DNA of 63,968 nt, the filler included, from Stramenopiles sp. TOSAG23-3 (lineage: Eukaryota): NCBI GenBank assembly GCA_900128585.1. It is 4 parts of 4 records of this genome, joined end to end, with 100 filler letters (N's around TTAATTAATTAA, not from the genome) between each part and the next. Parts side by side here need not be neighbours in the genome. Positions count along the whole stretch, not along the records: positions 1 to 16,277 come from LT642494.1; positions 16,378 to 32,636 come from LT642495.1; positions 32,737 to 48,991 come from LT642496.1; positions 49,092 to 63,968 come from LT642541.1. One strand, given 5' to 3'. The notes below the pieces were generated by a model. It did not search any database and was not told the origin of the DNA. It saw nothing but the letters and a program-made list of their open reading frames with translations. Below, piece by piece: positions 1 to 63,968 of this stretch; position 1 is the first letter of the stretch, and each line of letters starts with the position of its first letter. The translations under genes were made by a program, and so were the position numbers.

Positions 1-287
1 GTCGCAGTAGACGGTCGTAATACAGCCCCTTTGTTTTCACCGCATTGAAACAGTCTTACGCCTTTTACCTCACCATCATCATGCCAGAGAATATTACCCG
101 TAGTCGTTTACTATTACATTAGTATTTGAAAGAATGGGAGGAAATGATTAATTATATAGGCTATACTGTACATAAATAGTCATTGGTGATATTTATTAGG
201 AAAATAATCAATTGATTTGCCAACAGAAACCGTGGTGTTTTGCAGTTTTCCATATCTTCCAATACTTTAAATAAACAAGCCCAAAGC

Positions 288-746
288 ATGGCGTCTTTGG
301 TGGGTGGCGAATGTGCGACTGATAATGGTGCAGTTGAGGAAGCTAGTCCAGCGTTGACGGCGCAACAGACGGAACAGGCGGAGCAACAGTGGAAGTTGGC
401 TCAATTTAGAATGCTTAGAATGGAAGCTGAATATAATGCGTGCATAGCTGCTGAAGGGAAGTTGGGCGCCAATGTTGTAGAAGACAGCGGCAATGATGCT
501 AAAGAAGTGCCAACGGAGTCTCCCGCAGCAAGCGGTTATGCCCAGTTGGATTGTGACGTCTTAGTTGACGAAGAGAGCAACGAGGCACCAGTTGACGAGG
601 AAGAATCGGAGGCTTTTGGGGAGTTCCAGTTTGCCCAATTTCCAGAAGAAGAGCGGGTACTCAAGACTGCCCCAAACGAGGAAATCATTAGTGCGATGAA
701 ATCTATGAAGTGGCGCCCGAAACGAGACCGCGTCTTGCGCCCTTGA
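288..746 (+). CDS. Hypothetical acidic protein
   Basis: ORF 240..746; first ATG at 288 (MASLVGG). GC-richer than its flanks like other genes here; no recognisable domain. Confidence 0.5.
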   Translation: MASLVGGECATDNGAVEEASPALTAQQTEQAEQQWKLAQFRMLRMEAEYNACIAAEGKLGANVVEDSGNDAKEVPTESPAASGYAQLDCDVLVDEESNEAPVDEEESEAFGEFQFAQFPEEERVLKTAPNEEIISAMKSMKWRPKRDRVLRP

Positions 747-821
747 AGATGCCGATTGTACATAGAACAGAATTAGTGGTCATCAAACATTATTTAGAAA
801 ACCAAAAGGCAATTAATTACG

Positions 822-850
822 TAAAAACAAAATTAATGGCTGGTATTTAG
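822..850 (+). repeat. 3'-associated micro-element, degenerate copy
   Basis: TAAAAACAAAATTAATGGCTGGTATTTAG, between two convergent stop codons. Confidence 0.55.
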
Positions 851-947
851 GTGCTCTTATTTACAATTTATGTCCAGTAAGGTTACCTAACCCAATACGA
901 TGACTTTCTCCTTCCTCTCTTTTTAAAATTAATGAATTCTTTAGCTT

Positions 948-1838
948 TTAGCTAAAATCACCGCTACGGTGCTTTTTGATCACCACCGTTTTCAACGATT
1001 CGTACACGCTAAACTGTATGGCGGCGTTGGGCACACTCCGAAGCAGGTATGGGAGGGCACCGTGGTAAAATCTCCCGAGTCCTCCCTTTCTATATGTCGT
1101 TCGGTAGCAGTCTAGAAAGCTAGAGTAAACACGCTGTCCATGATGATCTCCTTGACTCCCTGAAATTTGCATAATTTTTCGCACAGTATCATTGGGGTAC
1201 ACAAAAACGCCGGCGGTCACCCCGGACAAGGCCCCATAAAACATTTTGCTTTGAACAGTCATTTCATTCGCTCCATTTTCAGAAAAATACCCATACACTC
1301 CAAACTTAATGCCCTCGTACGGCACAGCCCCTAAAATGGTCGGCCAACACCCACGGTACAAAGACTTATACCCGTTTTCCTTTATGGCCTCTCTCAAAAC
1401 ACCACCTAGGCCTATATCTCGCCCAGTGACCCCGGCCAACCTTGTCCGAGCAAAGTCCAGCGGGTACGTCAATATACACGCAGTGATGCCCGCGCACGCG
1501 CCTGACCCAAAAGCGAGAATTTTCGGGTCTGGGCCCTTAAACCGAAAAACTTGGCGCAGCAGATCCTTATATACATCATTGCAAGCAAAAAGAACACCTT
1601 TGGCCGGAAAAATACGCAAGCAATTCGTAAAGTTCCCTCGCCAAAACCCCTTTACTCCCTCGGCTTCCATAATCGCAGAAGCAGTTGCCCGTATACCTTT
1701 TTCACCCCCGCCAGTTTGTGCCAACACCCGGATTCTTTCCAAGGGAGACGTTGCTGTCTTCGCAACTGTGCCACCGAAACCGCCGAGCGGCAGCAGCATA
1801 ATCTTCTCAATTGTATCGGGCGCCCCAGGTCTCGGCAT
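948..1838 (-). CDS. Mitochondrial carrier family (SLC25) protein, probably CoA/adenine-nucleotide carrier type
   Basis: Three carrier repeats with Px[DE]xx[KR] signatures (PLERIR, PLDFAR, PNDTVR) and GFWRGN/LYRG/FYHG motifs; ATG at 1838. Confidence 0.9.
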   Translation of the reverse strand: MPRPGAPDTIEKIMLLPLGGFGGTVAKTATSPLERIRVLAQTGGGEKGIRATASAIMEAEGVKGFWRGNFTNCLRIFPAKGVLFACNDVYKDLLRQVFRFKGPDPKILAFGSGACAGITACILTYPLDFARTRLAGVTGRDIGLGGVLREAIKENGYKSLYRGCWPTILGAVPYEGIKFGVYGYFSENGANEMTVQSKMFYGALSGVTAGVFVYPNDTVRKIMQISGSQGDHHGQRVYSSFLDCYRTTYRKGGLGRFYHGALPYLLRSVPNAAIQFSVYESLKTVVIKKHRSGDFS

Positions 1839-2742
1839 GATCAATAACAAATTTCTTCACAGCAATGGCTGCAACGCAAAATAAAATATATGCAATACAA
1901 ACAGTCCTACCAAGAAGACACTAACGGAAGCAAGCCGCTTCAAATGTACTTCTTGACAAACCTATTGTTCACGAGAAATGTAAACCAGGGAAGGTATGGC
2001 AACTCTACTCAAATAGTCCATAGAACATTACCATATAGTTAGATCTTTATTTCAACCCATTCTTTCAATGCAAGAATGAATTGGACGAATACTTTTGTGT
2101 GAGCCTCCTCTGTGTCATTTATGACCACTCAATAAACCAATTTCAACAGATTTCATACTTAATATGTATACTAATTATTGAATTTACTATATATTTAAAA
2201 TTATTATACTTGTATTATTATTTCTTATATTAATATTTACCTATGTATATTATATGATTATACATTTTTATTGTACTTTATTTTTGGTGAATCAATCGAT
2301 TTTAATTTAGAGCTAAATAGCATAGCAGCTCTTTTAGATCTATGTTACGAGGATAATAAAATAACGTCCTTCTTCCGTCCTTCGATTCCTCCTTCTTCTT
2401 TTTTAAGAAACGACGACAGACGATATTAATTCTAAAAACTCAGTTGTATTTTAAATTATTTTTTTTTATGAATTATCATCTTCGTATAATTAATAATATT
2501 AATTACGACGAGGAGTGCTGCTGCTGCTCCAGCCGTTACATCATAAAATATGAGCGCGATATAATAATAATAATAATAAATATTATAATATTCATCACCA
2601 GTAAAAATGTTGTTTGTGCAGTACGAAGGTATAATTAAATTGGATGAAATTCGCGCGTGCTGTCGAGTAACAATTACAACGGAGAGTTTATTAGGTGTTG
2701 ACACATTACCCTAAAACAATTGTCAGGTTTTAGAACACAGAA

Positions 2743-5700
2743 ATGTCCGACACGTCTTCTCGCAGTGGAAAACCTTGGACCCCCGCCGAGCTTGTCCCGT
2801 GGCACATAGATGGAAGGGCCTTGCTTCCGGGAGACGCGGGAGGGGTAGGAGAGGATGCCAAGCACGGCAGGGGAACAAAGGGAAACCGTGGTCGCAGAAA
2901 GAGGAGAAAGGGTGCTCCTAAACCAGTGGCACCTGGCGTACCAATTTCTCATCCCCCTCAAGGTCAAAATTTAATATCATTCCCCCGTGGTGGTAGAAAG
3001 TTCAAGTCAAAAACAACTATGCGGGACCCGGGGTTCTGCGAAGAAATAGGCCCTTCATATGAATTCAACGAGTCAAGCATTGGGTACGAGCAATCGCTGT
3101 ATAATGATTTGAGCGGAAATTCTGCAACTACCAGGGTGTATGAGAACATTGTCCCGGAAAGGGAGGTTGCGCCTAATTTATCCATGATGGAGTACGCAAC
3201 GGCTGCGATCAATCCGTCCAGAGCACACTCTCAGTACAGCAAAGTGCACACTGAGGTAAGCGGCGCTTCCCGTATTCTTGTTGATGGTTATTTCAAATCT
3301 GCAAACGTCAGTGGCACTTCGAGAATAGTCGTAGACGATTCATTTTCAAAGCGAAACAATTCTAGAATTAGCGCTTCTGTCGAAGCCCAAGCCGTACCCC
3401 CAAAACCCACCAGAAACGACGAACTGTTCTATTCGTGGCTTGGTCACCGGTGGGAAACAAACGCCCCTGTCGAGAAATGGAAAAGTATCCGGCTGGAAAC
3501 TCCTTCCGATTATGCAGAATCTCACAGATCCAACCCGTTTAGAGACTGCTCTCCCCGGACAAACAGGAGGATAGAAATAGATTCTATGGAGCAAAAATTA
3601 AGGCGAGCTTTAGGAATAAAATACGACCCTGCTAGTACGGAAGTGGACGATGCGATACTTGCAGTCCGGGAGCGTGCAGAAATTTCATCCCATTGTTTTG
3701 CGCATCTGGCCTCCAAAATATCTGTGCGCTCAAAGGAAGAGGCAAATCTACTGACAATGTCATGGCAAGTTCAAATGGATTCTCTAAATAGAATATACAA
3801 GTTGATGAAACATTTGGACAAGCGAGTCAAAGGCGTAGACAACCGGGTTGCTTCTATCCAGCGGAGCTTCAACGCTACCATAAAGAATTTGACTGATCGA
3901 GCGACAGAAAGGGAAGAAAAGTGTTTCCACCACATAAAGAAGCTTGAGGCCCATTTGGTAGCAACAGAACGCGACATATTGACCCTGCGGTTAGACAGCT
4001 CTCAAGCCAAGCAAAACAGTAGAATTAAACCAGCGGGAAAAAGCATGGAAGACGACAGCGAGGATTCTGACGAGGACGCTCTCTCTTCCCGTGTGTATCA
4101 AAAATTGGCGCAGGAGTATGATGCATTAAACTCCGTAAACGGGACCTTAAGGAATGAAATGAAAGCTCTCGAGACTGAAAGAGACCATGTAGTGTCAATG
4201 CTGAGCAAAGTTATTGGCAACGGACTTTCTACTGCGGATTTAATAGAGTCACTGGAGAACCGTGTCGAAAGCATAGACGCGAAAGACATTTCGTCACACA
4301 TTCACAAAAAAACGGAAATGTTGGAAACTATCATGGACCTTCGGGATCAGGCCAAAGAAGAGTTGAGGTTCCGAACATATCGTGCGAACCAAAGAGCGTT
4401 GATCCAACCAGCCCATGAAACTAACAAAAAAACGGATGAAAATTACGTAGCGCCGACCCTTCTAAATTTCTGGAACGTTGAACTGTCTGCACAAAAGTTA
4501 GAAATAGGCCGGCTGAAGAGGCGCTGCAAGTCATCCGTGCAGCAGAAACATCCCCTAATACAGCAGGTAAACGACATTTTTGGGACCAGAAAAGATAGAA
4601 AGAAGTCGCGGAAAAAGAAAAAAAATAAGGCCGTTCACATCAGGAACAAAGATTGGTTGCTTCAGGAGATCCACTGTATCTACACCTGCCGGTTGAGATA
4701 CACGTCGAACAGAACATGCAACAACATATTATCTAGTACAGTAAAGGATTTCCCCTCTTTTACATTTTCGTATTTTCTTGACAAGTACAAAGACGAGAAT
4801 CGAATACGCACCAGTATCAAAGAGTTTCTGGATGCCGTGGAAGTATACGGAGGTACCGCAGGCGAAGGGAATGCCGAGAATGACAGATGGATTGCAATAT
4901 TTAGTGAATTTATAAACGGTAAAATTCCGACTTCAACCGTTGACTTCTTTTTGTTCCTGGTCTCGTTAGTATCTGACTGCTGCGTTGGAATCAAGTACCC
5001 ACGGATGGAGTCCTACAATGTACCGTACTGGATAAGTGCGATCGCGGCAACAAAGATGCTGGACAGGGTTTTTCCACGGACCGAAATCACATCCAAAGAA
5101 TTGATTAAAAACCAAATAAAGGCGCTGCAGTCCAGGGCGACCGTGCAAGAAGTCACCGTAGCAATTACGGGAACAAACGATAAGCCTGCTCCTGATTACC
5201 GGTTACCGTACTTGGCTTTTCTGGATTTGATGCTGCAAGCTTTTCAACGTGAGTCACAAAAGACTTTGGACGAGGTGTACCAGAACTTCTCGCTGGAAGA
5301 CAAAAATTTTTCTGGTTACGTTTCGTATGAGAGCTTCAAAACAATTGTGCAAAAATTTAACCGAGTGACAACGCTGCACAAAAATCTAGAGACGTTGTTT
5401 CTGGAAGAGAGCAACATTATCCGTGAACTGATTCCACTGGAAGAACAGTTCAACAGTGCTTGCAAAATAGATTTTTTTGGAGTATGCAACGTCTTGGAAC
5501 GCACGGGGGCATACACGCTTCATCTGGGATATATGCTAGAACCACCGTTGCAGCCGCCTTCCGCAGCACGTGGCAACGAGGTGTTTGCTGCTATCAATGA
5601 TATCAACAGAAAAAGCACAAGCATCTACGCTAGCCTGTTGAAACAGATGCACTCGGAACAATCCAAGGAAAGCATTACAATGCTGATGTTTTGCCAGCAG

Positions 5701-6042
5701 TGTGTTGACGTCGAGGAGAGGACAAAAATCTCACCTTTTCGAATTGAATTTGCAATGCAAAAGTTTTTGAACATCCTCCACGAACAACTATTGCTGCAAG
5801 AGGGCAGTTCCGGCGAGGTCCCACTCGGTTATTTTCAGCAAGGGTGTGAGGCACACTTGGAGATAATCACTCGACGGCGTGGACTCGGAGAGGAGTACCT
5901 CCAACATGTTCTAAAGAGGCAAGGGGAGACAACAGCAGAGAAAGTTGCACGAAATACAAAAGTCTTGCTCGTTATTCGACGACAACTGTTGAAGAAACTA
6001 CAAAAAATTAGAGAGCGAAAATTGAAGAGCACTGCACAGTAG
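2743..6042 (+). CDS. Large coiled-coil protein with C-terminal helical/EF-hand-like region (possibly ciliary)
   Basis: 1099-aa uninterrupted ORF with central heptad-rich segments and an EF-hand-like loop (DKNFSGYVSYESF). Confidence 0.75.
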   Translation: MSDTSSRSGKPWTPAELVPWHIDGRALLPGDAGGVGEDAKHGRGTKGNRGRRKRRKGAPKPVAPGVPISHPPQGQNLISFPRGGRKFKSKTTMRDPGFCEEIGPSYEFNESSIGYEQSLYNDLSGNSATTRVYENIVPEREVAPNLSMMEYATAAINPSRAHSQYSKVHTEVSGASRILVDGYFKSANVSGTSRIVVDDSFSKRNNSRISASVEAQAVPPKPTRNDELFYSWLGHRWETNAPVEKWKSIRLETPSDYAESHRSNPFRDCSPRTNRRIEIDSMEQKLRRALGIKYDPASTEVDDAILAVRERAEISSHCFAHLASKISVRSKEEANLLTMSWQVQMDSLNRIYKLMKHLDKRVKGVDNRVASIQRSFNATIKNLTDRATEREEKCFHHIKKLEAHLVATERDILTLRLDSSQAKQNSRIKPAGKSMEDDSEDSDEDALSSRVYQKLAQEYDALNSVNGTLRNEMKALETERDHVVSMLSKVIGNGLSTADLIESLENRVESIDAKDISSHIHKKTEMLETIMDLRDQAKEELRFRTYRANQRALIQPAHETNKKTDENYVAPTLLNFWNVELSAQKLEIGRLKRRCKSSVQQKHPLIQQVNDIFGTRKDRKKSRKKKKNKAVHIRNKDWLLQEIHCIYTCRLRYTSNRTCNNILSSTVKDFPSFTFSYFLDKYKDENRIRTSIKEFLDAVEVYGGTAGEGNAENDRWIAIFSEFINGKIPTSTVDFFLFLVSLVSDCCVGIKYPRMESYNVPYWISAIAATKMLDRVFPRTEITSKELIKNQIKALQSRATVQEVTVAITGTNDKPAPDYRLPYLAFLDLMLQAFQRESQKTLDEVYQNFSLEDKNFSGYVSYESFKTIVQKFNRVTTLHKNLETLFLEESNIIRELIPLEEQFNSACKIDFFGVCNVLERTGAYTLHLGYMLEPPLQPPSAARGNEVFAAINDINRKSTSIYASLLKQMHSEQSKESITMLMFCQQCVDVEERTKISPFRIEFAMQKFLNILHEQLLLQEGSSGEVPLGYFQQGCEAHLEIITRRRGLGEEYLQHVLKRQGETTAEKVARNTKVLLVIRRQLLKKLQKIRERKLKSTAQ

Positions 6043-6482
6043 AAAAGTGTTAGACGAGATTTTTTTTAGAGGTACCAGGTAGTAGGTTGACCTTGATATT
6101 ATTATATTAATATACGATATCGTACCATTAAAATATGTGATGATAGGAAACATTGTACTTTAATAAGTATCAAAATTCTCCTAAAAAATTACAACGTTCA
6201 TACTGCCGCCCATTATTATTATTGAATTATAATAGAAGATATTTCATAATATATAACACCCCCACCCCACCCCACCCCCCCATTCCATTAAATTCGATTT
6301 CTAAATTTAGAATTTTGACTGGTGATAGCGAAGCATAACATATCTCGCCACTTTAGTTCAAACGAGGACAAGTTTTTCTCTTCTTTGGTTCTTTCTCTCT
6401 ACCTTTGTCGAGGCATTCCGCCCCATTTTTATTAAATTTGTGTGGGCACATTACCTTCTCCTCTGCTCCTTCCCCGGCACGG

Positions 6483-6989
6483 ATGGCGAACGAAACCATA
6501 TGGTCCTGCGCAAAAAATGGCTATTTTAAGACGCTGAAAAAACTTTTGCAGAAGAATGGCATGAGAGACATTGACAAACGGCAGCCGGAAAAGGGTTATA
6601 CGGCCATCCAGTTTGCATCTGCGTTTGGGCACCTTGATATTGTCAAGTACTTGATTGAGAAGGGTGCTAATGTAAACATTCAGGACGATGATGGCGACTC
6701 CCCATTGCACGACGCGTGCTTCATGGGCCAGCTTGAGGCTGTAAAATACTTGGTGGAGCACCAAGCAAATGTCACAGCGACGAACAAAAGAAACGAAACC
6801 CCTCTCGACCGAGCAGAGGGAAGGGCTAATCACGACGTTGCAAAGTATATACGCAGCACCCCGGCGGCAAAAAATCTTCTCTGGAGGAAGTGGCGAAAAG
6901 TGATTGTGACGGTCGCTGTGATCCTTGTCCTTGCAGTGGTCTGGATAGTACCCAAAGTCCAGTCCCTCCGTGAAGAAATCAATTTGTGA
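6483..6989 (+). CDS. Ankyrin-repeat protein with C-terminal transmembrane anchor
   Basis: Ankyrin repeats (GYTAIQFASAFGHLDIVKYLIEKGANVN, GDSPLHDACFMGQLEAVKYLVEH, ETPLDRA) and a hydrophobic tail VIVTVAVILVLAVVWIV; ATG at 6483. Confidence 0.9.
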   Translation: MANETIWSCAKNGYFKTLKKLLQKNGMRDIDKRQPEKGYTAIQFASAFGHLDIVKYLIEKGANVNIQDDDGDSPLHDACFMGQLEAVKYLVEHQANVTATNKRNETPLDRAEGRANHDVAKYIRSTPAAKNLLWRKWRKVIVTVAVILVLAVVWIVPKVQSLREEINL

Positions 6990-7016
6990 AGAGGAATTCA
7001 ATGTAATAGTTTTTTT

Positions 7017-9005
7017 TCAATACATAGAGTTTAGTTTTTTATGTACCCAACCCTGCTGCCTCTGGAAAATGACAGTGTCCAATCCTGTATACAAAGTCCT
7101 GCTATCTTTCCCTTTGCGGAGCAGTTCTCTGTTCCATCTGTCTTTCTCCGGTGACGTAAATTTGTATGTAATTGGAGATTTCCCAGTTTGGAGCGCCTCT
7201 TCACGAATACGTTCCAATTGAAATTCCCACGATTCTTCGTCGATTGCATCCTCGACAACAAGCCGGCGAAAGTTAGGCTTTCGCAACCGTTTGCATCTTT
7301 CGCGGGCCATTTCTCCTCGCCAGTGTCGCGCGATGCATATTTGGGCAGCTTTGATTATTAGGTACCAGTCCGATACTTTTTGCCGAGTATTGTACCCTCG
7401 CCAAAGTGATTGAATGGACTGGGCAGCGTACGCTTTTCGTGGTCTTGCGATGAAACTATCATAAATATCTATACCGTCATCTTCATCATCACTGGAGGAC
7501 GTGTCACTATCTGATCCGTCACTGAATTGAGTATCCCTCCACTGCTTTAAACGGTTCATGTAACGTTTTGCTCTGCGTTTTGAAGCAAAGTTTTTGAAGG
7601 CCCTGGCAATGGTTGAACTGGCCAGGACTACTTCGTGAAAATCTACCTTTGTCAGCAAACCCAAGAACCTTCTCCAAGCTTTTTGTATTGTTCTTGCCGC
7701 CATCACTCGTATGCATCTTTTGCGAATGTTTTCCGAGGAATAATAGTCATCTTTGTTTCTTTGAAGTTGGATTAATCTTCGTTTATTGTACTCTTGGCCA
7801 ATCGCCAGTTCCTCCAAAAGGCTTCGGTCTATTGCGCTTGGTATAGTGTACGCTAACTCTTTGGTCATTCGTTTTTTGCGCCTGTCAATTAGCATCAGCA
7901 GCATCTGCGAAAGTTCGGTAACATCCCGTCTGTACAAATTGGCCTGCGCCCTTTTCGACAAATATTTTGGTTTCTTTTTCCCTTTCCTGGATTGTTTTTT
8001 GTCCCTTTCACTTCGCTTACTTTTCTTAATTTCTAACGATTTTCTCCAATCATCTGCTTTGAGCTCGTTTGTTCCTGCATAGCTTAAGTGCAACCCTTTT
8101 GTTGGAGAGATTGTGATACTTCTAGCCTTGGAATCTAGCGATTGACGAGATAATTCATCGTCTTCTTCTTGGATTTTCCTCCTGTTTTTGCCCGGCTGTG
8201 AGTCTCCATTTGTCTTGGCAAGCACCATGTAAGTAAGTTGGCGCAGTATCTCATCGTCCATCGCTCTGTCCAATTTGAACACTGACTTTTCACAGGGACG
8301 TTCCCCTCTTTCAATTAACTGTTGTGTTTTCTCTACCAAACCGCTGTACGAAGAGATGAAATATTTTGACAAAAGGTTTTCTTTTTGATCACTTTTCTTT
8401 TCAGCTTTACTTTCTTTATCTTGTTCATTTTCACTTAAAGGATTTGGAGTTTCTGGTAGGGCTGGGGGGGGCGCTTGTTCTTTATAGTCAGAGGAGCTGA
8501 CATCGTTTGGTCGTTCGTTATAGTCAACGAGTGCCACTATCGCATTCAAAAAGTCTCGGTTTTCTTCTTTTTTTACGTGTTCAATGAGTTCATCTAGCTC
8601 TACATCGCCACTACCATCCTCGTCGATGTCTTTAAATCTATCAATAACCGTACTTTGAAAGCCATGAAATGATGACCGTCTAGTCCGCTTTTGTTGAGTT
8701 TTCATAAAGCCAACAAATTCGATGAGTGACAAAGAGTTGCTGTCATCTCTATCAATTAATTTAAAAAATTTTGTGCAATAGTGTTCCATTAGTTTTGTGC
8801 TTTTAGCCACTTTTTCAACCAAAGGCTTCCCCCTTTTTGTCTCAGGGTGCTGTTTTTGTATACTGCCTTCTTCGTCAGACCAATCACTATTGTCGCCATC
8901 TTCTTGAATGGGTGGATGATACTTTTGCGCGCTTCTGTAAACTTGCGACGTTCGAATCGACGAGTGCCCAAACGGTGTCGCAAACTTCCCTTTCTCGCGG
9001 TCCAT
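7017..9005 (-). CDS. EF-hand and IQ-motif protein
   Basis: Two EF-hands (DRDDSNSLSLIEF, DEDGSGDVELDEL) and several IQ motifs (IQKAWRRF, IQSLWRGYNTR, IARHWRGEMAR); first ATG at 9005. Confidence 0.8.
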   Translation of the reverse strand: MDREKGKFATPFGHSSIRTSQVYRSAQKYHPPIQEDGDNSDWSDEEGSIQKQHPETKRGKPLVEKVAKSTKLMEHYCTKFFKLIDRDDSNSLSLIEFVGFMKTQQKRTRRSSFHGFQSTVIDRFKDIDEDGSGDVELDELIEHVKKEENRDFLNAIVALVDYNERPNDVSSSDYKEQAPPPALPETPNPLSENEQDKESKAEKKSDQKENLLSKYFISSYSGLVEKTQQLIERGERPCEKSVFKLDRAMDDEILRQLTYMVLAKTNGDSQPGKNRRKIQEEDDELSRQSLDSKARSITISPTKGLHLSYAGTNELKADDWRKSLEIKKSKRSERDKKQSRKGKKKPKYLSKRAQANLYRRDVTELSQMLLMLIDRRKKRMTKELAYTIPSAIDRSLLEELAIGQEYNKRRLIQLQRNKDDYYSSENIRKRCIRVMAARTIQKAWRRFLGLLTKVDFHEVVLASSTIARAFKNFASKRRAKRYMNRLKQWRDTQFSDGSDSDTSSSDDEDDGIDIYDSFIARPRKAYAAQSIQSLWRGYNTRQKVSDWYLIIKAAQICIARHWRGEMARERCKRLRKPNFRRLVVEDAIDEESWEFQLERIREEALQTGKSPITYKFTSPEKDRWNRELLRKGKDSRTLYTGLDTVIFQRQQGWVHKKLNSMY

Positions 9006-9532
9006 GTCGCTGGTTCGTATTGTGCGATCCCGCAGCAAAATCGGTTTTTGCAAAACTAGAATTTTAAGCCAAGGTGTAATTCTTTTTAGAAAAACAATTC
9101 AATGTTCACGAAAGTTACATTCAACGTTTGCGCAGTTTTATCGTCGTCATTGCACGCACCCATGTTCCCTTCTTTTGGCAAGAAGGAAAACAATGTTTTT
9201 CTGATATTCGTATTTTATTACTACTTTTTCTTGTTGATGATGATGAGATGGAGGATAAATGTCTGAAACGGTAAATTAAAAAAAAAGAATGATTGCCAAG
9301 ATGATGTAATTAAGGAGTTATGAAAGAAACGAAGGAGTGATATAAAAATATAAGATAGAAACTAAAAGATTATTCTCATTTTTATAACATATTTTCCTTA
9401 CTTTAAATTAATATGTGAAGCCAACGAATCGACAAATGCTGTTGTGGATGTGTACTGCTACAAAGCATTTCCCCTATCAAATACAAGATAATTCGTTGTA
9501 GGTCGGATGAAGTAAATAAGTTCGCAATACAT

Positions 9533-9577
9533 TAATTTTAATTACTTAAATAACAGCCAATTTTCTTGATTTTTTAA
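9533..9577 (-). repeat. 3'-associated micro-element, perfect 22-mer core plus extension
   Basis: Reverse complement of CAAGAAAATTGGCTGTTATTTA at 9547-9568, extended by AGTAATTAAAATTA; about 35 bp after the VWA8 stop. Confidence 0.9.
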
Positions 9578-9608
9578 AAATAAATTAAGAAAAGACACTC
9601 TAAAATTT

Positions 9609-12600
9609 CTACTTCAAAATTGCTCTGGAAAATATGGTTTTGAAGAGAGCCGGCATTTCTTCATTGTTGTTGCACACATGTGCTCTGCCTGCTGGCATCC
9701 TCTTTTGCATCTCCAGCGCAACCTCCGGCTCCGCAATAAAAATCGCGTATGCGTTAACAGACTTGTCTTTCATTAGTTCATCGGCGAGAACTTCAGGGGT
9801 CACGCCATATATTTCAAGGTTGGCGTCAGATATCAAAAATACAAAATAATCATCGGCTTCCTCGCGACGGACAAATCGCATTGCCCGAATGGCGGCCCCA
9901 AGTGTGTTGTCCCCGCTGGCGCAAGATGCTGCATGATCGATCATGGTCTGGATGACAGCTAGCCTTTCGTTTCGATTAACGGGTGGCCTTCCCATTGGAA
10001 CTAGGCACAAATCATGGGTTTCACCGGAATGGCCAACGATTTCGTATTGGTACTTGTGGTCTAATCCAATTAGGGCCTCCATTAACATAACGACGGATGC
10101 ACACAAACGATCCAATCTTTGGTCTCCGTTAAAGTATGCCATAGAGCCACTCACGTCTACAACAAATGAAACACGCTTGGGAAGACGCTGAACCATCCTG
10201 GAGGCTTCTTTTTCTCCGCGCTTCTTGTAAACATTTTTCTCCCCAATGGCAAGGTCTATAAGTCGTCGATCATCAAGCTCACCAGACGTTTTCCCCCGCA
10301 GCCAGACCCTTTCCTTTTCATTTGCTTCTATGCTTTGCAAAACAACGCGAAGTTGGTTAATTTCACCTTCAACAGTTGCAAACAATTCGTCATATTTTTC
10401 TTCATCAACATTGTCCATATTTAGTTTTAACCGCTGCAACTCAGCAGTTTCGTTTGCTATTTTACGGGCTTTTTGGAGAATCTTTGATGCGCCAACTTTG
10501 GCTTCTGATATCAATTTCCCTCGTGTCCCGCGACCGTTCTCATTTCCATGACCCTTTCCCGTTCCCTTTCCGCGACCTTTCCCATTCCCACGGCCTTTTC
10601 CCTTCCCCCTTCCTCGACCACGCCCTTTTCCTGAACGACCTTTCTGCGTGCTGGAATCGCTTTCTTCCTCTGTGAACTCATCTCTGCTTAGTTCGGAGTC
10701 ACTGCCCTCCGAGAAAGCATCGTTTGGTTCACTTTTTTTGCCTTTTGAATCACTTTGTACGCGGCCGGATAGAGACGAAAACAACGTTTGCTGAACTGTT
10801 AGCTTGTCCAATCTGATTTCTAGCAAGCGAATGTGACCATCGCAGAAAAGCAGCGCTAATCGTCCGTCGGACGCTTCGCAACAAGCAATACAAGCAGGCA
10901 TTTCAAATTTTTTTGGAGGTGGAAGAGGGCTATTTGCTGTAACTTTCAATCCAACGTTTGCCAAGGAACCATTGATGCCAGTGTTACCACCCTGAATACC
11001 AGACGTGCCAATTCCTGGAATTTTTGTCAAAGCAATATTTCTGATGTGCCCAACGCCCAGTGAAACAATCTCCACCACAACTACACCATGCTCGACGGCC
11101 AAAGAGTTCGTTTTGATGTGCGAGTACACTTGGACTTTTGACTGTGAAGAAAGGTGCACACACGAAGTCGAACAAATACGAGAATCCTCGTCAATTTGTG
11201 GTTGCTCACCCACTGTGGTGGCTATAATCTCAAAAAAAGATATCTGCCGCTTATACCCCATCATTGTTGACCTACTGATGCTTGCTTTTTCTATTCCCAC
11301 AAAGTAGTTTGCGTAGCAAGTTGTGTTGGAAGACATGTGAATCATGCTATCAGGCGAAACACTGCCTTTAGAAGGGGCTGGGAGTTCTCGGAAAAAGTAA
11401 GGCTTGGAGAACCACTCCTTTTCTACCAGGGGCAGATCAACGGGCCACACGTTCGGCCCCAAATTCTGCAGACTCAAAAAAAATTCTTGTAAGGATTTTT
11501 TCCCCTGCTCTCCTCCGTATAACTCCACTTCATATATTATTTGGATCGCTCCATTGTATTGTTTGCTTATACAGTATAAAAATACAATGGACTTTTCTCC
11601 ACCCACAATGCGAACGGTTTGGATTCCAAAACCTTCTGGTAGGTCAAAATGACAGTGGGCCACGTTGTTCGTTTGAACGCAATCAACGAGTAAAATTTCT
11701 CTTTCACCCGCTGAGTATAAAATTACAACAGGCAGTTCGGCAGAGAGTATTCCCGCGAAATTAACATCCTGTTTTGAATTCGCTGAAGGCCGTGGGCAGG
11801 TGGAAAATATAATCTTTCCTTCCTTTGGCCAGCACTGTACAAGCACTTCCATCCGTTGGTCATACGTGACTAGCATGTTTTCGCCAGGAATTTCAGCCAT
11901 GACCATACCTTTCGAATATTCTGACCGCAAGTCCATGGTATCTCCCAACTTCAATGGAATCTCCCGCTTTAAACCTTGGTCTAACGAGTAAACATGAAGT
12001 TCCATCCGTGATGTCAAAACACAAAGGCACCCATCGACAGAAGCCATGGAGAGAAAATTACCCATCCACGAGCCTCTCAGCGGGTCCACCCCCTTTATCA
12101 AAACCCCTTCTCTGGTGACCATACCCAATCTCCAAAAGATATCTTCCTCTGAAAACCTGCGAGCTCTAGAAGAGGCATGTTTGAAAGCTTTCCATTCTGC
12201 GCCGGGCTCTCCAATTGTTTTTATACACTTCCCAGACTCTTCGGCTTCTTGAGCAGTAATGTCGCTAAATGAATTTTGAGAATGCTCGTGAATAGAAGAA
12301 AGGGTAACATCTGTTTTTATCACGCTAGCGTTTGTTCTCTGCCTTACGAACGTTCCCAATTCTTTCGGTTCCGGCAAAGTTTGCGCAGTTGAAATACCCG
12401 ATTTTCCCGAAGACGGCATATTTTTTACCCCCGAGCTATTGATCCCTAGGGGTATCCCGTGCCGTTGGAAAATGTCCTCCACAAATTTTCTTAGTTGAGA
12501 GTCGTAGTCGTCAAATGCAAATATGTTCTCCAGCACCGCTGTTACATGGTCTTCAGGATATTGGGCCAAATGTCTAACTACATTGGTTAATTCGCGGGTG

Positions 12601-15600
12601 GAATATGGATATGTAATTTGCCCAGAGTCAACAGCAGTTCTTAAGTCACGAAACGCAGAGGTAAGAATCTTAAGCAATTCGTCCGGAACATTTGGTGCAT
12701 ACTGCTTCAGCAGCATGATCTCAGATTTTTGGTCCGGGTTTTGGATTGCATGGCACGCGAAACAGTCTCCCATTTCTCGGAAAAAATCATTTCCCAAAAA
12801 GGGGTATCCAGGTCTATTCGCAAGCGCAATAACAAGAAACTCTGGATGGATTGGCTTGATGCTCGCTGCCTGGTTGAGCATAGGTGAGTCAGCATTGACA
12901 AATCGTCTTCCATCGGCCAACAAAATCTCTCCATCCTCGAGCAAAGCTTTCAAAATCACGACTACCTCGGTCGGCGCTTTATCAAATTCATCCACTACCA
13001 GCACGCGCCCATAAACCATCGCTTTAACCAATGGAGAATCTTCAAAAACGACTACACCCCTCCGCAGAGTTGGTGCTAGCGTTAAAGAGCCCACTGTGGT
13101 GTCTCTGTGTAGCTGAATATACTCGCGCTCACGCTGCAGTAACATCAACAACTTGTCTGCCATCTTGTTCTTCCCTACGCCTTGATTCCCCATCAGCAAA
13201 ATGTGTTCTTTTGCAATGACGTCTCTGAGCATATTTCGCAACACCAACTTTTGCTCAGGAATATCGAAGAACAGGGTGTACGGAACGAGGGCGATCTCTT
13301 TCGGTTGGGAAACGGCACAAGATACGTCTCCTATTTGAACCGACGGTGACGGCGAGGAAATGTCCGCCTCTACAATCGACATTTGGGCGGCAGCTTCGAC
13401 TTGTAAGTTCCTGCTCTTACCACGTAGCCCTTCTGTTTTCAGTATAGCACGGACTGCAGCCCTTTCTGACCGCGGCATAAATTCTGTCATGAGCGCACTT
13501 TCAAGCCCATTTCCAACATCTTCCAGTTGTTCTTCCAATCGCAGATTATAGTTGAACGAAACTCGCCTAGCAGCCCTCAAAATTTGCCTCAGGGACAAAG
13601 TGACGGCCTGGGAACTGTTCGCAGCACTTCGCTCCTCGGAGTTAGCGATGTCTCTGCGGGATTCAGGAGCAGCATCTATACTTGCAATTTCCCCTTCGTA
13701 ATATCGGGTCCAACCGCCTGCTTTAGCGGCAACCTTGCTCCCCACCTGGTATTCATTTACTGCCCCATTTAACAGCTTCATTTGTTCTAATCGAACCCCT
13801 TTTCGTACCTCACCGTCTAAGAAGCGCACAGTATATGTTGGAATACTTTCGTCTGTATCAATATTTTCAATATTTGCCGCCACTGGGCCTCCATCGACCC
13901 ACAACGGAGAGCTACTGTCATTGGCTGCTGCGAGCAGATTTTCACGGACGTTGACAAGTTTCACGATTATGGTGGGAGGGCAGTTCGGGACAGTTTTCGA
14001 AACAACATCATAAAATTTCGTCATTCTAGGTAACGAAAAGAAATGAAACAGCTGCATAACCTCATTCGACAGCCATGTCTTGCCGCGCCGCGAAGTTGGT
14101 ATACCCAGTCCCAATATACGAAACGATGGGTGAACCGGGTGCACATTTCGTAGCGTCAACTCGTTGACCGATACATTCATTACTTTTGTCAAATATTCGT
14201 ACCGGCGAGGAGAGATAAACCTCGTCCCGTCGTACAACGTGACCTCTCTATCTTGTATTAAGCGACTGAGGGCAGATATCGTGCCCGCAGACAGGCGGTG
14301 AAGCCCGTCAAGGACGCACAGACCACCGCGTTTCACTGCATGAGAGAGGGGCGTTGCCTCCCAAATGCTTTCCCCCCGAGAATTTGTGGAACGCCGCTGC
14401 AGTAAATCTCTGGCTGTCATGTCCTCGAACAAAAAGAGGGTTTCAATTTGAACGTATCCTAAAGCCGCCGCGAAGCGCTTGGAGACAAACGATTTCCCCT
14501 CTCCCCGTTGCCCTATTAAGCAAACGGAATTTCCAACCGCTGCCGATTGCACCATTTTAGAAACTAGAATATTGCATTCGTCTTGAATGAAATTGGGAAG
14601 CTTAGGTTCAAATAATCCACCTTCAGTCACCACCGTACTAGATCCAGTCTCTGAGGCAGAAAATTGAAGGACGGTTTTCCCGGCATCTGTTCGCTGCACA
14701 CTGCCAAGTCTATAGTGCACCGACGGGTTGCCCAACTTTATCAGCGAGGGCGACACGGAGCGGAGCACTTGGTTCACTAACGCTGCGGCCTCATCTTTCA
14801 GCAGGCCGCACGAGGGCGAAAACGGGAATATTCTATGCAATATGTCCGTAATAGGCGTCCTGGGAAATGCTTCTAGCAATTTTCCCGCTGAAATAATCGA
14901 CTGTTCGCATGGGTAACAGAGTGACGTAAAGGCCAATGTTTTCGCCTCAATTCCAGCCGTAGAGGCCTGGGAGTCTCCTAGGGCCCACAGAGCTTCGTAT
15001 ATGCTCAACAGTTCTTCCAGAACCCTGGCATTGACCGATAAGGAATAGTTGGTCCGCAAGGACAACAGGAGCGCTTCAGTATTTGCTCGACGGACGTGTC
15101 GCGCCTGGAAACGTGATCGTAGCGGTGGATCGAGCGGATTTCCCGGAAATGGGGGAGAGGGCACTCCAACCGCAATAACCCGAAATCTTTCATGGACTCG
15201 CACGAGCTTTAGCCGTTCCAGCTCGATACTCCCTCTCTGTTCTAAAATTTCATCATAACGCTTCGGCGCCACCAAAAATCGACCATCCTCCAGCTGCATT
15301 TCCCTATTTTCAAGCAAATTGTTTAGAACCGGCAAGACGTTTCGCTCTGCCTTTTCCAAGCCTTCCAACACCAACACTCGCCCGAAAATGGCAGCCCGGA
15401 CGACAGCTTGGTCAAACCATGCGACCGACACCCCATTTTCCGCTCCTACCCGCCGGAGTTCCCGCCTACATTTCAAGTCCCCCTCGCTCGTGTCGGCAGT
15501 CAAGGAAACAAACTCGCACTCTCTATTGGTTAGCTCACAAAAGCGAAACGCCAACCACCTCCGCATCGGAGAATGCGAGCCGATTAAAAATATATCTTGA

Positions 15601-15779
15601 TTTAAAGCGTCTTTTTGGACCATCCAACGAATGTGATCATAAGCCCAAGGCATTTTAAGAAGACTGCAATCGTTTTCATAACCGCCTGGCACAAGTTCCG
15701 GGAACGCCACCGCTTGCCCACCACTCAATGCCCTAGACACTTGTGACATACGACGCTCTCGCTTTTTTTGTGTAATCAT
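9609..15779 (-). CDS. VWA8: von Willebrand factor A domain-containing protein 8 (three AAA+ modules plus C-terminal VWA)
   Basis: HIRWMVQKDALNQDIFLIG, LEKAERNVLPVLNNLLENREMQLEDGRF, Walker A GQRGEGKS and GNQGVGKN, YPYSTRE, VWA MIDAS DVSGSM and FLISDANL. Confidence 0.95.
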   Translation of the reverse strand: MITQKKRERRMSQVSRALSGGQAVAFPELVPGGYENDCSLLKMPWAYDHIRWMVQKDALNQDIFLIGSHSPMRRWLAFRFCELTNRECEFVSLTADTSEGDLKCRRELRRVGAENGVSVAWFDQAVVRAAIFGRVLVLEGLEKAERNVLPVLNNLLENREMQLEDGRFLVAPKRYDEILEQRGSIELERLKLVRVHERFRVIAVGVPSPPFPGNPLDPPLRSRFQARHVRRANTEALLLSLRTNYSLSVNARVLEELLSIYEALWALGDSQASTAGIEAKTLAFTSLCYPCEQSIISAGKLLEAFPRTPITDILHRIFPFSPSCGLLKDEAAALVNQVLRSVSPSLIKLGNPSVHYRLGSVQRTDAGKTVLQFSASETGSSTVVTEGGLFEPKLPNFIQDECNILVSKMVQSAAVGNSVCLIGQRGEGKSFVSKRFAAALGYVQIETLFLFEDMTARDLLQRRSTNSRGESIWEATPLSHAVKRGGLCVLDGLHRLSAGTISALSRLIQDREVTLYDGTRFISPRRYEYLTKVMNVSVNELTLRNVHPVHPSFRILGLGIPTSRRGKTWLSNEVMQLFHFFSLPRMTKFYDVVSKTVPNCPPTIIVKLVNVRENLLAAANDSSSPLWVDGGPVAANIENIDTDESIPTYTVRFLDGEVRKGVRLEQMKLLNGAVNEYQVGSKVAAKAGGWTRYYEGEIASIDAAPESRRDIANSEERSAANSSQAVTLSLRQILRAARRVSFNYNLRLEEQLEDVGNGLESALMTEFMPRSERAAVRAILKTEGLRGKSRNLQVEAAAQMSIVEADISSPSPSVQIGDVSCAVSQPKEIALVPYTLFFDIPEQKLVLRNMLRDVIAKEHILLMGNQGVGKNKMADKLLMLLQREREYIQLHRDTTVGSLTLAPTLRRGVVVFEDSPLVKAMVYGRVLVVDEFDKAPTEVVVILKALLEDGEILLADGRRFVNADSPMLNQAASIKPIHPEFLVIALANRPGYPFLGNDFFREMGDCFACHAIQNPDQKSEIMLLKQYAPNVPDELLKILTSAFRDLRTAVDSGQITYPYSTRELTNVVRHLAQYPEDHVTAVLENIFAFDDYDSQLRKFVEDIFQRHGIPLGINSSGVKNMPSSGKSGISTAQTLPEPKELGTFVRQRTNASVIKTDVTLSSIHEHSQNSFSDITAQEAEESGKCIKTIGEPGAEWKAFKHASSRARRFSEEDIFWRLGMVTREGVLIKGVDPLRGSWMGNFLSMASVDGCLCVLTSRMELHVYSLDQGLKREIPLKLGDTMDLRSEYSKGMVMAEIPGENMLVTYDQRMEVLVQCWPKEGKIIFSTCPRPSANSKQDVNFAGILSAELPVVILYSAGEREILLVDCVQTNNVAHCHFDLPEGFGIQTVRIVGGEKSIVFLYCISKQYNGAIQIIYEVELYGGEQGKKSLQEFFLSLQNLGPNVWPVDLPLVEKEWFSKPYFFRELPAPSKGSVSPDSMIHMSSNTTCYANYFVGIEKASISRSTMMGYKRQISFFEIIATTVGEQPQIDEDSRICSTSCVHLSSQSKVQVYSHIKTNSLAVEHGVVVVEIVSLGVGHIRNIALTKIPGIGTSGIQGGNTGINGSLANVGLKVTANSPLPPPKKFEMPACIACCEASDGRLALLFCDGHIRLLEIRLDKLTVQQTLFSSLSGRVQSDSKGKKSEPNDAFSEGSDSELSRDEFTEEESDSSTQKGRSGKGRGRGRGKGKGRGNGKGRGKGTGKGHGNENGRGTRGKLISEAKVGASKILQKARKIANETAELQRLKLNMDNVDEEKYDELFATVEGEINQLRVVLQSIEANEKERVWLRGKTSGELDDRRLIDLAIGEKNVYKKRGEKEASRMVQRLPKRVSFVVDVSGSMAYFNGDQRLDRLCASVVMLMEALIGLDHKYQYEIVGHSGETHDLCLVPMGRPPVNRNERLAVIQTMIDHAASCASGDNTLGAAIRAMRFVRREEADDYFVFLISDANLEIYGVTPEVLADELMKDKSVNAYAIFIAEPEVALEMQKRMPAGRAHVCNNNEEMPALFKTIFSRAILK

Positions 15780-16103
15780 AATGTTGAAATAAAGTGGGGG
15801 GGCAGCCTCTACATAAATACAATCCCCCTAATTCCCACCTCAAATCTCGTTCCTATAATGCAACAAAACATGAAAGTTGAAAATATGAGCTATGTAATAT
15901 TTATAAATGTATACGTGTTGGTCTTTCATCAAATAGAAAAATTACAGTATTTTATAGTAATAGACACTAATTTTTATTAGGAGAGACTTCTTCTGTGTGT
16001 TGTTCTTCTTATTTTTTGAAGTGCTTTCCTTGGCGTTGGACTGATAAAGCAAACGATTAATTTATTAATTTCATTAATAAACCCGAATAGGAGTAAGGAG
16101 ATG

Positions 16104-16277
16104 TTCTTCTCTTCTCTTCTCTTTTCTCTTCTCTTCTCTTCTCTTCTCTTCTCTTCTCTTCTCTTCTCTTCTCTCTTCTCTTCTCTTCTCTTTTCTTTTC
16201 TTCTCTTCTCTTCTCTTCTCTTCTCTTCTCTCTTCTCTTCTCTTCTCTTCTCTTCTCTTCTCTTCTCTTCTCTTCTC
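16104..16277. repeat. (CTTCT)n polypyrimidine microsatellite running into an assembly gap
   Basis: Visible tandem repeat. Confidence 0.95.
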
Positions 16278-16377
16278 NNNNNNNNNNNNNNNNNNNNNNN
16301 NNNNNNNNNNNNNNNNNNNNNTTAATTAATTAANNNNNNNNNNNNNNNNNNNNNNNNNNNNNNNNNNNNNNNNNNNN
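16278..16377. other. Artificial 100-nt contig linker (44 N + TTAATTAATTAA + 44 N)
   Basis: Same structure recurs at 32637-32736 and 48992-49091; TTAATTAATTAA gives stops in all six frames. Confidence 0.95.
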
Positions 16378-16621
16378 ATAGAGCATAGACGACACCAGCG
16401 GCGGTATTATAATATTATTATTCTAATAAAACTGGCCTCACTCACTAACCCAGTAAATTTAATATAAATCCATTTCATTGTTATTGAATAAAATATACAA
16501 TCTAAACGGTTAAAATAATTATTTAGAACATTTTTTATTTACACCGTTTCCATTCAGCAGTAACATCCAGTCATTTATTCTTACGTGCATACTTACTCCT
16601 CCTATCAACAAGTTTCCTTCC

Positions 16622-18133
16622 ATGGACAAGACGGAACTTCGCAAATGGCTCCCTCTTGATGAGCCAGAGATTACAAACAAAGACCAGGCAATTGCAGAGG
16701 TCGTGCGGATACGCACGGGAATCAAACATGCAAGGGTTCAAATGTTGAAGAAAGACAACCGTGAGATTGACAAATGGGCCAGGCAGGCCCGTGGGAAAAA
16801 AATTTCGAAACTAAAAGACCTGTGTGAACACTTGGCGCGGCCCTACTGTAGGGACGGGTTCAAGGACGATTACAAGATAGCTCGGGTGTTTTTCGTGTGG
16901 GTATGCGACAACGTCGTGTACGACTTTGAAAACGCCATGATCAAAAAAAGCAAACGACTGATCGGCGAACAGACTGCCGAGTTGGTGTTTAAAAAGAGAA
17001 AGGCCGTCTGCGCGGGGTACTGCTCCCTCTTCAAGGAGATGTGCACGACCATGGGGGTGGAGTGCAGAAACATATGTGGAACAGAAAAAGCGTTCAGCTA
17101 CGTCCCGAACACCACTTTCAACCGTATGGAAAAAGGTTCCGGTCACATGTGGAATGCAATCAAAATTTACGGGCTATGGTACCTTGCCGATGTAACTTGG
17201 GCGGCCGGTCAAGCGAGTAAAACGTCAAATACGTGGCGGAAAAATTTTGAAAACTTTTGGTGGTGCACTTCCAAGCCGAGGTTTGAGTACACTCATTTTG
17301 CGAAGGAAGACAAGGAGGACTCTTACGCCGATCCTTGCCCGGTCGAGTTGCGGCCCACCATGGACGGTGCAGCGTTTGCGCAACAAGCGTACCCGACAGC
17401 GGACTTTTTTACCAATGGACTTGAATTTTTGTCCCATAAAAAGTGCCGATGCTCTACAACAAACAGCGGTAAACCGCTGGAACTTCGTTTCAGTGGCCCG
17501 AAAAACGTAAGAATTATTGGGAAGGCAACGTTGCTAGGGAAGAAACGTGTCACGACGGGGGACGTTTTTGTCCAGCGAGATCCGGGCGAAGTGGACGGGC
17601 GAGTTGAGATTGTCGTGTACGTGAAATTTCCTGTGAAAGGGGAGTACCTCGTCAAACTTTTTGTCCTTGTACCGAGCGACCCCTTGGATCATAAAAAAAT
17701 GGAAGAAACAGAGTACCAACTCTGTTCCGAATATTTGGCTGATGTGATACAGGATAGGGGCGGCGCTCGGGCCGGGCGAGATGGTTTTCCAAAGCTTTAC
17801 AAAAGCTTCATGGAAAACGACGTTCAGATAAATGATCCGTCCCATCGCCTGCTGTCGTCATACTTACAATATTCCCCATCAAAGCCTGACCTGAACATGG
17901 TTCATTTTTCTATTGTAGTAAGAGACGGCGCAGCGCTGGACAATCTGTCTTTCGTGATCAACAGCTCGGTGATCGGGGACAAACTAGTGTTTGACGAAAA
18001 TACGAGGACTTTTTCTGGAGACTTGGTCCTAAAAAGCAACATGGAAACTGTGAAACTATGTTTTGAGAACAAAGACGGTATGCACGAGAGTGTCGCAATG
18101 TGGAAAGTACGTCAACAAAAAAGAAGCAAGTAA
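16622..18133 (+). CDS. Kyphoscoliosis-peptidase/hillarin-like transglutaminase-fold protein with C-terminal Ig-like domains
   Basis: Cys-His-Asp triad motifs AVCAGYCSLF, GHMWNAIKIYGLWYLADVTWAAG; preceded by ARVFFVWVCDNVVYD. Confidence 0.85.
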   Translation: MDKTELRKWLPLDEPEITNKDQAIAEVVRIRTGIKHARVQMLKKDNREIDKWARQARGKKISKLKDLCEHLARPYCRDGFKDDYKIARVFFVWVCDNVVYDFENAMIKKSKRLIGEQTAELVFKKRKAVCAGYCSLFKEMCTTMGVECRNICGTEKAFSYVPNTTFNRMEKGSGHMWNAIKIYGLWYLADVTWAAGQASKTSNTWRKNFENFWWCTSKPRFEYTHFAKEDKEDSYADPCPVELRPTMDGAAFAQQAYPTADFFTNGLEFLSHKKCRCSTTNSGKPLELRFSGPKNVRIIGKATLLGKKRVTTGDVFVQRDPGEVDGRVEIVVYVKFPVKGEYLVKLFVLVPSDPLDHKKMEETEYQLCSEYLADVIQDRGGARAGRDGFPKLYKSFMENDVQINDPSHRLLSSYLQYSPSKPDLNMVHFSIVVRDGAALDNLSFVINSSVIGDKLVFDENTRTFSGDLVLKSNMETVKLCFENKDGMHESVAMWKVRQQKRSK

Positions 18134-18279
18134 GTAAAATTGTATGCGTTGTTGTTGAGATGCAGTTTACTGATCGATCACTATATTTCTTAAACTCCTT
18201 GCATATTTATTTTCCTCTTTTTTTTTTTAAAAATATATGTCATTTTTTATTATTTAGCAGCTGCTACTAATTGCTAGAG

Positions 18280-18317
18280 CTCTTTTTTTTACACTACATT
18301 AGCATAAAGGCCTATTA
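18280..18317 (+). repeat. 37-38 bp dispersed direct repeat, copy 1
   Basis: CTCTTTTTTTTACACTACATTAGCATAAAGGCCTATTA; near-identical to 19390-19426. Confidence 0.85.
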
Positions 18318-18600
18318 AGAAAGAAGGCAAAAAGGGCCATCGTCCTGAGCAACCCATCGGAGAATAATGAAGGCTTCGTTTCTGTCGCGGTTAAGGATCG
18401 CACAGGACCCTTTCAAGTCGCCAACAGCAAAAGTTGCCGGATATTTTTAAAGGCCAAACGTCGTGGAATCGAGCTAGTAAGGGTACCACTCTTTGTTTGT
18501 AATTTGGCGTGAAACGAGAGGTTCACGGCATCTACGCTTTTTAAGAACACATTTTTCATCCGCGGAGCAAGTTACAGAACACGGGAGAAAAGCAATACAA

Positions 18601-19071
18601 ATGGGAATTGTCGGTGCGGAGAAGCAGGGCAGTGATGCGATGAAAAATGTCGAAGATGGTATTGCCGATGCAAAAAAACAGGGCAGAAACACTGCTGAAA
18701 AAGTCAAAGAGACCATTGTCTCTACTGGCATAAACGGCAATCAGGCGGAAATCGCTGATTATGCGAAGGCTGCGAAGGACCCGAGAAAAGCCATTGACAG
18801 GAAATTTACGGGAAAGGAAGATGTTGTGGAACGAAGCGACCCGTTTGCTGAAGCGCGGGACTTTCTTGAGCGAGATTGGGAGGATTTTCGAGAAGCTGAA
18901 CAAGGTGATGATAAGAAAACCAAGTTTGTGGAGTTATTCATATCTGCCCCTCCCGAACTCACGCCAGGCTCCGCGATGCATCTGGACACGCCGTATGGGA
19001 TCCGTTCTATATTCGTTCCCCCAGTGGAAACGATGACGGACAACAGGATCATACTAAAGGTATACAAATAA
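18601..19071 (+). CDS. Hypothetical protein with C-terminal small beta-rich domain
   Basis: ORF 18493..19071, first ATG at 18601; C-terminus ISAPPELTPGSAMHLDTPYGIRSIFVPP. Confidence 0.55.
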   Translation: MGIVGAEKQGSDAMKNVEDGIADAKKQGRNTAEKVKETIVSTGINGNQAEIADYAKAAKDPRKAIDRKFTGKEDVVERSDPFAEARDFLERDWEDFREAEQGDDKKTKFVELFISAPPELTPGSAMHLDTPYGIRSIFVPPVETMTDNRIILKVYK

Positions 19072-19183
19072 CCAAAGTCGGGCCAGGGGGAGCGGTGTGC
19101 GAGCCCTTCGCACGTTGAGAAAGCATAAGTATATCTACTTGATTATAATTTTACAACACACAGTATGAATTACTTTCTTTTTT

Positions 19184-19236
19184 TTTAAACAAGAAAATTG
19201 GCTGTTATTTAAGAAATTAAAATTTATCTTCCTCAT
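19184..19236 (+). repeat. 3'-associated micro-element, long copy
   Basis: Core at 19190-19211 followed by AGAAATTAAAATTTATCTTCCTCAT. Confidence 0.9.
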
Positions 19237-19389
19237 GTGTGGTACCGCGAAAATGAATCTGCCCCTTTTGTCCATATTTCTAATCAATATTTACTAGTCG
19301 TTCTACCTTGTCACTTAGTAATTCGTTTTTTTTTAATTTTAATTATCTTCCTTTTATGTTTTGTTCGCTGCGGGGGAACTGTCGTCGGC

Positions 19390-19426
19390 CTCTTTTTTTA
19401 CACTACATTACCATAAAGGCCTATTA
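19390..19426 (+). repeat. 37-38 bp dispersed direct repeat, copy 2
   Basis: CTCTTTTTTTACACTACATTACCATAAAGGCCTATTA; one substitution and one T-run indel relative to copy 1. Confidence 0.85.
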
Positions 19427-19696
19427 TATATTATATTCATATGTACGTATTATTCATATACTCTTTCAGTATTTGAAGAATTCGTTTATTTTTTTATGAA
19501 TTATNNNNNNNNNNNNNNNNNNNNNNNNNNNNNNNNNNNNNATTGCGACCGCCACCTCTTGTTGCTCCGCTACTTATGACTGTCTTTTCTACATTAAAGT
19601 AGACATAAATGTTCTCTTTGAAAGACATCGATATGTTCGTGGCCATCTCACTACATTTTTAAGGGAAGACTCTTCATGATTACGTAGAGGAAAACG

Positions 19697-21664
19697 ATGG
19701 CTGAAGCTTTAGAAATTGAAAACGTGAAAGTGAAACTTGGCACAGAGTCCCCAAAACGTTCATATAGAAACATAGTTGGTGTCACGGGGACTCTGATCCT
19801 ATTGCTTTATTATGCAATCGCAGGAAGTTTCGTCTATATTCTGTACATATTCAATAGGGATTTTGTAGTTGGGTTGCGAAAAACTGGGCCATTGTCTGCT
19901 CTTTATATTTTTCTGGCCTTGGCATACGTTCTCACTGGATCGCTATTAGCGTGCCGATGGAGTAAAACTTCTGCAGAGTACTCTAAGCAGCGTTCTTCTA
20001 AAAGGCGAGCATCGAAAAGAATGCCCGGCTGGTTTCACGCTGTAAAAGGTATGTTTGATACCTTCTTTGATGTTCAGGGGGCCAAGTATCTATACAAGTT
20101 GTACTTGTTCGAATTCGTTGAGAATATTGTTCAATTCGTTAATTTTTTTCAAGTATACAGTTGCAATATGGACGTGAATGTGCTCTCGTTCGTATGCTGT
20201 TGTTTTTTGGCAGAGGCTGTCGTGCGTTGCAAGAACACTTACGATGCCTATCATCAGCGTTGGACTGTCAGAGGGCGTAGTGGACAGGTAAAACTGGACC
20301 TTGCAATTGATATTTTCTTCACAGTCGCTCCAATTTGTATGATTTGGTTCCTGTACGATATTCCCCTCCGGTTAGAGGAAATCACTCAAATGATTTTTGT
20401 TCCCTCTTTAATGGTTCTGTTAAAACTCCGTTCAATACTTCGGTTACACATCAGAGAGCAAGGGTTAAAAATAGACAAAGCAATCAATCGTTCGTTTTCA
20501 AGATCAACGGTATTTTCCGAAGATGAAAGTGTTGGTACACAGTCAAAAGCCTGCCCAAAATTTGGGTTTAAGGTTTGGTTTCTTTACAATGTAATTGCGT
20601 CAATTTTTTACGCGTGTATTCTAGTTTACCACCAAATTGTGTACCGTCGGATGCTTGCAGAAGACTTTTGCGCTGGTACCTTTGGGGAAGTGCAATCGAA
20701 AACATTGTGGAGAGAAGGATGTTTGGTGAAAATTCCATTTTGCAACGATTGGCTGGGGACAAGAAGACCTTGCAATTGCGCGGTTATAGATATAAATAAA
20801 GCGCAAGGAGAGAGCCACAACTTGACGGCAATTCCCAGTAGCGTTGTCACAGAAATGAAACACTTAAAGCGGTTTACTTTCCAGAACGGTCCGTTGAAAG
20901 ATTTTCCGGATAATTTTCACAAGATGGAGTACCTTGCAAGGGTAGATTTTTCCTACAACTTTGTTGAAGTGATGCCTCCATTCTCAGAGAAAGATACTCC
21001 TGATTTGATTTTTATAAATGCAATATCCAACCAACTAAATGAAATCCCATTGGTAATGTGGGAACATGGAGGAGTCGTAGTATTAAAAGCAGGACACAAT
21101 TCCATTCATGATATCCCACGAAATGTTGGAAAAATGAAAATGCTTTCAACATTAAGCTTGTACTCAAACTTAATTGGGAAAATACCCGATGAATTGTTTG
21201 ATTTGGAGTTGTTGAGTATTTTGGATTTGGGGATGAATAATGTTTCAAAGATCCCACCCTCTATTTTAAAGAGGAAAGAAGCAGGATTTAAAACGCTTTG
21301 GATGAGCGGAAACACCCTCAACATACTCCCTGATCGTTTTTTCGAAATAGAGTGCGGGGATCTTGACCTTCGTAATAATTCCCTTCGCGCATTACCAAAA
21401 TGGACATCTGACTCTGCTATTGGCGATCATTTCTTCTTGGCCGACAACCCAGTCTGTACAATTAGTACTTTGAGGAAAGCTTTGGACAAAGAAATTTTAG
21501 CAGAGTTGGAACGGGTTGAGACTGTTGGACCAAATAGAAAATGGGCGGAAGGATGTGTTCGCCAATGTGCGCTCTCGTGTTTTGATTATTACCGTGATGA
21601 TGGTTGTGATATGGGGTGCAACGTAAAAGAGTGCAACTACGACAATGGGGGATGTGATATTTAA
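19697..21664 (+). CDS. Multi-pass (about 7 TM) membrane protein with C-terminal leucine-rich repeats and a terminal LNR/Notch-like repeat
   Basis: About seven hydrophobic segments in the N-terminal half; LxxLxLxxN repeats (LSTLSLYSNLIGKIP, LSILDLGMNNVSKIP); ends CDMGCNVKECNYDNGGC. Confidence 0.85.
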   Translation: MAEALEIENVKVKLGTESPKRSYRNIVGVTGTLILLLYYAIAGSFVYILYIFNRDFVVGLRKTGPLSALYIFLALAYVLTGSLLACRWSKTSAEYSKQRSSKRRASKRMPGWFHAVKGMFDTFFDVQGAKYLYKLYLFEFVENIVQFVNFFQVYSCNMDVNVLSFVCCCFLAEAVVRCKNTYDAYHQRWTVRGRSGQVKLDLAIDIFFTVAPICMIWFLYDIPLRLEEITQMIFVPSLMVLLKLRSILRLHIREQGLKIDKAINRSFSRSTVFSEDESVGTQSKACPKFGFKVWFLYNVIASIFYACILVYHQIVYRRMLAEDFCAGTFGEVQSKTLWREGCLVKIPFCNDWLGTRRPCNCAVIDINKAQGESHNLTAIPSSVVTEMKHLKRFTFQNGPLKDFPDNFHKMEYLARVDFSYNFVEVMPPFSEKDTPDLIFINAISNQLNEIPLVMWEHGGVVVLKAGHNSIHDIPRNVGKMKMLSTLSLYSNLIGKIPDELFDLELLSILDLGMNNVSKIPPSILKRKEAGFKTLWMSGNTLNILPDRFFEIECGDLDLRNNSLRALPKWTSDSAIGDHFFLADNPVCTISTLRKALDKEILAELERVETVGPNRKWAEGCVRQCALSCFDYYRDDGCDMGCNVKECNYDNGGCDI

Positions 21665-21828
21665 TAAAAGAGAGTACGAATTGAAACTACTTCGTACAAT
21701 CTAACCTCTTGCCACTGACATTATTTTAAAAGGAGTAAAATTTACTTCAGACATGTGCGAGACTGAGCAGAGATTCCCGTTGCACCAAGACGTACTGCGG
21801 ACCGGGTATTTGTGCAGATTTTCTGTCC

Positions 21829-22461
21829 TCAGCAATCTCCACCGTCCCTGGCTTGCAGCAGCCTCCTCCTTTTTCCTTTTACTAACAACGCTTTCCCCCC
21901 TTTTCCTACCGCCAATGGTTGTTCTGAATTTAAATTCCCTACAACATATTCAGGGGCATCCACAGGTTCGTTGCATGTCTGTTGATTGTTAGCTGCCTGT
22001 CCCCTCATTAGTTCGTAAATCATTTTCTTTTTATGTCCAACATCGGTGACACTCCTATAGCGGACACAGAAGTTTACAGGAGCTTTCCCTGTTTTAGGAT
22101 GCCCTACAATAGTCCTTGCCGCGGGGGCTGGACAATGACCTCGGTCGCCCCTAGCACATGCGCCTGATTCGTGTGAGGGGTCACACACGAACGACAACTT
22201 TATCTCTCCTTTGGTAGGGTGAATCTTAATGCTGGGATTTCCAACCCCAAAAAAATCTGTGCGTCCAGGGAATTCAAACGAGCGAAAACCTTGGAGATCA
22301 GGATTGACGGTAGGGGACGTATGCACTGTTGCCGCAAATTTCTGAGATGCTGCCGCTGCGGGGTTTGCAAACTTTGCAGAGACCATTTTGTTTTCACAAG
22401 TTGCTTCTGCATTGGTCATTAGCATGGCTGCGAACCCGCAACCTAATAAAGCCTGTTTCAT
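21829..22461 (-). CDS. Secreted cysteine-containing protein ending in an RRRLL...GGDC tail
   Basis: Signal-peptide-like N-terminus MKQALLGCGFAAMLMTNAEA; C-terminus KRRRLLQARDGGDC. Confidence 0.75.
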   Translation of the reverse strand: MKQALLGCGFAAMLMTNAEATCENKMVSAKFANPAAAASQKFAATVHTSPTVNPDLQGFRSFEFPGRTDFFGVGNPSIKIHPTKGEIKLSFVCDPSHESGACARGDRGHCPAPAARTIVGHPKTGKAPVNFCVRYRSVTDVGHKKKMIYELMRGQAANNQQTCNEPVDAPEYVVGNLNSEQPLAVGKGGKALLVKGKRRRLLQARDGGDC

Positions 22462-22961
22462 TGTTATCCTTCAATATGTCTTGACGGACTATTGTTTGTA
22501 GTTTTTCTCTTCCTTTCGTTTCTTAATTTCTCTCGTCTCTCACCCTGCCCCTTTTCCCCATAAAGAATCACATCCAAACATTTTGGCGTCTTGAATGTAA
22601 AGTATACATAAAGATCAAGCCAAATGCATGTATAAGAAAGATAAGAAAGTTCAAAGTGTAACATCATCCATTGTTTATACCCGTGCTATGTTTATGTATT
22701 TAAATATAAGTAAAGGTTTATTTATAAATATGACTAATTTGTTGTAAAATATATGACATTATGATTATGACCCTCTCTCCTTCCCTCCTTTTTTATTTTT
22801 CAACTGAAAAGGACTCCTCGTATGCCTCCTTCATTTTTTATTTAATACTATTATACCAAATGTAATTTATTATAAAAGCAAAATCTAATAGTAGAACGAC
22901 TAACTAATATAACAACGGTATTTAAAATATTGGAACAGGTACAGTACTGGAGTATTAACTG

Positions 22962-23360
22962 GAAGGAAAGGAAGAAAGGAAAGGAAAGGAAAGGAAAGGA
23001 AAGGAAAGGAAAGGAAAGGAAAGGAAAGGAAAGGAAAGGAAAGGAAAGGAAANNNNNNNNNNNNNNNNNNNNNNNNNNNNNNNNNNNNNNNNNNNNNNNN
23101 NNNNNNNNNNNNNNNNNNNNNNNNNNNNNNNNNNNNNNNNNNNNNNNNNNNNNNNNNNNNNNNNNNNNGGAAAGGAAAGGAAAGGAAAGGAAAGGAAAGG
23201 AAAGGAAAGGAAAGGAAAGGAAAGGAAAGGAAAGGAAAGGAAAGGAAGAGAAGAGAACGAAGAGAACGAAGAGAAGAGAAGAGAAGGAAGAGAACGAAGA
23301 GAAGGAAGAGAAGGAAGAGAAGGAAGAGAAGGAAGAGAAGGAAGAGAAGGAAGAGAAGGA
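22962..23360. repeat. (GGAAA)n microsatellite spanning a gap, followed by (GAAGAGAAG)n
   Basis: Visible tandem purine repeats on both sides of the N-run 23053-23168. Confidence 0.95.
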
Positions 23361-23784
23361 AGGAAAGGAAGGAAAGAGTAAAGGGTACGATCTACGAGTC
23401 AACGAGAGGTGACTACGGATTTGGATCATCCGAAAAAACAATAATAATATTATAATATAAATAAATAACATAAAGATAGCACTAACTTTTGGATTCAGTG
23501 CAAAATTGTAAGTTAAAATATTATTAATGGCTTCTTTGTTTTTTTTTTTTTTTTTGGTGTGTCTCGTCGTATGTCGTGTATGTAAAAAATACATAAACGA
23601 GGAAGGGGTAGAAGAGTAGGTATTTAGTAAGTTTGAAGGTTTTGACTTGCCTTTGCTGTGCGATTCGTTCCATAGTTTGTGAACGTTTGAATTCTACGCA
23701 TCACTTTTCCACAGCGCCCTTACGCCAATTCATCTCTCAAATCCACCATCCTCAATTCCATATTTCAAATTCGTCCTTAACATC

Positions 23785-24348
23785 ATGAGCAAAACTTTCC
23801 TCTTGATCTGCTGCAGCCTCTTGGCTCTCTGTGCCCTTGCGAACGCACAGCGGGTGGTAAGGCCGTTCTCTTGGAGATACCGCACCGAAGACGATGGTCC
23901 CGGGGCCGACGAGTATGTGGTCAACTGCCCGGTTTACCGTCTCAGGTGCCCGATGGGCGAACGCAAATTCCTTGGAAGCTTCGAAAAAATCGAAGTGGAG
24001 GATGGTAAATTTGCACGTTGCCGCGCGCCCCCTACGTGCAAACCTAGGTTCGAAACGAGACGACGACTGATGCGGGGCTGGCCCACCGTTACCAATGATC
24101 TTGGGCAAAAAGTGAATATTATCCGTCCGTTCTCTTGGAGATACCGCACCGAAGACGATGGTCCCGGGGCCGACGAGTATGTGGTGGAATGCCCGGTTTA
24201 CCGTTTCAGTAATTGCAGGAGTAACCCTAACTTTGTAAGAGTTTTAGGAAGCTTCGAAGAAATCGAAGTGGAGGATGGTAAATTTGCACGTTGCCGCGCG
24301 CCCCCTATGTGCAAAAGGAGAGAGGGTCCTACAGTAAGGCGTCTCTAA
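23785..24348 (+). CDS. Secreted protein with two tandem near-identical 4-Cys modules
   Basis: Signal peptide MSKTFLLICCSLLALCALANA; module RPFSWRYRTEDDGPGADEYVVxCPVYR...LGSFExIEVEDGKFARCRAPPxCK occurs twice; 59-nt perfect DNA identity 23863-23921 vs 24127-24185. Confidence 0.85.
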   Translation: MSKTFLLICCSLLALCALANAQRVVRPFSWRYRTEDDGPGADEYVVNCPVYRLRCPMGERKFLGSFEKIEVEDGKFARCRAPPTCKPRFETRRRLMRGWPTVTNDLGQKVNIIRPFSWRYRTEDDGPGADEYVVECPVYRFSNCRSNPNFVRVLGSFEEIEVEDGKFARCRAPPMCKRREGPTVRRL

Positions 24349-24898
24349 AAGTTCGGCCACCTCCGGTTCTCTGTCATGGCATTAATAGTTTGGTTTTTTT
24401 AAGCCAAACAATGGAAAATTATGGGGTTCGAGGTGGAACATATGGAGAAGTAATAAGATCGACAGGAGAAAGTCGGCAAGCATAATGTCAAGGTATACTA
24501 TATTTATAAAATTCTATGTTTTTGTACTTGTAATTATACTTACCTATATAAATTGGTAATATATTTTAACAAAAATATCATCCATCATAATCATCACGAC
24601 GGACTTATTAATATTAATACCGGCGGTGGTATTAATAGGTCAGTAGTAGGTCTCTCTCTCATTTAAAATGGTATAAATTAACAATAATAATAGATTTATT
24701 ATTCAGAATTGAATTTGAATCTAATATTTATTATATCCTATAATCACCCTCCTTACTACTCTTGTTTTTATTTCTTGACAAATTTTGTTGAATAATCTTC
24801 CGTCGTATTTCTTCATAATATTAAGGGGGGGGCTGAAATTGAGGTTGAGATTGTATACGTGCAGCGAGCGGATCAACAGAGAGAGAGAGAGAGGGAAC

Positions 24899-26455
24899 AT
24901 GCCTGGAGGTGGGGCACAGCGAGTGGGAAAGGGCAGCCGAAACCGACGAAACCTTTCGAATATAGTGCCGTTGGCAGAAAGGGACGGGAAACAGCTGGTT
25001 TTGTCCTGTGCCTACAAAGGGAAAACCTTCAAGGCCAGCGTGCTTCCATCGGGGGAGATAAATTTTGGCCAAGACCTTCGATTCAGCAGCCCTTCGTCGT
25101 GGGTTCTTCACTGCGGGCGCACCGTCAAGCCAACCCTCCAGTCCATCAACGGCTGGACCACTGCAATGTACAAAGGGGAGAAAATATGCAATTGTGCCGA
25201 TGCTGTCGAGGAGGAAGGTGCCAGCGCTGATGGCGTGTCCCCGATTGTAGCGGGGAAGAAGAGGAAGCAAAGTGCCCAGGGGCCTTTGCCGACCACCCCA
25301 TTGGACCGAGGGGGGAATTTAGAGGGGCAGGCTTCCGAGACCGAAGCGCCGCCGCCGGGCCCAGGCTTTTCCCCCGTTCTGATTTCACCCCGAAAGCGAC
25401 GGCGAAAGAAGAGCATCCGCGAGGCGAGTATTTTGGTGGGAACAGACCATCAAGTCTCCCACCTGCCTGTCTGTCAAAAGCGCGCCTCGGGGGCGAACGA
25501 CGGGGTCACGGGACAGATGGTTTGGGACGCGAGTGCGAACGGGTTGGACCAAGACGCTTTCGAGGATTACATCGCGGCCTGTGGCTGCGAGAACGTCGAC
25601 AGGGCGCTGAAACTCCTTCACGAACAGAACTACGACATAGACCGGGCCAAAGAAACCTTGTTGAAGGAACAGCCGGCGCTAACAGCTTCGCGGTGGAGCG
25701 AAGAGGAGATCGCCCGCTTTGAGAAAAACATCGTGTACATCGGCAAAGACTTTGACGCGTTGGCGAAGGTAGTCTCCAGCAGATCCGTGTCGGACGTGGT
25801 GCAGTTTTATTACGGGTGGAAGAACAAGCGGAAGGTCGTGAACCACGGCCGGTCGTGGAAGGAAGACCTTGGAATGCGTCACAAGCTTTTGGGCCGTCGC
25901 GTTCAGAAGAAATTCGAGGGTTTCGGTGTCTACAAAGGCACCGTGGTTCACTACTTTCCTTCGGACACCGAAGAGCCACTATTTCGTGTCAAGTACGAAG
26001 ATGGGGACAAGGAAGATTTTTTGTTCGCAGAGCTGGTCCCGCTGCTGTGCGACAAGGGGGGGGCCGGGGACAGCCCTCGCGACGAAGGAAAGGGCAACGG
26101 TGGAGAGGGCAAAAAGCAGCTGAGCATTAAGTGCGGGGAGGGGGTCGACCATAGCAGCCCAAGATCGCTTGTGCAAAGCCCTTCGATTTTATCGAGTGAA
26201 CGGAAGCGAAGGAAGCCGCCGTCGTCCACGTTGACCCACATCGTTTCGAGCCTCCCTTTGCCCAATAAACCAACGGCCAAAAAAGAGCTCATGAAGGTGA
26301 TGGAACAAGAGACCTGGGCCACCCTGTCTTCCCATGAAAAGTTACGGTACTTGGTCGAGACAAACCTTGTAAACAAAATGTCTCCTCGCCCTATCTGGCA
26401 ACGATTCACTTACCACATTCGTCCTGAAACAATATCAAAGACTGCCATGGTTTGA
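24899..26455 (+). CDS. Chromatin protein: RAMA + ELM2-SANT + Tudor-like domains
   Basis: RAMA-like YKGKTFKASVLPSGEI...FSSPSSWVLHC...INGWTTAMYKG; ELM2 ILVGTDHQVSHLP...RALKLLHEQNYDIDRA; SANT WSEEEIARFE...KDF...VVQFYYGWK; Tudor LLGRRVQKKF...FRVKYEDGDKEDF. ATG at 24899. Confidence 0.85.
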   Translation: MPGGGAQRVGKGSRNRRNLSNIVPLAERDGKQLVLSCAYKGKTFKASVLPSGEINFGQDLRFSSPSSWVLHCGRTVKPTLQSINGWTTAMYKGEKICNCADAVEEEGASADGVSPIVAGKKRKQSAQGPLPTTPLDRGGNLEGQASETEAPPPGPGFSPVLISPRKRRRKKSIREASILVGTDHQVSHLPVCQKRASGANDGVTGQMVWDASANGLDQDAFEDYIAACGCENVDRALKLLHEQNYDIDRAKETLLKEQPALTASRWSEEEIARFEKNIVYIGKDFDALAKVVSSRSVSDVVQFYYGWKNKRKVVNHGRSWKEDLGMRHKLLGRRVQKKFEGFGVYKGTVVHYFPSDTEEPLFRVKYEDGDKEDFLFAELVPLLCDKGGAGDSPRDEGKGNGGEGKKQLSIKCGEGVDHSSPRSLVQSPSILSSERKRRKPPSSTLTHIVSSLPLPNKPTAKKELMKVMEQETWATLSSHEKLRYLVETNLVNKMSPRPIWQRFTYHIRPETISKTAMV

Positions 26456-27058
26456 CACAATTGATCGAGCAGTAAGTACCCTTCCTACTTTTCGCTCGTA
26501 CAACTTTCTTTTAAAATGGGTGGTATTTTGTGGACGACTTTTGTGTTCATCTTCCCTTCCACCCAGCAGCAAAATGTAAAAGAATTGCTTCTTCCTTACC
26601 TGTATTTACCATACTTGTATTTAGACTATCCATAGTCTTATATGTTATTAAACAGGTCTAAAAATTCAAACTGAATTCTTTGTTGTAGTTTAAATAGTAA
26701 TTTAAGTAACAGAATTCATCTATAATATATAATTATCCCTTTCTTTCCTTTTCTTTCCTTTCCTTCTCTTCTTCTCAACTCTCCTTTTTATCTTTTAAAA
26801 AAGCTATGGAATGTGATAATATGATCCTATCCGCCTATCCGCCGTCCATTTGATATTTTAATATTTTATATAGATGATTCGATTATTAAAGGCTATTTAG
26901 ATAGTTAAATAAGTACACTATTTTCATATAGTTATTATATAGTGTTGCCTATCATCTTACGTAGAGAGGATTCCTCGTTCCTCGTAGTTAGTCGTTTATC
27001 GTTTATTTATTTAGAACGACTTTAAACTTTTAATTAAACTAAATAAATAAATACCGTT

Positions 27059-27093
27059 CTCTCTCTCTCATCTCTCTCTCTCTCTCTCTCTCT
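27059..27093. repeat. (CT)n dinucleotide tract
   Basis: Visible tandem repeat. Confidence 0.85.
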
Positions 27094-27528
27094 TATCATA
27101 CAATTATAAAACAACTAGACTATAAATAAAATATTAATTTGGAAATAATAAATAATACTATACAGAAGAAGAAGAAAGACAGACCACTATTAACTATTAT
27201 AAAAAAATAAGAAGAAGAAAGAAAGAAGAAGATTGAGATTGAGATTGATTACAAAAATGAATATAATAAATAGTAATTGTTTTGATCTATGCCAGTGAAG
27301 TAAACGAAATGAGTGAGTGAATGAATGAATGAATGAAGAAAAAGAGAGAGGATCAGGTTTTATTTGTGTGTTATTTATTCATTCATTCAAAAGATACACA
27401 CTGTTTTCTTTCTAGAAATATTTTTAAAACAAACCAGAAACACCACTCACTCTCGTTTCGCAGCGTGACAACTGAGGACCGGACGCTTGTTCTTCCTTCA
27501 TAGTAATACATACATACAGTGTACGACC

Positions 27529-27979
27529 ATGAGTGCAAACATGATGGGAGCCTGGATCACGGGCGGAGTGCTCGCTGGGGTAGTTATTTTAGGTGGAAGC
27601 ACTGAAAAGTCCACTCTTCGAAATGCGCGATGGCAGCATTACATGACGACGATGAAAGCGAACTCCGAAGCTCTGTAAGTACACAACTCCTCCTCTCGAA
27701 CGGGACGGGTGGTCCCCTGCCACCGCCCGGCCCAGAGTTCTTTTTTTTCCTTCTCTTTCAACCCTCCAATCGTTTGCGTACGCACGCACATACTAACTTC
27801 CACCCTTTTTCGAAATTTTCAGGAAAGACCAATGGGACAAACCGACCAAGTTCAAAGGACACTGGAGGCGGGATACGATGGAGGCGTGGAGTGGCCGCCA
27901 CGGTTACACGGACGTGAACGGATGGAAAGCAAACTCCGCCGCAGGGATGCTAGCAAGTTCCATGGAACGACACAAGTAA
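27529..27979 (+). CDS. Two-exon small protein (100 aa) with one N-terminal hydrophobic helix; join(27529..27674,27823..27979)
   Basis: Donor GTAAGT at 27675, branch point TACTAAC at 27791-27797, acceptor TTTTCAG ending 27822. Splicing gives an open frame ...ANSEAL|KDQWDKPTKFKGHW...MERHK*. Confidence 0.8.
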
Positions 27980-28205
27980 AGAGCGCGCGCTCCGGTTGGA
28001 AAAGGTGCTGTCCCGACGCTTGCCGTTTGGCGTACTCGCCGCGTACATCTTATACTAATAAATATATTAATATACTCGTACCTTTTATAGTACATGAGGA
28101 AGTTAAAAATTTTAATAATTAATTTATTTAGACTACGTTATCATATTTACTATGATACCTGCATACCGACGAAGTAAGTAAAAAAAATTATCAGCCCCAT
28201 TATTT

Positions 28206-28260
28206 TGTTCTTTTAAAACAAGAAAATTGGCTGTTATTTAAGTATGTTCTTTTAAAACAA
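28206..28260 (+). mobile_element. 3'-associated micro-element with 16-bp flanking direct repeat (putative TSD)
   Basis: Core at 28219-28240; TGTTCTTTTAAAACAA at 28206-28221 and 28245-28260. Confidence 0.65.
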
Positions 28261-28381
28261 ATTATTTAGTACATGCTTTAATAATATTACGTAATATCTA
28301 ATTTGTTTTTCTATATAATTTTTTATGTATAACAGATTATAAGGGCTGTTGAACACGTGCCCTGTGCACGCACACCATGTT

Positions 28382-31300
28382 TTACTCTTTCAACGCTTGC
28401 AGCCTATCCCGGTAGCTCTGGCGCCTGCTGGTGGTGTCGGCGGGCACCGGCGCCGGTGCCGGGGATGATTCCTCTTTCTCTACCTTCGCCGTCGACTTCG
28501 TGGCCCCGAGACGTGCCAGGCGTGCTTTCATAGCAGCCAGCTTCTCGCTGCTGGTTCGGCGGCTTGCAGTGCTGCTTCTGCCTGCGTCCTCGATGGCAAC
28601 ACTGCTGCCGCGATTGGCCCGAGGGCCCTCCACGGCAGAGGTGGCTCCGGCGGTCCGGTCCTTTGCTTCCAGCCGGTTCAATTGGGTGCGAATAAACTTT
28701 TGAAACACAACGCTCGCCGTCTTCATGTACGGTTCCACGTCCACGTTCGGGTGCTGGCGCTTGAACTCGTACAGCTCGCGAACGCCGTTGCGCGAATCTT
28801 TCGATGAAATGTTCTGAAATATCCGCTTCAGTACTTCGTCGTTCGATGCCGTTGCTGTCTCGACCGCTTCGCTCTTCGCGCTAGCTTCCGGGACTGCGGC
28901 AAGTGCAGGAGTCGGCGCCTCCGCCTTTTCCGGGGCCTCTTCTGGCGTTTCGACCACTACCTGTAGCGCCGCACCCTTGGGCGTGCGTTCAGTGGACACT
29001 GGGGCAAAGGCGGCAATCATTGCACGAATGCTGGCGTTTGCTGGGATTGGCTCAGCCATCTGGGTCCAGTTTGGAGGCCCAAGAAACTTGCAAAACGTTT
29101 TTAAAATGTTGTCCACTGCTTCCAAAACAGTGGCGTCCATCACCGTCGACAACTCTTCGACGCTGTGTGTCCCTAGCAGGGCATGAATCTCATGGTACAC
29201 GGCGTCAACGTCGACTTTCTCAAACGGCTTTGCCCCGTCGCGATCGGGTGTTTTGACCTCGCGCCGAAGCGATTTGCTGATCATTTTCGCCACGACGCTG
29301 AACATGACCTTGCTGTCTGCCAGCAAATGCACCAAACTTTGCAGCATAAGGGTGCGGTCGCAGTGGGCGATGATTCGAATGGCGGCTTCTTGAAATGCGC
29401 CCTGGTACTCTAGTTCAAATTCTTTCTTGTTTGTGCGCCTCGAGTCCACCATCCCCTTGATGCAGATCTTCACAAAGCGTTGCAACCCTGCAAGGTCGAC
29501 GTTTCGGGCCAAGTCTTTGTGCGTGGATATGCTAACGAAGGACACCAGCACCTGGCGAACAATTTTTTGCTGCCAAGCGCTAAACAAGCCGTTGCTTTCA
29601 TGGTTCCACCCAAAGCTAATTTCTATTATGCTGCAAAAGCGGTCCAAAATGGAGGGAATATTCTTTGCGATTTCCAGTGCAGCGTTCGGGTCGACGTTTT
29701 GGTAGTCGTTGTTCGGGAACACCAAAGTGTTGAAGTTCTTTGCTGCCTCCGCACACTCGAGATCCAGCGAGTCCGTTGCACTGCCATTCTTCGACGCGTC
29801 TATCCAAGTGTCAACCACGGCAATAATCTTCAGCACTTTGTCCGTCATGCCCGATTCCGTCGAGCGCTCCTGCTCAAGTTTCCGCATCGAAGGCGTCAGC
29901 AAAGGGGACTCTGCCCCACTGTCATCGAATCTGCCAGAGACGTCGATGGAAACGCCCAACTTGATAGACGCCACGGCCTTTTCTACTTCTTCCGTAGTCA
30001 GCTCTTCAAACTTGAAGGCCAAATCGTCCGCGTCGCTTGCAGCAGCCCCCCCCCCGTGCTCAGCATTGCCTCAATATCAACGTTCAAGTCTGCGGCATCG
30101 GAAGACTTCTTCGACCCAGACTTGCGCGTCGGAGAGACGGACGGAGAGCGCAAGGTGTTCTTCATGCTCTCTATCTTGTTCAGAATGTCGTTGCGCCTCT
30201 TTGTCGAGTTGTTGCCGCTGCTGGTCTGAATTCGTGAAACCGTGCTGCCCCGTTTATGCTCTGGCACGGACGAGGCTGCCTTGGAGTCGTTGCTTGGTAC
30301 TGGGGTGCCCCCTTTTGCTTCCAAGCGTTGCTTCAAAATAGTTTCTCCTTTTGAGGACAGCGACTTGCCGACACACTGCAGCAGCTTCTCGCTGTCCCTG
30401 CTCAATTTTTCCCACGCGGTGCAAATGGCCAACAGCGCGCTCTCGCGAATGATGCTTTCGTGGCTATCGATTTGGCCAGCAATGGCGCGCAACCCTTTTT
30501 GGCCGACTACCTGCCACCCCTCCTTGACGACGAGGCGCGCTAACTCTTCCAGGTTGTTCTTTCGAGAAATGCTGTTCCTAATGGCGCGCGGGTCAATCCC
30601 GTACAACACAAACTGGGCGAATTTCTGCGGACTGTGAAGTTCAGAGATCAGCTTCATCATTGAGCGATAGTTGTCTGCAAACCGCTGTATCTTGTGCCCG
30701 ACGTGTAATGCAAGGCATGGTGCAATAATACTAACTTCGTACTCCGACAGGGAGTAGCTGTCTTCCTTCAACACGTTCAACAGCGCTAGGAGCATGCCTT
30801 GAAGAGACTTCAGTACGCTGGCCTGCTTCAGGTCCAAGTGAAGCGTCGCCCACTTAAATATCAAGTCCAGGTTCGACCGCACCGCTTCTTTGTTGGCCTC
30901 GTCCTTAACGGCAACTTTCAGCATATCGCACGCTTTGCCGATGTGGTTCAATTTTTGCGAAGAGCTTGCGCTAAATGCAAACCCAAAAAATTTCACCGAC
31001 GACGCGGCTTCCAGGTTGCTGCGAAGTTTGTCCGTCAGGTCCGATGCTGGGGACTCGGGGCGGTCGGGAAGGACCCAAGGGCGCCTGGAGGCTTCCAGCT
31101 CCCTTCGTCGCTTAAACTTCTCCGGCATGACTTTCAATATCGCGGCACTGTCTTCCTTCTTTAATTGTTTCGATGAACTTTGAATCGGTGCAGAGGTTCT
31201 CCGGCTGCCCTTTCCCGCGTGCTTTGAAACGGTCGAACCGCTGGGGGCCGCCAAATCTTTTGTCCGGACGGTAGATTTTGGTATCGATGACGCCGAAGCA

Positions 31301-32607
31301 CGCCTGTTGCTCTTGCCTGGGACGCCCCTCCTCTCTTTGTGTGAACTTTGGCTCTGCGCTGCTGTCTTGCCGCTGATTGCACGCTCCACAATCGGGCGAA
31401 GGGTGCGGGCAACTACGCCGTGCAGCTTTTCAAACCCATCTGTGATTGCCTCCTGGCCGCAGACCTTGCTGAGCACGCCCAAAACGCTTTCTGCGGCTTT
31501 TCTCGTTTTCGAGTTTTTATCCTGGCAGAAATCAAAAATACCAGTCAGAATAGCGGCACTCTTCAATTCACTGGTCGTCGCTACGGGAAGAAAACGCTCC
31601 ATCCACAAGGCCAGTTCCAGCCTTCCAGTTTTTTCCTTCATTTGCTCTGGGAGGAACGGAAGGATGCTATCAACACACGCAGGCACTGCTTCTCCATCGT
31701 GGGTGCACCATCCGTCCAACAGCCGGGTCACTTCTTCCACCAGCTTTTTGTTGTTCGAACCCAAGCAAAGCAGTACGTCCTTCACCGCGTACTTTGCTAG
31801 CTTTGAAATGTTGGCCCCAACTTTGGATACCAGTAACGTCATGCAAGCGGCAATACGAACTTCCGTGTTTGCGTTTTTCTCGTTGCGAAGAGCTTTCTTC
31901 AGCTCTACCAGGATTCGGCAAGACCCCTTGTTGCACTCCACTTCGCCTTTTGTGCTCTTCAAAATCTTGGTTATCCCCATAACGGCTTCTTGCCTTGTTT
32001 TCCAGGACTTTTTGTCCACGTGCACGTGCAGTTCAGCCAAAAGAGATTTCGGCACCTTGTCCGTCAGATCGGTCTGCTTCACTGCCACTTCATTATCGTT
32101 GGCCCCAGCGGCAAGCGATGGGTTTGAGGAAACATTTACTTTTCGCTTCGCAATTTTCTGTGCGGTTTTGTCAATTTGGGTAGCTTTCAGTTTCTTAGCG
32201 AGGCCTTCGGCGCGCTGGCTGTCTGATTCTTCGAGGGCACGGATAACTTTGGCCCCTACGGACTGGTACAGAACCGTCAGCAGAGCCTCGGCGGCACTCT
32301 TCACTTTTGGGGTTTTGTGCCCGAGACCGTGGTCGCCTGTGACGTACGGGAGCGTCGTTTTAAGGGGTAGCATGTTGGCTCCAAAATCGTTTGCGGTGGT
32401 GCCCAAAAACGTCAGGACATCCTCCACTTGAATGGGGCTCCGGAGGTTTGCTGCCGCTGACAAGACACGGGACACGATTTTTGACGGTGTAACGCATTGA
32501 GCCACGCACAAAAGCATCTCGTGCAAGCCTGACGCTATTTTGCGGTCTCCAAACTTACCGCACGCCGGGGGTACGAACGCTTTCAGGGTTGCAATTGGAA
32601 ACGGTTT
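28382..32607 (-). CDS. CKAP5: XMAP215/ch-TOG/MOR1 microtubule polymerase, 5'-truncated at the contig end, with an apparent frameshift at a G10 run (30046-30055)
   Basis: TOG/HEAT motifs (KFGDRK, KKSWKTRQEAV, NLDLIFKW...EYEVSIIAPCL...VGHK) in ORF 29998..32526 and the conserved C-terminal domain LKRIFQNISSK...GVRELYEFK...FQKFIRTQL in ORF 28382..30022. Confidence 0.88.
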
Positions 32608-32636
32608 CGAAAGAACAACCTGGAAGAGTTAGCGCG

Positions 32637-32736
32637 NNNNNNNNNNNNNNNNNNNNNNNNNNNNNNNNNNNNNNNNNNNNTTAATTAATTAANNNNNNNN
32701 NNNNNNNNNNNNNNNNNNNNNNNNNNNNNNNNNNNN
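32637..32736. other. Artificial 100-nt contig linker
   Basis: 44 N + TTAATTAATTAA + 44 N. Confidence 0.95.
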
Positions 32737-32969
32737 TTTTTTTTATTTTGGTTGTTTATTAATAGTCTTCTAGATATATTATTTGTTTTTAAATAATAAT
32801 AATAAATTATTTATTTGGTATTATAAAAAAGTATGTATATATAACTTGTATGTATTTATTAAATTCTATATATACTGCATATTTTTTAATTCTTTCTCTC
32901 TCTCTCTCGTCGTTTCGAAAAGCTTTCTTTACTTTCCCCCTTCCCCCTTCCTTTCTCGGAACCATCACC

Positions 32970-34028
32970 ATGGACAAACCATTGCACCGAACGCAACTTT
33001 CGGATGCTGTGGCTGATGCGTTGAACAAGATAGGGATTCATAAGTGTGGGCAGCTGTTTCAACAGAGTGAGGTGTCCCTGTGCCACTCTTTGGACCTTCC
33101 GTTGGGCAACGTCCGCGACATGTTGGATACGGTTGCAAAGTCGATTGCACCCAGGCCCGAGGTCGCATGGGATATACTCATGCACAAGCGTAATGCTCCG
33201 GCCTTCCTTTCGACCCAGCTGGGGCCGCTGGACCGGGCCCTTCACGGTGGCATCCCGGCCGGGACCGTCACCGAACTCGTGGGCCGGGCCGGGGTCGGGA
33301 AAACCCAGATGTGCCTGACCTTGGCCGCCCTTGCGGCGATGCCAAACCTAGAAAGTGCCGCGTGCTCCAGTGGCGTTGTATATATCGATACGGAGCAGAA
33401 GTTCGACCCCACGCGCCTTCACCAGATGGTGTGGGAACGCTGCCGCCGCCGGCAGGACGGGGTCTTTCGCCGAGCGAGCGCCGAGCAGCTCGGGCGAATC
33501 TGCACGGACGCAGTCGACCATGTGACCGTGTTCACCTTGACCAGTTGCAAAGAGCTTGTCGGGAGGCTCCGAGCCCTGCAGCGCTTGGTCATAGAAAAGA
33601 ATGTGAAACTGCTCATTGTCGATTCCGTCGCTGCGGTCGCACGGCAGGAGTATTCGTCCATCGTCCACCGGCAGGCGTGGTTGAACCAGCAGGCGTCGCT
33701 GCTGAAGTACATTGCAGAACGGTTCGACATCCCCGTCGTCGTTACCAACCAGGTCACCACGCGACTGGCGGATGACGAGAAACTTCCTGCAAACCTGACG
33801 CCGGCCTTGGGAAACACATGGTCCCACTGCGTGAACACAAGGCTGTTCTTGGACAAAGTGGGCGAAAGCACCGCCGTGGGGCGGGGCGGGGAACCCGACG
33901 CGGCAGCCGACCCCGACATCGGGTCACGGGAAATTGTGCACACCATGGTCATCCAGAAATCCCCCATGGCAGGGCGGTTGCAACTGAACTATCGAATAGG
34001 AGAGCAAGGCATCACCATTCGAACTTGA
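32970..34028 (+). CDS. RAD51B: RAD51 paralogue, most like RAD51B
   Basis: LDRALHGGIPAGTVTELVGRAGVGKTQMC (Walker A), VVYIDTE, LLIVDSVA (Walker B), VVVTNQV, ALGNTWSHCVNTRL, IQKSP; ATG at 32970. Confidence 0.85.
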   Translation: MDKPLHRTQLSDAVADALNKIGIHKCGQLFQQSEVSLCHSLDLPLGNVRDMLDTVAKSIAPRPEVAWDILMHKRNAPAFLSTQLGPLDRALHGGIPAGTVTELVGRAGVGKTQMCLTLAALAAMPNLESAACSSGVVYIDTEQKFDPTRLHQMVWERCRRRQDGVFRRASAEQLGRICTDAVDHVTVFTLTSCKELVGRLRALQRLVIEKNVKLLIVDSVAAVARQEYSSIVHRQAWLNQQASLLKYIAERFDIPVVVTNQVTTRLADDEKLPANLTPALGNTWSHCVNTRLFLDKVGESTAVGRGGEPDAAADPDIGSREIVHTMVIQKSPMAGRLQLNYRIGEQGITIRT

Positions 34029-35090
34029 ACGCCAGTGGGTGGAGGGTGGGCCCTTTTGTAATTTATGTAAATAGAAATGTTGAGATCGTTAAATAAGAAG
34101 AAGAGGGAAAGGTTTCCGATACGATGAAGCGCATATCCAATATATACCAACTAAATAATACTTGTTGTTGGTCTTATTATGATAATTTTAATTTTTTAAT
34201 TATAAGGTAGGATGTTGATGCTGTTCGATGTACTTTGGGCCATTTTTGTTAAAAAATAAAAGGACGACCGTCGTTGTTTTTTTTTAAGTAAAAGGCCATG
34301 ATAGACAGATGTTCTACAAAGTGTGCAGTGTCCTTGGCGCGAAAAAAAATCCGACTCGATTTTCAAAGTATGGAAGCGTTCGGTCTGAAAATGACAAACG
34401 AAAGCAAGGACGACCCATGACTGCATAAGTTTAGACCAGGCAATTGGCGCGATCACGATGTCCGCCCCAAAACGAACGTTTATAAATTGTTTGCCCTCCA
34501 TTGACTTGGAATTATGGTTCCTAGGGACAATTTTTTGTGAAATGGACGATTTGGACCATATATCGCCCGGACAAACGCTTATTCATTTGTGGGATTGGGA
34601 AAAACGACTCATAGGGGCACAATTTTATATACCTAAAAGGGCATTTGACGGTTTAAAATTATGAAAATTATCCTTTTTTCATAAAGATCTCTTCGTTTCG
34701 AATAGTTAACACAAAGTCCGTTGTCACTTTTCAATTCCGCGCCAAAGATACCGACCTCGCGGATCTTTTCATTTTAGTAATTTCTATGCTGTGTTTATGT
34801 ATAGGAAATTTAATCGAATTTTAAGACGACGAAGGAGGAGGAGAGACGCGACGTCGTGACGACGGCCCGCGCCGCGCCCAAAAACATAATTACTTGAAGT
34901 TGATTGTTTTCAATATACATTATGAATAAATTTAAAAAATAATGAAAGAAGCAAGTAGAGTTCATAAAGATTTTCGTGTTTGTGTTTTCGCTGTTGTCTG
35001 TCTGTCTTGGTCTTTGTCGTTTGCAGTCTTTTTCTTTTGTTTTTTTGTATTTATACATTATAGACCTTCCATTTTGGGACACGACGACGA

Positions 35091-38039
35091 ATGGGGAACT
35101 CGCAGGCAAGGACGACGGGAAAAGTCTTGGCTGCTGGCCTTATTCCGGCCAAGGGTTTACTCCCGTCCCAAATTGTCACTGCGACGAAGGACACGCTCGA
35201 TCACTTCAATGCTACGAGCGCGTCCCGCCGGTCCAGGAAAGACTTGCGGCTGTCCAACGGTTCACGGAACTTCACGTGCGCCTGCTTCAGCAAAGGGAAG
35301 ACGCTCTTGGTAGCCGGGGACGCCGACGGGTACGTGTACTTCTACCGCTGCGACGGCGCGGAAATTCTTCAAGTCCACCGGGCGCACGACAGTGCGATTA
35401 CGGTGCTCCACTGGTGCCGAAGGGTCGGAAACAGCCCTGAACGGCTGCTCACGGGGTGCCGAAATGGCACGGTCAAGCTCTGGGACCTAGGGGGGCGGGA
35501 AGCGAGCGAGGAGGGAAAGATCGTGCACGGCAGCGGGCGGTCGTTCTCCCGCAGCCTGGCGGTCGCGCCCCCTCAGAGTCCGCGCGCGTCCCGGCGACGA
35601 AACAGTGCCCCGAGGCTCCCACTTGCGGCCGTGTGCTCGGTCGCGTACAGCTCCCGGATGAGCAAGATGTACGTAGGGTTAGCGAATGGGGCGCTTCTCC
35701 TGTTCGACACCGGCAGCGCGACGCTCGTCAGCAGCAACGACACGGCCCACAGGGGCGAGATTCGCCAGCTCGTCCTCCTCCAGGTGGACCCTGACTCTGC
35801 CCCACGGCTGGACCGACACGTGCTCGACACGGTGATGAAGCTGGACACTTCCGCCGCGGTCAAGGGCGCCGTGCCCGGGGCCCAGGCGGGGCAGGAACGA
35901 ATACCGACCTCGAGCGCGGGGCAGATCCTCGTCGCGGCGAGCGTGGACGGGCGGGTGAAAGGCTGGAACGTTGCGCTGGAGGGGAAGGCGCCCCTCTTCG
36001 ACTACAACATCCACGTCGTTACGCTTTTGACCGAGTCGGTCCACCCCGACATCGTGTTCGGCGGGACGGCGGAGGGCGAGGTGTTCGTATGGCAGGTGTC
36101 GCGTGCGGGGCTGACCACCATCAAGCAGATCCGGCAGGGCCCCGGTTGTATCACAGCGATGGACTACAACTCCAAGGTGGACAAGCTCGCCCTGGCGACC
36201 GCGGAGGGGAACGCGTGCGTCATCGCGGACGTAGCGGAGCAGCTGCTCGCGCGAGGCGCCAACAGCAGCGGGGGCGGCGACTCCACCTCACCCTTGAAGC
36301 ACAGTACGGGGCGGAACAGGTCGGGATCGATCGGGGAGGAGACCGTGGACGACGTGCTGGAGTCCCTCGCCCGCCCTCCCGCAGAGGAGCCGGTGGCGGG
36401 CGCCCCGGCACCGTCCGGCGCGACCGGGAACCGGACGGACGAGGAGTGGCTGGCCGTCAGCCAGCTGTACAGCATCGCAATGAAGCTTGCAAAGTACGAC
36501 AAGAGCCGCAGCGTGATCGACCGTTCGAAAAAGAAGATGAAGTGGTGGTTCTACAAGAAGACAGGGGAAGTGGACGCCACCCTTGCGGGAAAGCAACAAA
36601 ATTTAATAGACTCCCACCGTTCGCTCGTGGACGCTTCGCTTCGAAAGGAGCGGTGGAACGCCCGGCGCCAGTCGATGATTGCCGATTTGGAGGCCCGGCA
36701 CGCGCTCGAGAAGAAGCAGCTCTTGGAGAGGCTGGACGACGAGGAGGGGGCCCTGGAGACAGTAGTCCCGGAGGGGCGCCGCCTCCTTGCGCGCGCGGCG
36801 CTGAAACTAAAAAGCCAGCACCTTGAGGCGCGGGCCTTTTGCAAGGCGGAAGCGGCCCACATCGCGCAGAAGACGCTGACGATCATCGCGAGACGGGAGG
36901 GCCAAGGGCGCCCGGTGGAGGAGTCCGAAGCGACGGAGGGGAAAGCCCTTGGCCTTCCCCCTTCGCTCCAGCGCGAACGCAGCGATACGTCGGCCGACGA
37001 CGGGGAGCTGAAGCCTGGGACCAAAGTGAAGGACCGGTACCTAGTTTTCAACCGCCGCGACAAGGGGGTGCAGTCGTTCGAAGCCCTCGACATGCTGAAA
37101 AAGCAGCGCGTCGTCGTGAAGCAGTTCCCGGAAGGGCTGCCCCTGCGGACGGACCTGCGGCACCCCGCGCTGGTACCACTCTTCGACGTATGCTCCACCC
37201 AAAAGTACACGTGCATCGTGAAGCGGTGGATGGACTCCTCCCTCGCAGAGTACGTGAAGGCCGAGGGGACGGACAACCAGTCCTTGCCGACGGAGCACGT
37301 TGCCGAAATTTTGTACCGGCTGTTGGAAGCCCTGCAGTACATCCACTCGAAGGGCCTCATCCACCGCCAGGTTCGCCCGGGCTCCATCTTCGTGGTCAAA
37401 CAGGGTGCTGGGAGGAACGACTCGGACGCGAAGGCTGTCCCACGGGCGTACCTAGAGCACTTCGGCGTTATGCCAGCGCTGGAAGGAACGGAGATGACCG
37501 AGGGCGTGAAGAAGACGTCCTTCGCGGCCCCCGAGATGTTCGGCTATGCCGCCCTGAAAGGATCGGACGTTTGGGGGATCGGGTGCGTGATGGGCTGGTT
37601 ATTTCAGACCCCCGTGGAACGGGCATCTTCGCCGCTGTTCCAAGGTGGCAATGGGGGAGAGGTTTTGAACAGTATAGCATCGCGCCTGGGCTGCCCGCCG
37701 AAATCGAAGATGGAGGAAATCGCGAAGAAGGCCGAAATCCCCGTTTCTGGCAGGCACGTGTTGACGGGGCTGGAGACCAAGTTTCAGGCGTACCAGAAGA
37801 AGCAGGGGATCGCCTCGGACAACAGCTCCAGGCTTTCAAAAATGCAGTCCTTGTCCTCCTGTATATCTAGACTGGAAAGCGAAGAGAGCGCACGGGACTT
37901 GTTGGACAAAATGCTCCAGTGGGATCCTCACGAGAGAATTTCGACCATGCAAGCCACCCAGCACGAATTTTTCAACGGCGTTCGCAGTCGACTCCTGTCG
38001 AAGCAGGAGAAGGAAAAGGACAGCGCCCGGGACGTGTAA
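35091..38039 (+). CDS. WD40-repeat + coiled-coil + degenerate protein-kinase-fold protein
   Basis: WD repeats (AHDSAITVLHW...LLTGCRNGTVKLWD; ASVDGRVKGWN); C-terminal kinase fold (LQYIHSKGLIHRQVRPGSIF, EHFG, AAPE, SDVWGIGC, LLDKMLQWDPHERI); starts MGNSQ. Confidence 0.85.
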   Translation: MGNSQARTTGKVLAAGLIPAKGLLPSQIVTATKDTLDHFNATSASRRSRKDLRLSNGSRNFTCACFSKGKTLLVAGDADGYVYFYRCDGAEILQVHRAHDSAITVLHWCRRVGNSPERLLTGCRNGTVKLWDLGGREASEEGKIVHGSGRSFSRSLAVAPPQSPRASRRRNSAPRLPLAAVCSVAYSSRMSKMYVGLANGALLLFDTGSATLVSSNDTAHRGEIRQLVLLQVDPDSAPRLDRHVLDTVMKLDTSAAVKGAVPGAQAGQERIPTSSAGQILVAASVDGRVKGWNVALEGKAPLFDYNIHVVTLLTESVHPDIVFGGTAEGEVFVWQVSRAGLTTIKQIRQGPGCITAMDYNSKVDKLALATAEGNACVIADVAEQLLARGANSSGGGDSTSPLKHSTGRNRSGSIGEETVDDVLESLARPPAEEPVAGAPAPSGATGNRTDEEWLAVSQLYSIAMKLAKYDKSRSVIDRSKKKMKWWFYKKTGEVDATLAGKQQNLIDSHRSLVDASLRKERWNARRQSMIADLEARHALEKKQLLERLDDEEGALETVVPEGRRLLARAALKLKSQHLEARAFCKAEAAHIAQKTLTIIARREGQGRPVEESEATEGKALGLPPSLQRERSDTSADDGELKPGTKVKDRYLVFNRRDKGVQSFEALDMLKKQRVVVKQFPEGLPLRTDLRHPALVPLFDVCSTQKYTCIVKRWMDSSLAEYVKAEGTDNQSLPTEHVAEILYRLLEALQYIHSKGLIHRQVRPGSIFVVKQGAGRNDSDAKAVPRAYLEHFGVMPALEGTEMTEGVKKTSFAAPEMFGYAALKGSDVWGIGCVMGWLFQTPVERASSPLFQGGNGGEVLNSIASRLGCPPKSKMEEIAKKAEIPVSGRHVLTGLETKFQAYQKKQGIASDNSSRLSKMQSLSSCISRLESEESARDLLDKMLQWDPHERISTMQATQHEFFNGVRSRLLSKQEKEKDSARDV

Positions 38040-38158
38040 TGGGGGAGACGTCGTACATGTTGTTTTTTGTTGTTGTAATTATCCATTATAGCTCTTTTCA
38101 ATAAAAAACAAATTATATAGTATGCTTTTCAATAAATATTGTACCTTTTACTCTTTTC

Positions 38159-38746
38159 TCAAAAGTGATCCTGGTCCCTGTCTCCAAGCATGTGGAAGGA
38201 CTGGCCCCCTAAATTGAAGAAATCGTCGCTCTCGTGCTCAACGGTGCGGACTTCCCGCGTGACCGTCACGTGTTGCGAGTTTCCCTTGAACGCCGAGAAC
38301 GACGAGAACGGGTCTCGCTCGCCGAAGAAAGACTCGAACATGTGGGCCGCGTCGTTCATGGTAAAACCTTCTTTTTCGTACTCCCCAAAGCGGTGAAAGC
38401 CCCCCCCACCACGCCCTCGAGAGGATTGCGACTGGAACGAAGACCCTGCCCAATCGTCGTCATATTTGGCATTGAACCCACCGGCATGTCGAGTTTCGAA
38501 TGGGTTTCCTCCGTGTGAAAACTCTTGCTCGGCCGCCTCCTGGTCTTCACGGTCGTATATCAATCTCTGTTCGGGGTCCCCGAGAACCGAGTACGCCTCG
38601 TTCACAAGCTTAAATCGTTCAGCCGCCGCATCGTCCCCTTGGTTTTTGTCCGGGTGATGTCTCAGCGCAAGCTTTCGGTACGCCTTCTTTATCTCAGCCT
38701 GGGACGCAGTCGTAGCAACCCCCAGGACGTCGTAGTAGTTGTTCAT
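38159..38746 (-). CDS. DnaJ/Hsp40 (J domain + G/F-rich region, DNAJB6-like)
   Basis: YYDVLGV...[18 protein letters not shown]...[14 protein letters not shown]; later [11 protein letters not shown]. Confidence 0.92.
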
Positions 38747-39064
38747 TCCGTTTCTTAGTCCTGTACAAGTTGGTATGCGCGTTCGTGTCTAGCACGGTGT
38801 CTACGGAATATAATTGCCAAGTACTTCACAAACTTTCGATTTGAAATTTGTTCATTTAATTAGTAGAAAAAGTTAACGACGAAAAAAAATAACAACAGTA
38901 AGTTTTATTTACAATACTTTGTACGAAGTATACAGACACTAATACACATAATTTGTTTTTTATACATACATTGAATTCAAAATTGCTTTTTCAATTTCCT
39001 CCTCCTCTTCTTCTCCTCAATTATTATTATTTAAAATAATAATAATCAATCATTATTATATATA

Positions 39065-39123
39065 TTTAAAAACAAGAAAATTGGCTGTTATTTATTTATA
39101 AGTAATTAAATTTAGTTCCTCAT
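39065..39123 (+). repeat. 3'-associated micro-element, long copy
   Basis: Core at 39073-39094 followed by TTTATAAGTAATTAAATTTAGTTCCTCAT. Confidence 0.9.
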
Positions 39124-39297
39124 ACCCTAATCCTAACTTGGTTATGTAATTTTGTTTCATTGTTATTAATTATAATACTGTAATTCTTCCTTTTTAAAAA
39201 AAAATTTATTTATATTTCTTCTTCTTTTCTTCTTTTCTTCTTTTCTTCTTCCCTCCAGGACATCGCACATGTACTCTTGATACCGCCTTGACTGGAC

Positions 39298-41031
39298 TTA
39301 ACTTTCTGATGCTTTGAGAAGGGCATGCTGTAGGTCTATCTCTTTGCGTCGTTTCAAGTACTTTGCAATAAAGGACTGCCAGCGCATGGCCATGAAAAGC
39401 TTTCCAAATTTGGCCTTTGCATTGGACCTTGAGGCAGGGTCCAAATTCCAATCCGCGTCAATGTTTCGAATGTGGACCACGTCCAGCAGGCGCCGCACGA
39501 TTCTGCTCCACCGAAAGTACATTGCGAGGCCGCGCATTTTCTGGAGAGCCATTGGGGTTTTCCCAGACTTGTCGAGATTCCAATCGTCTTCCACAATCTT
39601 AGCTTTAGTGTTCTTCGCCAGGGCAGTCAAGCGGCGGTTCCGCTCCCTGTTTTTCATCTTCCTCAAGGCATCCCGCCGCCGTTGCTCCTCTTCAGCCTTT
39701 AAGATCCTTTCCCGGGCCACGTTAAGGCAGCGAGAGCGGAACTGTCCCAGCCTGCTAATCAGCCAGCCACTAGCCCCTGAACGCTCCGACGAAGGCTTGA
39801 CTAGGTCCATGTTCACGACGATCACCCTGTCATCCTCGGACGGGGGCATGCAGATCCTGATGTACCCGATGACGATGGCCTTGCAGTCGACTGCATCCTT
39901 CGCAATGTCCAGGAGGCGCTGCCGCTGCTCTTGGTACATGAAATTTGGAAGGCCTATGTACGCCTCGTTCGACTTGGCCTCCCTAAGCGCTACCGCGTGG
40001 TTCTCTTTCGCGACGTGGGCGGCCGCCGCGGCCTCCGTCGCGGCACCATTGTCCTCCTCGGCCCGTTCCTTCGCGAAAATGATTTCTTCCAGGGTCACCT
40101 CCTTGTCTTTTTCCCGCCTGGCAGCCTCCGCGTTGCTTTCTTCGGCCGTCTTCCTCGTCGCTTCCGCCACGGCGATCGTTCTGCGAAGGGACTCTGTCGC
40201 CGTTTCCAGTTTTGACAAGTATGGCCGAAGGGCTTTGTGCAGGTCGCGCAGGTCGCACTCGTGCTTGGGCCCCCCGAGCGCGTCGAGCGCCGTCGCACCC
40301 AATCGCACCATTCGCTCGTACATTTCCATCACGGCGGCGCAGGACCGCACTTTCAGGAACACGTCGGTGCGCCTGTCGTGAATATTGCACGAGCCCAGCG
40401 AGCCCCTGTCGTCTATACCAATGTGTGTCCCGTGAACCAGGACCACCCTCCCCCCGTTCGGGCACTGGTTGACGATGCTCTGCAGGCCAGCCCTTCCCCC
40501 GTGGGGCAGCCCCCCGAGCCCACCAATTTGAAAAGGAAACTCCCTCCCCGAGTGCGCCCTGTACTTTTCGTGGTCGAAGAGGATGGGGGGTTCCGGCCCC
40601 GTGGGGTCCTCGCACACAACGTAGGTGCAGATGGAAGGGTCGTGCCCCGATTCCAGCAAGTAGGCCTGGAGCTCGCTTTCAAATATCTCAAAGAGCACCG
40701 GGGCCCGGAAGCTGGCCTCCAACGTAAGCTGCGACGCGGTCTCTCGCTTGGTTTCGGTGACCGTCTTGTCCTTGACTCTGCGGTCGACTATTCCTGGTAT
40801 TTTCGAGATGTCCCTCGGCTTGGCCAGTTTCGGTTGGGCAAATTCGACAACCTTTCGAATTTGATGCCGGTGCTCCTCGAAGTCCGTCAGGTTGTTGTTG
40901 CCAAACAGATTTTTGAGAAAGTCGTCGCTCACGAACTGACCATTGGAATCCATGCATTTCTCTTCCGGACTCTTGGGAACCTTTCCTTCCCCGGCATCCT
41001 CCCTGGCATTGTTCAGAACGTACTTTGACAT
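39298..41031 (-). CDS. LCIB/theta-carbonic-anhydrase-like domain protein with coiled-coil insert and basic C-terminal extension
   Basis: VVCED...PFQIGGLGGLPHGGRAG...PNGGRVVLVHGTHIGIDDRGSLG...RSCAA matches the LCIB pattern CxD...FxxGGLAGxPFxG...PDGG...PHVG...CG. Confidence 0.75.
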   Translation of the reverse strand: MSKYVLNNAREDAGEGKVPKSPEEKCMDSNGQFVSDDFLKNLFGNNNLTDFEEHRHQIRKVVEFAQPKLAKPRDISKIPGIVDRRVKDKTVTETKRETASQLTLEASFRAPVLFEIFESELQAYLLESGHDPSICTYVVCEDPTGPEPPILFDHEKYRAHSGREFPFQIGGLGGLPHGGRAGLQSIVNQCPNGGRVVLVHGTHIGIDDRGSLGSCNIHDRRTDVFLKVRSCAAVMEMYERMVRLGATALDALGGPKHECDLRDLHKALRPYLSKLETATESLRRTIAVAEATRKTAEESNAEAARREKDKEVTLEEIIFAKERAEEDNGAATEAAAAAHVAKENHAVALREAKSNEAYIGLPNFMYQEQRQRLLDIAKDAVDCKAIVIGYIRICMPPSEDDRVIVVNMDLVKPSSERSGASGWLISRLGQFRSRCLNVARERILKAEEEQRRRDALRKMKNRERNRRLTALAKNTKAKIVEDDWNLDKSGKTPMALQKMRGLAMYFRWSRIVRRLLDVVHIRNIDADWNLDPASRSNAKAKFGKLFMAMRWQSFIAKYLKRRKEIDLQHALLKASES

Positions 41032-41883
41032 CCTCCAGCAAATAAATACGTAGCTTGGTGCAATTGATTCCTCGTTTGTACCCTCACATATATATATTCA
41101 ATGCCTTCGCCCGTGTGTGTGTGTGTGTATATACGTATACGTAGCTCACATTCACAATTTTCAGCTTTTGTGCATTCACTCACTCACCACTCACTCACTC
41201 ACCACACAAAAAAGACAATGTAATTCACAAGAAAGAAAGAAGGGGTGAAATCAATTATTGCAACTTCTTACCTTCCTAGCCTTCCTACCCTTTTAATCTA
41301 ATACGCTCCCCCTCCCCTCCATTCCCTCTCCCATTTTTCTTCTTCTTCTTCTTAATAACATTCCAACAATTAGGTTACAACATGTACATATGAATGTGAG
41401 TGATATAATATAATAGTAATAACGGTTTTATTTTTTTTTAGAGATGATTAAAAAAACCGACGACGATCGACGAAATTTTTTTAATTTTTATTACCCACCA
41501 GTAGTATATAGTACTACTTGGAAAAAAAAAAACTCTAAATACCACTAAAAGCAAGTAGGGGTCAACCTAAAAATGTACAAAATACTATTCACTAGTGGTA
41601 TTTCAATGCTAATTATATTTAACATAATAACAGCATTAAATTAATATCTATTTTTTCGTGAATTTTCAACAATTCGTTACGTTACCGGTACCCAACCAAC
41701 CAAGCTTGTTTCTTTAAATCTAATCAGAATACAAGAGAATCCTATTGTGTGGTGGGTGTTTCGCTTATTTTAGGTTTCTCCGAGGCAGTTTCTTACACAA
41801 AGCATAGTTCTAAAGCTGTAAACTTGATTCTTCTCTTCGAAATGATCAAATAGAAATTTACAAATTTCAAAACATTTTTTACC

Positions 41884-42507
41884 ATGCAGAAAGAAGCCGT
41901 CCAGGAAAACGAAGCACCCAAAAAGGCAACAGAAACCACCGTTCCCATGACATCTGGGGAAAGGGCATGCATAGTCGAAATGTGCAAGAGGGAACTGGAT
42001 GCCGCCATCCCGCTGGTCGTGGCCGCGGAGGCCGCGCTGGACAAGCTGCGCAAAAGAGACTTCCCAGAAGTCGGAAGGTGTAATCGCAAGCCGCCGAGTA
42101 TCGTCCACTCAGTGTGCCAGTGCGTGATCCACTTGCGGACGGGGCTTGACGATTCGATCGAGCTGAACCGGAAGACAGGGCGCGCCAAGGATATGAGTTG
42201 GAAACAATTCGAGCGAATGTACTTTCGTGTCGAGGCCTTCGTCTACGGGCTGAAGTCGTTCAAGAGTGAGATCGACGCTGGCAAGGTGCCGCAGTCCAAC
42301 GTCGATGCGGCGAAGAGCGCCATGAGGGCGATGGGCGACGACTTTTCGGCGGACGCGGTCCGTAAAAACGCCAAGGGGAGTGAGTGGGCGGCGCTGGCTG
42401 CCGCTCTGGTCGACTGGATGCGCGAAATGGTGTCGTACTACGACGTCATTGTTGCGGTTGAGGAGAAGAAGAAGGCGCTGGCCGGAGGCAAGGCGACGGG
42501 TGACTAA
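41884..42507 (+). CDS. Stand-alone dynein heavy-chain stalk-head (microtubule-binding domain) protein
   Basis: CKRELDAAIPLVVAAEAALDKLRKRDFPEV...KPP...SWK...AAALVDWMREMVSYYDVIVAVEEKKKAL matches the stalk/MTBD of axonemal dyneins. It has its own ATG and stop between AT-rich spacers. Confidence 0.8.
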   Translation: MQKEAVQENEAPKKATETTVPMTSGERACIVEMCKRELDAAIPLVVAAEAALDKLRKRDFPEVGRCNRKPPSIVHSVCQCVIHLRTGLDDSIELNRKTGRAKDMSWKQFERMYFRVEAFVYGLKSFKSEIDAGKVPQSNVDAAKSAMRAMGDDFSADAVRKNAKGSEWAALAAALVDWMREMVSYYDVIVAVEEKKKALAGGKATGD

Positions 42508-42569
42508 AATATTTTCTTTGTTATTAATATTTAAGGTCAATGCCGATCGCTTTCGTGTTCGGCTTGGGT

Positions 42570-42630
42570 TCTGGCATGTTTAAACAAGAAAAATTTGGCT
42601 GTTATTTTTTATAGTAATCTGGCATGTTTA
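42570..42630 (+). mobile_element. 3'-associated micro-element with 13-bp flanking direct repeat (putative TSD)
   Basis: AACAAGAAAAATTTGGCTGTTATTTTTTATAGTAA between TCTGGCATGTTTA at 42570-42582 and 42618-42630. Confidence 0.65.
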
Positions 42631-43139
42631 TCTTTCTTTCGATTGGAGAATGTTTTGAAAATGTTTTAGTTTGTCTGTAGTATTTTAATTGTTTTTTGGT
42701 GTATATGCTTTCTTTTCTTCGTTAGAATCTATTGACGAATCTTTTTGAAATGATAGGAATATAATCTGTGAACAAAGAAACGTTACCGGTACCGGTACGG
42801 TAAAGAGAACAACAGAGAGGGGATTGTTGAAGAAAGACAAAAAAAAAAAGAAGAAAAAAAAAACAAGATCTTTTTAGAAGGGTTATACAATCAGCTTTGA
42901 GATGCATGCTTGACTAGGCAATCAAAAACTGATCTAGGATTTATAGTGTAATTTTATATTACCTATATAAATATGTACTTATATATTTAGGGAGAGAGAT
43001 GACTACCGTATTCTTCACGAGTTATTTTTTGTTGTCCTCGATCGTAGGCGAAACTCCAAAACTCCTAAAATAATAACAGGTACTAGGATGGAAAATAAGA
43101 AAATGACACCAACAACAACAAAATAAAAAAAAGTCCACA

Positions 43140-44883
43140 TTACTGACCTCCTCCCGGACTGAAATTGTTGCGCTGCTTCAGCGTGTTTAACAATTCCAGT
43201 ATACACTCGGTCTGAATGTCAAGTTCTTCTCCATTGCTTCCGCCGGAGACTGTCACGTCTTTCCCGTACCTGTCCAACAGCGCCGCTTTCATCCGTTGAA
43301 AGGTTGCTTCCTCGTCCTTGGGCCTCACCATACCTTTCAGCCCATTTCGAAGCAGCCGCTCCAAAAAGGTAGTGTCTATGTGGTATTCTACAGGATGGGT
43401 TCCGTCGGACTTGACCACAGGAATGTGCCGGGCAACTTCTTCCGTGGCCTCGTCTACAATCGACAGCGGGAGTGCCATCGCTTTTTTCGTCATAATTTTC
43501 CCACATACGCCCATCTTCTTTTTTTCCACTTTGTTCGGCGTTGCTTTGCGCTCGCGATGGTTGGACCAGGCCATTTTTTCTATCATGCGGCCCAGCTCTT
43601 TATCGGACATGCTCTTCTTGGACTTGATGGAAGCTTGCACCAAGGAGGCCATCTCTTCCACTATCCCGGGAGAAAACTCTGCCGCGCTTCGGACTTCTAT
43701 GTACGCATCGACGAGTATAGCCAGCAAAATGTTGAGCATAATGAAGACATTTATCAACACGAACGTGAAGAAGTAAAATTGCCAGACGTTCTTCATGGAC
43801 GATTCTCTCATCTCGTAATGGATCGTTTCAATGTTGCCCTGCATGAACAAGAGGATGACCGTCTCCATCGATTTGCTAATTGTGGAGAACGACGACGAGA
43901 TTTCCCCAAAAATAACAACTCCACACACCGCATAGACAGTGTTGATCAGCGCAAATATTAAAACGAAATGAAACAGGTCGTTCTTCGCGCGTTCGATTGT
44001 TCTCGTCACCAACCCTAATCGGGCCCCATCCTAGCTTGGGAACCTGTTTTCCTCCAAACATGACGGTTTGGGCATTGGCAGTAACCGACTCTGTGACAAC
44101 TCCTTTTGCCTGCACGTCGTTCATATACTTCCTAAAGATGCAGCGAGAGGTATCCTTTGCCCCCTGGGGGCAGATATTGAACCCCATATTGTTGACCCCT
44201 TTCTTGTCAAACTCTGCAGTAAAATTGAACATTATGTCTGTAGTTCGGTTGAACATTCCGCAGTCGTTGGAACAGCCAAACCGGTCAACGGCAGGGAAAT
44301 CGTTGCCTTTGTTTTCACACACGCCATCTCCACATGGCGGATCCACAAACACACGGTTTACAAGCTTGTCCCTCAGCCAAGTGTACACCTCCTGTTTCTC
44401 CTGTATGACCAGCGGATTTTGGTCATTTATACTCACTTGCAAGGAGGAGTATTGCTCAAAGGCTTTCTCTCCACCGCTCTGCATGCTAAGGATGAGCAAG
44501 TACATGCAGAGGATGAGGAGGAAGTAAACGCACTGGCAGTAACCGCTTCGGTTCGATTGCCGTTGCTCTACCCGTTGGGCAAGTTTTAATACTACCTCAT
44601 CGCCCGATATAGATAGGATTTCGTTGCCAACCACCTTGTTTAAATGTCTTGCGGCCTTTTCCAAGTGGTACTTATCCAGTTTGCCATCGTCGTTCCCATA
44701 CTTTTCTTTGAAGGCATCGAACTCTGCTTTTGACATCTGCAGCACGCTCGCGTGCTTCCGCGTCACGATCGATTTTTGTCTGATTCGGCTGTACGAGTCA
44801 CTGGGCGGGGGAGGCGATTTTGGATCATCTTGACTCAAAGGCGCCACTTTCACGGGGTTTATTGTTTCACTAATTTTTGCCAT
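43140..44883 (-). pseudogene. Polycystin-2-like cation channel with apparent internal deletion and frameshift near 44022 (pseudogene or assembly lesion)
   Basis: ORF 43876..44883 has S1 (CVYFLLILCMYLLILSM) and part of the extracellular domain. A different frame resumes at RLGLVTRTIERAKNDLFHF with S5-pore-S6 (FIMLNILLAILVDAY). S2-S4 are absent. Confidence 0.7.
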
Positions 44884-45905
44884 CTATCCAATTGAAACAA
44901 ATACATGCAAATCAACCATCAGCGTTTGTTTGTATACAAAACTAGTGAGGTCAATATAATCCCTCGGGTTCCTGTTTCTATTCTGGATTTGAGAATCAAC
45001 ATATAGTCAAAATTCAATCATAGAGAGAAACAGAAACAGAAAGAAAGATTTAAACATTAAATAATTATATAACAAAAGTCGTTATACATTTTTTTGTATT
45101 TCTTCTTCTTTCCTATAATATTATTTTCATATTACAACTACTATTATTCATGCTATACCTCGTAATAGTCGTCTATTATCATCATCTATTTGATTAAAAT
45201 TTCTTTCTTTTTTTTTTAAAAGTGTGTCTAAAAAGTAGATATAAATTAGATCTCAGAGTTTATTATGGATCCTATCCGCTTATTTTAAAGGATATTGCGG
45301 TTGGGGGCCTAGCAGGGCTTTACCATAACACAATGTTACATTAAATAACATCTAAGCAAAAATGACGAAAAAACTAATAATTTTTTACCAAAACTGTTCA
45401 CTATACCAATTTATATAGGTAAATATTACAAGTATAACATTTAAAGTTTTTGTATTATGTTACGCCCCTATATCTAGGTATTAATATTTATACCGGTACC
45501 GGTAGCTGGTTCGGAGGACATTTAAATTTTTTTCCAATCCTCTTTTTCTTCTTTTTTTTGAGAATTGTTGATAAATAATTCTCTCTGTATACTTATGTTG
45601 AGGGTAGGACCCTAAATTTTTTTTTTTCGTTTTGATTGTATGTAGTGTACAACAAAGCTTAAATAAAAAAATATAAAAACACACCACCCACCACAAATTT
45701 TTTGAATCAAAACAGTTATTACAAATTTCCCATTATTAAACAATAAAAGATGCTCTATCTTCTTATCTATGAAGCGATTTTAGACAACAATTGAGTACGT
45801 TTCACTTTTCATCGTGTGCAGGAAGACCGACGAACTAACCACCACAACGACAGCAGCAACTACTACTATACAACCACAACAACAACGCAGCGCGGGACAT
45901 TGACG

Positions 45906-47558
45906 ATGATGAGCGTGTCCAACGGCCGGTCGTTCGTACGTGCCTTGGTTTTGGCGGCAGTGGTTGTCGCGTCGGCGAGCGCGGCAAAGCTCGGTTGCCC
46001 GGCAACTGCCCTTCCGAACACCCCGGAGGAGGCTGCGTACCAGAAGAAGCTTTCGGCGCAGTTCCTTGGGCATTGGGAAGGGGACCCCTTCACACCGATA
46101 GACGAAGCGTTTGAGGGGCTGTCCGCCCAGGTCGGCGTGGCCCCGGACGTGCTCCGGTACTTCCTTGGCTGCCTGAGCTGCTACGTCCTTGCGGTGTTCC
46201 ACAGCTTTATCCCGGACCGGAACGCAGACGTAAAGCACGCGTACTCCCTGATCTGCGGGCTGACCCTGTCCTGGATCAGCTTTGGGGTCAACACGCTGAT
46301 CCCCCTGGGATCGTCCCTGCTCGTGTTCTACATTTGCAAGTACGTGAAGAGCCGGTACACCCCCGCGATCGTCTTCTTCGTCGCCATGGGCCTGTCGAGC
46401 GGGTGCCACGTCTACCGCCTGTTCATCGACTACGGGGGGTACACGCTGGACGTCAGCGGGCCGCAGATGATCATCACGATCAAGCTGACGTCGTTCGCGT
46501 GGAACTGCTATGACCACGGGAAGAAGCAGGACAAGTACAAGCACCGGGTGGCCAGCGCCGTGGACATCGACAACACGCCCCTGCTCCACTTCCTGTCCTT
46601 CATTTTCTTCTTCGCGGGGTACCTGGCCGGCCCGGGCTTTGAGTTCCAGGAGTACGTCCGGTTCACGAACGGAAAGCTCTTCGAGAGCGATCCGGAGGGA
46701 AAGCCGTCCCTACTCTCCCGGGTCATCCCGTCGATGTATTCGTTCCTTACGGGAATCTTCCACATGGGCGTCATGCTGACCCTGTCGAAGCAGTTCGATC
46801 CGTTCAGCCTCCTGTGCGACTCGTTCGACACCGTCCCGGTCTACAAGCAGATCCTTCTCATCTACGTCAGCGTCGCCCTCACGCGCGCCAAGTACTACTG
46901 CATCTGGAACATCGCGGACGGCGCCATGGTCCTCTCTGGGTTCGGGTACAACGGCCGGGATGCAAAGACGAACCAGGTCAAGTGGGACCGGATGGTCAAC
47001 GCCCACATCTTTCGCGTGGAGGCTGGGGAGAGCGTTCGGGAAGCGATCAACTCGTGGAACATCAAGACCTCCATGTGGCTGCGAAAGTACTCGTACGAGC
47101 GCCTGTTGGAAAACAATTATTCCCAGGCCATTTCGCAGTACGTCACCATGCTGGTGTCCGGGTTTTGGCACGGGTTTTACGGGGGCTATTACCTGACGTT
47201 CGGGTTCGGCGCCTACCTGCAGCAGATCGGCAAAAGCTTGCGCGGCGCCCTTCGCCCGATCTTCGAGGATTCGGCCTCGGCGAAGACCCCGTTCTGGTAC
47301 AACACGGGCGGCCGGGTCCTCACCGCGTTGATGCTCAACTGGTGCACGGTGTCGTTCATGCTCGTCGACAGCGCGAACGCGTTCAAAGTGTGGAAGTCGG
47401 CGTCCTACGTTGGGTTCGGCTTCTGCTTGCTGACGCAGTTCGGCCTCTTTGCCCTCAAGTCTACCTCGTGGCATCGGGCGAAGGCGAAGGCTTACAAGGC
47501 TTTGGTCGCAGAGCGGCGCGCAAAGAAGCGCGCCGCGGCGGAGAAGAAGACGCAGTAA
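45906..47558 (+). CDS. MBOAT-family lysophospholipid acyltransferase (ALE1/LPCAT-like)
   Basis: LDVSGPQMIITIKLTSFAWNCYD, GYLAGP, WNIKTSMWLR, SGFWHGFYGGYY; C-terminal KKxx (KKTQ) ER-retrieval motif; ATG at 45906. Confidence 0.93.
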   Translation: MMSVSNGRSFVRALVLAAVVVASASAAKLGCPATALPNTPEEAAYQKKLSAQFLGHWEGDPFTPIDEAFEGLSAQVGVAPDVLRYFLGCLSCYVLAVFHSFIPDRNADVKHAYSLICGLTLSWISFGVNTLIPLGSSLLVFYICKYVKSRYTPAIVFFVAMGLSSGCHVYRLFIDYGGYTLDVSGPQMIITIKLTSFAWNCYDHGKKQDKYKHRVASAVDIDNTPLLHFLSFIFFFAGYLAGPGFEFQEYVRFTNGKLFESDPEGKPSLLSRVIPSMYSFLTGIFHMGVMLTLSKQFDPFSLLCDSFDTVPVYKQILLIYVSVALTRAKYYCIWNIADGAMVLSGFGYNGRDAKTNQVKWDRMVNAHIFRVEAGESVREAINSWNIKTSMWLRKYSYERLLENNYSQAISQYVTMLVSGFWHGFYGGYYLTFGFGAYLQQIGKSLRGALRPIFEDSASAKTPFWYNTGGRVLTALMLNWCTVSFMLVDSANAFKVWKSASYVGFGFCLLTQFGLFALKSTSWHRAKAKAYKALVAERRAKKRAAAEKKTQ

Positions 47559-47816
47559 CGTCCGTGGGGAGGGGGGATGGGGACGGAGGAGGCGAGAAAA
47601 GAAAAGTTTTTTTTACCCCAGGCCCCCATCAGGAGAGGTCTATAAATTTTAGGAAACAAAATGTATGCTGCTACTGTTTAGGTATGGCACTGTCCGTGAA
47701 GCCACTTGTACGTAAGAAGCGCTCTGTTGTCGACCACAACGTTCTTAATTTAAGCTTAACCTTATGATTTAGTCTTCGGAACTATTTTTAGTGAGCCATA
47801 TCATTAGTTTTTTTTT

Positions 47817-48569
47817 TTAGTGAGCCTCCCCATCGTCCTGGTACCCCGCAGAGTCGATCGTCGGGTCTTTCAAGCCGTCCAGCGTAAGAATGGCCTCGTC
47901 CATCAGCGCCCATATGGGGACTTCGGCGTGCCCCTCGTCGTTGAACTTTTTGCGGGCGTTCAAAAACTTAATCTCAACGACCGTCGCACACTCTACGGGG
48001 AGCCCGCCCATCTTCTTGACGAGCTCGATCCCTGCGCACAGGGTCCCCCCCGTGGCGACCAAGTCGTCGATAAGCAGGACACGGTCGCCCTTTTGGACCG
48101 CCCCGCGAGGGATGGTCAGGACGTCCCTTCCCGCGTACTCTTTCCCATACTCTGTACCAGCGACGGAGTTGGGCATTTTACCCTTCTTTCGAAGCATAAA
48201 GAACGGTTTCTTCAGAGCCAAAGCGATCGGTGGGCCCAACACAAACCCGCGGGCGTCGAAGCCGCAGATAGAGTCAATGTTCTTGCCACGGTACCGTTCG
48301 ACGAACACGTCGATGGCCATTTGGAACGCTTCCGGGTCTTTCAAGAACCCGCCAATGTCGTAGAACCGATCGATGCCTTTGAACGGAAAGTACGGGGTCA
48401 CGCTAGCGATCCGCTTCGCCACCTCCCCGTTTGGGGAGTAGTCCGCATACTTTTTCGAACCCCCACCGCTGCTGCTGCTTTTGCTCCCAAAATGGTAGGC
48501 ACCTACCCCTATCGCAACCCCCGCAGCAAGCAGTGCCAACGGGTCTTGATCGTTTAAAAAAGACGACAT
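47817..48569 (-). CDS. APT: Adenine phosphoribosyltransferase with N-terminal hydrophobic anchor
   Basis: FPFKGIDRFYDI, GFDARGF, MLRKKGKMP, PRPP-binding VLLIDDLVATGGT; ATG at 48569 followed by LALLAAGVAIGVGAYHF. Confidence 0.92.
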   Translation of the reverse strand: MSSFLNDQDPLALLAAGVAIGVGAYHFGSKSSSSGGGSKKYADYSPNGEVAKRIASVTPYFPFKGIDRFYDIGGFLKDPEAFQMAIDVFVERYRGKNIDSICGFDARGFVLGPPIALALKKPFFMLRKKGKMPNSVAGTEYGKEYAGRDVLTIPRGAVQKGDRVLLIDDLVATGGTLCAGIELVKKMGGLPVECATVVEIKFLNARKKFNDEGHAEVPIWALMDEAILTLDGLKDPTIDSAGYQDDGEAH

Positions 48570-48907
48570 ATCCTTCTTGAGTTTAATTCGAATAGAACAA
48601 TAAGTAAATAAAAAACAAATACGTAACAGATTTAAAAAAGGAAGAAAGAAATCGAATAAATAAACAAGCATTTAATCTACTACTATGTATTTAATTAAAC
48701 TACTTCTCTATATAAATATCGATATCTACTTCTTTTTTTATAATAAATATGATTCCAATGATGATGATGTACCATAATAATATATTATTATTATTATTGA
48801 TATTTTTTTCCCTTCTTCTTCTTCTTCTTCCTTTTTTTTGTTTTGTTGTTTTGTTTTCTTCTTTTGCAACTACTAATCAGTTTTGCGAGTTTTTTCTTCT
48901 TCTTCTT

Positions 48908-49092
48908 TTCTTTTCTCTTCTCTCTTCTCTTCTCTTCTCTTCTCTTCTCTTCTCTTCTCTTCTCTTCTCTTCTCTTCTCTTCTCTTCTCTTNNNNNNNNN
49001 NNNNNNNNNNNNNNNNNNNNNNNNNNNNNNNNNNNTTAATTAATTAANNNNNNNNNNNNNNNNNNNNNNNNNNNNNNNNNNNNNNNNNNNNT

Positions 49093-49149
<57 letters not shown>

Positions 49150-49176
49150 TTTCTTCTTTCTTCTTTCTTCTTCTTC
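48908..49176. repeat. (CTTCT)n and (TTTC)n pyrimidine tracts on either side of an artificial linker (48992-49091)
   Basis: Visible tandem repeats; linker is 44 N + TTAATTAATTAA + 44 N. Confidence 0.95.
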
Positions 49177-49534
49177 TTTTTTTTATTTTTTTTGTCGTTA
49201 TATTTAACTCGTATATTATTTATTAATTTATATTTTTTTTATTAAATAGAAGAATGAATAATAATAATAATTAATATAATACTGCTGTAATAATATAATA
49301 ATAATTTTATTTTTTCTTCTTCTTCTTCTTCTTCTTTCTTTTTCTTCTTCCTCCAACCGAACCACCGCCGACGAAGAAAGAACGACGAAGAAAAAGAAGA
49401 CCTCCTCTCTAAGGCATAAATGAAAGAATGAATAGCCTGGTTTGTTTAGGAAGAGAATAATTGCCATTAAATTTGGAAGATTGGATCAAGGCGCAGGATT
49501 AATTGCGGAAAAGAACAGGAAGAAGTTTTCAGGG

Positions 49535-50710
49535 ATGGTTCAATTGGACTCGAACGCGAAAGCGTTTTGGCTTATGTACATGGCCTTCGTGTTGTCAAAC
49601 GCGATCTTCATAGACACGTACTACATATTTTATGACGGTTTGAAAGAGAGTCAGTATTGGCTTCATGGCATTGCGCTAGGAACTGCAAAAGAGTACGATC
49701 CGTTGTGGGCGGAGGGCGGCAAGGCGATGAAAGTTGCGGTTTTTCTTTCGCTGTTCGTCACAGTGTGGTTCGCGTTCTCCGTCGGTCCCACCTTAATAGT
49801 CGACAGTAGTTTTGGAAACTACAAGAGTACCACAAAGCTGGTTTCGTACCTTTATTGTGCGGGCAGCGCTATCTCTACGATCCTAGTATTTGCGCTCGAA
49901 TTCAAAGAGTACTGTGCAAATTCCGATCTGGCCCCATCTTTCTCCATGTGGACCTGGTTCACTTTCTCCCTGCAGATTGTCGTCGTAAAATGTTTGTGGG
50001 ACCACTTAAAGACCGGGGATAAAGCGGAACAAAAACTAGAAAAAATTTCCCGCAAAAAAAGTGGGGGGTTCAAAAAGTTTGCCAAGTCAAAGCTGAATGA
50101 TTTCACTGCAAGCAAGCGCTTTAAGGACAAGGTGAGGCATATATTTGACTCTGTCGACATTGACAAGAGTGGGTCCGTGGACGTTTCCGAAGTGTACTCC
50201 ATGGTGCTCTTGATTTACTTGTTCGTTGCCCAGTACACGGTTGTCAACGCAAAGACAATTCCAACCATCGAAGAAGTAAAAGAACTTTACGACAAGATGG
50301 ACAAAGATGGAAACGGCACGCTAGACTACGACGAATTCGAAGCGTTGGCGGTGCTAGAAGTGGAAGCCGTCTCTGCAAGAATCAGCACCCAGCTTGCCTG
50401 CCAGCTAGCCGCCTCCCCCTTCCTGGCGACATGTCTGGTGTCGTTCGTCTGTCAATACGTGCTTGTAGGCTCATTTCACGCGCTGTTAGTGGGCAATTTG
50501 CACCGTGCTTTGTTGGACTATGTCTTCACTAGAACCATTGCGATTACAATCCTGACGTGCGTTCTGAACATGACTGTCATGCCATTTCTTCTGCATTTAA
50601 TTGATCTCATTTGGTACGAATCTATCCGAAGCAAGGAGACCAGGTTAAAACTTGAAAAGAAGTCTTTGTTTGGAAAGTTTTTGGAAGCAGTAATTCACTA
50701 CTTCAACTAA
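49535..50710 (+). CDS. Multi-pass membrane protein with an EF-hand pair
   Basis: About four N-terminal TM segments, EF-hands DIDKSGSVDVSE and DKDGNGTLDYDE, two further hydrophobic segments; ATG at 49535. Confidence 0.8.
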   Translation: MVQLDSNAKAFWLMYMAFVLSNAIFIDTYYIFYDGLKESQYWLHGIALGTAKEYDPLWAEGGKAMKVAVFLSLFVTVWFAFSVGPTLIVDSSFGNYKSTTKLVSYLYCAGSAISTILVFALEFKEYCANSDLAPSFSMWTWFTFSLQIVVVKCLWDHLKTGDKAEQKLEKISRKKSGGFKKFAKSKLNDFTASKRFKDKVRHIFDSVDIDKSGSVDVSEVYSMVLLIYLFVAQYTVVNAKTIPTIEEVKELYDKMDKDGNGTLDYDEFEALAVLEVEAVSARISTQLACQLAASPFLATCLVSFVCQYVLVGSFHALLVGNLHRALLDYVFTRTIAITILTCVLNMTVMPFLLHLIDLIWYESIRSKETRLKLEKKSLFGKFLEAVIHYFN

Positions 50711-50940
50711 AGCGTGAAAGAGAATAGGCCAGGAAGAGGACATAGAGAGGTGTGTGGGTAATAATTGTGTACGTGCGTCGCGATGACGAGGAGCCACTTT
50801 ACCAATCGTTACACACAAATAAGAAATCTTAAATCAATATATATCTAAAACACACTTAAACAATACTATATAATTTGTTTTTTTCTAAAACACACTTTAT
50901 AATTTGTTTTCTAATTACGGGGAGAACTTCGTGAGACTTC

Positions 50941-50997
50941 TAATTTTTTCTGCCGCTAAATAACAGCCAATTTTCTTGATTTTTAATTTTTTCTGCC
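50941..50997 (-). mobile_element. 3'-associated micro-element with 14-bp flanking direct repeat (putative TSD)
   Basis: Core (reverse complement) at 50957-50978; TAATTTTTTCTGCC at 50941-50954 and 50984-50997. Confidence 0.65.
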
Positions 50998-51067
50998 AAC
51001 GTCGTGCGCACAAGCACGCCCAGTGCTCACATGTGCAATATCTCTGCTCTCGTACACGCGATGCGGT

Positions 51068-52462
51068 CTAAAACGCCGTGCAGCCCTTTCTCCCCTCTTT
51101 TTTGCCTGCCGAACTTGCGTCCGCCACATCTTCAAAAAATGTTGGCATTGGTTCGACTTTAGGAGGAGAATCCTCTGCCAACAAGTTCCTTAGCGAACGT
51201 TTCATGTTGTTCAGGCTTTTGATCGGCATACGGCCCAGTGACGTAGTCAACTCGTTGGTCAAAAAGTGCCCAACTTGATCATCGGAGGATATCAGAAACT
51301 GTTGAAAATCGCCAGAGTTTTGAATGGTTCGATGCGATAGCGATTTCTGCAAAAAAGTCTGCAAGATCTGTTTGCGCTCCTGAAGGTGTTTAATATCAAA
51401 ATTGCGCTGAAAAGTTCTAGTTGGCAACTCCGGAAGACCAGCCACTATATCAGGAATATGATTGTGCAACGCCTGACTGAGGTTACGAAATGCTGTGACC
51501 CGACGGGTCACCAGCCATGACCGTGTAACTGGGCTCGAATCGCGTCTCCTATTTCCCGCGCTTCCGTCCTCCTTCTCGGTCCCATCTATGCGTGTGGTAA
51601 CCTGAATTTGGTACTGCACATGCTTATGGGGTTCTTCCACGACGATAGGACGAATAATTAGCGCTTCTATTGCACACCCAGCAAGTGGAGGCAGTCCACC
51701 CCGCCCAACGATTCTAAATGCCATTTCAAACTCCTTTTTTTCCGCTTCTGTCTCAGTGCAAATGTACAATTTCCGATTCTCTTTGATGGTTTTCCGGTCA
51801 GTGGCCACTTCTCTGACGGTTACGTGAAGGAGATGGTTCGATGGGAGAGCAGAAGAGCCGTGCAATTTCTTTGCATTCTTGCTCATGGTCGCTGGATTTT
51901 TATGCACACTAAGACAGGTAAGCCGTATCGATTCTATTAGCTTTCTGCCAAGCCGGCCCCCATCTTGGTATATTTCAAGCTTCAGCCCAGACAAGCGGAG
52001 GAATCTACGCCCCCATTTTCGCTGATCTATATTGTCTCTAAAGTGCACATACTTCTCTACGGTTATTGGTGAGGTCACTCCATCCACGGTGTGCTTCAAA
52101 AGCAGGTGGCGCGCTTCGGAAATCAAGTGCGTCTGTGCCATAATATGCAGCATGTGCATCCGTTTCCCCCAAGAGTGGCACACTTCTGAGTTTGGAAACG
52201 CCAATATCAGGGTTTTGTGGGCCGTCGAGAGCAGCAACGAAAACTCTCGGCCCACTTCGGCCAAGGCCTCTCCCGAACCCATTATATGGGTATGAATGGA
52301 TTCCAACTGAAGCGCCATGAACGGCGTCAAATGATTTTCAGTTTTATACATCAGCAAATACTTTTCCTCCAACACAAGATGGGCGTGAATCCAATACCTT
52401 GTAACATTGCACAAATACTCCGCGTCCGCGTGGAGAAAGACTTGGTTCGCAAGGGACGCCAT
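51068..52462 (-). CDS. PH-PH-PX domain protein with C-terminal CaaX
   Basis: PH-like segments (HLVLEEKYLLMYK...W; WGRRFLRLSGLKLEIY), PX (YQIQV...WLVTRRVTAFRNL...LPELP...LQERKQILQTFL); ends KKEGRKGCTAF. Confidence 0.8.
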   Translation of the reverse strand: MASLANQVFLHADAEYLCNVTRYWIHAHLVLEEKYLLMYKTENHLTPFMALQLESIHTHIMGSGEALAEVGREFSLLLSTAHKTLILAFPNSEVCHSWGKRMHMLHIMAQTHLISEARHLLLKHTVDGVTSPITVEKYVHFRDNIDQRKWGRRFLRLSGLKLEIYQDGGRLGRKLIESIRLTCLSVHKNPATMSKNAKKLHGSSALPSNHLLHVTVREVATDRKTIKENRKLYICTETEAEKKEFEMAFRIVGRGGLPPLAGCAIEALIIRPIVVEEPHKHVQYQIQVTTRIDGTEKEDGSAGNRRRDSSPVTRSWLVTRRVTAFRNLSQALHNHIPDIVAGLPELPTRTFQRNFDIKHLQERKQILQTFLQKSLSHRTIQNSGDFQQFLISSDDQVGHFLTNELTTSLGRMPIKSLNNMKRSLRNLLAEDSPPKVEPMPTFFEDVADASSAGKKEGRKGCTAF

Positions 52463-52996
52463 CGGGGGGGGGGGCGGGTAAGCCGCAGCAGCTACGCGCA
52501 GTCGACCTGCTCCAATCAGTTTACCGAATTCCTTCTAATAATATTATATGCTCAAATCTTCCTCTGTGACCGTTACAAAGAAAAGCTGGTCAAATGATGA
52601 TTTCTAACGTCTACTGTACTTTTTTATTGCATTTGTTGTTGAATAGTTAGTAGTCGTCTATAAAAGTAAAAGAAGAACAAAGATTTTTTTGTCACTCCTC
52701 TTCTTCTTCTTGCTTCTATATTCTTCTTCTTTCTTTTCTTCTCTTCTCTTCTCTTCTTTTTTTTTTTTTATTATTTGTAAAAACTACTACGGTATAATAA
52801 CTGGTACACAGCATCTGCTCTGCTGTAGTTTTTACTAAAATTTTTTATTACTTGGTATTACCATATACTCCTCTCTTATTATTAAAAAATAATAAAATAT
52901 AATAATATCAATAGTATTATTACTTATAATAATAAAATAGAAAAAAAAAAGAAGAATGAATGAAAGAAAAAAATGGGAAATTCATCCTCCATATAA

Positions 52997-53020
52997 TAAA
53001 AACAAAAAATTGGCTGTTAT
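52997..53020 (+). repeat. 3'-associated micro-element, variant copy
   Basis: TAAAAACAAAAAATTGGCTGTTAT, about 70 bp from the SMYD stop codon. Confidence 0.75.
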
Positions 53021-53091
53021 GATAAAAAAATACAGAAGGATATTTGCAGTGTATTTATCAATATTGATAACAACTACAAAAGGAACACTGA

Positions 53092-54606
53092 CTACACCAT
53101 CAAGCTGCTTTGATAAGCTTGTATTTCAGCTACAATTTCCGCATCTTTCCCATGGGTCAACGACAAAATGTCAATGGCGACGCTCAGGTAGTGTTTTGCC
53201 ATTTCCAGCCCTCCAGGTTGTTGCTGTGCAATCAGCGAGCCCATCGTGTAAGCTTTCATTGCGATCATAGGGTGTTTGTAGCAGTATATCGACATATAAA
53301 CATCCATTGATTTATGTGCCATATTAAACGCAAGATCGTACTTGTGGACAAGAAGTGCGACGGTAAAAATGTTGTTCGTAACGATCAGGTTTTCCAAATT
53401 CAAGGGGTGAAGGTATCTGCTACGGACTGCTTGGACTTGTAGAAGCAGTTTCAGTTCTCGCTCCGCATCTTCTTCAAGCGCTGCTTCTTCCATGAGCTTT
53501 TTCGCAAGCATTAGCTCAAAATCACGCCGTTTGTTTGCTTTGGAAGCGTTCAACACCACCGGCTTGGACGAAATGTCTCCCACTAGGCACGCTTCTAGAT
53601 CCACTCTCGCGGTTAGTGCTTGTGCACGAAACAGCTTCAAATCCTTCTCCGGCACGCCCATGTGCAGGCGCGCGACAAGGACCTCTTCGACGAGCCCTGC
53701 AGTCATCCGCACAAGAATCGGCATTCCATCCTTCGGCGAGCACCGTGAGCAAGAACAAGTAAAGCCGTAGTCCGCCAGGAGCTTCGTCCGCCGGTCTACC
53801 TTGCTGCAGGCGGTGTCTAAGTACGGGTGGCAAAGCTCTTCGCCTGGTGCGACAGGACGACTCGTCCGAATCTGCTGCACTACGCAGTGGCGCGGACTTT
53901 TCTCGAAACGGTAGCTAACGACGCAGTTCGGCAGGCAGGAATGGTTTAAAATCGCACCATACGGGGACACACACGCCGCAACGGAAACCATCAACTTATC
54001 AGTAACGCTGAAATTGTTGCACCCAAACCGCTGCAAAAACTGCACAAGCTCGTCGGCGCTGAACGCGCCGTCACCTAGCCCCAGAAAATCTTTTGAGAAG
54101 CCCTGAATCCTTGAAACGATTGTTTGGTGGTGCGGGTTGTTAACCGAGTCGTGAAAACACATGTTTTGCACGTCCAAAAATGTTGGGGTCGCCACGTCCT
54201 TAGTCTCCCCACAATCGGCATTTCCTTTCCCTTGGTCAGTACTGTTTCCTCGTAGGGTTCTCCCTAGCAGTAGCAGGTCTGAAAGCACGGTGTTGTCTTT
54301 GACCGCTGCCCTGAGAGAACCGAGATGCGACACTTCCCAATCCTGAGCGGTACAATGGTGGTCTTTGCACCCCTGCGAGCAGTACACTACAGAGTTCGAC
54401 GCGTCCGAAAACCCGGGGGACTTTGTCTTCTTAAAGCAGTTAAAGCAGCGTTTGTCCCATAATTTGGGATGCAAGATGCTCGTGTACAATTTTGTACAGC
54501 AGACAATGGCCCCCCTTTCCAATTGTTCCGTAGCGACCAGCCCCCTTCCACGGTTCGGCCCGAGGTCTTCTACTTTGCAACTAAACTTGGAAAAATGTGA
54601 ATCCAT
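53092..54606 (-). CDS. SMYD-family SET/MYND lysine methyltransferase
   Basis: RGRGLVAT, partial MYND (CFNC...YCSQGC), LNHSCLPN, GEELCHPY, post-SET YGFTCSCSRC, TPR-like C-terminus (HPMIA...LTHG). Confidence 0.9.
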   Translation of the reverse strand: MDSHFSKFSCKVEDLGPNRGRGLVATEQLERGAIVCCTKLYTSILHPKLWDKRCFNCFKKTKSPGFSDASNSVVYCSQGCKDHHCTAQDWEVSHLGSLRAAVKDNTVLSDLLLLGRTLRGNSTDQGKGNADCGETKDVATPTFLDVQNMCFHDSVNNPHHQTIVSRIQGFSKDFLGLGDGAFSADELVQFLQRFGCNNFSVTDKLMVSVAACVSPYGAILNHSCLPNCVVSYRFEKSPRHCVVQQIRTSRPVAPGEELCHPYLDTACSKVDRRTKLLADYGFTCSCSRCSPKDGMPILVRMTAGLVEEVLVARLHMGVPEKDLKLFRAQALTARVDLEACLVGDISSKPVVLNASKANKRRDFELMLAKKLMEEAALEEDAERELKLLLQVQAVRSRYLHPLNLENLIVTNNIFTVALLVHKYDLAFNMAHKSMDVYMSIYCYKHPMIAMKAYTMGSLIAQQQPGGLEMAKHYLSVAIDILSLTHGKDAEIVAEIQAYQSSLMV

Positions 54607-55000
54607 CTATAACATACGGAGAGGCTTTCAACTTGAATGCGTCGAGAAGAAATGAGTACAGGTCAACAATCACTTGCCGTGTTCACAAGGACAATCTAAT
54701 TTATCACAAACGTATACCCATGATTTCCCTTATTATTTTTGAAATTATCTCAAATCAAATTGCACATGTGAGCGAGCAAGAGACAGAGGATGAATTAATT
54801 ATTATTATTATTATTTTGTATTATTATTTTTACCCACCACCGACGCGGCGGAGGAACGCGGAAGAACGCGGATGGAACGGAAGCTCACAACCACCACCAC
54901 TAATATATCAATAATTAATATCTACATAGCAGCTCTATTATTATTACATTATAATACAAGTACGAGGGGAAATGAGCGAAGAGGAGAGAGGAGGAGGAGT

Positions 55001-55126
55001 TCCTTTCTCTCTTTCTTATTTAGATTTCTTTCTTTCTTTCTTTCTTATTTAGATTTCTTTCTTTCTTTCTTTTTTAGATTTCTTTCTTTCTTTCTTTTTT
55101 AGATTTCTTTGTTTCTTTCTTTCGAC

Positions 55127-55207
<81 letters not shown>

Positions 55208-55210
55208 TCT
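55001..55210. repeat. Compound pyrimidine repeat: four TTTAGATTTCTTT-headed units plus (TTTC)n
   Basis: Visible tandem repeat. Confidence 0.9.
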
Positions 55211-55747
55211 AGATGATACTCTTCTCCCGCCGCCATACACACCATACACACAATCAATTACAATTATAATGCTGTGATTATTTATAAATTGAGTGAATGG
55301 TTGTATTATACGTACACTCCACTTGTGAATTAATCTAAAAATGAGGTATTCTACTTTTGGTGCATAGTGTACGAAGTACTAGCAATTAAATTTTTATTTC
55401 GATTGAACCCTTCCTACTGTACCTTATATTACGTAATACCTGGTAGCTTATTAAAAATGGAGAAGAAAGAGGAGGAAGAAAGAAGGAGTATTAGTTCGAA
55501 CGCGTGTTACCTGGTACTTGGTAGTTGTTATTATACCTTTTTTGGTAATAATACATTTATGAATCAAGATAGAAGACAGGTAGATTGTGATATAGATGAA
55601 AGAAAGGTAAACAATACAATAATTTGTTTTCCACCCCTCCCCAGATTTCACATTTTCTTTGTGTTACATTTTAACGAAAGAACAGTTCGTTTCGTTTTGT
55701 TTAAGCAAGTTAGCACTATCCCCAACGAACAGTGTTCAGGAACGAAT

Positions 55748-56547
55748 ATGGCCACCGAAGCAACCGCGTCGAACGCTGACCCGAAGAAGAGTGAAGAGGA
55801 GGAGGAAGAAGAGGACTACGACGAGCCTTACGCCTCCCATATCAATGAGTTGAAGCGTCGCCGAGAAGAAATTGAAAGTGGGCGTGACGAGGTACTCTTG
55901 GAACGCACCCAAGGGCACTGTACAAAGCGCAAGAGCAGGAGGCAGAGGACCTGTTCAACGAGGCCAAGTCAAACATTCAGAATGAAATGCTTTCCGCTGT
56001 AAACGAAGAGATATTTAGGTACACGGGAAAGCGCGACGGGGGCACGGACGGGGAACTCCGAGTAAGCACCCGCAATTTGCGTAGTAAAGCCTTGAAGGAG
56101 GAGGAAGAAGCCGCCAAAACGAAGAAAAAGTCCAAGTATGGAAACGGCGAGGACGCCCCTATAGACTTTGCTTTGAAGCATAAAGATATTGCCAAAGACC
56201 TAAAATCCATTCACAAAGATTGGCAGAGCAACAGCAAGCGCTTCCACGATGCCATCGCAGACTTGCCCACGCCGTCGGTACGCGTGGAACACGGGCACCT
56301 TCACGTCAAACCGCACGGGGCAGACGAGTATACGACTTTTTATCCAGGCGTCCGTGTAATTTTAACCAGTGAGTTCACCGGGGAGCAGTTTCAGGGCACC
56401 ATGACCAGCGTTAACGCGGTCGAATTGTACGTCCGCCTTCTTGATGAAAGCAAGACCCGCGTTTATTTGAGGCACATTCGCAACGGGAGGGTCACGATTT
56501 CGATCGATTCTTTCGGTACCGCCTCCAGCTCCGACAATCAAAAATGA
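55748..56547 (+). CDS. Sds3/BRMS1-like (Sin3-HDAC complex) protein disrupted by a frameshift, probably a deletion, near 55910
   Basis: One frame reads HINELKRRREEIESGRDEVLLERTQ; another continues ALYKAQEQEAEDLFNEAKSNIQNEML...STRNLRSK...ALKHKDIAKDL...GTMTSVNAVELYVRLLDESKTRVYLRHIRNGR, typical of Sds3. Confidence 0.7.
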
Positions 56548-57812
56548 GCGCTGGATTGCGTCCATCGGGTTCCCCTTGAATCAGTTTTGGTTCGCTTTGT
56601 GCCCTGAGAACGGCGTGCGGCGCCCCAGCAGTAATTATTAAGAGTCAAGAATTAAGCTTAAAGAGAAAGAAGAAAAAACATTCCTAGTACAAAGTAGTAT
56701 GATGTGTTAATTGGTATGTATTCCACATTCTCATTAATTTCGTAGAATAGGTTTGGTACACCGAATGAACCGAACGAACCTCTGCCTTTTCCATTTTTGT
56801 ACAATTTTCTTGTTCTTAAATAGAGGAGATTGTGTGCACACCACCACACCACCGTGAAAAATACAAATTCCAAATGTCCGTAGTGTAGTACTATACAAGT
56901 ATACGGATATAAATAAGGACACAATAAGGAGGAGGTATACGTTAATAGGTATCCTCGTGGGTTCGATTCGATAAGAAGAAGGAAGAAAAGAAAAAGAACA
57001 AAACAAAACCTGCAGGCACAGTATGAAAATAAAACAGACAACGTCATATAAATCCACACACCACTTGTAATAGGATTTAAAAACAACAATTAATATAGCT
57101 CACCTATCTATATACGACTAGTTTATATTGTAATTCAACTAGTCCTATCAGTATTGTACTTGTAACAATGTCCTATATAAATACGTAGAGTGAAAATAAA
57201 AGAGAACTTTTTTGGTGAAAATTTATAGTTTTTTTGTCAATTTCTTTGTTATTCAATGTTATTTTTTGTAACAGTAACTCCCTGCTAGGAATTAAATTAA
57301 ATAAAATAAAAATTTCTCTCTTCTCTCTCTCCCCCCCCTTGTCACTAAGTAACTCTGAGATCAACAATAAAAAATTAAATATTATATTTAGATTAAATTT
57401 AAGAAGAAGAAGGAAGAAACCCCGAAAAAAATAACAGAGTAATATATCGTCCTCGAACCTCGAACCTCACGAATAATAACTGTACTGTATAGTATTAATA
57501 TTACTAATACCGAACTATAAAACCCATAATACTCCTACCGTATTATTTTTATTATAAAATAATAAAAAAAATTAAAAAAAATGTTGTCCAGTACCGGGCC
57601 GGGCGGGTAGGTACCGGTACCGAACCAGGTAGAGAGGTTGTTGATGATTTCAATTTATACAGTCGTCCCTTCTTTGGTTTGGGCAACGGAATGCGTCTTG
57701 TAACGGTTTGAAATCTACAGGAATAAGTGGATTGTTTGGTTTTATTAAAACAGTTTGCGCTGATCAATAGGCACAAGCATCGCATTTTCACCCAGTATAG
57801 CATGCATGGACC

Positions 57813-59587
57813 ATGCCGAAAACGAAAAGCAAAAGTCCAAAACGGAGCAAGAGTCCAAAGCGGGGGAAAAGCCCAAAAAAGAAGAAAAAGAAGGACAAGG
57901 ACAAAGGGGGGAAAGCCGCTTCGCCGATTAAAGTAGCGCCACGGTCCTATGCCTTCCCGGAACTGGAGAATGAACTTGTGGCCGTCGAAGGGCTGGGGGC
58001 AACTGCGGTAGCTTTAACGGGGAAAGAGGGAAAGGGCAGAGTCGTCGCCTCTTCCGCACCAGTTCTTGAACGTGCAGGGCTGGCATTGTCGTACCTGTTT
58101 GAAAACGAACAGGGCTTGCTGGACTTCCTGTTTAACCAGCCACACCCTTCCGTGTTTGCCAGTGACTGGTACAATGATATTCCGGTATGCATTGGACGGT
58201 CGATCGGGATCGGTCCGAAAGAAATGATCATAAGGGGAGCAACGTTGGTTGGAGGAGGGTTTGAAAAGCGTGTCAACAGAATTTCTATCGAGACCGCACT
58301 GCACGAGTACTTGCACAGTGCGGCCATGCGAGGACTCGGCATCCCAGCGGTAGACACTGCCCTAGTTGTAAATTTGGAATCAAAAGCGAAGGTAGAGGAT
58401 GAGAGCAAAGAGACCGATACGAAAAAATGCAAGACATGCATTTTAAACGTTGCGAACACATTCTTGTCGTTTTACGACTTCTTCAAACTAAAAGGCCAGG
58501 ACTCGAGCTTGAAACATTTGGTCAACTTCGCACTTGGTCGACAGGGGAATGAAAATGTTGAAAAAGCTCCACTAGACTACCAAGCCTTCTTTGCAACTGT
58601 GGTAAAAAAGACTGCCACCTTAGCGGCAAACTGGCACACGCAAGGGTACTGCCATGGTGGAATAACCCCGAGCTGCATTTCGATTGACGGAGAATGCCTT
58701 GACTTTGGCCCTGGTGCCTTCATGGACATTTACGATCCTGATTTTAACAGCAACCCGTACGACCATATGGGGTCGCAGAAATTCAGTAATCAGCCGAAAA
58801 AATTGAGGCAGTTTTGTGGAACGCTTGGGATAGCGATGGGGGCCTTGCTCTTACCCACGTTTGATGAGAAAGGAGCAAAAGAATTTGTGAACGCTTCTCT
58901 GGAAACTAATTACGACTCTGTTTTCGAGCAAGTGTACTGGGACAGCATGCGGAAAAAAGCGGGGTTTCTCTCCCACGACGATATCGAGGGGGACCGGGCA
59001 TTAATAGCAAGCCTCTTGACGTTAATGGAAGAGACCAAGGCGGACTACCACAACATTTGGAACAAATTGATGGATCTACCGTTGCCCCTTCAGTTCCCAT
59101 TTGATTGGGACCAAGCTTCAGAGCAGCCCATGAAGGAGGAAAACAAGGCCACCGCTGAACGTGTCGTTCAGGAACAGAACGAGGCGTTCGAGGAGGTTTT
59201 GAACTACATTTTGACCCAGACGGCAAACATGGAGGAGCAGGTGGAGGCATTGGGAAGCGAGTGTTTGAATGTAAGCAATGGGGAGAAGAACCCTTTCATA
59301 GACGTGGTAAGGTCTGACCCAGCAATGCTCCTGTTCATGGGTGAAAGCAATCGAACAATTAACCAGTGCTTAGCGAAAGAGTTACAAAAGATCAAGATAA
59401 ATTCACGGATAGGTTTCTGCCGAGACCAGGATGCGGCCGACGTGGAACAAAAGTGGCGCATCTGGCTGCGCCAGTACTCGAACAGGCTGATGTCCGAAGT
59501 TCTGTACGACGATTTGTTCGGGCGCAAGAAGTACGAAGTGCCACCCGCAGCGAAGGAGGCTGACGATGACACAAAAGGTTCGCCTGG

Positions 59588-59620
<33 letters not shown>

Positions 59621-60092
59621 AGGAAAGAAAAGCAAAAAGGAGAAAAAGGAAAAGAAACCGAAAAAGAAGAAATGGAAAAAACGCCCGTTCAATATTATTT
59701 TCCCCGTGTTTGAAGAGAAGAAAAAGGAACGGGGCGCATCAATGCAGAGCTGCAAAAGAAAATATATCCTGGACGATGTAATCTCCAAGGCCGTTGAATC
59801 GGGGGATTTCAAGCAATGCAACGCATTCTGTAAAATTATCGAACAAAATCCGTACGACGCGGCGATAAGTGCGTCGCTCCAAATAGCTATGGAAACGGTC
59901 ACCCAAGCAGAAGCACTGGAAAAGGATATAATGGCGCGAAAGCTTGGGGGAAAAGCCTTGGCGGCTCGACTTGCAGACAAGTTGGATGAGAAAAACTACA
60001 AGCAGGAGATAAAGGCTAAGTTAGAGCACGATTTGTTTCCATACGTTGGTCTGAAGCCTCCTTTGAAAGCAAGGGTAAGACGCCGGAAGTGA
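57813..60092 (+). CDS. Degenerate SelO-family (protein adenylyltransferase fold) protein with lysine-rich tracts
   Basis: EYLHSAAMRGLGIP, ANWHTQGYCHG, LDFGPGAFMDIYDP, FSNQP, LMEETKADYHN, KYIL, NPY, KPPL collinear with SelO; catalytic HGVxNTDN altered to HGGITPSC. Confidence 0.8.
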
Positions 60093-60211
60093 GTGGGGGT
60101 AATGTTTTAATTTGACAGTGTAGAGCTTTTTACGTTTAATTCTTAAGTTACGCATCGTCAATTTTATTCCAGAGCGATTTACAAAAATAGTAAATATTTC
60201 ATTTCGAACTT

Positions 60212-61069
60212 TTAGCACCCGCACGGAGCTTTGAAAGCAATCAATGTCAAATCTGCACAACTGTAGTCTCCAATCTCCAAATCGCGTTGATTTTCCTGAG
60301 AAATAATATTAGGATAAGCATTCAGTATTTTTTCCACTTCTTTGCATTCGTCTTCATCACAAATATTTTTATGCTCTTCCATCATGCGCCGAAATAATTC
60401 TTTCTTTTTGTTCCTCTGCAGAGTTTGTTGATTATACACAATGGTCATCTCTCTGTCTTCTTTTAATTCACCAGCCAGTGCTAATGCCTCGTTTCCCAGT
60501 ACTTTTGGACGCTTGCATAATTTGTAAAGCATGATAAGTAATACAACACCACCGACAGCAGCTGGGAACCAGCCATGAATTAGGAACTGACAGGTACCAA
60601 CTATAGCAAGAAATAATAGTGAATTTACGCAGCTTCCGTAACCTGCTAACTTCATCTTACGTATACTTTTTGCTGAAGGGTATTCTCGAAATTTGTCCAT
60701 TTTCAAATCACCTTCCACTGTTCCTTCATGTTTAGCGAATTGTTTCTTTATAGTCTGTTCGACCATTTCAGCTTGGGTCATTCCTGGTTTAAACTTTTTC
60801 ATACCCCAAAAGGAAAGCGACTTTTGTAGAGCTTGCTTCTGCCCCTTGTAAACAGGATCGTTCATTTTTTCCTCTTTTTTCTTTTGCAGTAAGCGCTTTG
60901 CTTCCTCAACTTTCAATACCCTCTGGCGATATTCTTCTTCCTCTGCAGCCTTTCTTGCCACGTTTGCAGCTTGTTCCCTTTCCTTCCACTCTTTTTGAAA
61001 TTTTGCTTCTTGCTCAGCATAGCTGGACTTAACGGTTCCCACCGTTATTTCGACGTCAGTTTTTTTCAT
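60212..61069 (-). CDS. Hypothetical coiled-coil protein with two TM helices, ending in CxC
   Basis: ORF 60212..61096, first ATG at 61069; hydrophobic hairpin SLLFLAIVGTCQFLIHGWFPAAVGGVVLLIMLY; ends APCGC. Confidence 0.7.
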   Translation of the reverse strand: MKKTDVEITVGTVKSSYAEQEAKFQKEWKEREQAANVARKAAEEEEYRQRVLKVEEAKRLLQKKKEEKMNDPVYKGQKQALQKSLSFWGMKKFKPGMTQAEMVEQTIKKQFAKHEGTVEGDLKMDKFREYPSAKSIRKMKLAGYGSCVNSLLFLAIVGTCQFLIHGWFPAAVGGVVLLIMLYKLCKRPKVLGNEALALAGELKEDREMTIVYNQQTLQRNKKKELFRRMMEEHKNICDEDECKEVEKILNAYPNIISQENQRDLEIGDYSCADLTLIAFKAPCGC

Positions 61070-61651
61070 GATCTCTTTTCTTTGTACAGGTGGCACGTTT
61101 TAAAATAGCCTTTTTTTAGAAAGAAACGAACTGTAATTGATGGTGTGAATTTTGAATAAAATAAATTTTGGTTTGTGATTGAATGTGGTGCGGATTTGTT
61201 TTGTTTGTTAGACGACTAACATAACTTTATGGTGCGGAAACTTGTCTTTTTTTGTTGGTGGTGGTTGGTTGTGTGGTTGTTGTTGTTGTTTTTTGTTGCT
61301 GTTGCTCTGCTGAATGGATATTATTCTATGCTCTCTCACTAATAATAAATAATCCGCCGTAATAATAATAATTTAAAAAAACAAACAAAAAATAATAAAT
61401 AAAAATGGAAGCTGTTATTTAGTCTCATCTCACCTCCTCGTATCACCTATATCCTGGTACATAAATAAGCTGATAAATATAACAACAGCCAATATTATAT
61501 TTTGTTTTTTATTATACTTAAATCAAATTTTACATATTACACCTCAACGCACTGGTTTCAATCGCCAGATGCACAACGTCACCTATTAAAACATCGCCGC
61601 CGCGACCACTGCCGCCAATGTTGCAGTTTTTCAAAAGATAGATCAGTTGTG

Positions 61652-63583
61652 TTACGAAAAAACTGGGAGTGGGTGCGCTTCTGTGTTTAGGACATATTTG
61701 TTTAAATCGACAAGTCCAAAGTCATCACTGAACAAAAGGAAGAAGTACTTCAAAGTTTCTGCTAACCAAAAACTCTCCATCTTGTCCCTAAATTTCACCT
61801 CCTTGGTCAAAACGCTCTTAATGGAGGAGTACCCACCACTGCCTACTTTGCAGTATTTTTTGAAGTTCTGAAATATTGTGTAGCCACGATCACGGTATTT
61901 CTCATCCTTTGTGAGGCGATACAGAATGAACAGGCTCTCGATAGTTTCGGGGCGCAACAAATTGTGCGCATCTGCGGGTTTTACGCGCATGTCTGGCTTA
62001 TTGCCCGCGCTCTCCGTGTTGAAGAATACGATTTCCGGTGCAAGGCCGGTCGGTTGGTTCTCGTACATCAGAATACACGTTTCCAGTAGGTTCTTAGCCA
62101 ACTGCATACGCTGCTCATCAATCCCCCCAGCACCATTGGGCGTATGGGCCCCATTCGCCGCACCCAGTGCGATGAGACCCGGCATAAAGCAGACCAGGTG
62201 GTCCATCTTGTTTATCGTGCCCCCCTGACCACCGTTTTGCTTTTCGGCAATGAACGCATAATTGTTAGGTTTGGAATATAGCACAAGGTGGGTCTCTATC
62301 GCCTCCAATGCCCCCATGTATCGTATCCGCATCCGCTCGTCTTTTTTTCCCGTTAGCAGCCACTGCTTCAGCAGATATTCGTAGTAGCTATCCCCTCGTG
62401 CGCCAAGGCTAACCCTGGCACTTTGGCTCGGTTCGCCAGAGTTGGCATTAATGAATATTGGGAGCAAGTGCTTGATTTTGGTCTTCTCTGACTTTGATGC
62501 TATAATCTCATTTACCTTTTCCACCACATCTTTAAACTTGGGGTCTTTCGTCTGTTGCGACAGATACTCGAACTCAATCTGAATAGTAGTGACCTCGGCC
62601 AAGGAACTGTCGCTGCCCCAGGTGGGTGCATGCGCCTTCCCTGTCTTCAAGTTTACATCGCTGTACGGGACCCCAGACTGCGTTTTAAACGCGGGCAGCA
62701 AGCGGTTGCCCAAATCTTCCGCTTTGTCCAAAAATATCCTGTCGTTAGACAGCGCGTACGCACTCAAGAGCCCGCCAAGCTCACGTATGGTACATTCAAA
62801 CAAATTCACATCTGTATTCTTGTCAAAGGAGAGTTTTGTTTTTACCCAGTTCTTCGCATCCTCAAACTCATCGTCCAACCCCATCAGCCACAACGTATCC
62901 AAGGCGTCGACAAGGGTCAGCCCGATGCCAAACCATTCGTGGTACGTTCTCGAAATAGGCTTGACCTCGTCGTGCCCCCAGCCAATGTCTTTGTAAGCCT
63001 TCCACGAGTATTTAAACTCCTCAATAACCTCTTGCTGCCGAGGGGTAAACGACTCCGATCTCACGGGGGCCGTCTTCTGCTCTGACCCCAACATCGGTTT
63101 CTGCGCGGCGAGGGTCCTGCTTTTTTCAGTGCTTTGGCTTATGGCGGGGCCGCCCTCAAGCAGGTGCAGCCTGCTCGCCATTTCGGCCACTTGCTTCGAC
63201 AGCTGCGCTATTTTTTTTGCGTTGTCCTTCGAGCTCATAAGGTAGTCGCGCGTGGAGTCTTCCAAATTTTGCATTCGGTGCGAATTTTTTTCCAACTGCT
63301 TCTTCTCTAGCTTCTTCAAATGTTCGAGCACTATGTTCCCTGGGTGGCTCGCGGCGCTCCCATAAGAAGAACGTTGGTGGACGCTGCTGTCTCCTTGGTC
63401 GTCTAACACGGACCCCGTCTGCACGTGCCTTTCATTGGCAGGATTTATAATATACAATACACCAACCAAAAAAAGCACAAAACAACTCACCAGCAGAACC
63501 CGGGCGACAATCTTCGCACGTTCACTTTTGTTCTTCTTGTCTTTCCCGTTCGCATACCCGGCGGTGTACGGAGAACTTATCAT
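61652..63583 (-). CDS. ER mannosyl-oligosaccharide alpha-1,2-mannosidase (GH47, MAN1B1/MNS1-like)
   Basis: Type II TM anchor; GLTLVDALDTL, FECTIRELGGLLSAY, GARGDSYYEYLLKQW, MDHLVCF, LRPETIESL, MESFWLAETLKY, NTEAHP. Confidence 0.95.
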   Translation of the reverse strand: MISSPYTAGYANGKDKKNKSERAKIVARVLLVSCFVLFLVGVLYIINPANERHVQTGSVLDDQGDSSVHQRSSYGSAASHPGNIVLEHLKKLEKKQLEKNSHRMQNLEDSTRDYLMSSKDNAKKIAQLSKQVAEMASRLHLLEGGPAISQSTEKSRTLAAQKPMLGSEQKTAPVRSESFTPRQQEVIEEFKYSWKAYKDIGWGHDEVKPISRTYHEWFGIGLTLVDALDTLWLMGLDDEFEDAKNWVKTKLSFDKNTDVNLFECTIRELGGLLSAYALSNDRIFLDKAEDLGNRLLPAFKTQSGVPYSDVNLKTGKAHAPTWGSDSSLAEVTTIQIEFEYLSQQTKDPKFKDVVEKVNEIIASKSEKTKIKHLLPIFINANSGEPSQSARVSLGARGDSYYEYLLKQWLLTGKKDERMRIRYMGALEAIETHLVLYSKPNNYAFIAEKQNGGQGGTINKMDHLVCFMPGLIALGAANGAHTPNGAGGIDEQRMQLAKNLLETCILMYENQPTGLAPEIVFFNTESAGNKPDMRVKPADAHNLLRPETIESLFILYRLTKDEKYRDRGYTIFQNFKKYCKVGSGGYSSIKSVLTKEVKFRDKMESFWLAETLKYFFLLFSDDFGLVDLNKYVLNTEAHPLPVFS

Positions 63584-63968
63584 TGGCCACACCCCACGTT
63601 CACGCTTTCTTTTCTCCTATGTGTACAATCAATTCATAAACGTGAAAGAGTGGAAAACTATAAATCCCAACTGTTCATGCAAGCCTAAAACGTAACACGT
63701 ACTCACACGCACCCTCACTCTCTCTGTTCTTGTGTAAATTTATTTTTTAACTACTTCTTCTTCGTACATATAGAACAGTAATAAAATATTAAAATTACCG
63801 GCCGCCGATGATCTTTTTTTGTTTTTTATTATTATTAGTCTATATATATTATATTATTTTTTTTATTATATTATTATTATATTATTATTTTTTTTTCTTC
63901 TCTTCTTCTTCTTCTTCTTCTTCTTCTTTTCTCTTCTGACGCCCACATGGTTGGAGGATTCTACATAT

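Follow-up and report, generated by a model that had tools for sequence, protein, structure and literature searches.

A short sequence that recurs only a little way behind stop codons may be a tiny mobile element, a signal of the host, or the end of something larger. This question is raised by the genome of Stramenopiles sp. TOSAG23-3, in the window analyzed here (the whole stretch of DNA studied, 63,968 nt, filler included). The recurring motif is very probably the 3′ end of a family of non-LTR (LINE-like) retrotransposons of a compact, uncultured marine eukaryote. The 22-mer CAAGAAAATTGGCTGTTATTTA occurs exactly five times in the window, and its chance expectation is 0, no match being found in any of 100 shuffles even at up to three mismatches. 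Family grouping and alignment also assign the variants at 822-850, 42583-42617, and 52997-53020 to this repeat family; the five exact copies and three clear variants of the initial annotation are thus confirmed. Furthermore, the 12-mer ATTGGCTGTTAT, with at most one mismatch, has eight matches in the window against 0.29 expected. The weak copies also proposed there do match in part (66% likeness to the reference copy at 61401-61422; the 12-mer with one mismatch at 61482-61493), although both remain doubtful as family members. Alignment of the window copies revealed one fixed and one ragged end, as had been described. The copies are collected in Table 1, together with those of a sister family.

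Table 1. Tail copies of families 1 and 2 in the window, with flanking duplications and neighboring ORFs (for tandem spacers, the distance to the nearer stop is followed by that on the other side).
Positions	Strand	Feature	Exact 22-mer	Duplication	Gene context
822..850	-	Degenerate family-1 tail copy (D13), 71% to reference; CAAG-type strand on +, so element RNA sense on -		Looked for in flanks, not found	Between convergent ORFs 240..746(+) and 948..1850(-)
9512..9573	+	Family-1 tail copy, ~60 nt, subfamily A type; 5′ limit approximate; appears to bear an internal deletion	9547-9568(-)	No clear duplication in flanks	Tandem; 41 nt past stop of 2056-aa AAA_5 ORF 9609..15779(-) (Pfam); 494 nt
19187..19323	-	Family-1 tail copy, ~135 nt, subfamily D type, ...TTCCTCAT.. 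ACCGCGAAAATGAATC...; limits approximate	19190-19211(+)	Candidate, low-complexity, CTTTTTTTTTAA / GTTTTTTTTTAA, 113 nt past core; unconvincing	Tandem; 119 nt past stop of ORF 18493..19071(+); 486 nt
28206..28260	-	Family-1 stub 28222-28244 (23 nt) in A-run of older family-2 tail	28219-28240(+)	16 bp, TGTTCTTTTAAAACAA, 28206-28221 and 28245-28260	Between convergent ORFs 27709..28122(+) and 28382..30022(-)
28254..28309	.	Two degenerate family-2 fragments, 28254-28273 (+ match) and 28290-28309 (- match), 3 mismatches each to family-2 20-mer (0 expected by chance)			Same convergent spacer as stub 28222-28244
38094..38136	-	Family-2 stub 38106-38124 (19 nt), exact family-2 20-mer		12 bp, CTTTTCAATAAA, 38094-38105 and 38125-38136	120-bp spacer between convergent ORFs ..38039(+) and 38159..(-)
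39068..39164	-	Family-1 tail copy, 97 nt, subfamily B type, ...TTCCTCATACCCTAATCCTAACTTGG...CATTGTT	39073-39094(+)	No convincing duplication in flanks	Tandem; 204 nt past stop of LCIB-like ORF 39298..41031(-); 327 nt
42570..42630	-	Family-1 stub 42583-42617 (35 nt, slightly diverged)		13 bp, TCTGGCATGTTTA, 42570-42582 and 42618-42630	Convergent spacer; 76 nt past stop of ORF 41884..42507(+)
50845..50910	+	Two family-2 tails: older copy 50891-50910 and, nested inside it, 29-nt stub 50856-50884		11 bp, GTGTGTTTTAG, 50885-50895 and 50845-50855	
50941..50997	+	Family-1 stub 50955-50983 (29 nt)	50957-50978(-)	14 bp, GGCAGAAAAAATTA, 50941-50954 and 50984-50997	Between convergent ORFs 49442..50710(+) and 51068..52462(-)
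52997..53020	-	Short family-1 tail copy (TAAAAACAAAAAATTGGCTGTTAT)		Looked for in flanks, not found	Tandem; 72 nt past stop of SET-domain ORF 53092..54606(-); 535 nt
61401..61496	.	Fragments 61401-61422 and 61482-61496, both decayed and doubtful; weak			156-230 nt past stop of GH47 ORF 61652..63592(-)

Metagenome contigs were scanned with the family-1 20-mer; at least 120 contigs and one further contig from a mis-binned “bacterial” MAG were obtained, with at least 152 exact matches in at least 121 loci plus the window. A public “Dehalococcoidia” MAG was found to be a bin of eukaryotic transposon contigs. In two DNA metagenomes, contig depth summed across 38900-39233 reached 5223 and 3127, compared with about 5-8 for the single-copy flanks of this interval, and no presence/absence polymorphism (empty site) was found among the contigs aligned to 38900-48900. 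Among the matches listed, oriented copies share the end (A)3-5CAAGAAAATTGGCTGTTATTTAAGTAATTAAA.., past which they halt at varied points or enter one of at least four subfamily sequences. The 3′ UTRs of the subfamilies differ, the last 35-50 nt being common, and subfamilies A and B both extend into the C-terminal coding sequence of an ORF. The reverse complement of the 22-mer, ...TAAATAACAGCCAATTTTCTTG followed by 3-5 T, constitutes the 3′ terminus of multi-kb elements. Beyond 39164, where the window copy of subfamily B type stops, other copies in metagenome contigs run on as GGTTGTCAATC... (their ends are loose), and 39164 is therefore a truncation point. These alignments indicate that the short copies are heavily 5′-truncated tails of kilobase-scale, ORF-carrying elements.

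Target-site duplications were sought as direct repeats of at least 13 bp with at most one mismatch, abutting the fixed end and within 270 nt. Duplications of this kind flank 37 of 124 usable copies among the matches listed, 36 of these 37 being metagenome copies, whereas pairing left flanks with the right flanks of other loci yielded 4, 6, 3, 9, 11, and 7 of 124. The criterion identified none in 87 of the 124, some of which exceed the 270-nt limit or are nested. Three family-1 copies in the window (28222-28244, 42583-42617, and 50955-50983) are bracketed by duplications; the flanks of the longer ones (9547, 19190, and 39073) hold no convincing duplications. Among the matches listed, the exact duplicated length in the 37 copies has a median of 12 bp and is mostly 7-16 bp, and the inserts between duplications form a continuum of about 19-260 nt, 22 of 46 measuring 33 nt or less. 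The final three positions of the duplication hold A or T in 35-37 of the 37 listed, the positions thereafter are A-rich, and the element side of the junction comprises 0-5 A and then CAAG; the A residues ahead of CAAG, together with the A-rich target, therefore point to microhomology with a U tail. The 37 targets among the matches listed are mutually unrelated except for A/T at the nick, unlike those of an R2-type site-specific RLE LINE. The initial annotation had proposed a tiny non-autonomous mobile element; mobility is borne out by the duplications, whereas the unit is not one of 25-55 bp but the invariant 3′ terminus of kilobase elements.

A common 3′ end with varied 5′ ends and target-site duplications of variable length are both LINE features, and the pattern fits 5′-truncated target-primed reverse transcription. 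We infer an RNA intermediate, for which the putative ORF product would be the source of reverse transcriptase (RT) and endonuclease. The element RNA would end in ...TAAATAACAGCCAATTTTCTTG and then 3-5 U. AT-rich DNA would be nicked after (T/A)(T/A)(A/T), before an A-rich stretch, and the A-rich 3′ terminus of the cut strand would pair with the oligo-U tail of the RNA. Reverse transcription would begin at the tail and usually abort after 20-130 nt, and a second nick about 12 bp off would generate the flanking duplication. Such aborted integration would leave scattered tail-only stubs, seen as the dispersed micro-repeat, which would thereby be explained by an ordinary mechanism. In annotations of compact protist genomes and single-cell assemblies, stubs of this kind could pass for regulatory motifs. 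The family resembles LINEs with heavily 5′-truncated copies, such as L1, in its common 3′ end, ragged 5′ ends, duplications varying over about 7-16 bp, AT-rich nick site, microhomology of the nicked DNA end with the RNA tail, long ORF stopping shortly ahead of the 3′ end, and nested insertions. It differs from them in ending with a short oligo-U run instead of poly(A), and therefore target A residues, not T residues, would prime; furthermore, the typical insert is just 20-60 nt, no RT or endonuclease profile matches the ORF, and the copies are confined to gene 3′ flanks.

At one metagenome locus (L001), an open frame of 1191 aa stops 92 nt ahead of the element terminus; the start is missing, and the length is at least 1191 aa. 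In a tblastn search with this ORF, 11 of 14 matching loci reach the last 25 residues, with start residues that differ from 501 to 1132, and in 7 of the 14 the exact 20-mer lies downstream in sense orientation at 68-320 nt. The relatives carry, in order, FPDAKNAFNTLS, QGDPIGM, and (Y/F)(A/V)DD, the latter two being conserved in all five sequences shown. The ordered motifs FPDAKNAF, QGDP, and xADD presumably correspond to RT motifs A, B, and C. By eye, a Cys/His cluster and then K..KY follow them in the L001 ORF; both are features of R2-type endonuclease domains (PMC4838377). The position of the Cys/His cluster downstream of the RT-like motifs is as in R2-type LINEs (R2, R4, NeSL, CRE), and the H-N, ..DG.. 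/ ..WDV.. pair, and K..KY after it agree with the CCHC plus RLE order, whereas the RH, PD, and RG.W motifs of the same set are not clearly present (PMC4838377). Judged by eye, the ORF appears to bear motifs resembling those of RTs and of R2-type endonucleases. Conservation of the extreme 3′ end across subfamilies, a point in common with R2-type elements, fits an element recognizing its own 3′ UTR. Unlike R2-type elements, which use one specific sequence, the family inserts at many loci with a loose, AT-rich target, and comparison of its ORF with R2 structures gave no match by sequence or by profile.

Searches of the ORF against Pfam (RVT_1 included), PADLOC, and NCBIfam returned nothing, PDB sequences gave no match with the single sequence or the profile, and hhalign of the ORF profile against Ty3/gypsy RTs aligned only the xADD motif, with a probability of 0.2%. 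Penelope-like elements have a GIY-YIG endonuclease fused to the RT; a Pfam search of the 1191-aa and 1087-aa proteins identified no such domain, and, the N-terminus being missing, a permuted form is conceivable. The contigs searched yielded no full-length element; the absent N-terminal part is where an APE domain would be expected. The ORF combines a lack of detectable similarity to known RTs with abundance in marine metagenomes, where 295 protein clusters match it with E up to 0.001. The initial annotation had named a match to a known transposon terminus as refuting its reading; in spirit this has come about, although the element itself is undescribed. A second ORF, with 84% identity to P0124 over 340 residues, has a different tail, ...GAGAGTCTTAAAACATACTATATAAT..T-run. 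The window holds five copies of this family-2 tail against 0 expected (20-mer), at least two of them with 11-12-bp duplications, and family-2 tails behave like those of family 1.

It is improbable that the short copies are a separate SINE-like non-autonomous retroposon borrowing the LINE 3′ tail. The subfamilies do have unrelated sequence upstream of the common 35-50 nt, as in SINE/LINE pairs, but subfamilies A and B continue into the C-terminal coding sequence of the ORF, insert lengths run from 19 nt up with no fixed unit, and searches of the window found no tRNA and no Rfam family, 7SL and 5S-like heads included. A SINE with a Pol III-type head and a discrete unit finds no support in the search results and the length continuum. 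Even less probable is a conserved host signal (terminator, poly(A), origin, or CCAAT box), or the end of another kind of mobile element: a Helitron, or a DNA transposon or MITE through its terminal inverted repeat. Two copies in inverted orientation at each of a few loci (L083 and L117) might recall inverted repeats, but these are nested insertions, each copy with its own duplication; single copies have one conserved end only, and the duplications are present but vary in length between 7 and 16 bp, neither of which fits a TIR transposon or MITE. Helitrons produce no target duplication, insert between A and T, and end in a 3′ hairpin and CTRR; the duplications speak against them, as does the tail RNA, which has no stable fold (z = +0.88). 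AGCCAAT within the motif and the nearness of copies to gene ends suit a host signal, from which neither duplicated, unrelated target brackets nor run-on into a repeated ORF would be expected. The termination, origin, or CCAAT-box element of the initial annotation is accordingly not supported in view of the duplicated unrelated targets, the missing RNA fold and Rfam match, and the orientation of duplication-confirmed short copies relative to the gene, which is unbiased (14 versus 12 among the matches listed).

The placement of the LINE-like tails relative to genes is a separate question. With ORFs of at least 120 aa, the nearest stop codon is 41-247 nt away from the eight clear window copies, none of which falls inside an ORF, in agreement with the earlier description; four are in convergent spacers (822, 28219, 42583, and 50957), four in tandem spacers nearer the stop, and none in a divergent spacer. 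The same confinement extends beyond the window. Placement in the larger sample was counted with ORFs of at least 200 aa, starts being taken as the first ATG and introns ignored, on contigs picked for holding a copy. Among the matches listed, 66 copies with ORFs on both sides occupy convergent spacers, 15 occupy tandem spacers (14 of these nearer the stop), and 1 is divergent; merging look-alike flanks leaves 53, 14, and 1, respectively. Where only one side has an ORF, 50 copies face its 3′ end and 4 its 5′ end. The stop lies at a median distance of 123 nt. Of the spacers without a copy on the same contigs, 27 are convergent (11.8 kb), 73 are tandem (58.4 kb), and 49 are divergent (49.6 kb). 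The preference for gene 3′ flanks is genuine and strong. AT content is the same across spacer classes (0.63-0.66), and the density of TTAAAA-like motifs rises at most 2-fold in convergent spacers; therefore, motif supply does not explain it. Within tandem spacers, copies among the matches listed cluster 5-30% of the way from the stop.

Passive confinement, in which integration is near-random in AT-rich DNA and purifying selection spares the least constrained DNA behind genes, has about an even chance of being correct. It is consistent with the loose target consensus, the unbiased orientation of short confirmed copies, a gene-dense genome (about one ORF per 2 kb in the window), and surviving inserts that are mostly very short, as expected from purging of larger ones. 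It is at odds with the tight clustering near stops in tandem spacers and with the single divergent case among 82 two-sided copies listed, although divergent spacers make up ~41% of the spacer DNA free of copies; promoter spacers of 1 kb ought frequently to accommodate stubs of 20-30 bp. Active targeting, in which the integration machinery is directed to Pol II terminators or 3′ nucleosome-free regions, guided for example by a termination/3′-processing factor or a chromatin mark toward a safe haven in a gene-dense genome, is possible, although we lean against it. The two-sided and one-sided counts, their persistence after merging, the composition of copy-free spacers, the equal AT content and limited motif enrichment, and clustering near the stop rather than across all non-promoter space argue for targeting; so do the probable youth of the counted copies, suggested because each has an intact 20-mer, and the family-2 tails outside family-1 spacers, both of which (n = 2) are in convergent spacers. 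However, selection against promoter insertions in a compact genome with a large population could look alike, with crude ORF starts the promoter side of a tandem spacer is hard to delimit, contigs were picked for holding a copy, and the less biased family-2 test comprises two copies.

Safe-haven retrotransposons include TRE5 and TRE3 of Dictyostelium, found near tRNA genes, and yeast Ty1 and Ty3, found upstream of Pol III genes; Tf1 integrates at Pol II promoters. The present family shares with them a strongly non-random placement in a gene-dense genome and differs in favoring the 3′ flanks of protein-coding genes, above all convergent ones. If targeted, it would be a retrotransposon with the 3′ ends of protein-coding genes as its safe haven and a handle on terminator marks in this organism. 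The composite reading of a LINE with an RT too diverged for profile libraries, oligo-U priming, and active steering to the Pol II terminators of a compact marine protist genome, chiefly those between convergent genes, is tentative and on balance unlikely; if true, tail stubs of 20-130 nt would make up much of the DNA behind genes. The sense-strand orientation reported initially holds within the window, whereas the larger sample has a weak bias only (80 copies in the same orientation as the gene versus 51 opposite, among the matches listed), and the duplication-confirmed copies show none.

The 22-mer CAAGAAAATTGGCTGTTATTTA, which the initial annotation read either as a tiny non-autonomous mobile element or as a conserved 3′-end, termination, or origin element, occurs five times exactly in the window, and 100 shuffles yielded no match even at three mismatches; its core 12-mer is matched eight times against 0.29 expected. 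Among the variants reported with it, those at 822, 42583, and 52997 belong to the same repeat family, while the two copies near 61400-61500 are weak. The copies are real and the mobility of the element is supported; very probably they are truncated tails from an undescribed family of LINE-like elements, some running into longer sequences, rather than a micro-element of a new kind. The surrounding DNA is gene-dense and eukaryotic (~30 long ORFs per 64 kb, AT-rich spacers), with AAA_5/midasin-like, kinase with WD40, GH47 mannosidase, SelO, and LCIB-like domains encoded by its ORFs, and was found by sequencing-run look-up in small runs of a coded "organism A" and in many marine metagenomes and metatranscriptomes of 13 studies; it therefore derives from an uncultured marine eukaryote. 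Rfam and tRNA scans of the window gave no match, and none of four 15-mers from the motif occurs in the literature text searched.

Direct repeats, unrelated in sequence, flank three of the window copies (table), which marks these as insertions and contradicts the reading as a conserved host signal. A long-range duplication search around the three longer window copies returned low-complexity candidates only. Of these, the copy at 39073 breaks off at 39164, past which loose ends of metagenome contigs go on as GGTTGTCAATC... In two DNA metagenomes, summed contig depth over the 39073 copy exceeds flank depth several hundred-fold, and the 35-nt copy at 42583 shows an excess of ~15-30 times; such depths do not translate into copy numbers. 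The tail is also present in RNA contigs, 2.4-2.7 kb long, that end within the element, and a host 3′ UTR and an element transcript are indistinguishable from these contigs. Among metagenome contigs over 38900-48900, no empty site was seen and none bridges an element, and no synteny was found between the window and metagenome loci.

Positions in the window of motif copies and of other repeats and fillers
Feature	Position	Assignment	Flanking repeat	Repeat length (bp)	Insert (nt)
Motif copy	9547	"long" copy, subfamily A			
Motif copy	19190	"long" copy, subfamily D			
Motif copy	28219		TGTTCTTTTAAAACAA	16	23
Motif copy	39073	"long" copy, subfamily B			
Motif copy	42583		TCTGGCATGTTTA	13	35
Motif copy	50957		GGCAGAAAAAATTA	14	29
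Spacer	28122-28382	three tail fragments, both families			
Spacer	50710-51068	three tail fragments, both families			
Microsatellite	16116-16277	long, CT/TTTC-type			
Microsatellite	48786-48991	long, CT/TTTC-type			
Microsatellite	49092-49200	long, CT/TTTC-type			
Microsatellite	55003-55210	long, CT/TTTC-type			
Filler	16278-16377	44 N + TTAATTAATTAA + 44 N			
Filler	32637-32736	44 N + TTAATTAATTAA + 44 N			
Filler	48992-49091	44 N + TTAATTAATTAA + 44 N			

Beyond the window, copies were counted by scans of contig collections in place of a whole-genome census. The 22-mer has one match in prokaryote genome contigs, i.e., L001, a 4.1-kb contig of a MAG labelled Dehalococcoidia (G001), and none in viral contigs; an internal 20-mer matched at least 120 metagenome contigs. 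Including the window, there are at least 152 exact matches, 148 or 149 once identical-flank copies are removed, and merging of copies with both flanks at least 90% alike left 127 clusters among the matches listed. On the strand reading CAAG at the fixed end (the CAAG strand), nearly all copies among the matches listed start (T)TAAAAAC-AAGAAAATTGG; on the other side, they end after 20-60 nt or run into one of at least four longer sequences, which have AGTAATTAAA(A)TT in common and are divergent beyond. An adapter or primer artefact was rejected, as copies occur in many independent metagenome assemblies and each copy carries its own duplication.

Duplications were scored in the 124 copies with enough flank among the matches listed, under a looser criterion in which the repeat abuts the fixed end and recurs within 270 nt (an exact match of 10 bp or more, or 13 bp or more with a single mismatch). 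Such repeats flank 46 of the 124 copies, and repeats of at least 13 bp flank 37, compared with 9-15 and 3-11 (mean 6.7), respectively, in a control pairing the left flank of each copy with the right flank from another locus. The control matches are element-derived or AT-rich strings; the real duplications are mostly unique sequence, e.g., ATCACCTATATA, CGTTTGAACTA, and TTGTAAGAAGTTAA. Measured exactly, the duplications are mostly 7-16 bp long (median 12), and the inserts that they enclose range continuously from 19 to 259 nt, 22 of 46 being no longer than 33 nt. At the fixed-end junction, A or T occupies the last three positions of the duplication in 35, 35, and 37 of the 37 cases, respectively, with A-rich target bases beyond and 0-5 A ahead of CAAG.

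This combination of one fixed and one ragged end, variable duplication length, and A/U microhomology is characteristic of target-primed reverse transcription, as used by LINEs. On this reading, the CAAG strand would be the first cDNA strand and the RNA sense its reverse complement. Briefly, the element RNA would end ...TAAATAACAGCCAATTTTCTTG(U)3-5 (also given as ...CUUGUUUUU), a nick would leave an A-rich 3′ end to pair with the oligo-U tail, reverse transcription would mostly abort early, and a second nick ~12 bp off would generate the flanking duplication. Folding of the 115-nt 3′ UTR of the element gave no stable structure (z = +0.88). The mechanism is the ordinary one; the unusual features are the oligo-U tail, a putative polymerase missed by every profile, and near-exclusive residence behind genes.

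The coding part was found in L001, where a 1191-aa frame, open at the contig start, stops 92 nt before the terminus in the element sense. A tblastn search with this ORF located parts of it in 13 other loci. In 11 of the 14 loci, the match reaches to within 25 residues of the C-terminus, yet its start ranges over residues 501-1132. In seven of the 14, the exact 20-mer follows at 68-320 nt, in the sense orientation, and the other seven, without it there, are more diverged (35-59% identity). Among 1.84 billion representative proteins, 295 relatives were found at E up to 0.001, of which the 150 listed are all short proteins of 58-419 aa, tiling the query; a word-indexed protein search found five relatives, including P0124, a 1087-aa protein 41% identical to the ORF product and extending ~95 residues further toward the N-terminus. 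P0124 contains, in order, FPDAKNAFNTLS, QGDPIGM, and AYADDLAI, which we take to be reverse transcriptase (RT) motifs A, B, and C, and motifs of the latter two types are also present in L001 and in three other relatives (P0138, P0161, and P0226). C-terminal to the RT-like motifs lie a Cys/His cluster, then H-N and K..KY. These resemble the series CCHC, RH, PD, D/E, and K..KY of R2-type endonucleases, as described in PMC4838377, although RH, PD, and RG.W have no clear equivalents in the ORF. Pfam, PADLOC, and NCBIfam did not recognise the product (nothing of note in the latter two), and PDB searches by sequence and profile gave chance matches only (a proteasome subunit, E 1.1; an IgA receptor, E 0.21). 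An hhalign comparison with four Ty3/gypsy RT domains of the same MAG aligned the xADD stretch only (probability 0.2%, not significant), and a global alignment of 149 protein fragments (2439 columns, 4% column identity) was unusable. For the N-terminal extension, a protein search with P0124 residues 1-330 returned P0124 itself only, the representative-protein search short fragments only, a related-locus search with a single protein nothing, and exact and degenerate DNA patterns from the QGDP region L001 only. Set against these negative profile and PDB searches and the unrecovered N-terminus, the motifs make it likely, but no more, that the ORF encodes the RT and endonuclease of the element.

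A second ORF in G001, 84% identical to P0124 over 340 residues, has the 3′ end ...GAGAGTCTTAAAACATACTATATAAT..T-run and defines a sister family (family 2). The reverse complement of its tail, AAAACAAATTATATAGTATG, recurs among the loci; the window has five copies (0 expected), each of them in a convergent spacer, and two of the five are short tail-only copies between 12-bp and 11-bp duplications. Two spacers hold fragments from both families, partly nested (table).

The initial annotation placed the motif only just 3′ of stop codons, which is confirmed and generalised. The eight clear window copies lie 41-247 nt from a stop in the ORF table, four in convergent spacers and four in tandem ones (in these, always nearer the stop), with none in divergent spacers. 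Genes were taken as ORFs of at least 200 aa after removal of those matching the element's own ORF, with contigs chosen for holding a copy, ORF starts crude, and introns ignored; on this basis, 66 of 149 copies among the matches listed lie between convergent ORFs, 15 between tandem ORFs (14 nearer the stop), and 1 between divergent ORFs. A further 50 have a single flanking ORF with its 3′ end facing, 4 one with its 5′ end facing, 11 no neighbour within 1.5 kb, and 2 are inside an ORF; the nearest stop lies at a median of 123 nt. Convergent, tandem, and divergent counts are 53, 14, and 1 per cluster, and 18, 3, and 0 for the 30 short copies with confirmed duplications. Copy-free spacers of the same contigs comprise 27 convergent (11.8 kb), 73 tandem (58.4 kb), and 49 divergent (49.6 kb). 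AT content is equal across these classes and the density of TTAAAA-type motifs rises no more than twofold in convergent spacers, so the supply of target motifs does not explain the 3′ bias. Selection has about an even chance of accounting for the confinement to 3′ flanks, and active targeting is offered tentatively as a possible cause; a search on non-LTR insertion preference returned general reviews only. Relative to the nearest gene, 80 copies have the same and 51 the opposite orientation overall, but the split is 14 versus 12 for confirmed short copies, which speaks against a role tied to one strand, for instance as a poly(A) signal.

The two matches counted inside ORFs differ in setting. 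That at L091 2211-2230 is the sole exact 20-mer deep inside a long ORF among the matches listed, is without the AAAAAC lead-in or tail extension, and is probably a chance match given the collection size; the other, at L121 11096, is 16 nt from the low-coordinate end of its ORF. Repeat content differs by spacer kind, with retrotransposon tails in 3′ spacers and microsatellites (table) marking divergent (5′-5′) spacers. All three identical 100-base fillers fall within CT-rich microsatellites of divergent (promoter-side) spacers, at a near-equal spacing (16,359 and 16,355 bases) that would be odd if they were natural assembly gaps. A stretch of ~500 bp (34240-34751) in the tandem spacer 34028-34942 matches parts of the metagenome contigs L083 and L085 at 81-82% identity and is another repeated or conserved sequence. 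Just past the 3′ end of the element in L001 (3741-4101, minus-strand view), a large inverted repeat with ~150-nt arms (GTGTGTGAACTTTTTTTTAATTAAAAAACTAGCAGGGAGTTAGTGTTACA... and its complement) is possibly a MITE or an element that forms hairpins. Furthermore, loci L130-L134 of G001 carry long eukaryotic retrotransposon frames, i.e., four Ty3/gypsy-type polyproteins (protease, RT, and RNase H where the frame reaches; integrase and chromodomain in the two longest) and one 2055-aa frame with RT, RNase H, and C-5 DNA methyltransferase (GC 0.595); the bin thus includes repeat contigs of eukaryotic origin, which probably derive from more than one organism.

Follow-up and report, generated by a model that had tools for sequence, protein, structure and literature searches.

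In the uncultured marine eukaryote Stramenopiles sp. TOSAG23-3, three inserts of 23–35 nt carry the same short motif, and each lies between direct repeats found only at its own locus, which raises the question of how so small an insert came to be placed there. All three lie in a 63,968-nucleotide stretch (the window), made of parts of four genome records joined by filler. The inserts are best read (probability about 0.8) as extremely 5′-truncated copies of a dispersed non-LTR (LINE-like) retrotransposon family; the events would be of an ordinary kind, in a family that is undescribed and has a T-rich tail.

Three micro-inserts and the other copies in the window

The first-pass annotation took the flanking repeats to be the signature of target-primed insertion. 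A direct-repeat search recovered its three locus-specific pairs to the nucleotide, the repeats measuring 16, 13 and 14 bp and the inserts between them 23, 35 and 29 nt, respectively:

28206..28221, unstranded: site A, first copy of the 16 bp target-site duplication TGTTCTTTTAAAACAA
28222..28244, minus strand: site A insert, 23 nt, a family-1 stub starting at TACTT
28245..28260, unstranded: site A, second copy of the 16 bp duplication TGTTCTTTTAAAACAA
42570..42582, unstranded: site B, first copy of the 13 bp duplication TCTGGCATGTTTA
42583..42617, minus strand: site B insert of 35 nt, a stub belonging to the ACTATAAA / CCAAATTTTTCTTG sub-lineage (also present in metagenome locus L023)
42618..42630, unstranded: site B, second copy of the 13 bp duplication TCTGGCATGTTTA
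50941..50954, unstranded: site C, first copy of the 14 bp duplication TAATTTTTTCTGCC
50955..50983, plus strand: site C insert, 29 nt, a family-1 stub starting at GCT
50984..50997, unstranded: site C, second copy of the 14 bp duplication TAATTTTTTCTGCC

The motif AAATAACAGCCAATTTTCTTG lies inside all three inserts, with the variant AATAACAGCCAAATTTTTCTTG at site B. Read in element orientation, each site shows CTTG(A/T)TTT(T) followed by TAA or AAA, which bears out the annotation's remark on the junctions, and this sequence is also the tail consensus of the whole family. The target at site A is the T-tail of a family-2-like sequence (…AAATAATTTGTTTT), and a minus-strand TTGTTTT within the first duplication copy overlaps the element tail.

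The 13-mer core occurs six times exactly in the window; with up to two mismatches there are 12 matches against 2.67 expected, and 12 is reached in 0 of 100 shuffles. A window-wide search for close direct repeats, with simple-sequence repeats, N runs and gaps below 5 nt removed, kept 28 rows, of which 15 belong to one coding tandem repeat. Some seven independent direct repeats of at least 13 bp are left, and three of these flank the motif; given a background rate of 1.0%, the chance of at least three of six motif copies being so flanked is 2e-5.

Further copies, together with a second stub family, were located as follows:

9533..9575, plus strand: longer copy of at least about 43 nt, from 3′ UTR subfamily A (…TTCGCA.TACATTAATTTTAATTACTT…)
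19187..19234, minus strand: longer copy of at least about 48 nt, type …TTTTCGCGGTA…GAGGAAG.TAAATTTTAATT.CTT… (same type in L026, L098 and L129)
38094..38136, minus strand: member of a second micro-element family, its 19 nt stub (CATACTATATAATTTGTTT) enclosed by 12 bp duplications (TTTATTGAAAAG)
39068..39162, minus strand: copy from 3′ UTR subfamily B (…CCAAGTTAGGATTAGGGTATGAGGAA…), about 95 nt long and 87.5% identical to L025 over 96 nt
50844..50910, plus strand: two family-2 tails, the first being 26 nt ending in ATAATTTGTTTTTT, between 14 bp repeats (TCTAAAACACACTT)
52998..53022, minus strand: seventh micro-copy, degenerate (ATAACAGCCAATTTTTTGTTTTT) and flanked by a weak 7 nt repeat, TTTTTAT

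Two caveats of the first-pass annotation read differently in this light. The copies that it described as having no clear duplication are longer ones, of about 43–95 nt, belonging to subfamilies A and B and to a third; no exact flanking repeat was found at 9533..9575. What it took at 50844–50910 for a duplication without an element is a second T-tailed micro-element with a 14 bp duplication of its own. This second stub family is unrelated to the first and also ends in TTGTTTTT.

All seven motif copies in the window lie near the stop codon of a long ORF, at a distance of about 35–140 nt, and the AT-rich spacers there carry other short duplications too, as would suit a functional signal in gene 3′ flanks (a terminator, a 3′-end processing signal or a protein-binding site) whose repeats arose through slippage or duplication in AT-rich DNA. 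The orientation of the copies relative to the nearest gene is, however, mixed (about four antisense and three sense), and a tandem duplication would have copied the motif as well, whereas each site has one motif and two repeats. Such a signal is very unlikely, and it would also leave unaccounted for the repeat enrichment, the series of 5′ truncations and the connection with an ORF described below.

Flanking repeats, truncation and empty sites across the family

A metagenome scan found the exact 19-mer in at least 135 stretches. Together with the window, the stretches listed yield at least 159 copies, of which 155 are unique and 137 have full flanks free of N. Exact flanking repeats of at least 11 bp are present at 27 of these 137 copies among those listed, against 1.6% of 2707 cross-paired controls and 47 of 2109 (2.2%) AT-rich control positions at least 200 nt from any motif (odds ratios of about 11–15 versus the controls). 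This amounts to a 9–12-fold enrichment relative to AT-rich controls. Repeats of at least 13 bp flank 12 of the 137 copies listed, against a 1.0% background, and about 80% of the copies listed have no exact repeat of at least 11 bp within 120 nt.

Duplication length is variable, at about 7–16 bp, with the three sites of the window at 13–16 bp. A repeat of at least 10 bp within 300 nt is found for 46 of the 153 unique copies listed, a number that includes at least seven repeats that are pieces of neighbouring element copies and not duplications. The 5′ part that these repeats mark off ahead of the core spans 0–283 nt in a continuous spread and is below 30 nt in 24 of the 46; the shortest stubs consist of the 19-mer core plus 0–4 nt. 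A blastn search of L025 against all loci and the window gave the same picture, with matches ending at query positions 619–639 and starting anywhere between 243 and 601. The copies, in short, combine a constant 3′ end with variable 5′ truncation. They are dispersed in unrelated AT-rich spacers beside many different genes, with a preference for T-run/A-run sites only, and no one specific repeated target was seen among the copies listed.

A cut-and-paste origin as miniature, MITE-like DNA transposons is the least probable alternative: the copies are short, AT-rich, abundant and near genes, and inverted motif pairs occur at some loci (e.g., L123 and L135), but the duplications have no fixed length, single copies have no terminal inverted repeat, one end is fixed while the other is truncated, and the inverted pairs are separate insertions, each with its own flanks.

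Site B, the one of the three sites compared across four runs, is filled in three of them (X3, X5 and X10), and no listed contig from X7 bridges it; no empty allele was seen there. Paralogous empty sites are provided by nested insertions. In locus L033 a subfamily-A tail is interrupted by an 18 nt stub, antisense and with a 7 nt repeat, and L105 has a family-2 stub in the same subfamily-A tail with about 3 nt repeated at the junction; each of these stubs is absent from the other 25 of the 26 subfamily-A copies. At locus L063, stubs of family 1 and family 2 lie together within a single 13 bp duplication, a composite insert that fits template switching.

The shared 3′ end, its ORF and the proposed mechanism

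An invariant 3′ end, …AATTACTTAAATAACAGCCAATTTTCTTG followed by T4–5 and A1–3, terminates longer repeats, and the motif is the 3′ end of these repeats and not a small free-standing element. A T-run of four or five follows CTTG in 98 of the 152 copies listed, and at least one A follows the T-run in 82% of copies against a 40% background. A-runs of five or more occur in 16 of the 152 copies listed, and the tail is thus not the poly(A) tail of an L1-type LINE. No stable fold was predicted for the shared 3′ end (z +1.32), which therefore provides no evidence for a recognition hairpin.

Upstream, the longer repeats extend through a 3′ UTR of about 100–130 nt into an ORF. Only the last ~40 nt are common to subfamilies A (26 copies) and B (18 copies), both of which lead into an ORF C-terminus, …SEISDEEVDYGS…SSW..L*. 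The same tail closes otherwise different 3′ UTRs, namely those of subfamilies A and B, the ACTATAAA type and the CGCGGTA type.

The metagenomic proteins P0001–P0004 carry this ORF C-terminus. All of the proteins considered here are metagenome fragments, tied to the window only via the shared 3′ UTR sequence, and a tblastn search of the window with P0002 gave no match. The structure model of P0002 contains a confident domain at approximately residues 340–560, and its best Foldseek matches are R2 retrotransposon proteins (E 0.067, probability 0.90). VIA-align scores against R2 proteins were Z 7.8–8.1, the best (8.1, rmsd 6.2, 216 aligned residues) being a middling value, given that the program's own guidance describes Z 7–8 as common for unrelated models. 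The alignment covers the C-terminal linker and nuclease region of R2; PD-(D/E)xK nucleases come next among the fold matches (Z ~7). In the R2/NeSL/CRE/Utopia group, the RT is followed C-terminally by a zinc knuckle and then a PD-(D/E)xK nuclease domain; P0002 has a Cys/His cluster at about residues 318–345 and conserved acidic residues, none of them assignable as catalytic. From the model, the element nuclease looks PD-(D/E)xK-like and not APE-like.

Overlapping metagenomic proteins extend the chain further upstream, with P0156 bridging P0002 to P0157. The latter starts MLAAFADDLTIV (…AFADD…), which we take to be reverse transcriptase (RT) motif C, and its nearest named clusters in the ESM Atlas are RVT_1 (score 0.92, 177 of 256 features shared), a language-model lead. 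The RT reading of P0157, which draws on that motif and on this match, is itself a lead. Pfam gave no match in P0002, P0005, P0155–P0157 or the other fragments tested, PDB sequence searches with the element proteins gave 0 hits, and neither an RT core nor N-terminal zinc fingers are present in the recovered fragments; no longer proteins were found.

Together, the fixed 3′ end, the 5′ truncation, the flanking repeats and the ORF link support target-primed reverse transcription, and the repeats behave as the target-site duplications that the annotation had supposed them to be. An element-encoded nuclease would nick AT-rich spacer DNA at T-run/A-run sites, and the freed 3′ end would anneal to the U-rich RNA tail through 1–7 nt of homology. 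RT would then copy only about 20–35 nt before the cDNA is joined to the far side of the break, and a second nick 13–16 bp away would give rise to the locus-specific direct repeats. Priming by annealing is in keeping with the short stretch of homology that the tail shares with the start of the duplication. The template would be the invariant 3′ end of the sense RNA, …AAUUACUUAAAUAACAGCCAAUUUUCUUG followed by U4–5 and A1–3. The annotation is supported as regards an RNA ending in …CUUG(U/A)UUUU, but its discrete, oligo-U-tailed small RNA gives way to a longer transcript, since the motif runs upstream into at least two 3′ UTR subfamilies and the ORF.

A more far-reaching proposal, considered rather unlikely, is that the retrotransposition machinery of this protist primes on a U-rich end (…UUGUUUUU) common to at least two otherwise unrelated RNAs, and not on an A-rich one, and that RT aborts so early that its main product is a patch of 20–60 nt. 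Were this true, gene 3′ flanks would, in a compact genome, be continually rewritten by templated micro-insertion, which might also act at breaks without the element's own nuclease.

The strongest of the competing explanations, albeit one given little credence, invokes a Pol III-type oligo-U small RNA copied into staggered breaks by an RT- or telomerase-like enzyme, separately from ordinary retrotransposition. It would suit inserts of just 23–35 nt with a U-rich tail, the 24 of 46 duplication-defined copies with under 30 nt upstream of the core and the matching TTGTTTTT end of an unrelated stub family; nuclease-independent insertion of element RNA at breaks is likewise compatible with the data. 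Against a small RNA stand the continuity of the motif with 3′ UTRs and an ORF, 5′ ends that are continuous with no discrete start, the lack of any Rfam family in the window and an ORF domain whose modelled fold matches an R2-like nuclease. Nor is a telomerase-like or break-healing system, as raised by the annotation, needed to explain the inserts: each site has a single copy, with no tandem arrays of a short templated unit.

Read as LINE-like stubs, the puzzling micro-elements become a readable retrotransposition record of an uncultured marine eukaryote, and the 3′ tail offers a ready marker with which insertions can be counted and dated, both in genomes of single cells and in metagenomes. Tail-homology priming of very low initial processivity is suggested by the T-rich tail, by stubs as short as about 20 nt and by the second family with its TTGTTTTT end; if this holds, the family is a useful natural system in which to study how target-primed reverse transcription begins. 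Annotation of this genome should also be wary of its conserved 3′-flank motifs, which are mobile-element debris rather than regulatory signals.

Comparison with known systems

LINE-1 likewise uses T/A-rich nick sites and short homology between primer and RNA tail, and known LINE-1 truncations are far longer than the present stubs, with their 0–4 nt beyond the core. The 5′-truncated, or 'dead on arrival', LINE-1 copies (PMC2912911) resemble those described here in their fixed 3′ end, 5′ truncation and duplications of about 7–16 bp. Unlike LINE-1, the present family ends in T4–5 A1–3 and not in poly(A), and its nuclease has a PD-(D/E)xK-like look in the model, whereas that of LINE-1 is N-terminal and of the APE type.

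LINE/SINE partners and LINE subfamilies with a common 3′ tail are associated with 'stringent' 3′-end recognition. The several different 3′ UTRs sharing their last ~40 nt fit this type, whereas the absence of a predicted stable hairpin in the shared tail does not. Chimeric retrocopies such as U6/L1, which arise by template switching or RNA ligation (PMC4476161 and PMC6789731), are paralleled by the L063 composite within one duplication; unlike them, it is a single example, and both of its partners are element tails and not cellular RNAs.

R2 and non-site-specific R2-like elements with a restriction-like endonuclease (PMC4640811 and PMC7650587) also resemble the present family, whose C-terminal domain finds its best fold matches in the linker and nuclease region of R2 proteins. 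Such elements share the precise 3′ end, the variable 5′ junctions, the lack of a poly(A) tail, the variable-length duplications and, at times, insertion beside earlier copies. In PMC4640811, duplications of 0–20 bp are reported among Utopia families, and insertion into one repeated target is described as typical of the R2/NeSL/CRE/Utopia group, albeit not universal. R2, Utopia and most relatives target one repeated gene, whereas the present copies are scattered over AT-rich spacers, and, unlike R2-like elements, the present proteins showed no similarity in Pfam and PDB sequence searches. The family probably represents a very divergent LINE lineage, unrecognised by Pfam, that is kin to the R2 type yet dispersed rather than site-specific.

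Repeat-flanked inserts and motif copies in the window

Three direct-repeat pairs, each enclosing an insert of a few dozen nucleotides at most, had been proposed in the first-pass annotation, and sequence inspection together with a window-wide scan found them present as described, with matching lengths and gaps. The features concerned, together with a further copy of the motif (the conserved core of these inserts and of longer copies, here termed family 1), are as follows:

28206-28260, insert on the minus strand: site A, a 23 nt insert between 16 bp repeats
42570-42630, insert on the minus strand: site B, a 35 nt insert between 13 bp repeats
50941-50997, insert on the plus strand: site C, a 29 nt insert between 14 bp repeats
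52998-53022: a seventh, degenerate copy of the motif

The scan covered close exact repeats throughout the window, with simple-sequence repeats, N runs and gaps below 5 nt removed, and returned 28 rows, 15 of which represent a single coding tandem repeat at 23242-23362 (9 nt unit GAAGAGAAG, within an ORF and adjoining an N run). About seven independent repeats of at least 13 bp remain in the window, and three of these flank the motif. The observation is real and non-random; at a background of 1.0% for repeats of at least 13 bp, the probability that three or more of six motif copies would be flanked is 2e-5. A 16 nt insert ending in a T-run also lies between 13 bp direct repeats (TTTTTAGTGAGCC) at 47785-47826, and this may be either a simple duplication or a third-family stub (a stub being a very short, front-truncated copy).

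The window has six exact occurrences of the 13-mer core of the motif, AAATAACAGCCAA; allowing up to two mismatches raises the count to 12, where 2.67 would be expected, and none of 100 shuffles attains it. The six copies align in two groups: three without obvious repeats reach further on one side, through …AAATTTTAATTACTT, and the repeat-flanked copies begin within that longer stretch, at TACTT, TTACT and GCT. By our reading, a long ORF has its stop codon approximately 35-140 nt from each of the seven copies, which are mixed in orientation with respect to their ORFs.

The window is eukaryotic, and its GC-richer coding blocks are separated by AT-rich spacers. The ORFs are long and intron-poor, with dynein-type AAA, dynein stalk, TOG, LCIB-type carbonic anhydrase, SelO, PX/PH and kinase/WD40 domains. 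Searches of the window for known RNAs gave no matches, either with Rfam at the gathering threshold or for tRNAs, and the motif 16-mer of either strand was absent from the open-access papers searched. Three pairs of 44-N runs, read as masked stretches, occupy 16278-16377, 32637-32736 and 48992-49091, the two runs of each pair being 12 nt apart; two of the three pairs adjoin TC-rich microsatellites. Ciliate-type eliminated sequences were rejected as an identity for the inserts, given the long ORFs under the standard code and the conservation of the insert between sites, as was a spliced-leader relic, since the copies are not upstream of same-strand genes.

The motif as the 3′ end of an ORF-bearing family

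A metagenome scan with the 19-mer ATAACAGCCAATTTTCTTG matched at least 135 stretches, which hold 154 copies. At least four of these (in L061, L113, L068 and L089) have no T-tail and lie in GC-richer sequence of a different context; such matches probably have nothing to do with the family, arising by chance or from coding DNA of other organisms. In the remaining copies, the motif forms the shared terminus of longer repeats that differ in their 3′ UTR. Subfamily A, with …TAAATCTAGATTTCAGTTCGCAGTACATTAATTTTAATTACTT upstream, is common to 26 copies and includes the window copy at 9533-9575, and subfamily B (…CCAAGTTAGGATTAGGGTAYGASGAAGCTAAATTTAATTACTT) is common to 18, including the window copy at 39068-39162. 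Site B belongs to a ACTATAAA type, its CCAAATTTTTCTTG variant recurring in L023, and the window copy at 19187-19234 to a CGCGGTA type. The 3′ UTR of subfamily B holds TTAGGATTAGGGTA, which resembles a TTAGGG-type telomere repeat (window 39120-39140) and is also found in L022, L025, L044 and others, approximately 45-60 nt before the 3′ end.

When the long copy L025 was compared by blastn with all loci and the window, matches started anywhere between 243 and 601 and ended at query 619-639; one end is therefore fixed and the other truncated at all possible points. Upstream of a shared 100-130 nt, both subfamilies enter the end of an ORF, …SEISDEEVDYGS…SSW..L*, which makes the fixed end the sense-strand 3′ end. 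The copies come from a LINE-like family that bears an ORF and probably has R2-type elements as its relatives. The source is not the small-RNA or telomerase-like system put forward in the first-pass annotation, a proposal not borne out by a motif that is continuous upstream with a 3′ UTR and an ORF.

A protein search with the ORF tail retrieved the metagenomic proteins P0001-P0004, of which P0002 is a 776 aa fragment; a search aimed at proteins of greater length was negative. An exhaustive search of representatives gave 265 relatives, and the 150 of these that were listed are all of 419 aa or less, as expected because the repeat breaks assemblies. Walking upstream, P0156 joins P0002 to P0157, which starts with MLAAFADDLTIV, where (F/Y)ADD is a putative reverse-transcriptase (RT) motif C, and has FPRRRGGMG further on. 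Pfam recognised none of P0002, P0156, P0157 and related proteins and gave nothing relevant for eight relatives from the representative search. PDB sequence searches with the element proteins produced no matches, and a search of genome contigs and viral contigs with P0157 alone found no relatives. In P0077, part of the element ORF is fused to an FAE1/type III polyketide synthase-like domain; this gene model probably reads through from a host gene into a neighbouring copy of the element.

In the ESM Atlas, the clusters nearest to P0157 bear RVT_1 (score 0.92, 177 of 256 shared features, 20 of 30 matches), which is a lead only, and Prp8 RT-like regions are also among the matches; residues 150-620 of P0002 give a weak zf-RVT lead (0.88). 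The AlphaFold model of P0002, for which 63 fragments were aligned, averages a pLDDT of 55.9 and has a confident domain at approximately residues 340-560, and that of P0157 (mean pLDDT 43.6) is too poor for a fold search. Foldseek with the P0002 model gave no rows at E 0.001 or better; the best was an R2 retrotransposon protein (9dou_A, E 0.067, probability 0.90), followed by the R2 proteins 9nl2_A, 9nl3_A, 8iby_C and 8gh6_A and then by Bse634I, influenza PA endonuclease and Prp8. VIA-align of the same model gave middling values, both against the R2 C-terminal linker and nuclease region (Z 8.1, with rmsd 6.2 over 216 aligned; Z 7.8) and against PD-(D/E)xK nucleases (approximately Z 7). Conserved acidic residues are present in P0002, and no catalytic set can be assigned from them. 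The Atlas lead and the P0002 model are two weaker lines that point to a retroelement. By our reading, held at about even odds, the element would be an R2-like LINE encoding a restriction-like endonuclease (RLE); its RT is presumptive.

Duplications, tails and nested copies

Target-site duplications were assessed in 137 copies, all unique (as are 155 of 159) and with 120 nt upstream and 40 nt downstream free of N; an exact repeat had to start within 10 nt after CTTG and recur within 120 nt upstream.

Flanking repeats of motif copies and of control positions
Set; repeat of at least 11 bp; repeat of at least 13 bp
Motif copies; 27/137 (19.7%); 12/137 (8.8%)
Downstream flanks cross-paired with upstream flanks from different loci; 1.6% of 2707; 0.7% of 2707
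AT-rich (at least 70%) positions at least 200 nt from any motif; 47/2109 (2.2%); 1.0%

Flanking repeats are enriched around metagenome and window copies relative to both controls, with odds ratios of 10-15; p-values are approximate because control positions overlap. When 300 nt upstream was searched, a repeat of at least 10 bp was found in 46 of 153 copies, and at least seven of these 46 repeats are pieces of neighbouring element copies, not duplications. Among the other repeat-flanked copies, the length of the 5′ part before the 19-mer core varies continuously from 0 to 283 nt. It is below 30 nt in 24 of the 46, and stubs barely longer than the core occur in L010, L059, L070, L101, L076, L064 and L024.

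The consensus following CTTG is TTTT(T)A(A), and 98 of 152 copies have a T-run of 4-5 nt. This run is followed by one or more A in 82% of copies, against 40% for other T-runs, and an A-run of five or more is found in only 16 of 152. Duplications mostly start T1-4 A1-3, and the junction is therefore ambiguous by 1-5 nt. The duplication at site A includes TTGTTTT, which is identical to the element end over 7 nt, and the insertion target was itself a family-2-like tail. Such tail/target homology is the pattern expected if a nicked target were to pair with the 3′ end of the element RNA before extension. Insertion behind earlier tails was rejected as a rule, with just five of 45 repeat-flanked copies lying directly behind an older tail. 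RNA folding predicted no stable hairpin at the element 3′ end (z +1.32).

Family 2 is a second, abundant micro-element (…GAGAGTCTTAAAACATACTATATAATTTGTTTTT) that likewise occurs as T-tailed stubs with 12-14 bp flanking repeats and shares a TTGTTTTT end with family 1. Its 11-mer, TATAATTTGTT, has 33 unique matches as by-catch in the loci (including L008, L020, L048, L110 and L121) and the window, many of which read …GAGAGTCTTAAAACATACTATATAATTTGTTTTT. Two examples in the window are:

38094-38136: a 19 nt family-2 stub within a 12 bp repeat
50844-50910: a 26 nt family-2 insert ending ATAATTTGTTTTTT between 14 bp repeats, adjoining another such tail

The second of these had been taken for a duplication without an element.

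Nested insertions supply paralogous empty sites. In L033, a subfamily-A tail contains an antisense stub of 18 nt whose flanking repeat is 7 nt long (ACATTAA), and in L105 the same tail contains a family-2 stub with a junction repeat of just ~3 nt; each stub is absent in the other 25 of 26 copies. L051 may, judging by its sequence, be a third such case, with an antisense family-2 stub. In L063 (reverse strand, ~20-100), a single 13 bp duplication (GAAACAGTAAAAA) encloses a family-1 stub with a family-2 stub immediately after it, a composite that template switching would give.

Allelic empty sites were sought by aligning run contigs to 32737-48991, which covers site B of the three sites. The coded runs with this DNA are small runs of 'organism A' together with marine metagenomes and metatranscriptomes. 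Contigs break inside the motif (at 39091 and 42608-42611) because it is repeated, and read depth in motif bins is 15-430 times that of neighbouring bins, which is not a copy number. Contigs of X3, X5 and X10 enter site B from its left flank, cross the left repeat and continue for 26-29 nt of the insert, and an X3 contig leads from within the insert across the right repeat; a second cell and two metagenomes of other studies therefore have the site filled. Among the rows listed, no X7 contig bridges site B and no joint or deletion removes its insert, and an all-against-all blast of the metagenome loci gave no orthologous (allelic) pairs differing by a copy. One contig of X3, which is another sample of organism A, swaps 977 nt at 43046-44024 for 128 other letters, which reflects either structural variation between cells or the assembly itself.

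Comparison with known retroelements

The signature of target-primed reverse transcription recognised in the first-pass annotation is supported, and the behaviour of family 1 matches non-LTR retrotransposition: its 3′ end is fixed, its 5′ end is truncated, its duplications vary and its tail shows homology to the target. Its T-rich tail, its very short stubs and the presence of a second family with the same end are unusual. According to Kojima and Jurka (PMC4640811), RLE-type elements have the layout zinc finger, RT, zinc finger and RLE, with precise 3′ junctions, variable 5′ junctions and duplications of 0 to 20 bp. The same authors describe these elements as mostly target-specific, whereas family 1 copies are dispersed; R2-like elements without site specificity have been reported (PMC7650587).
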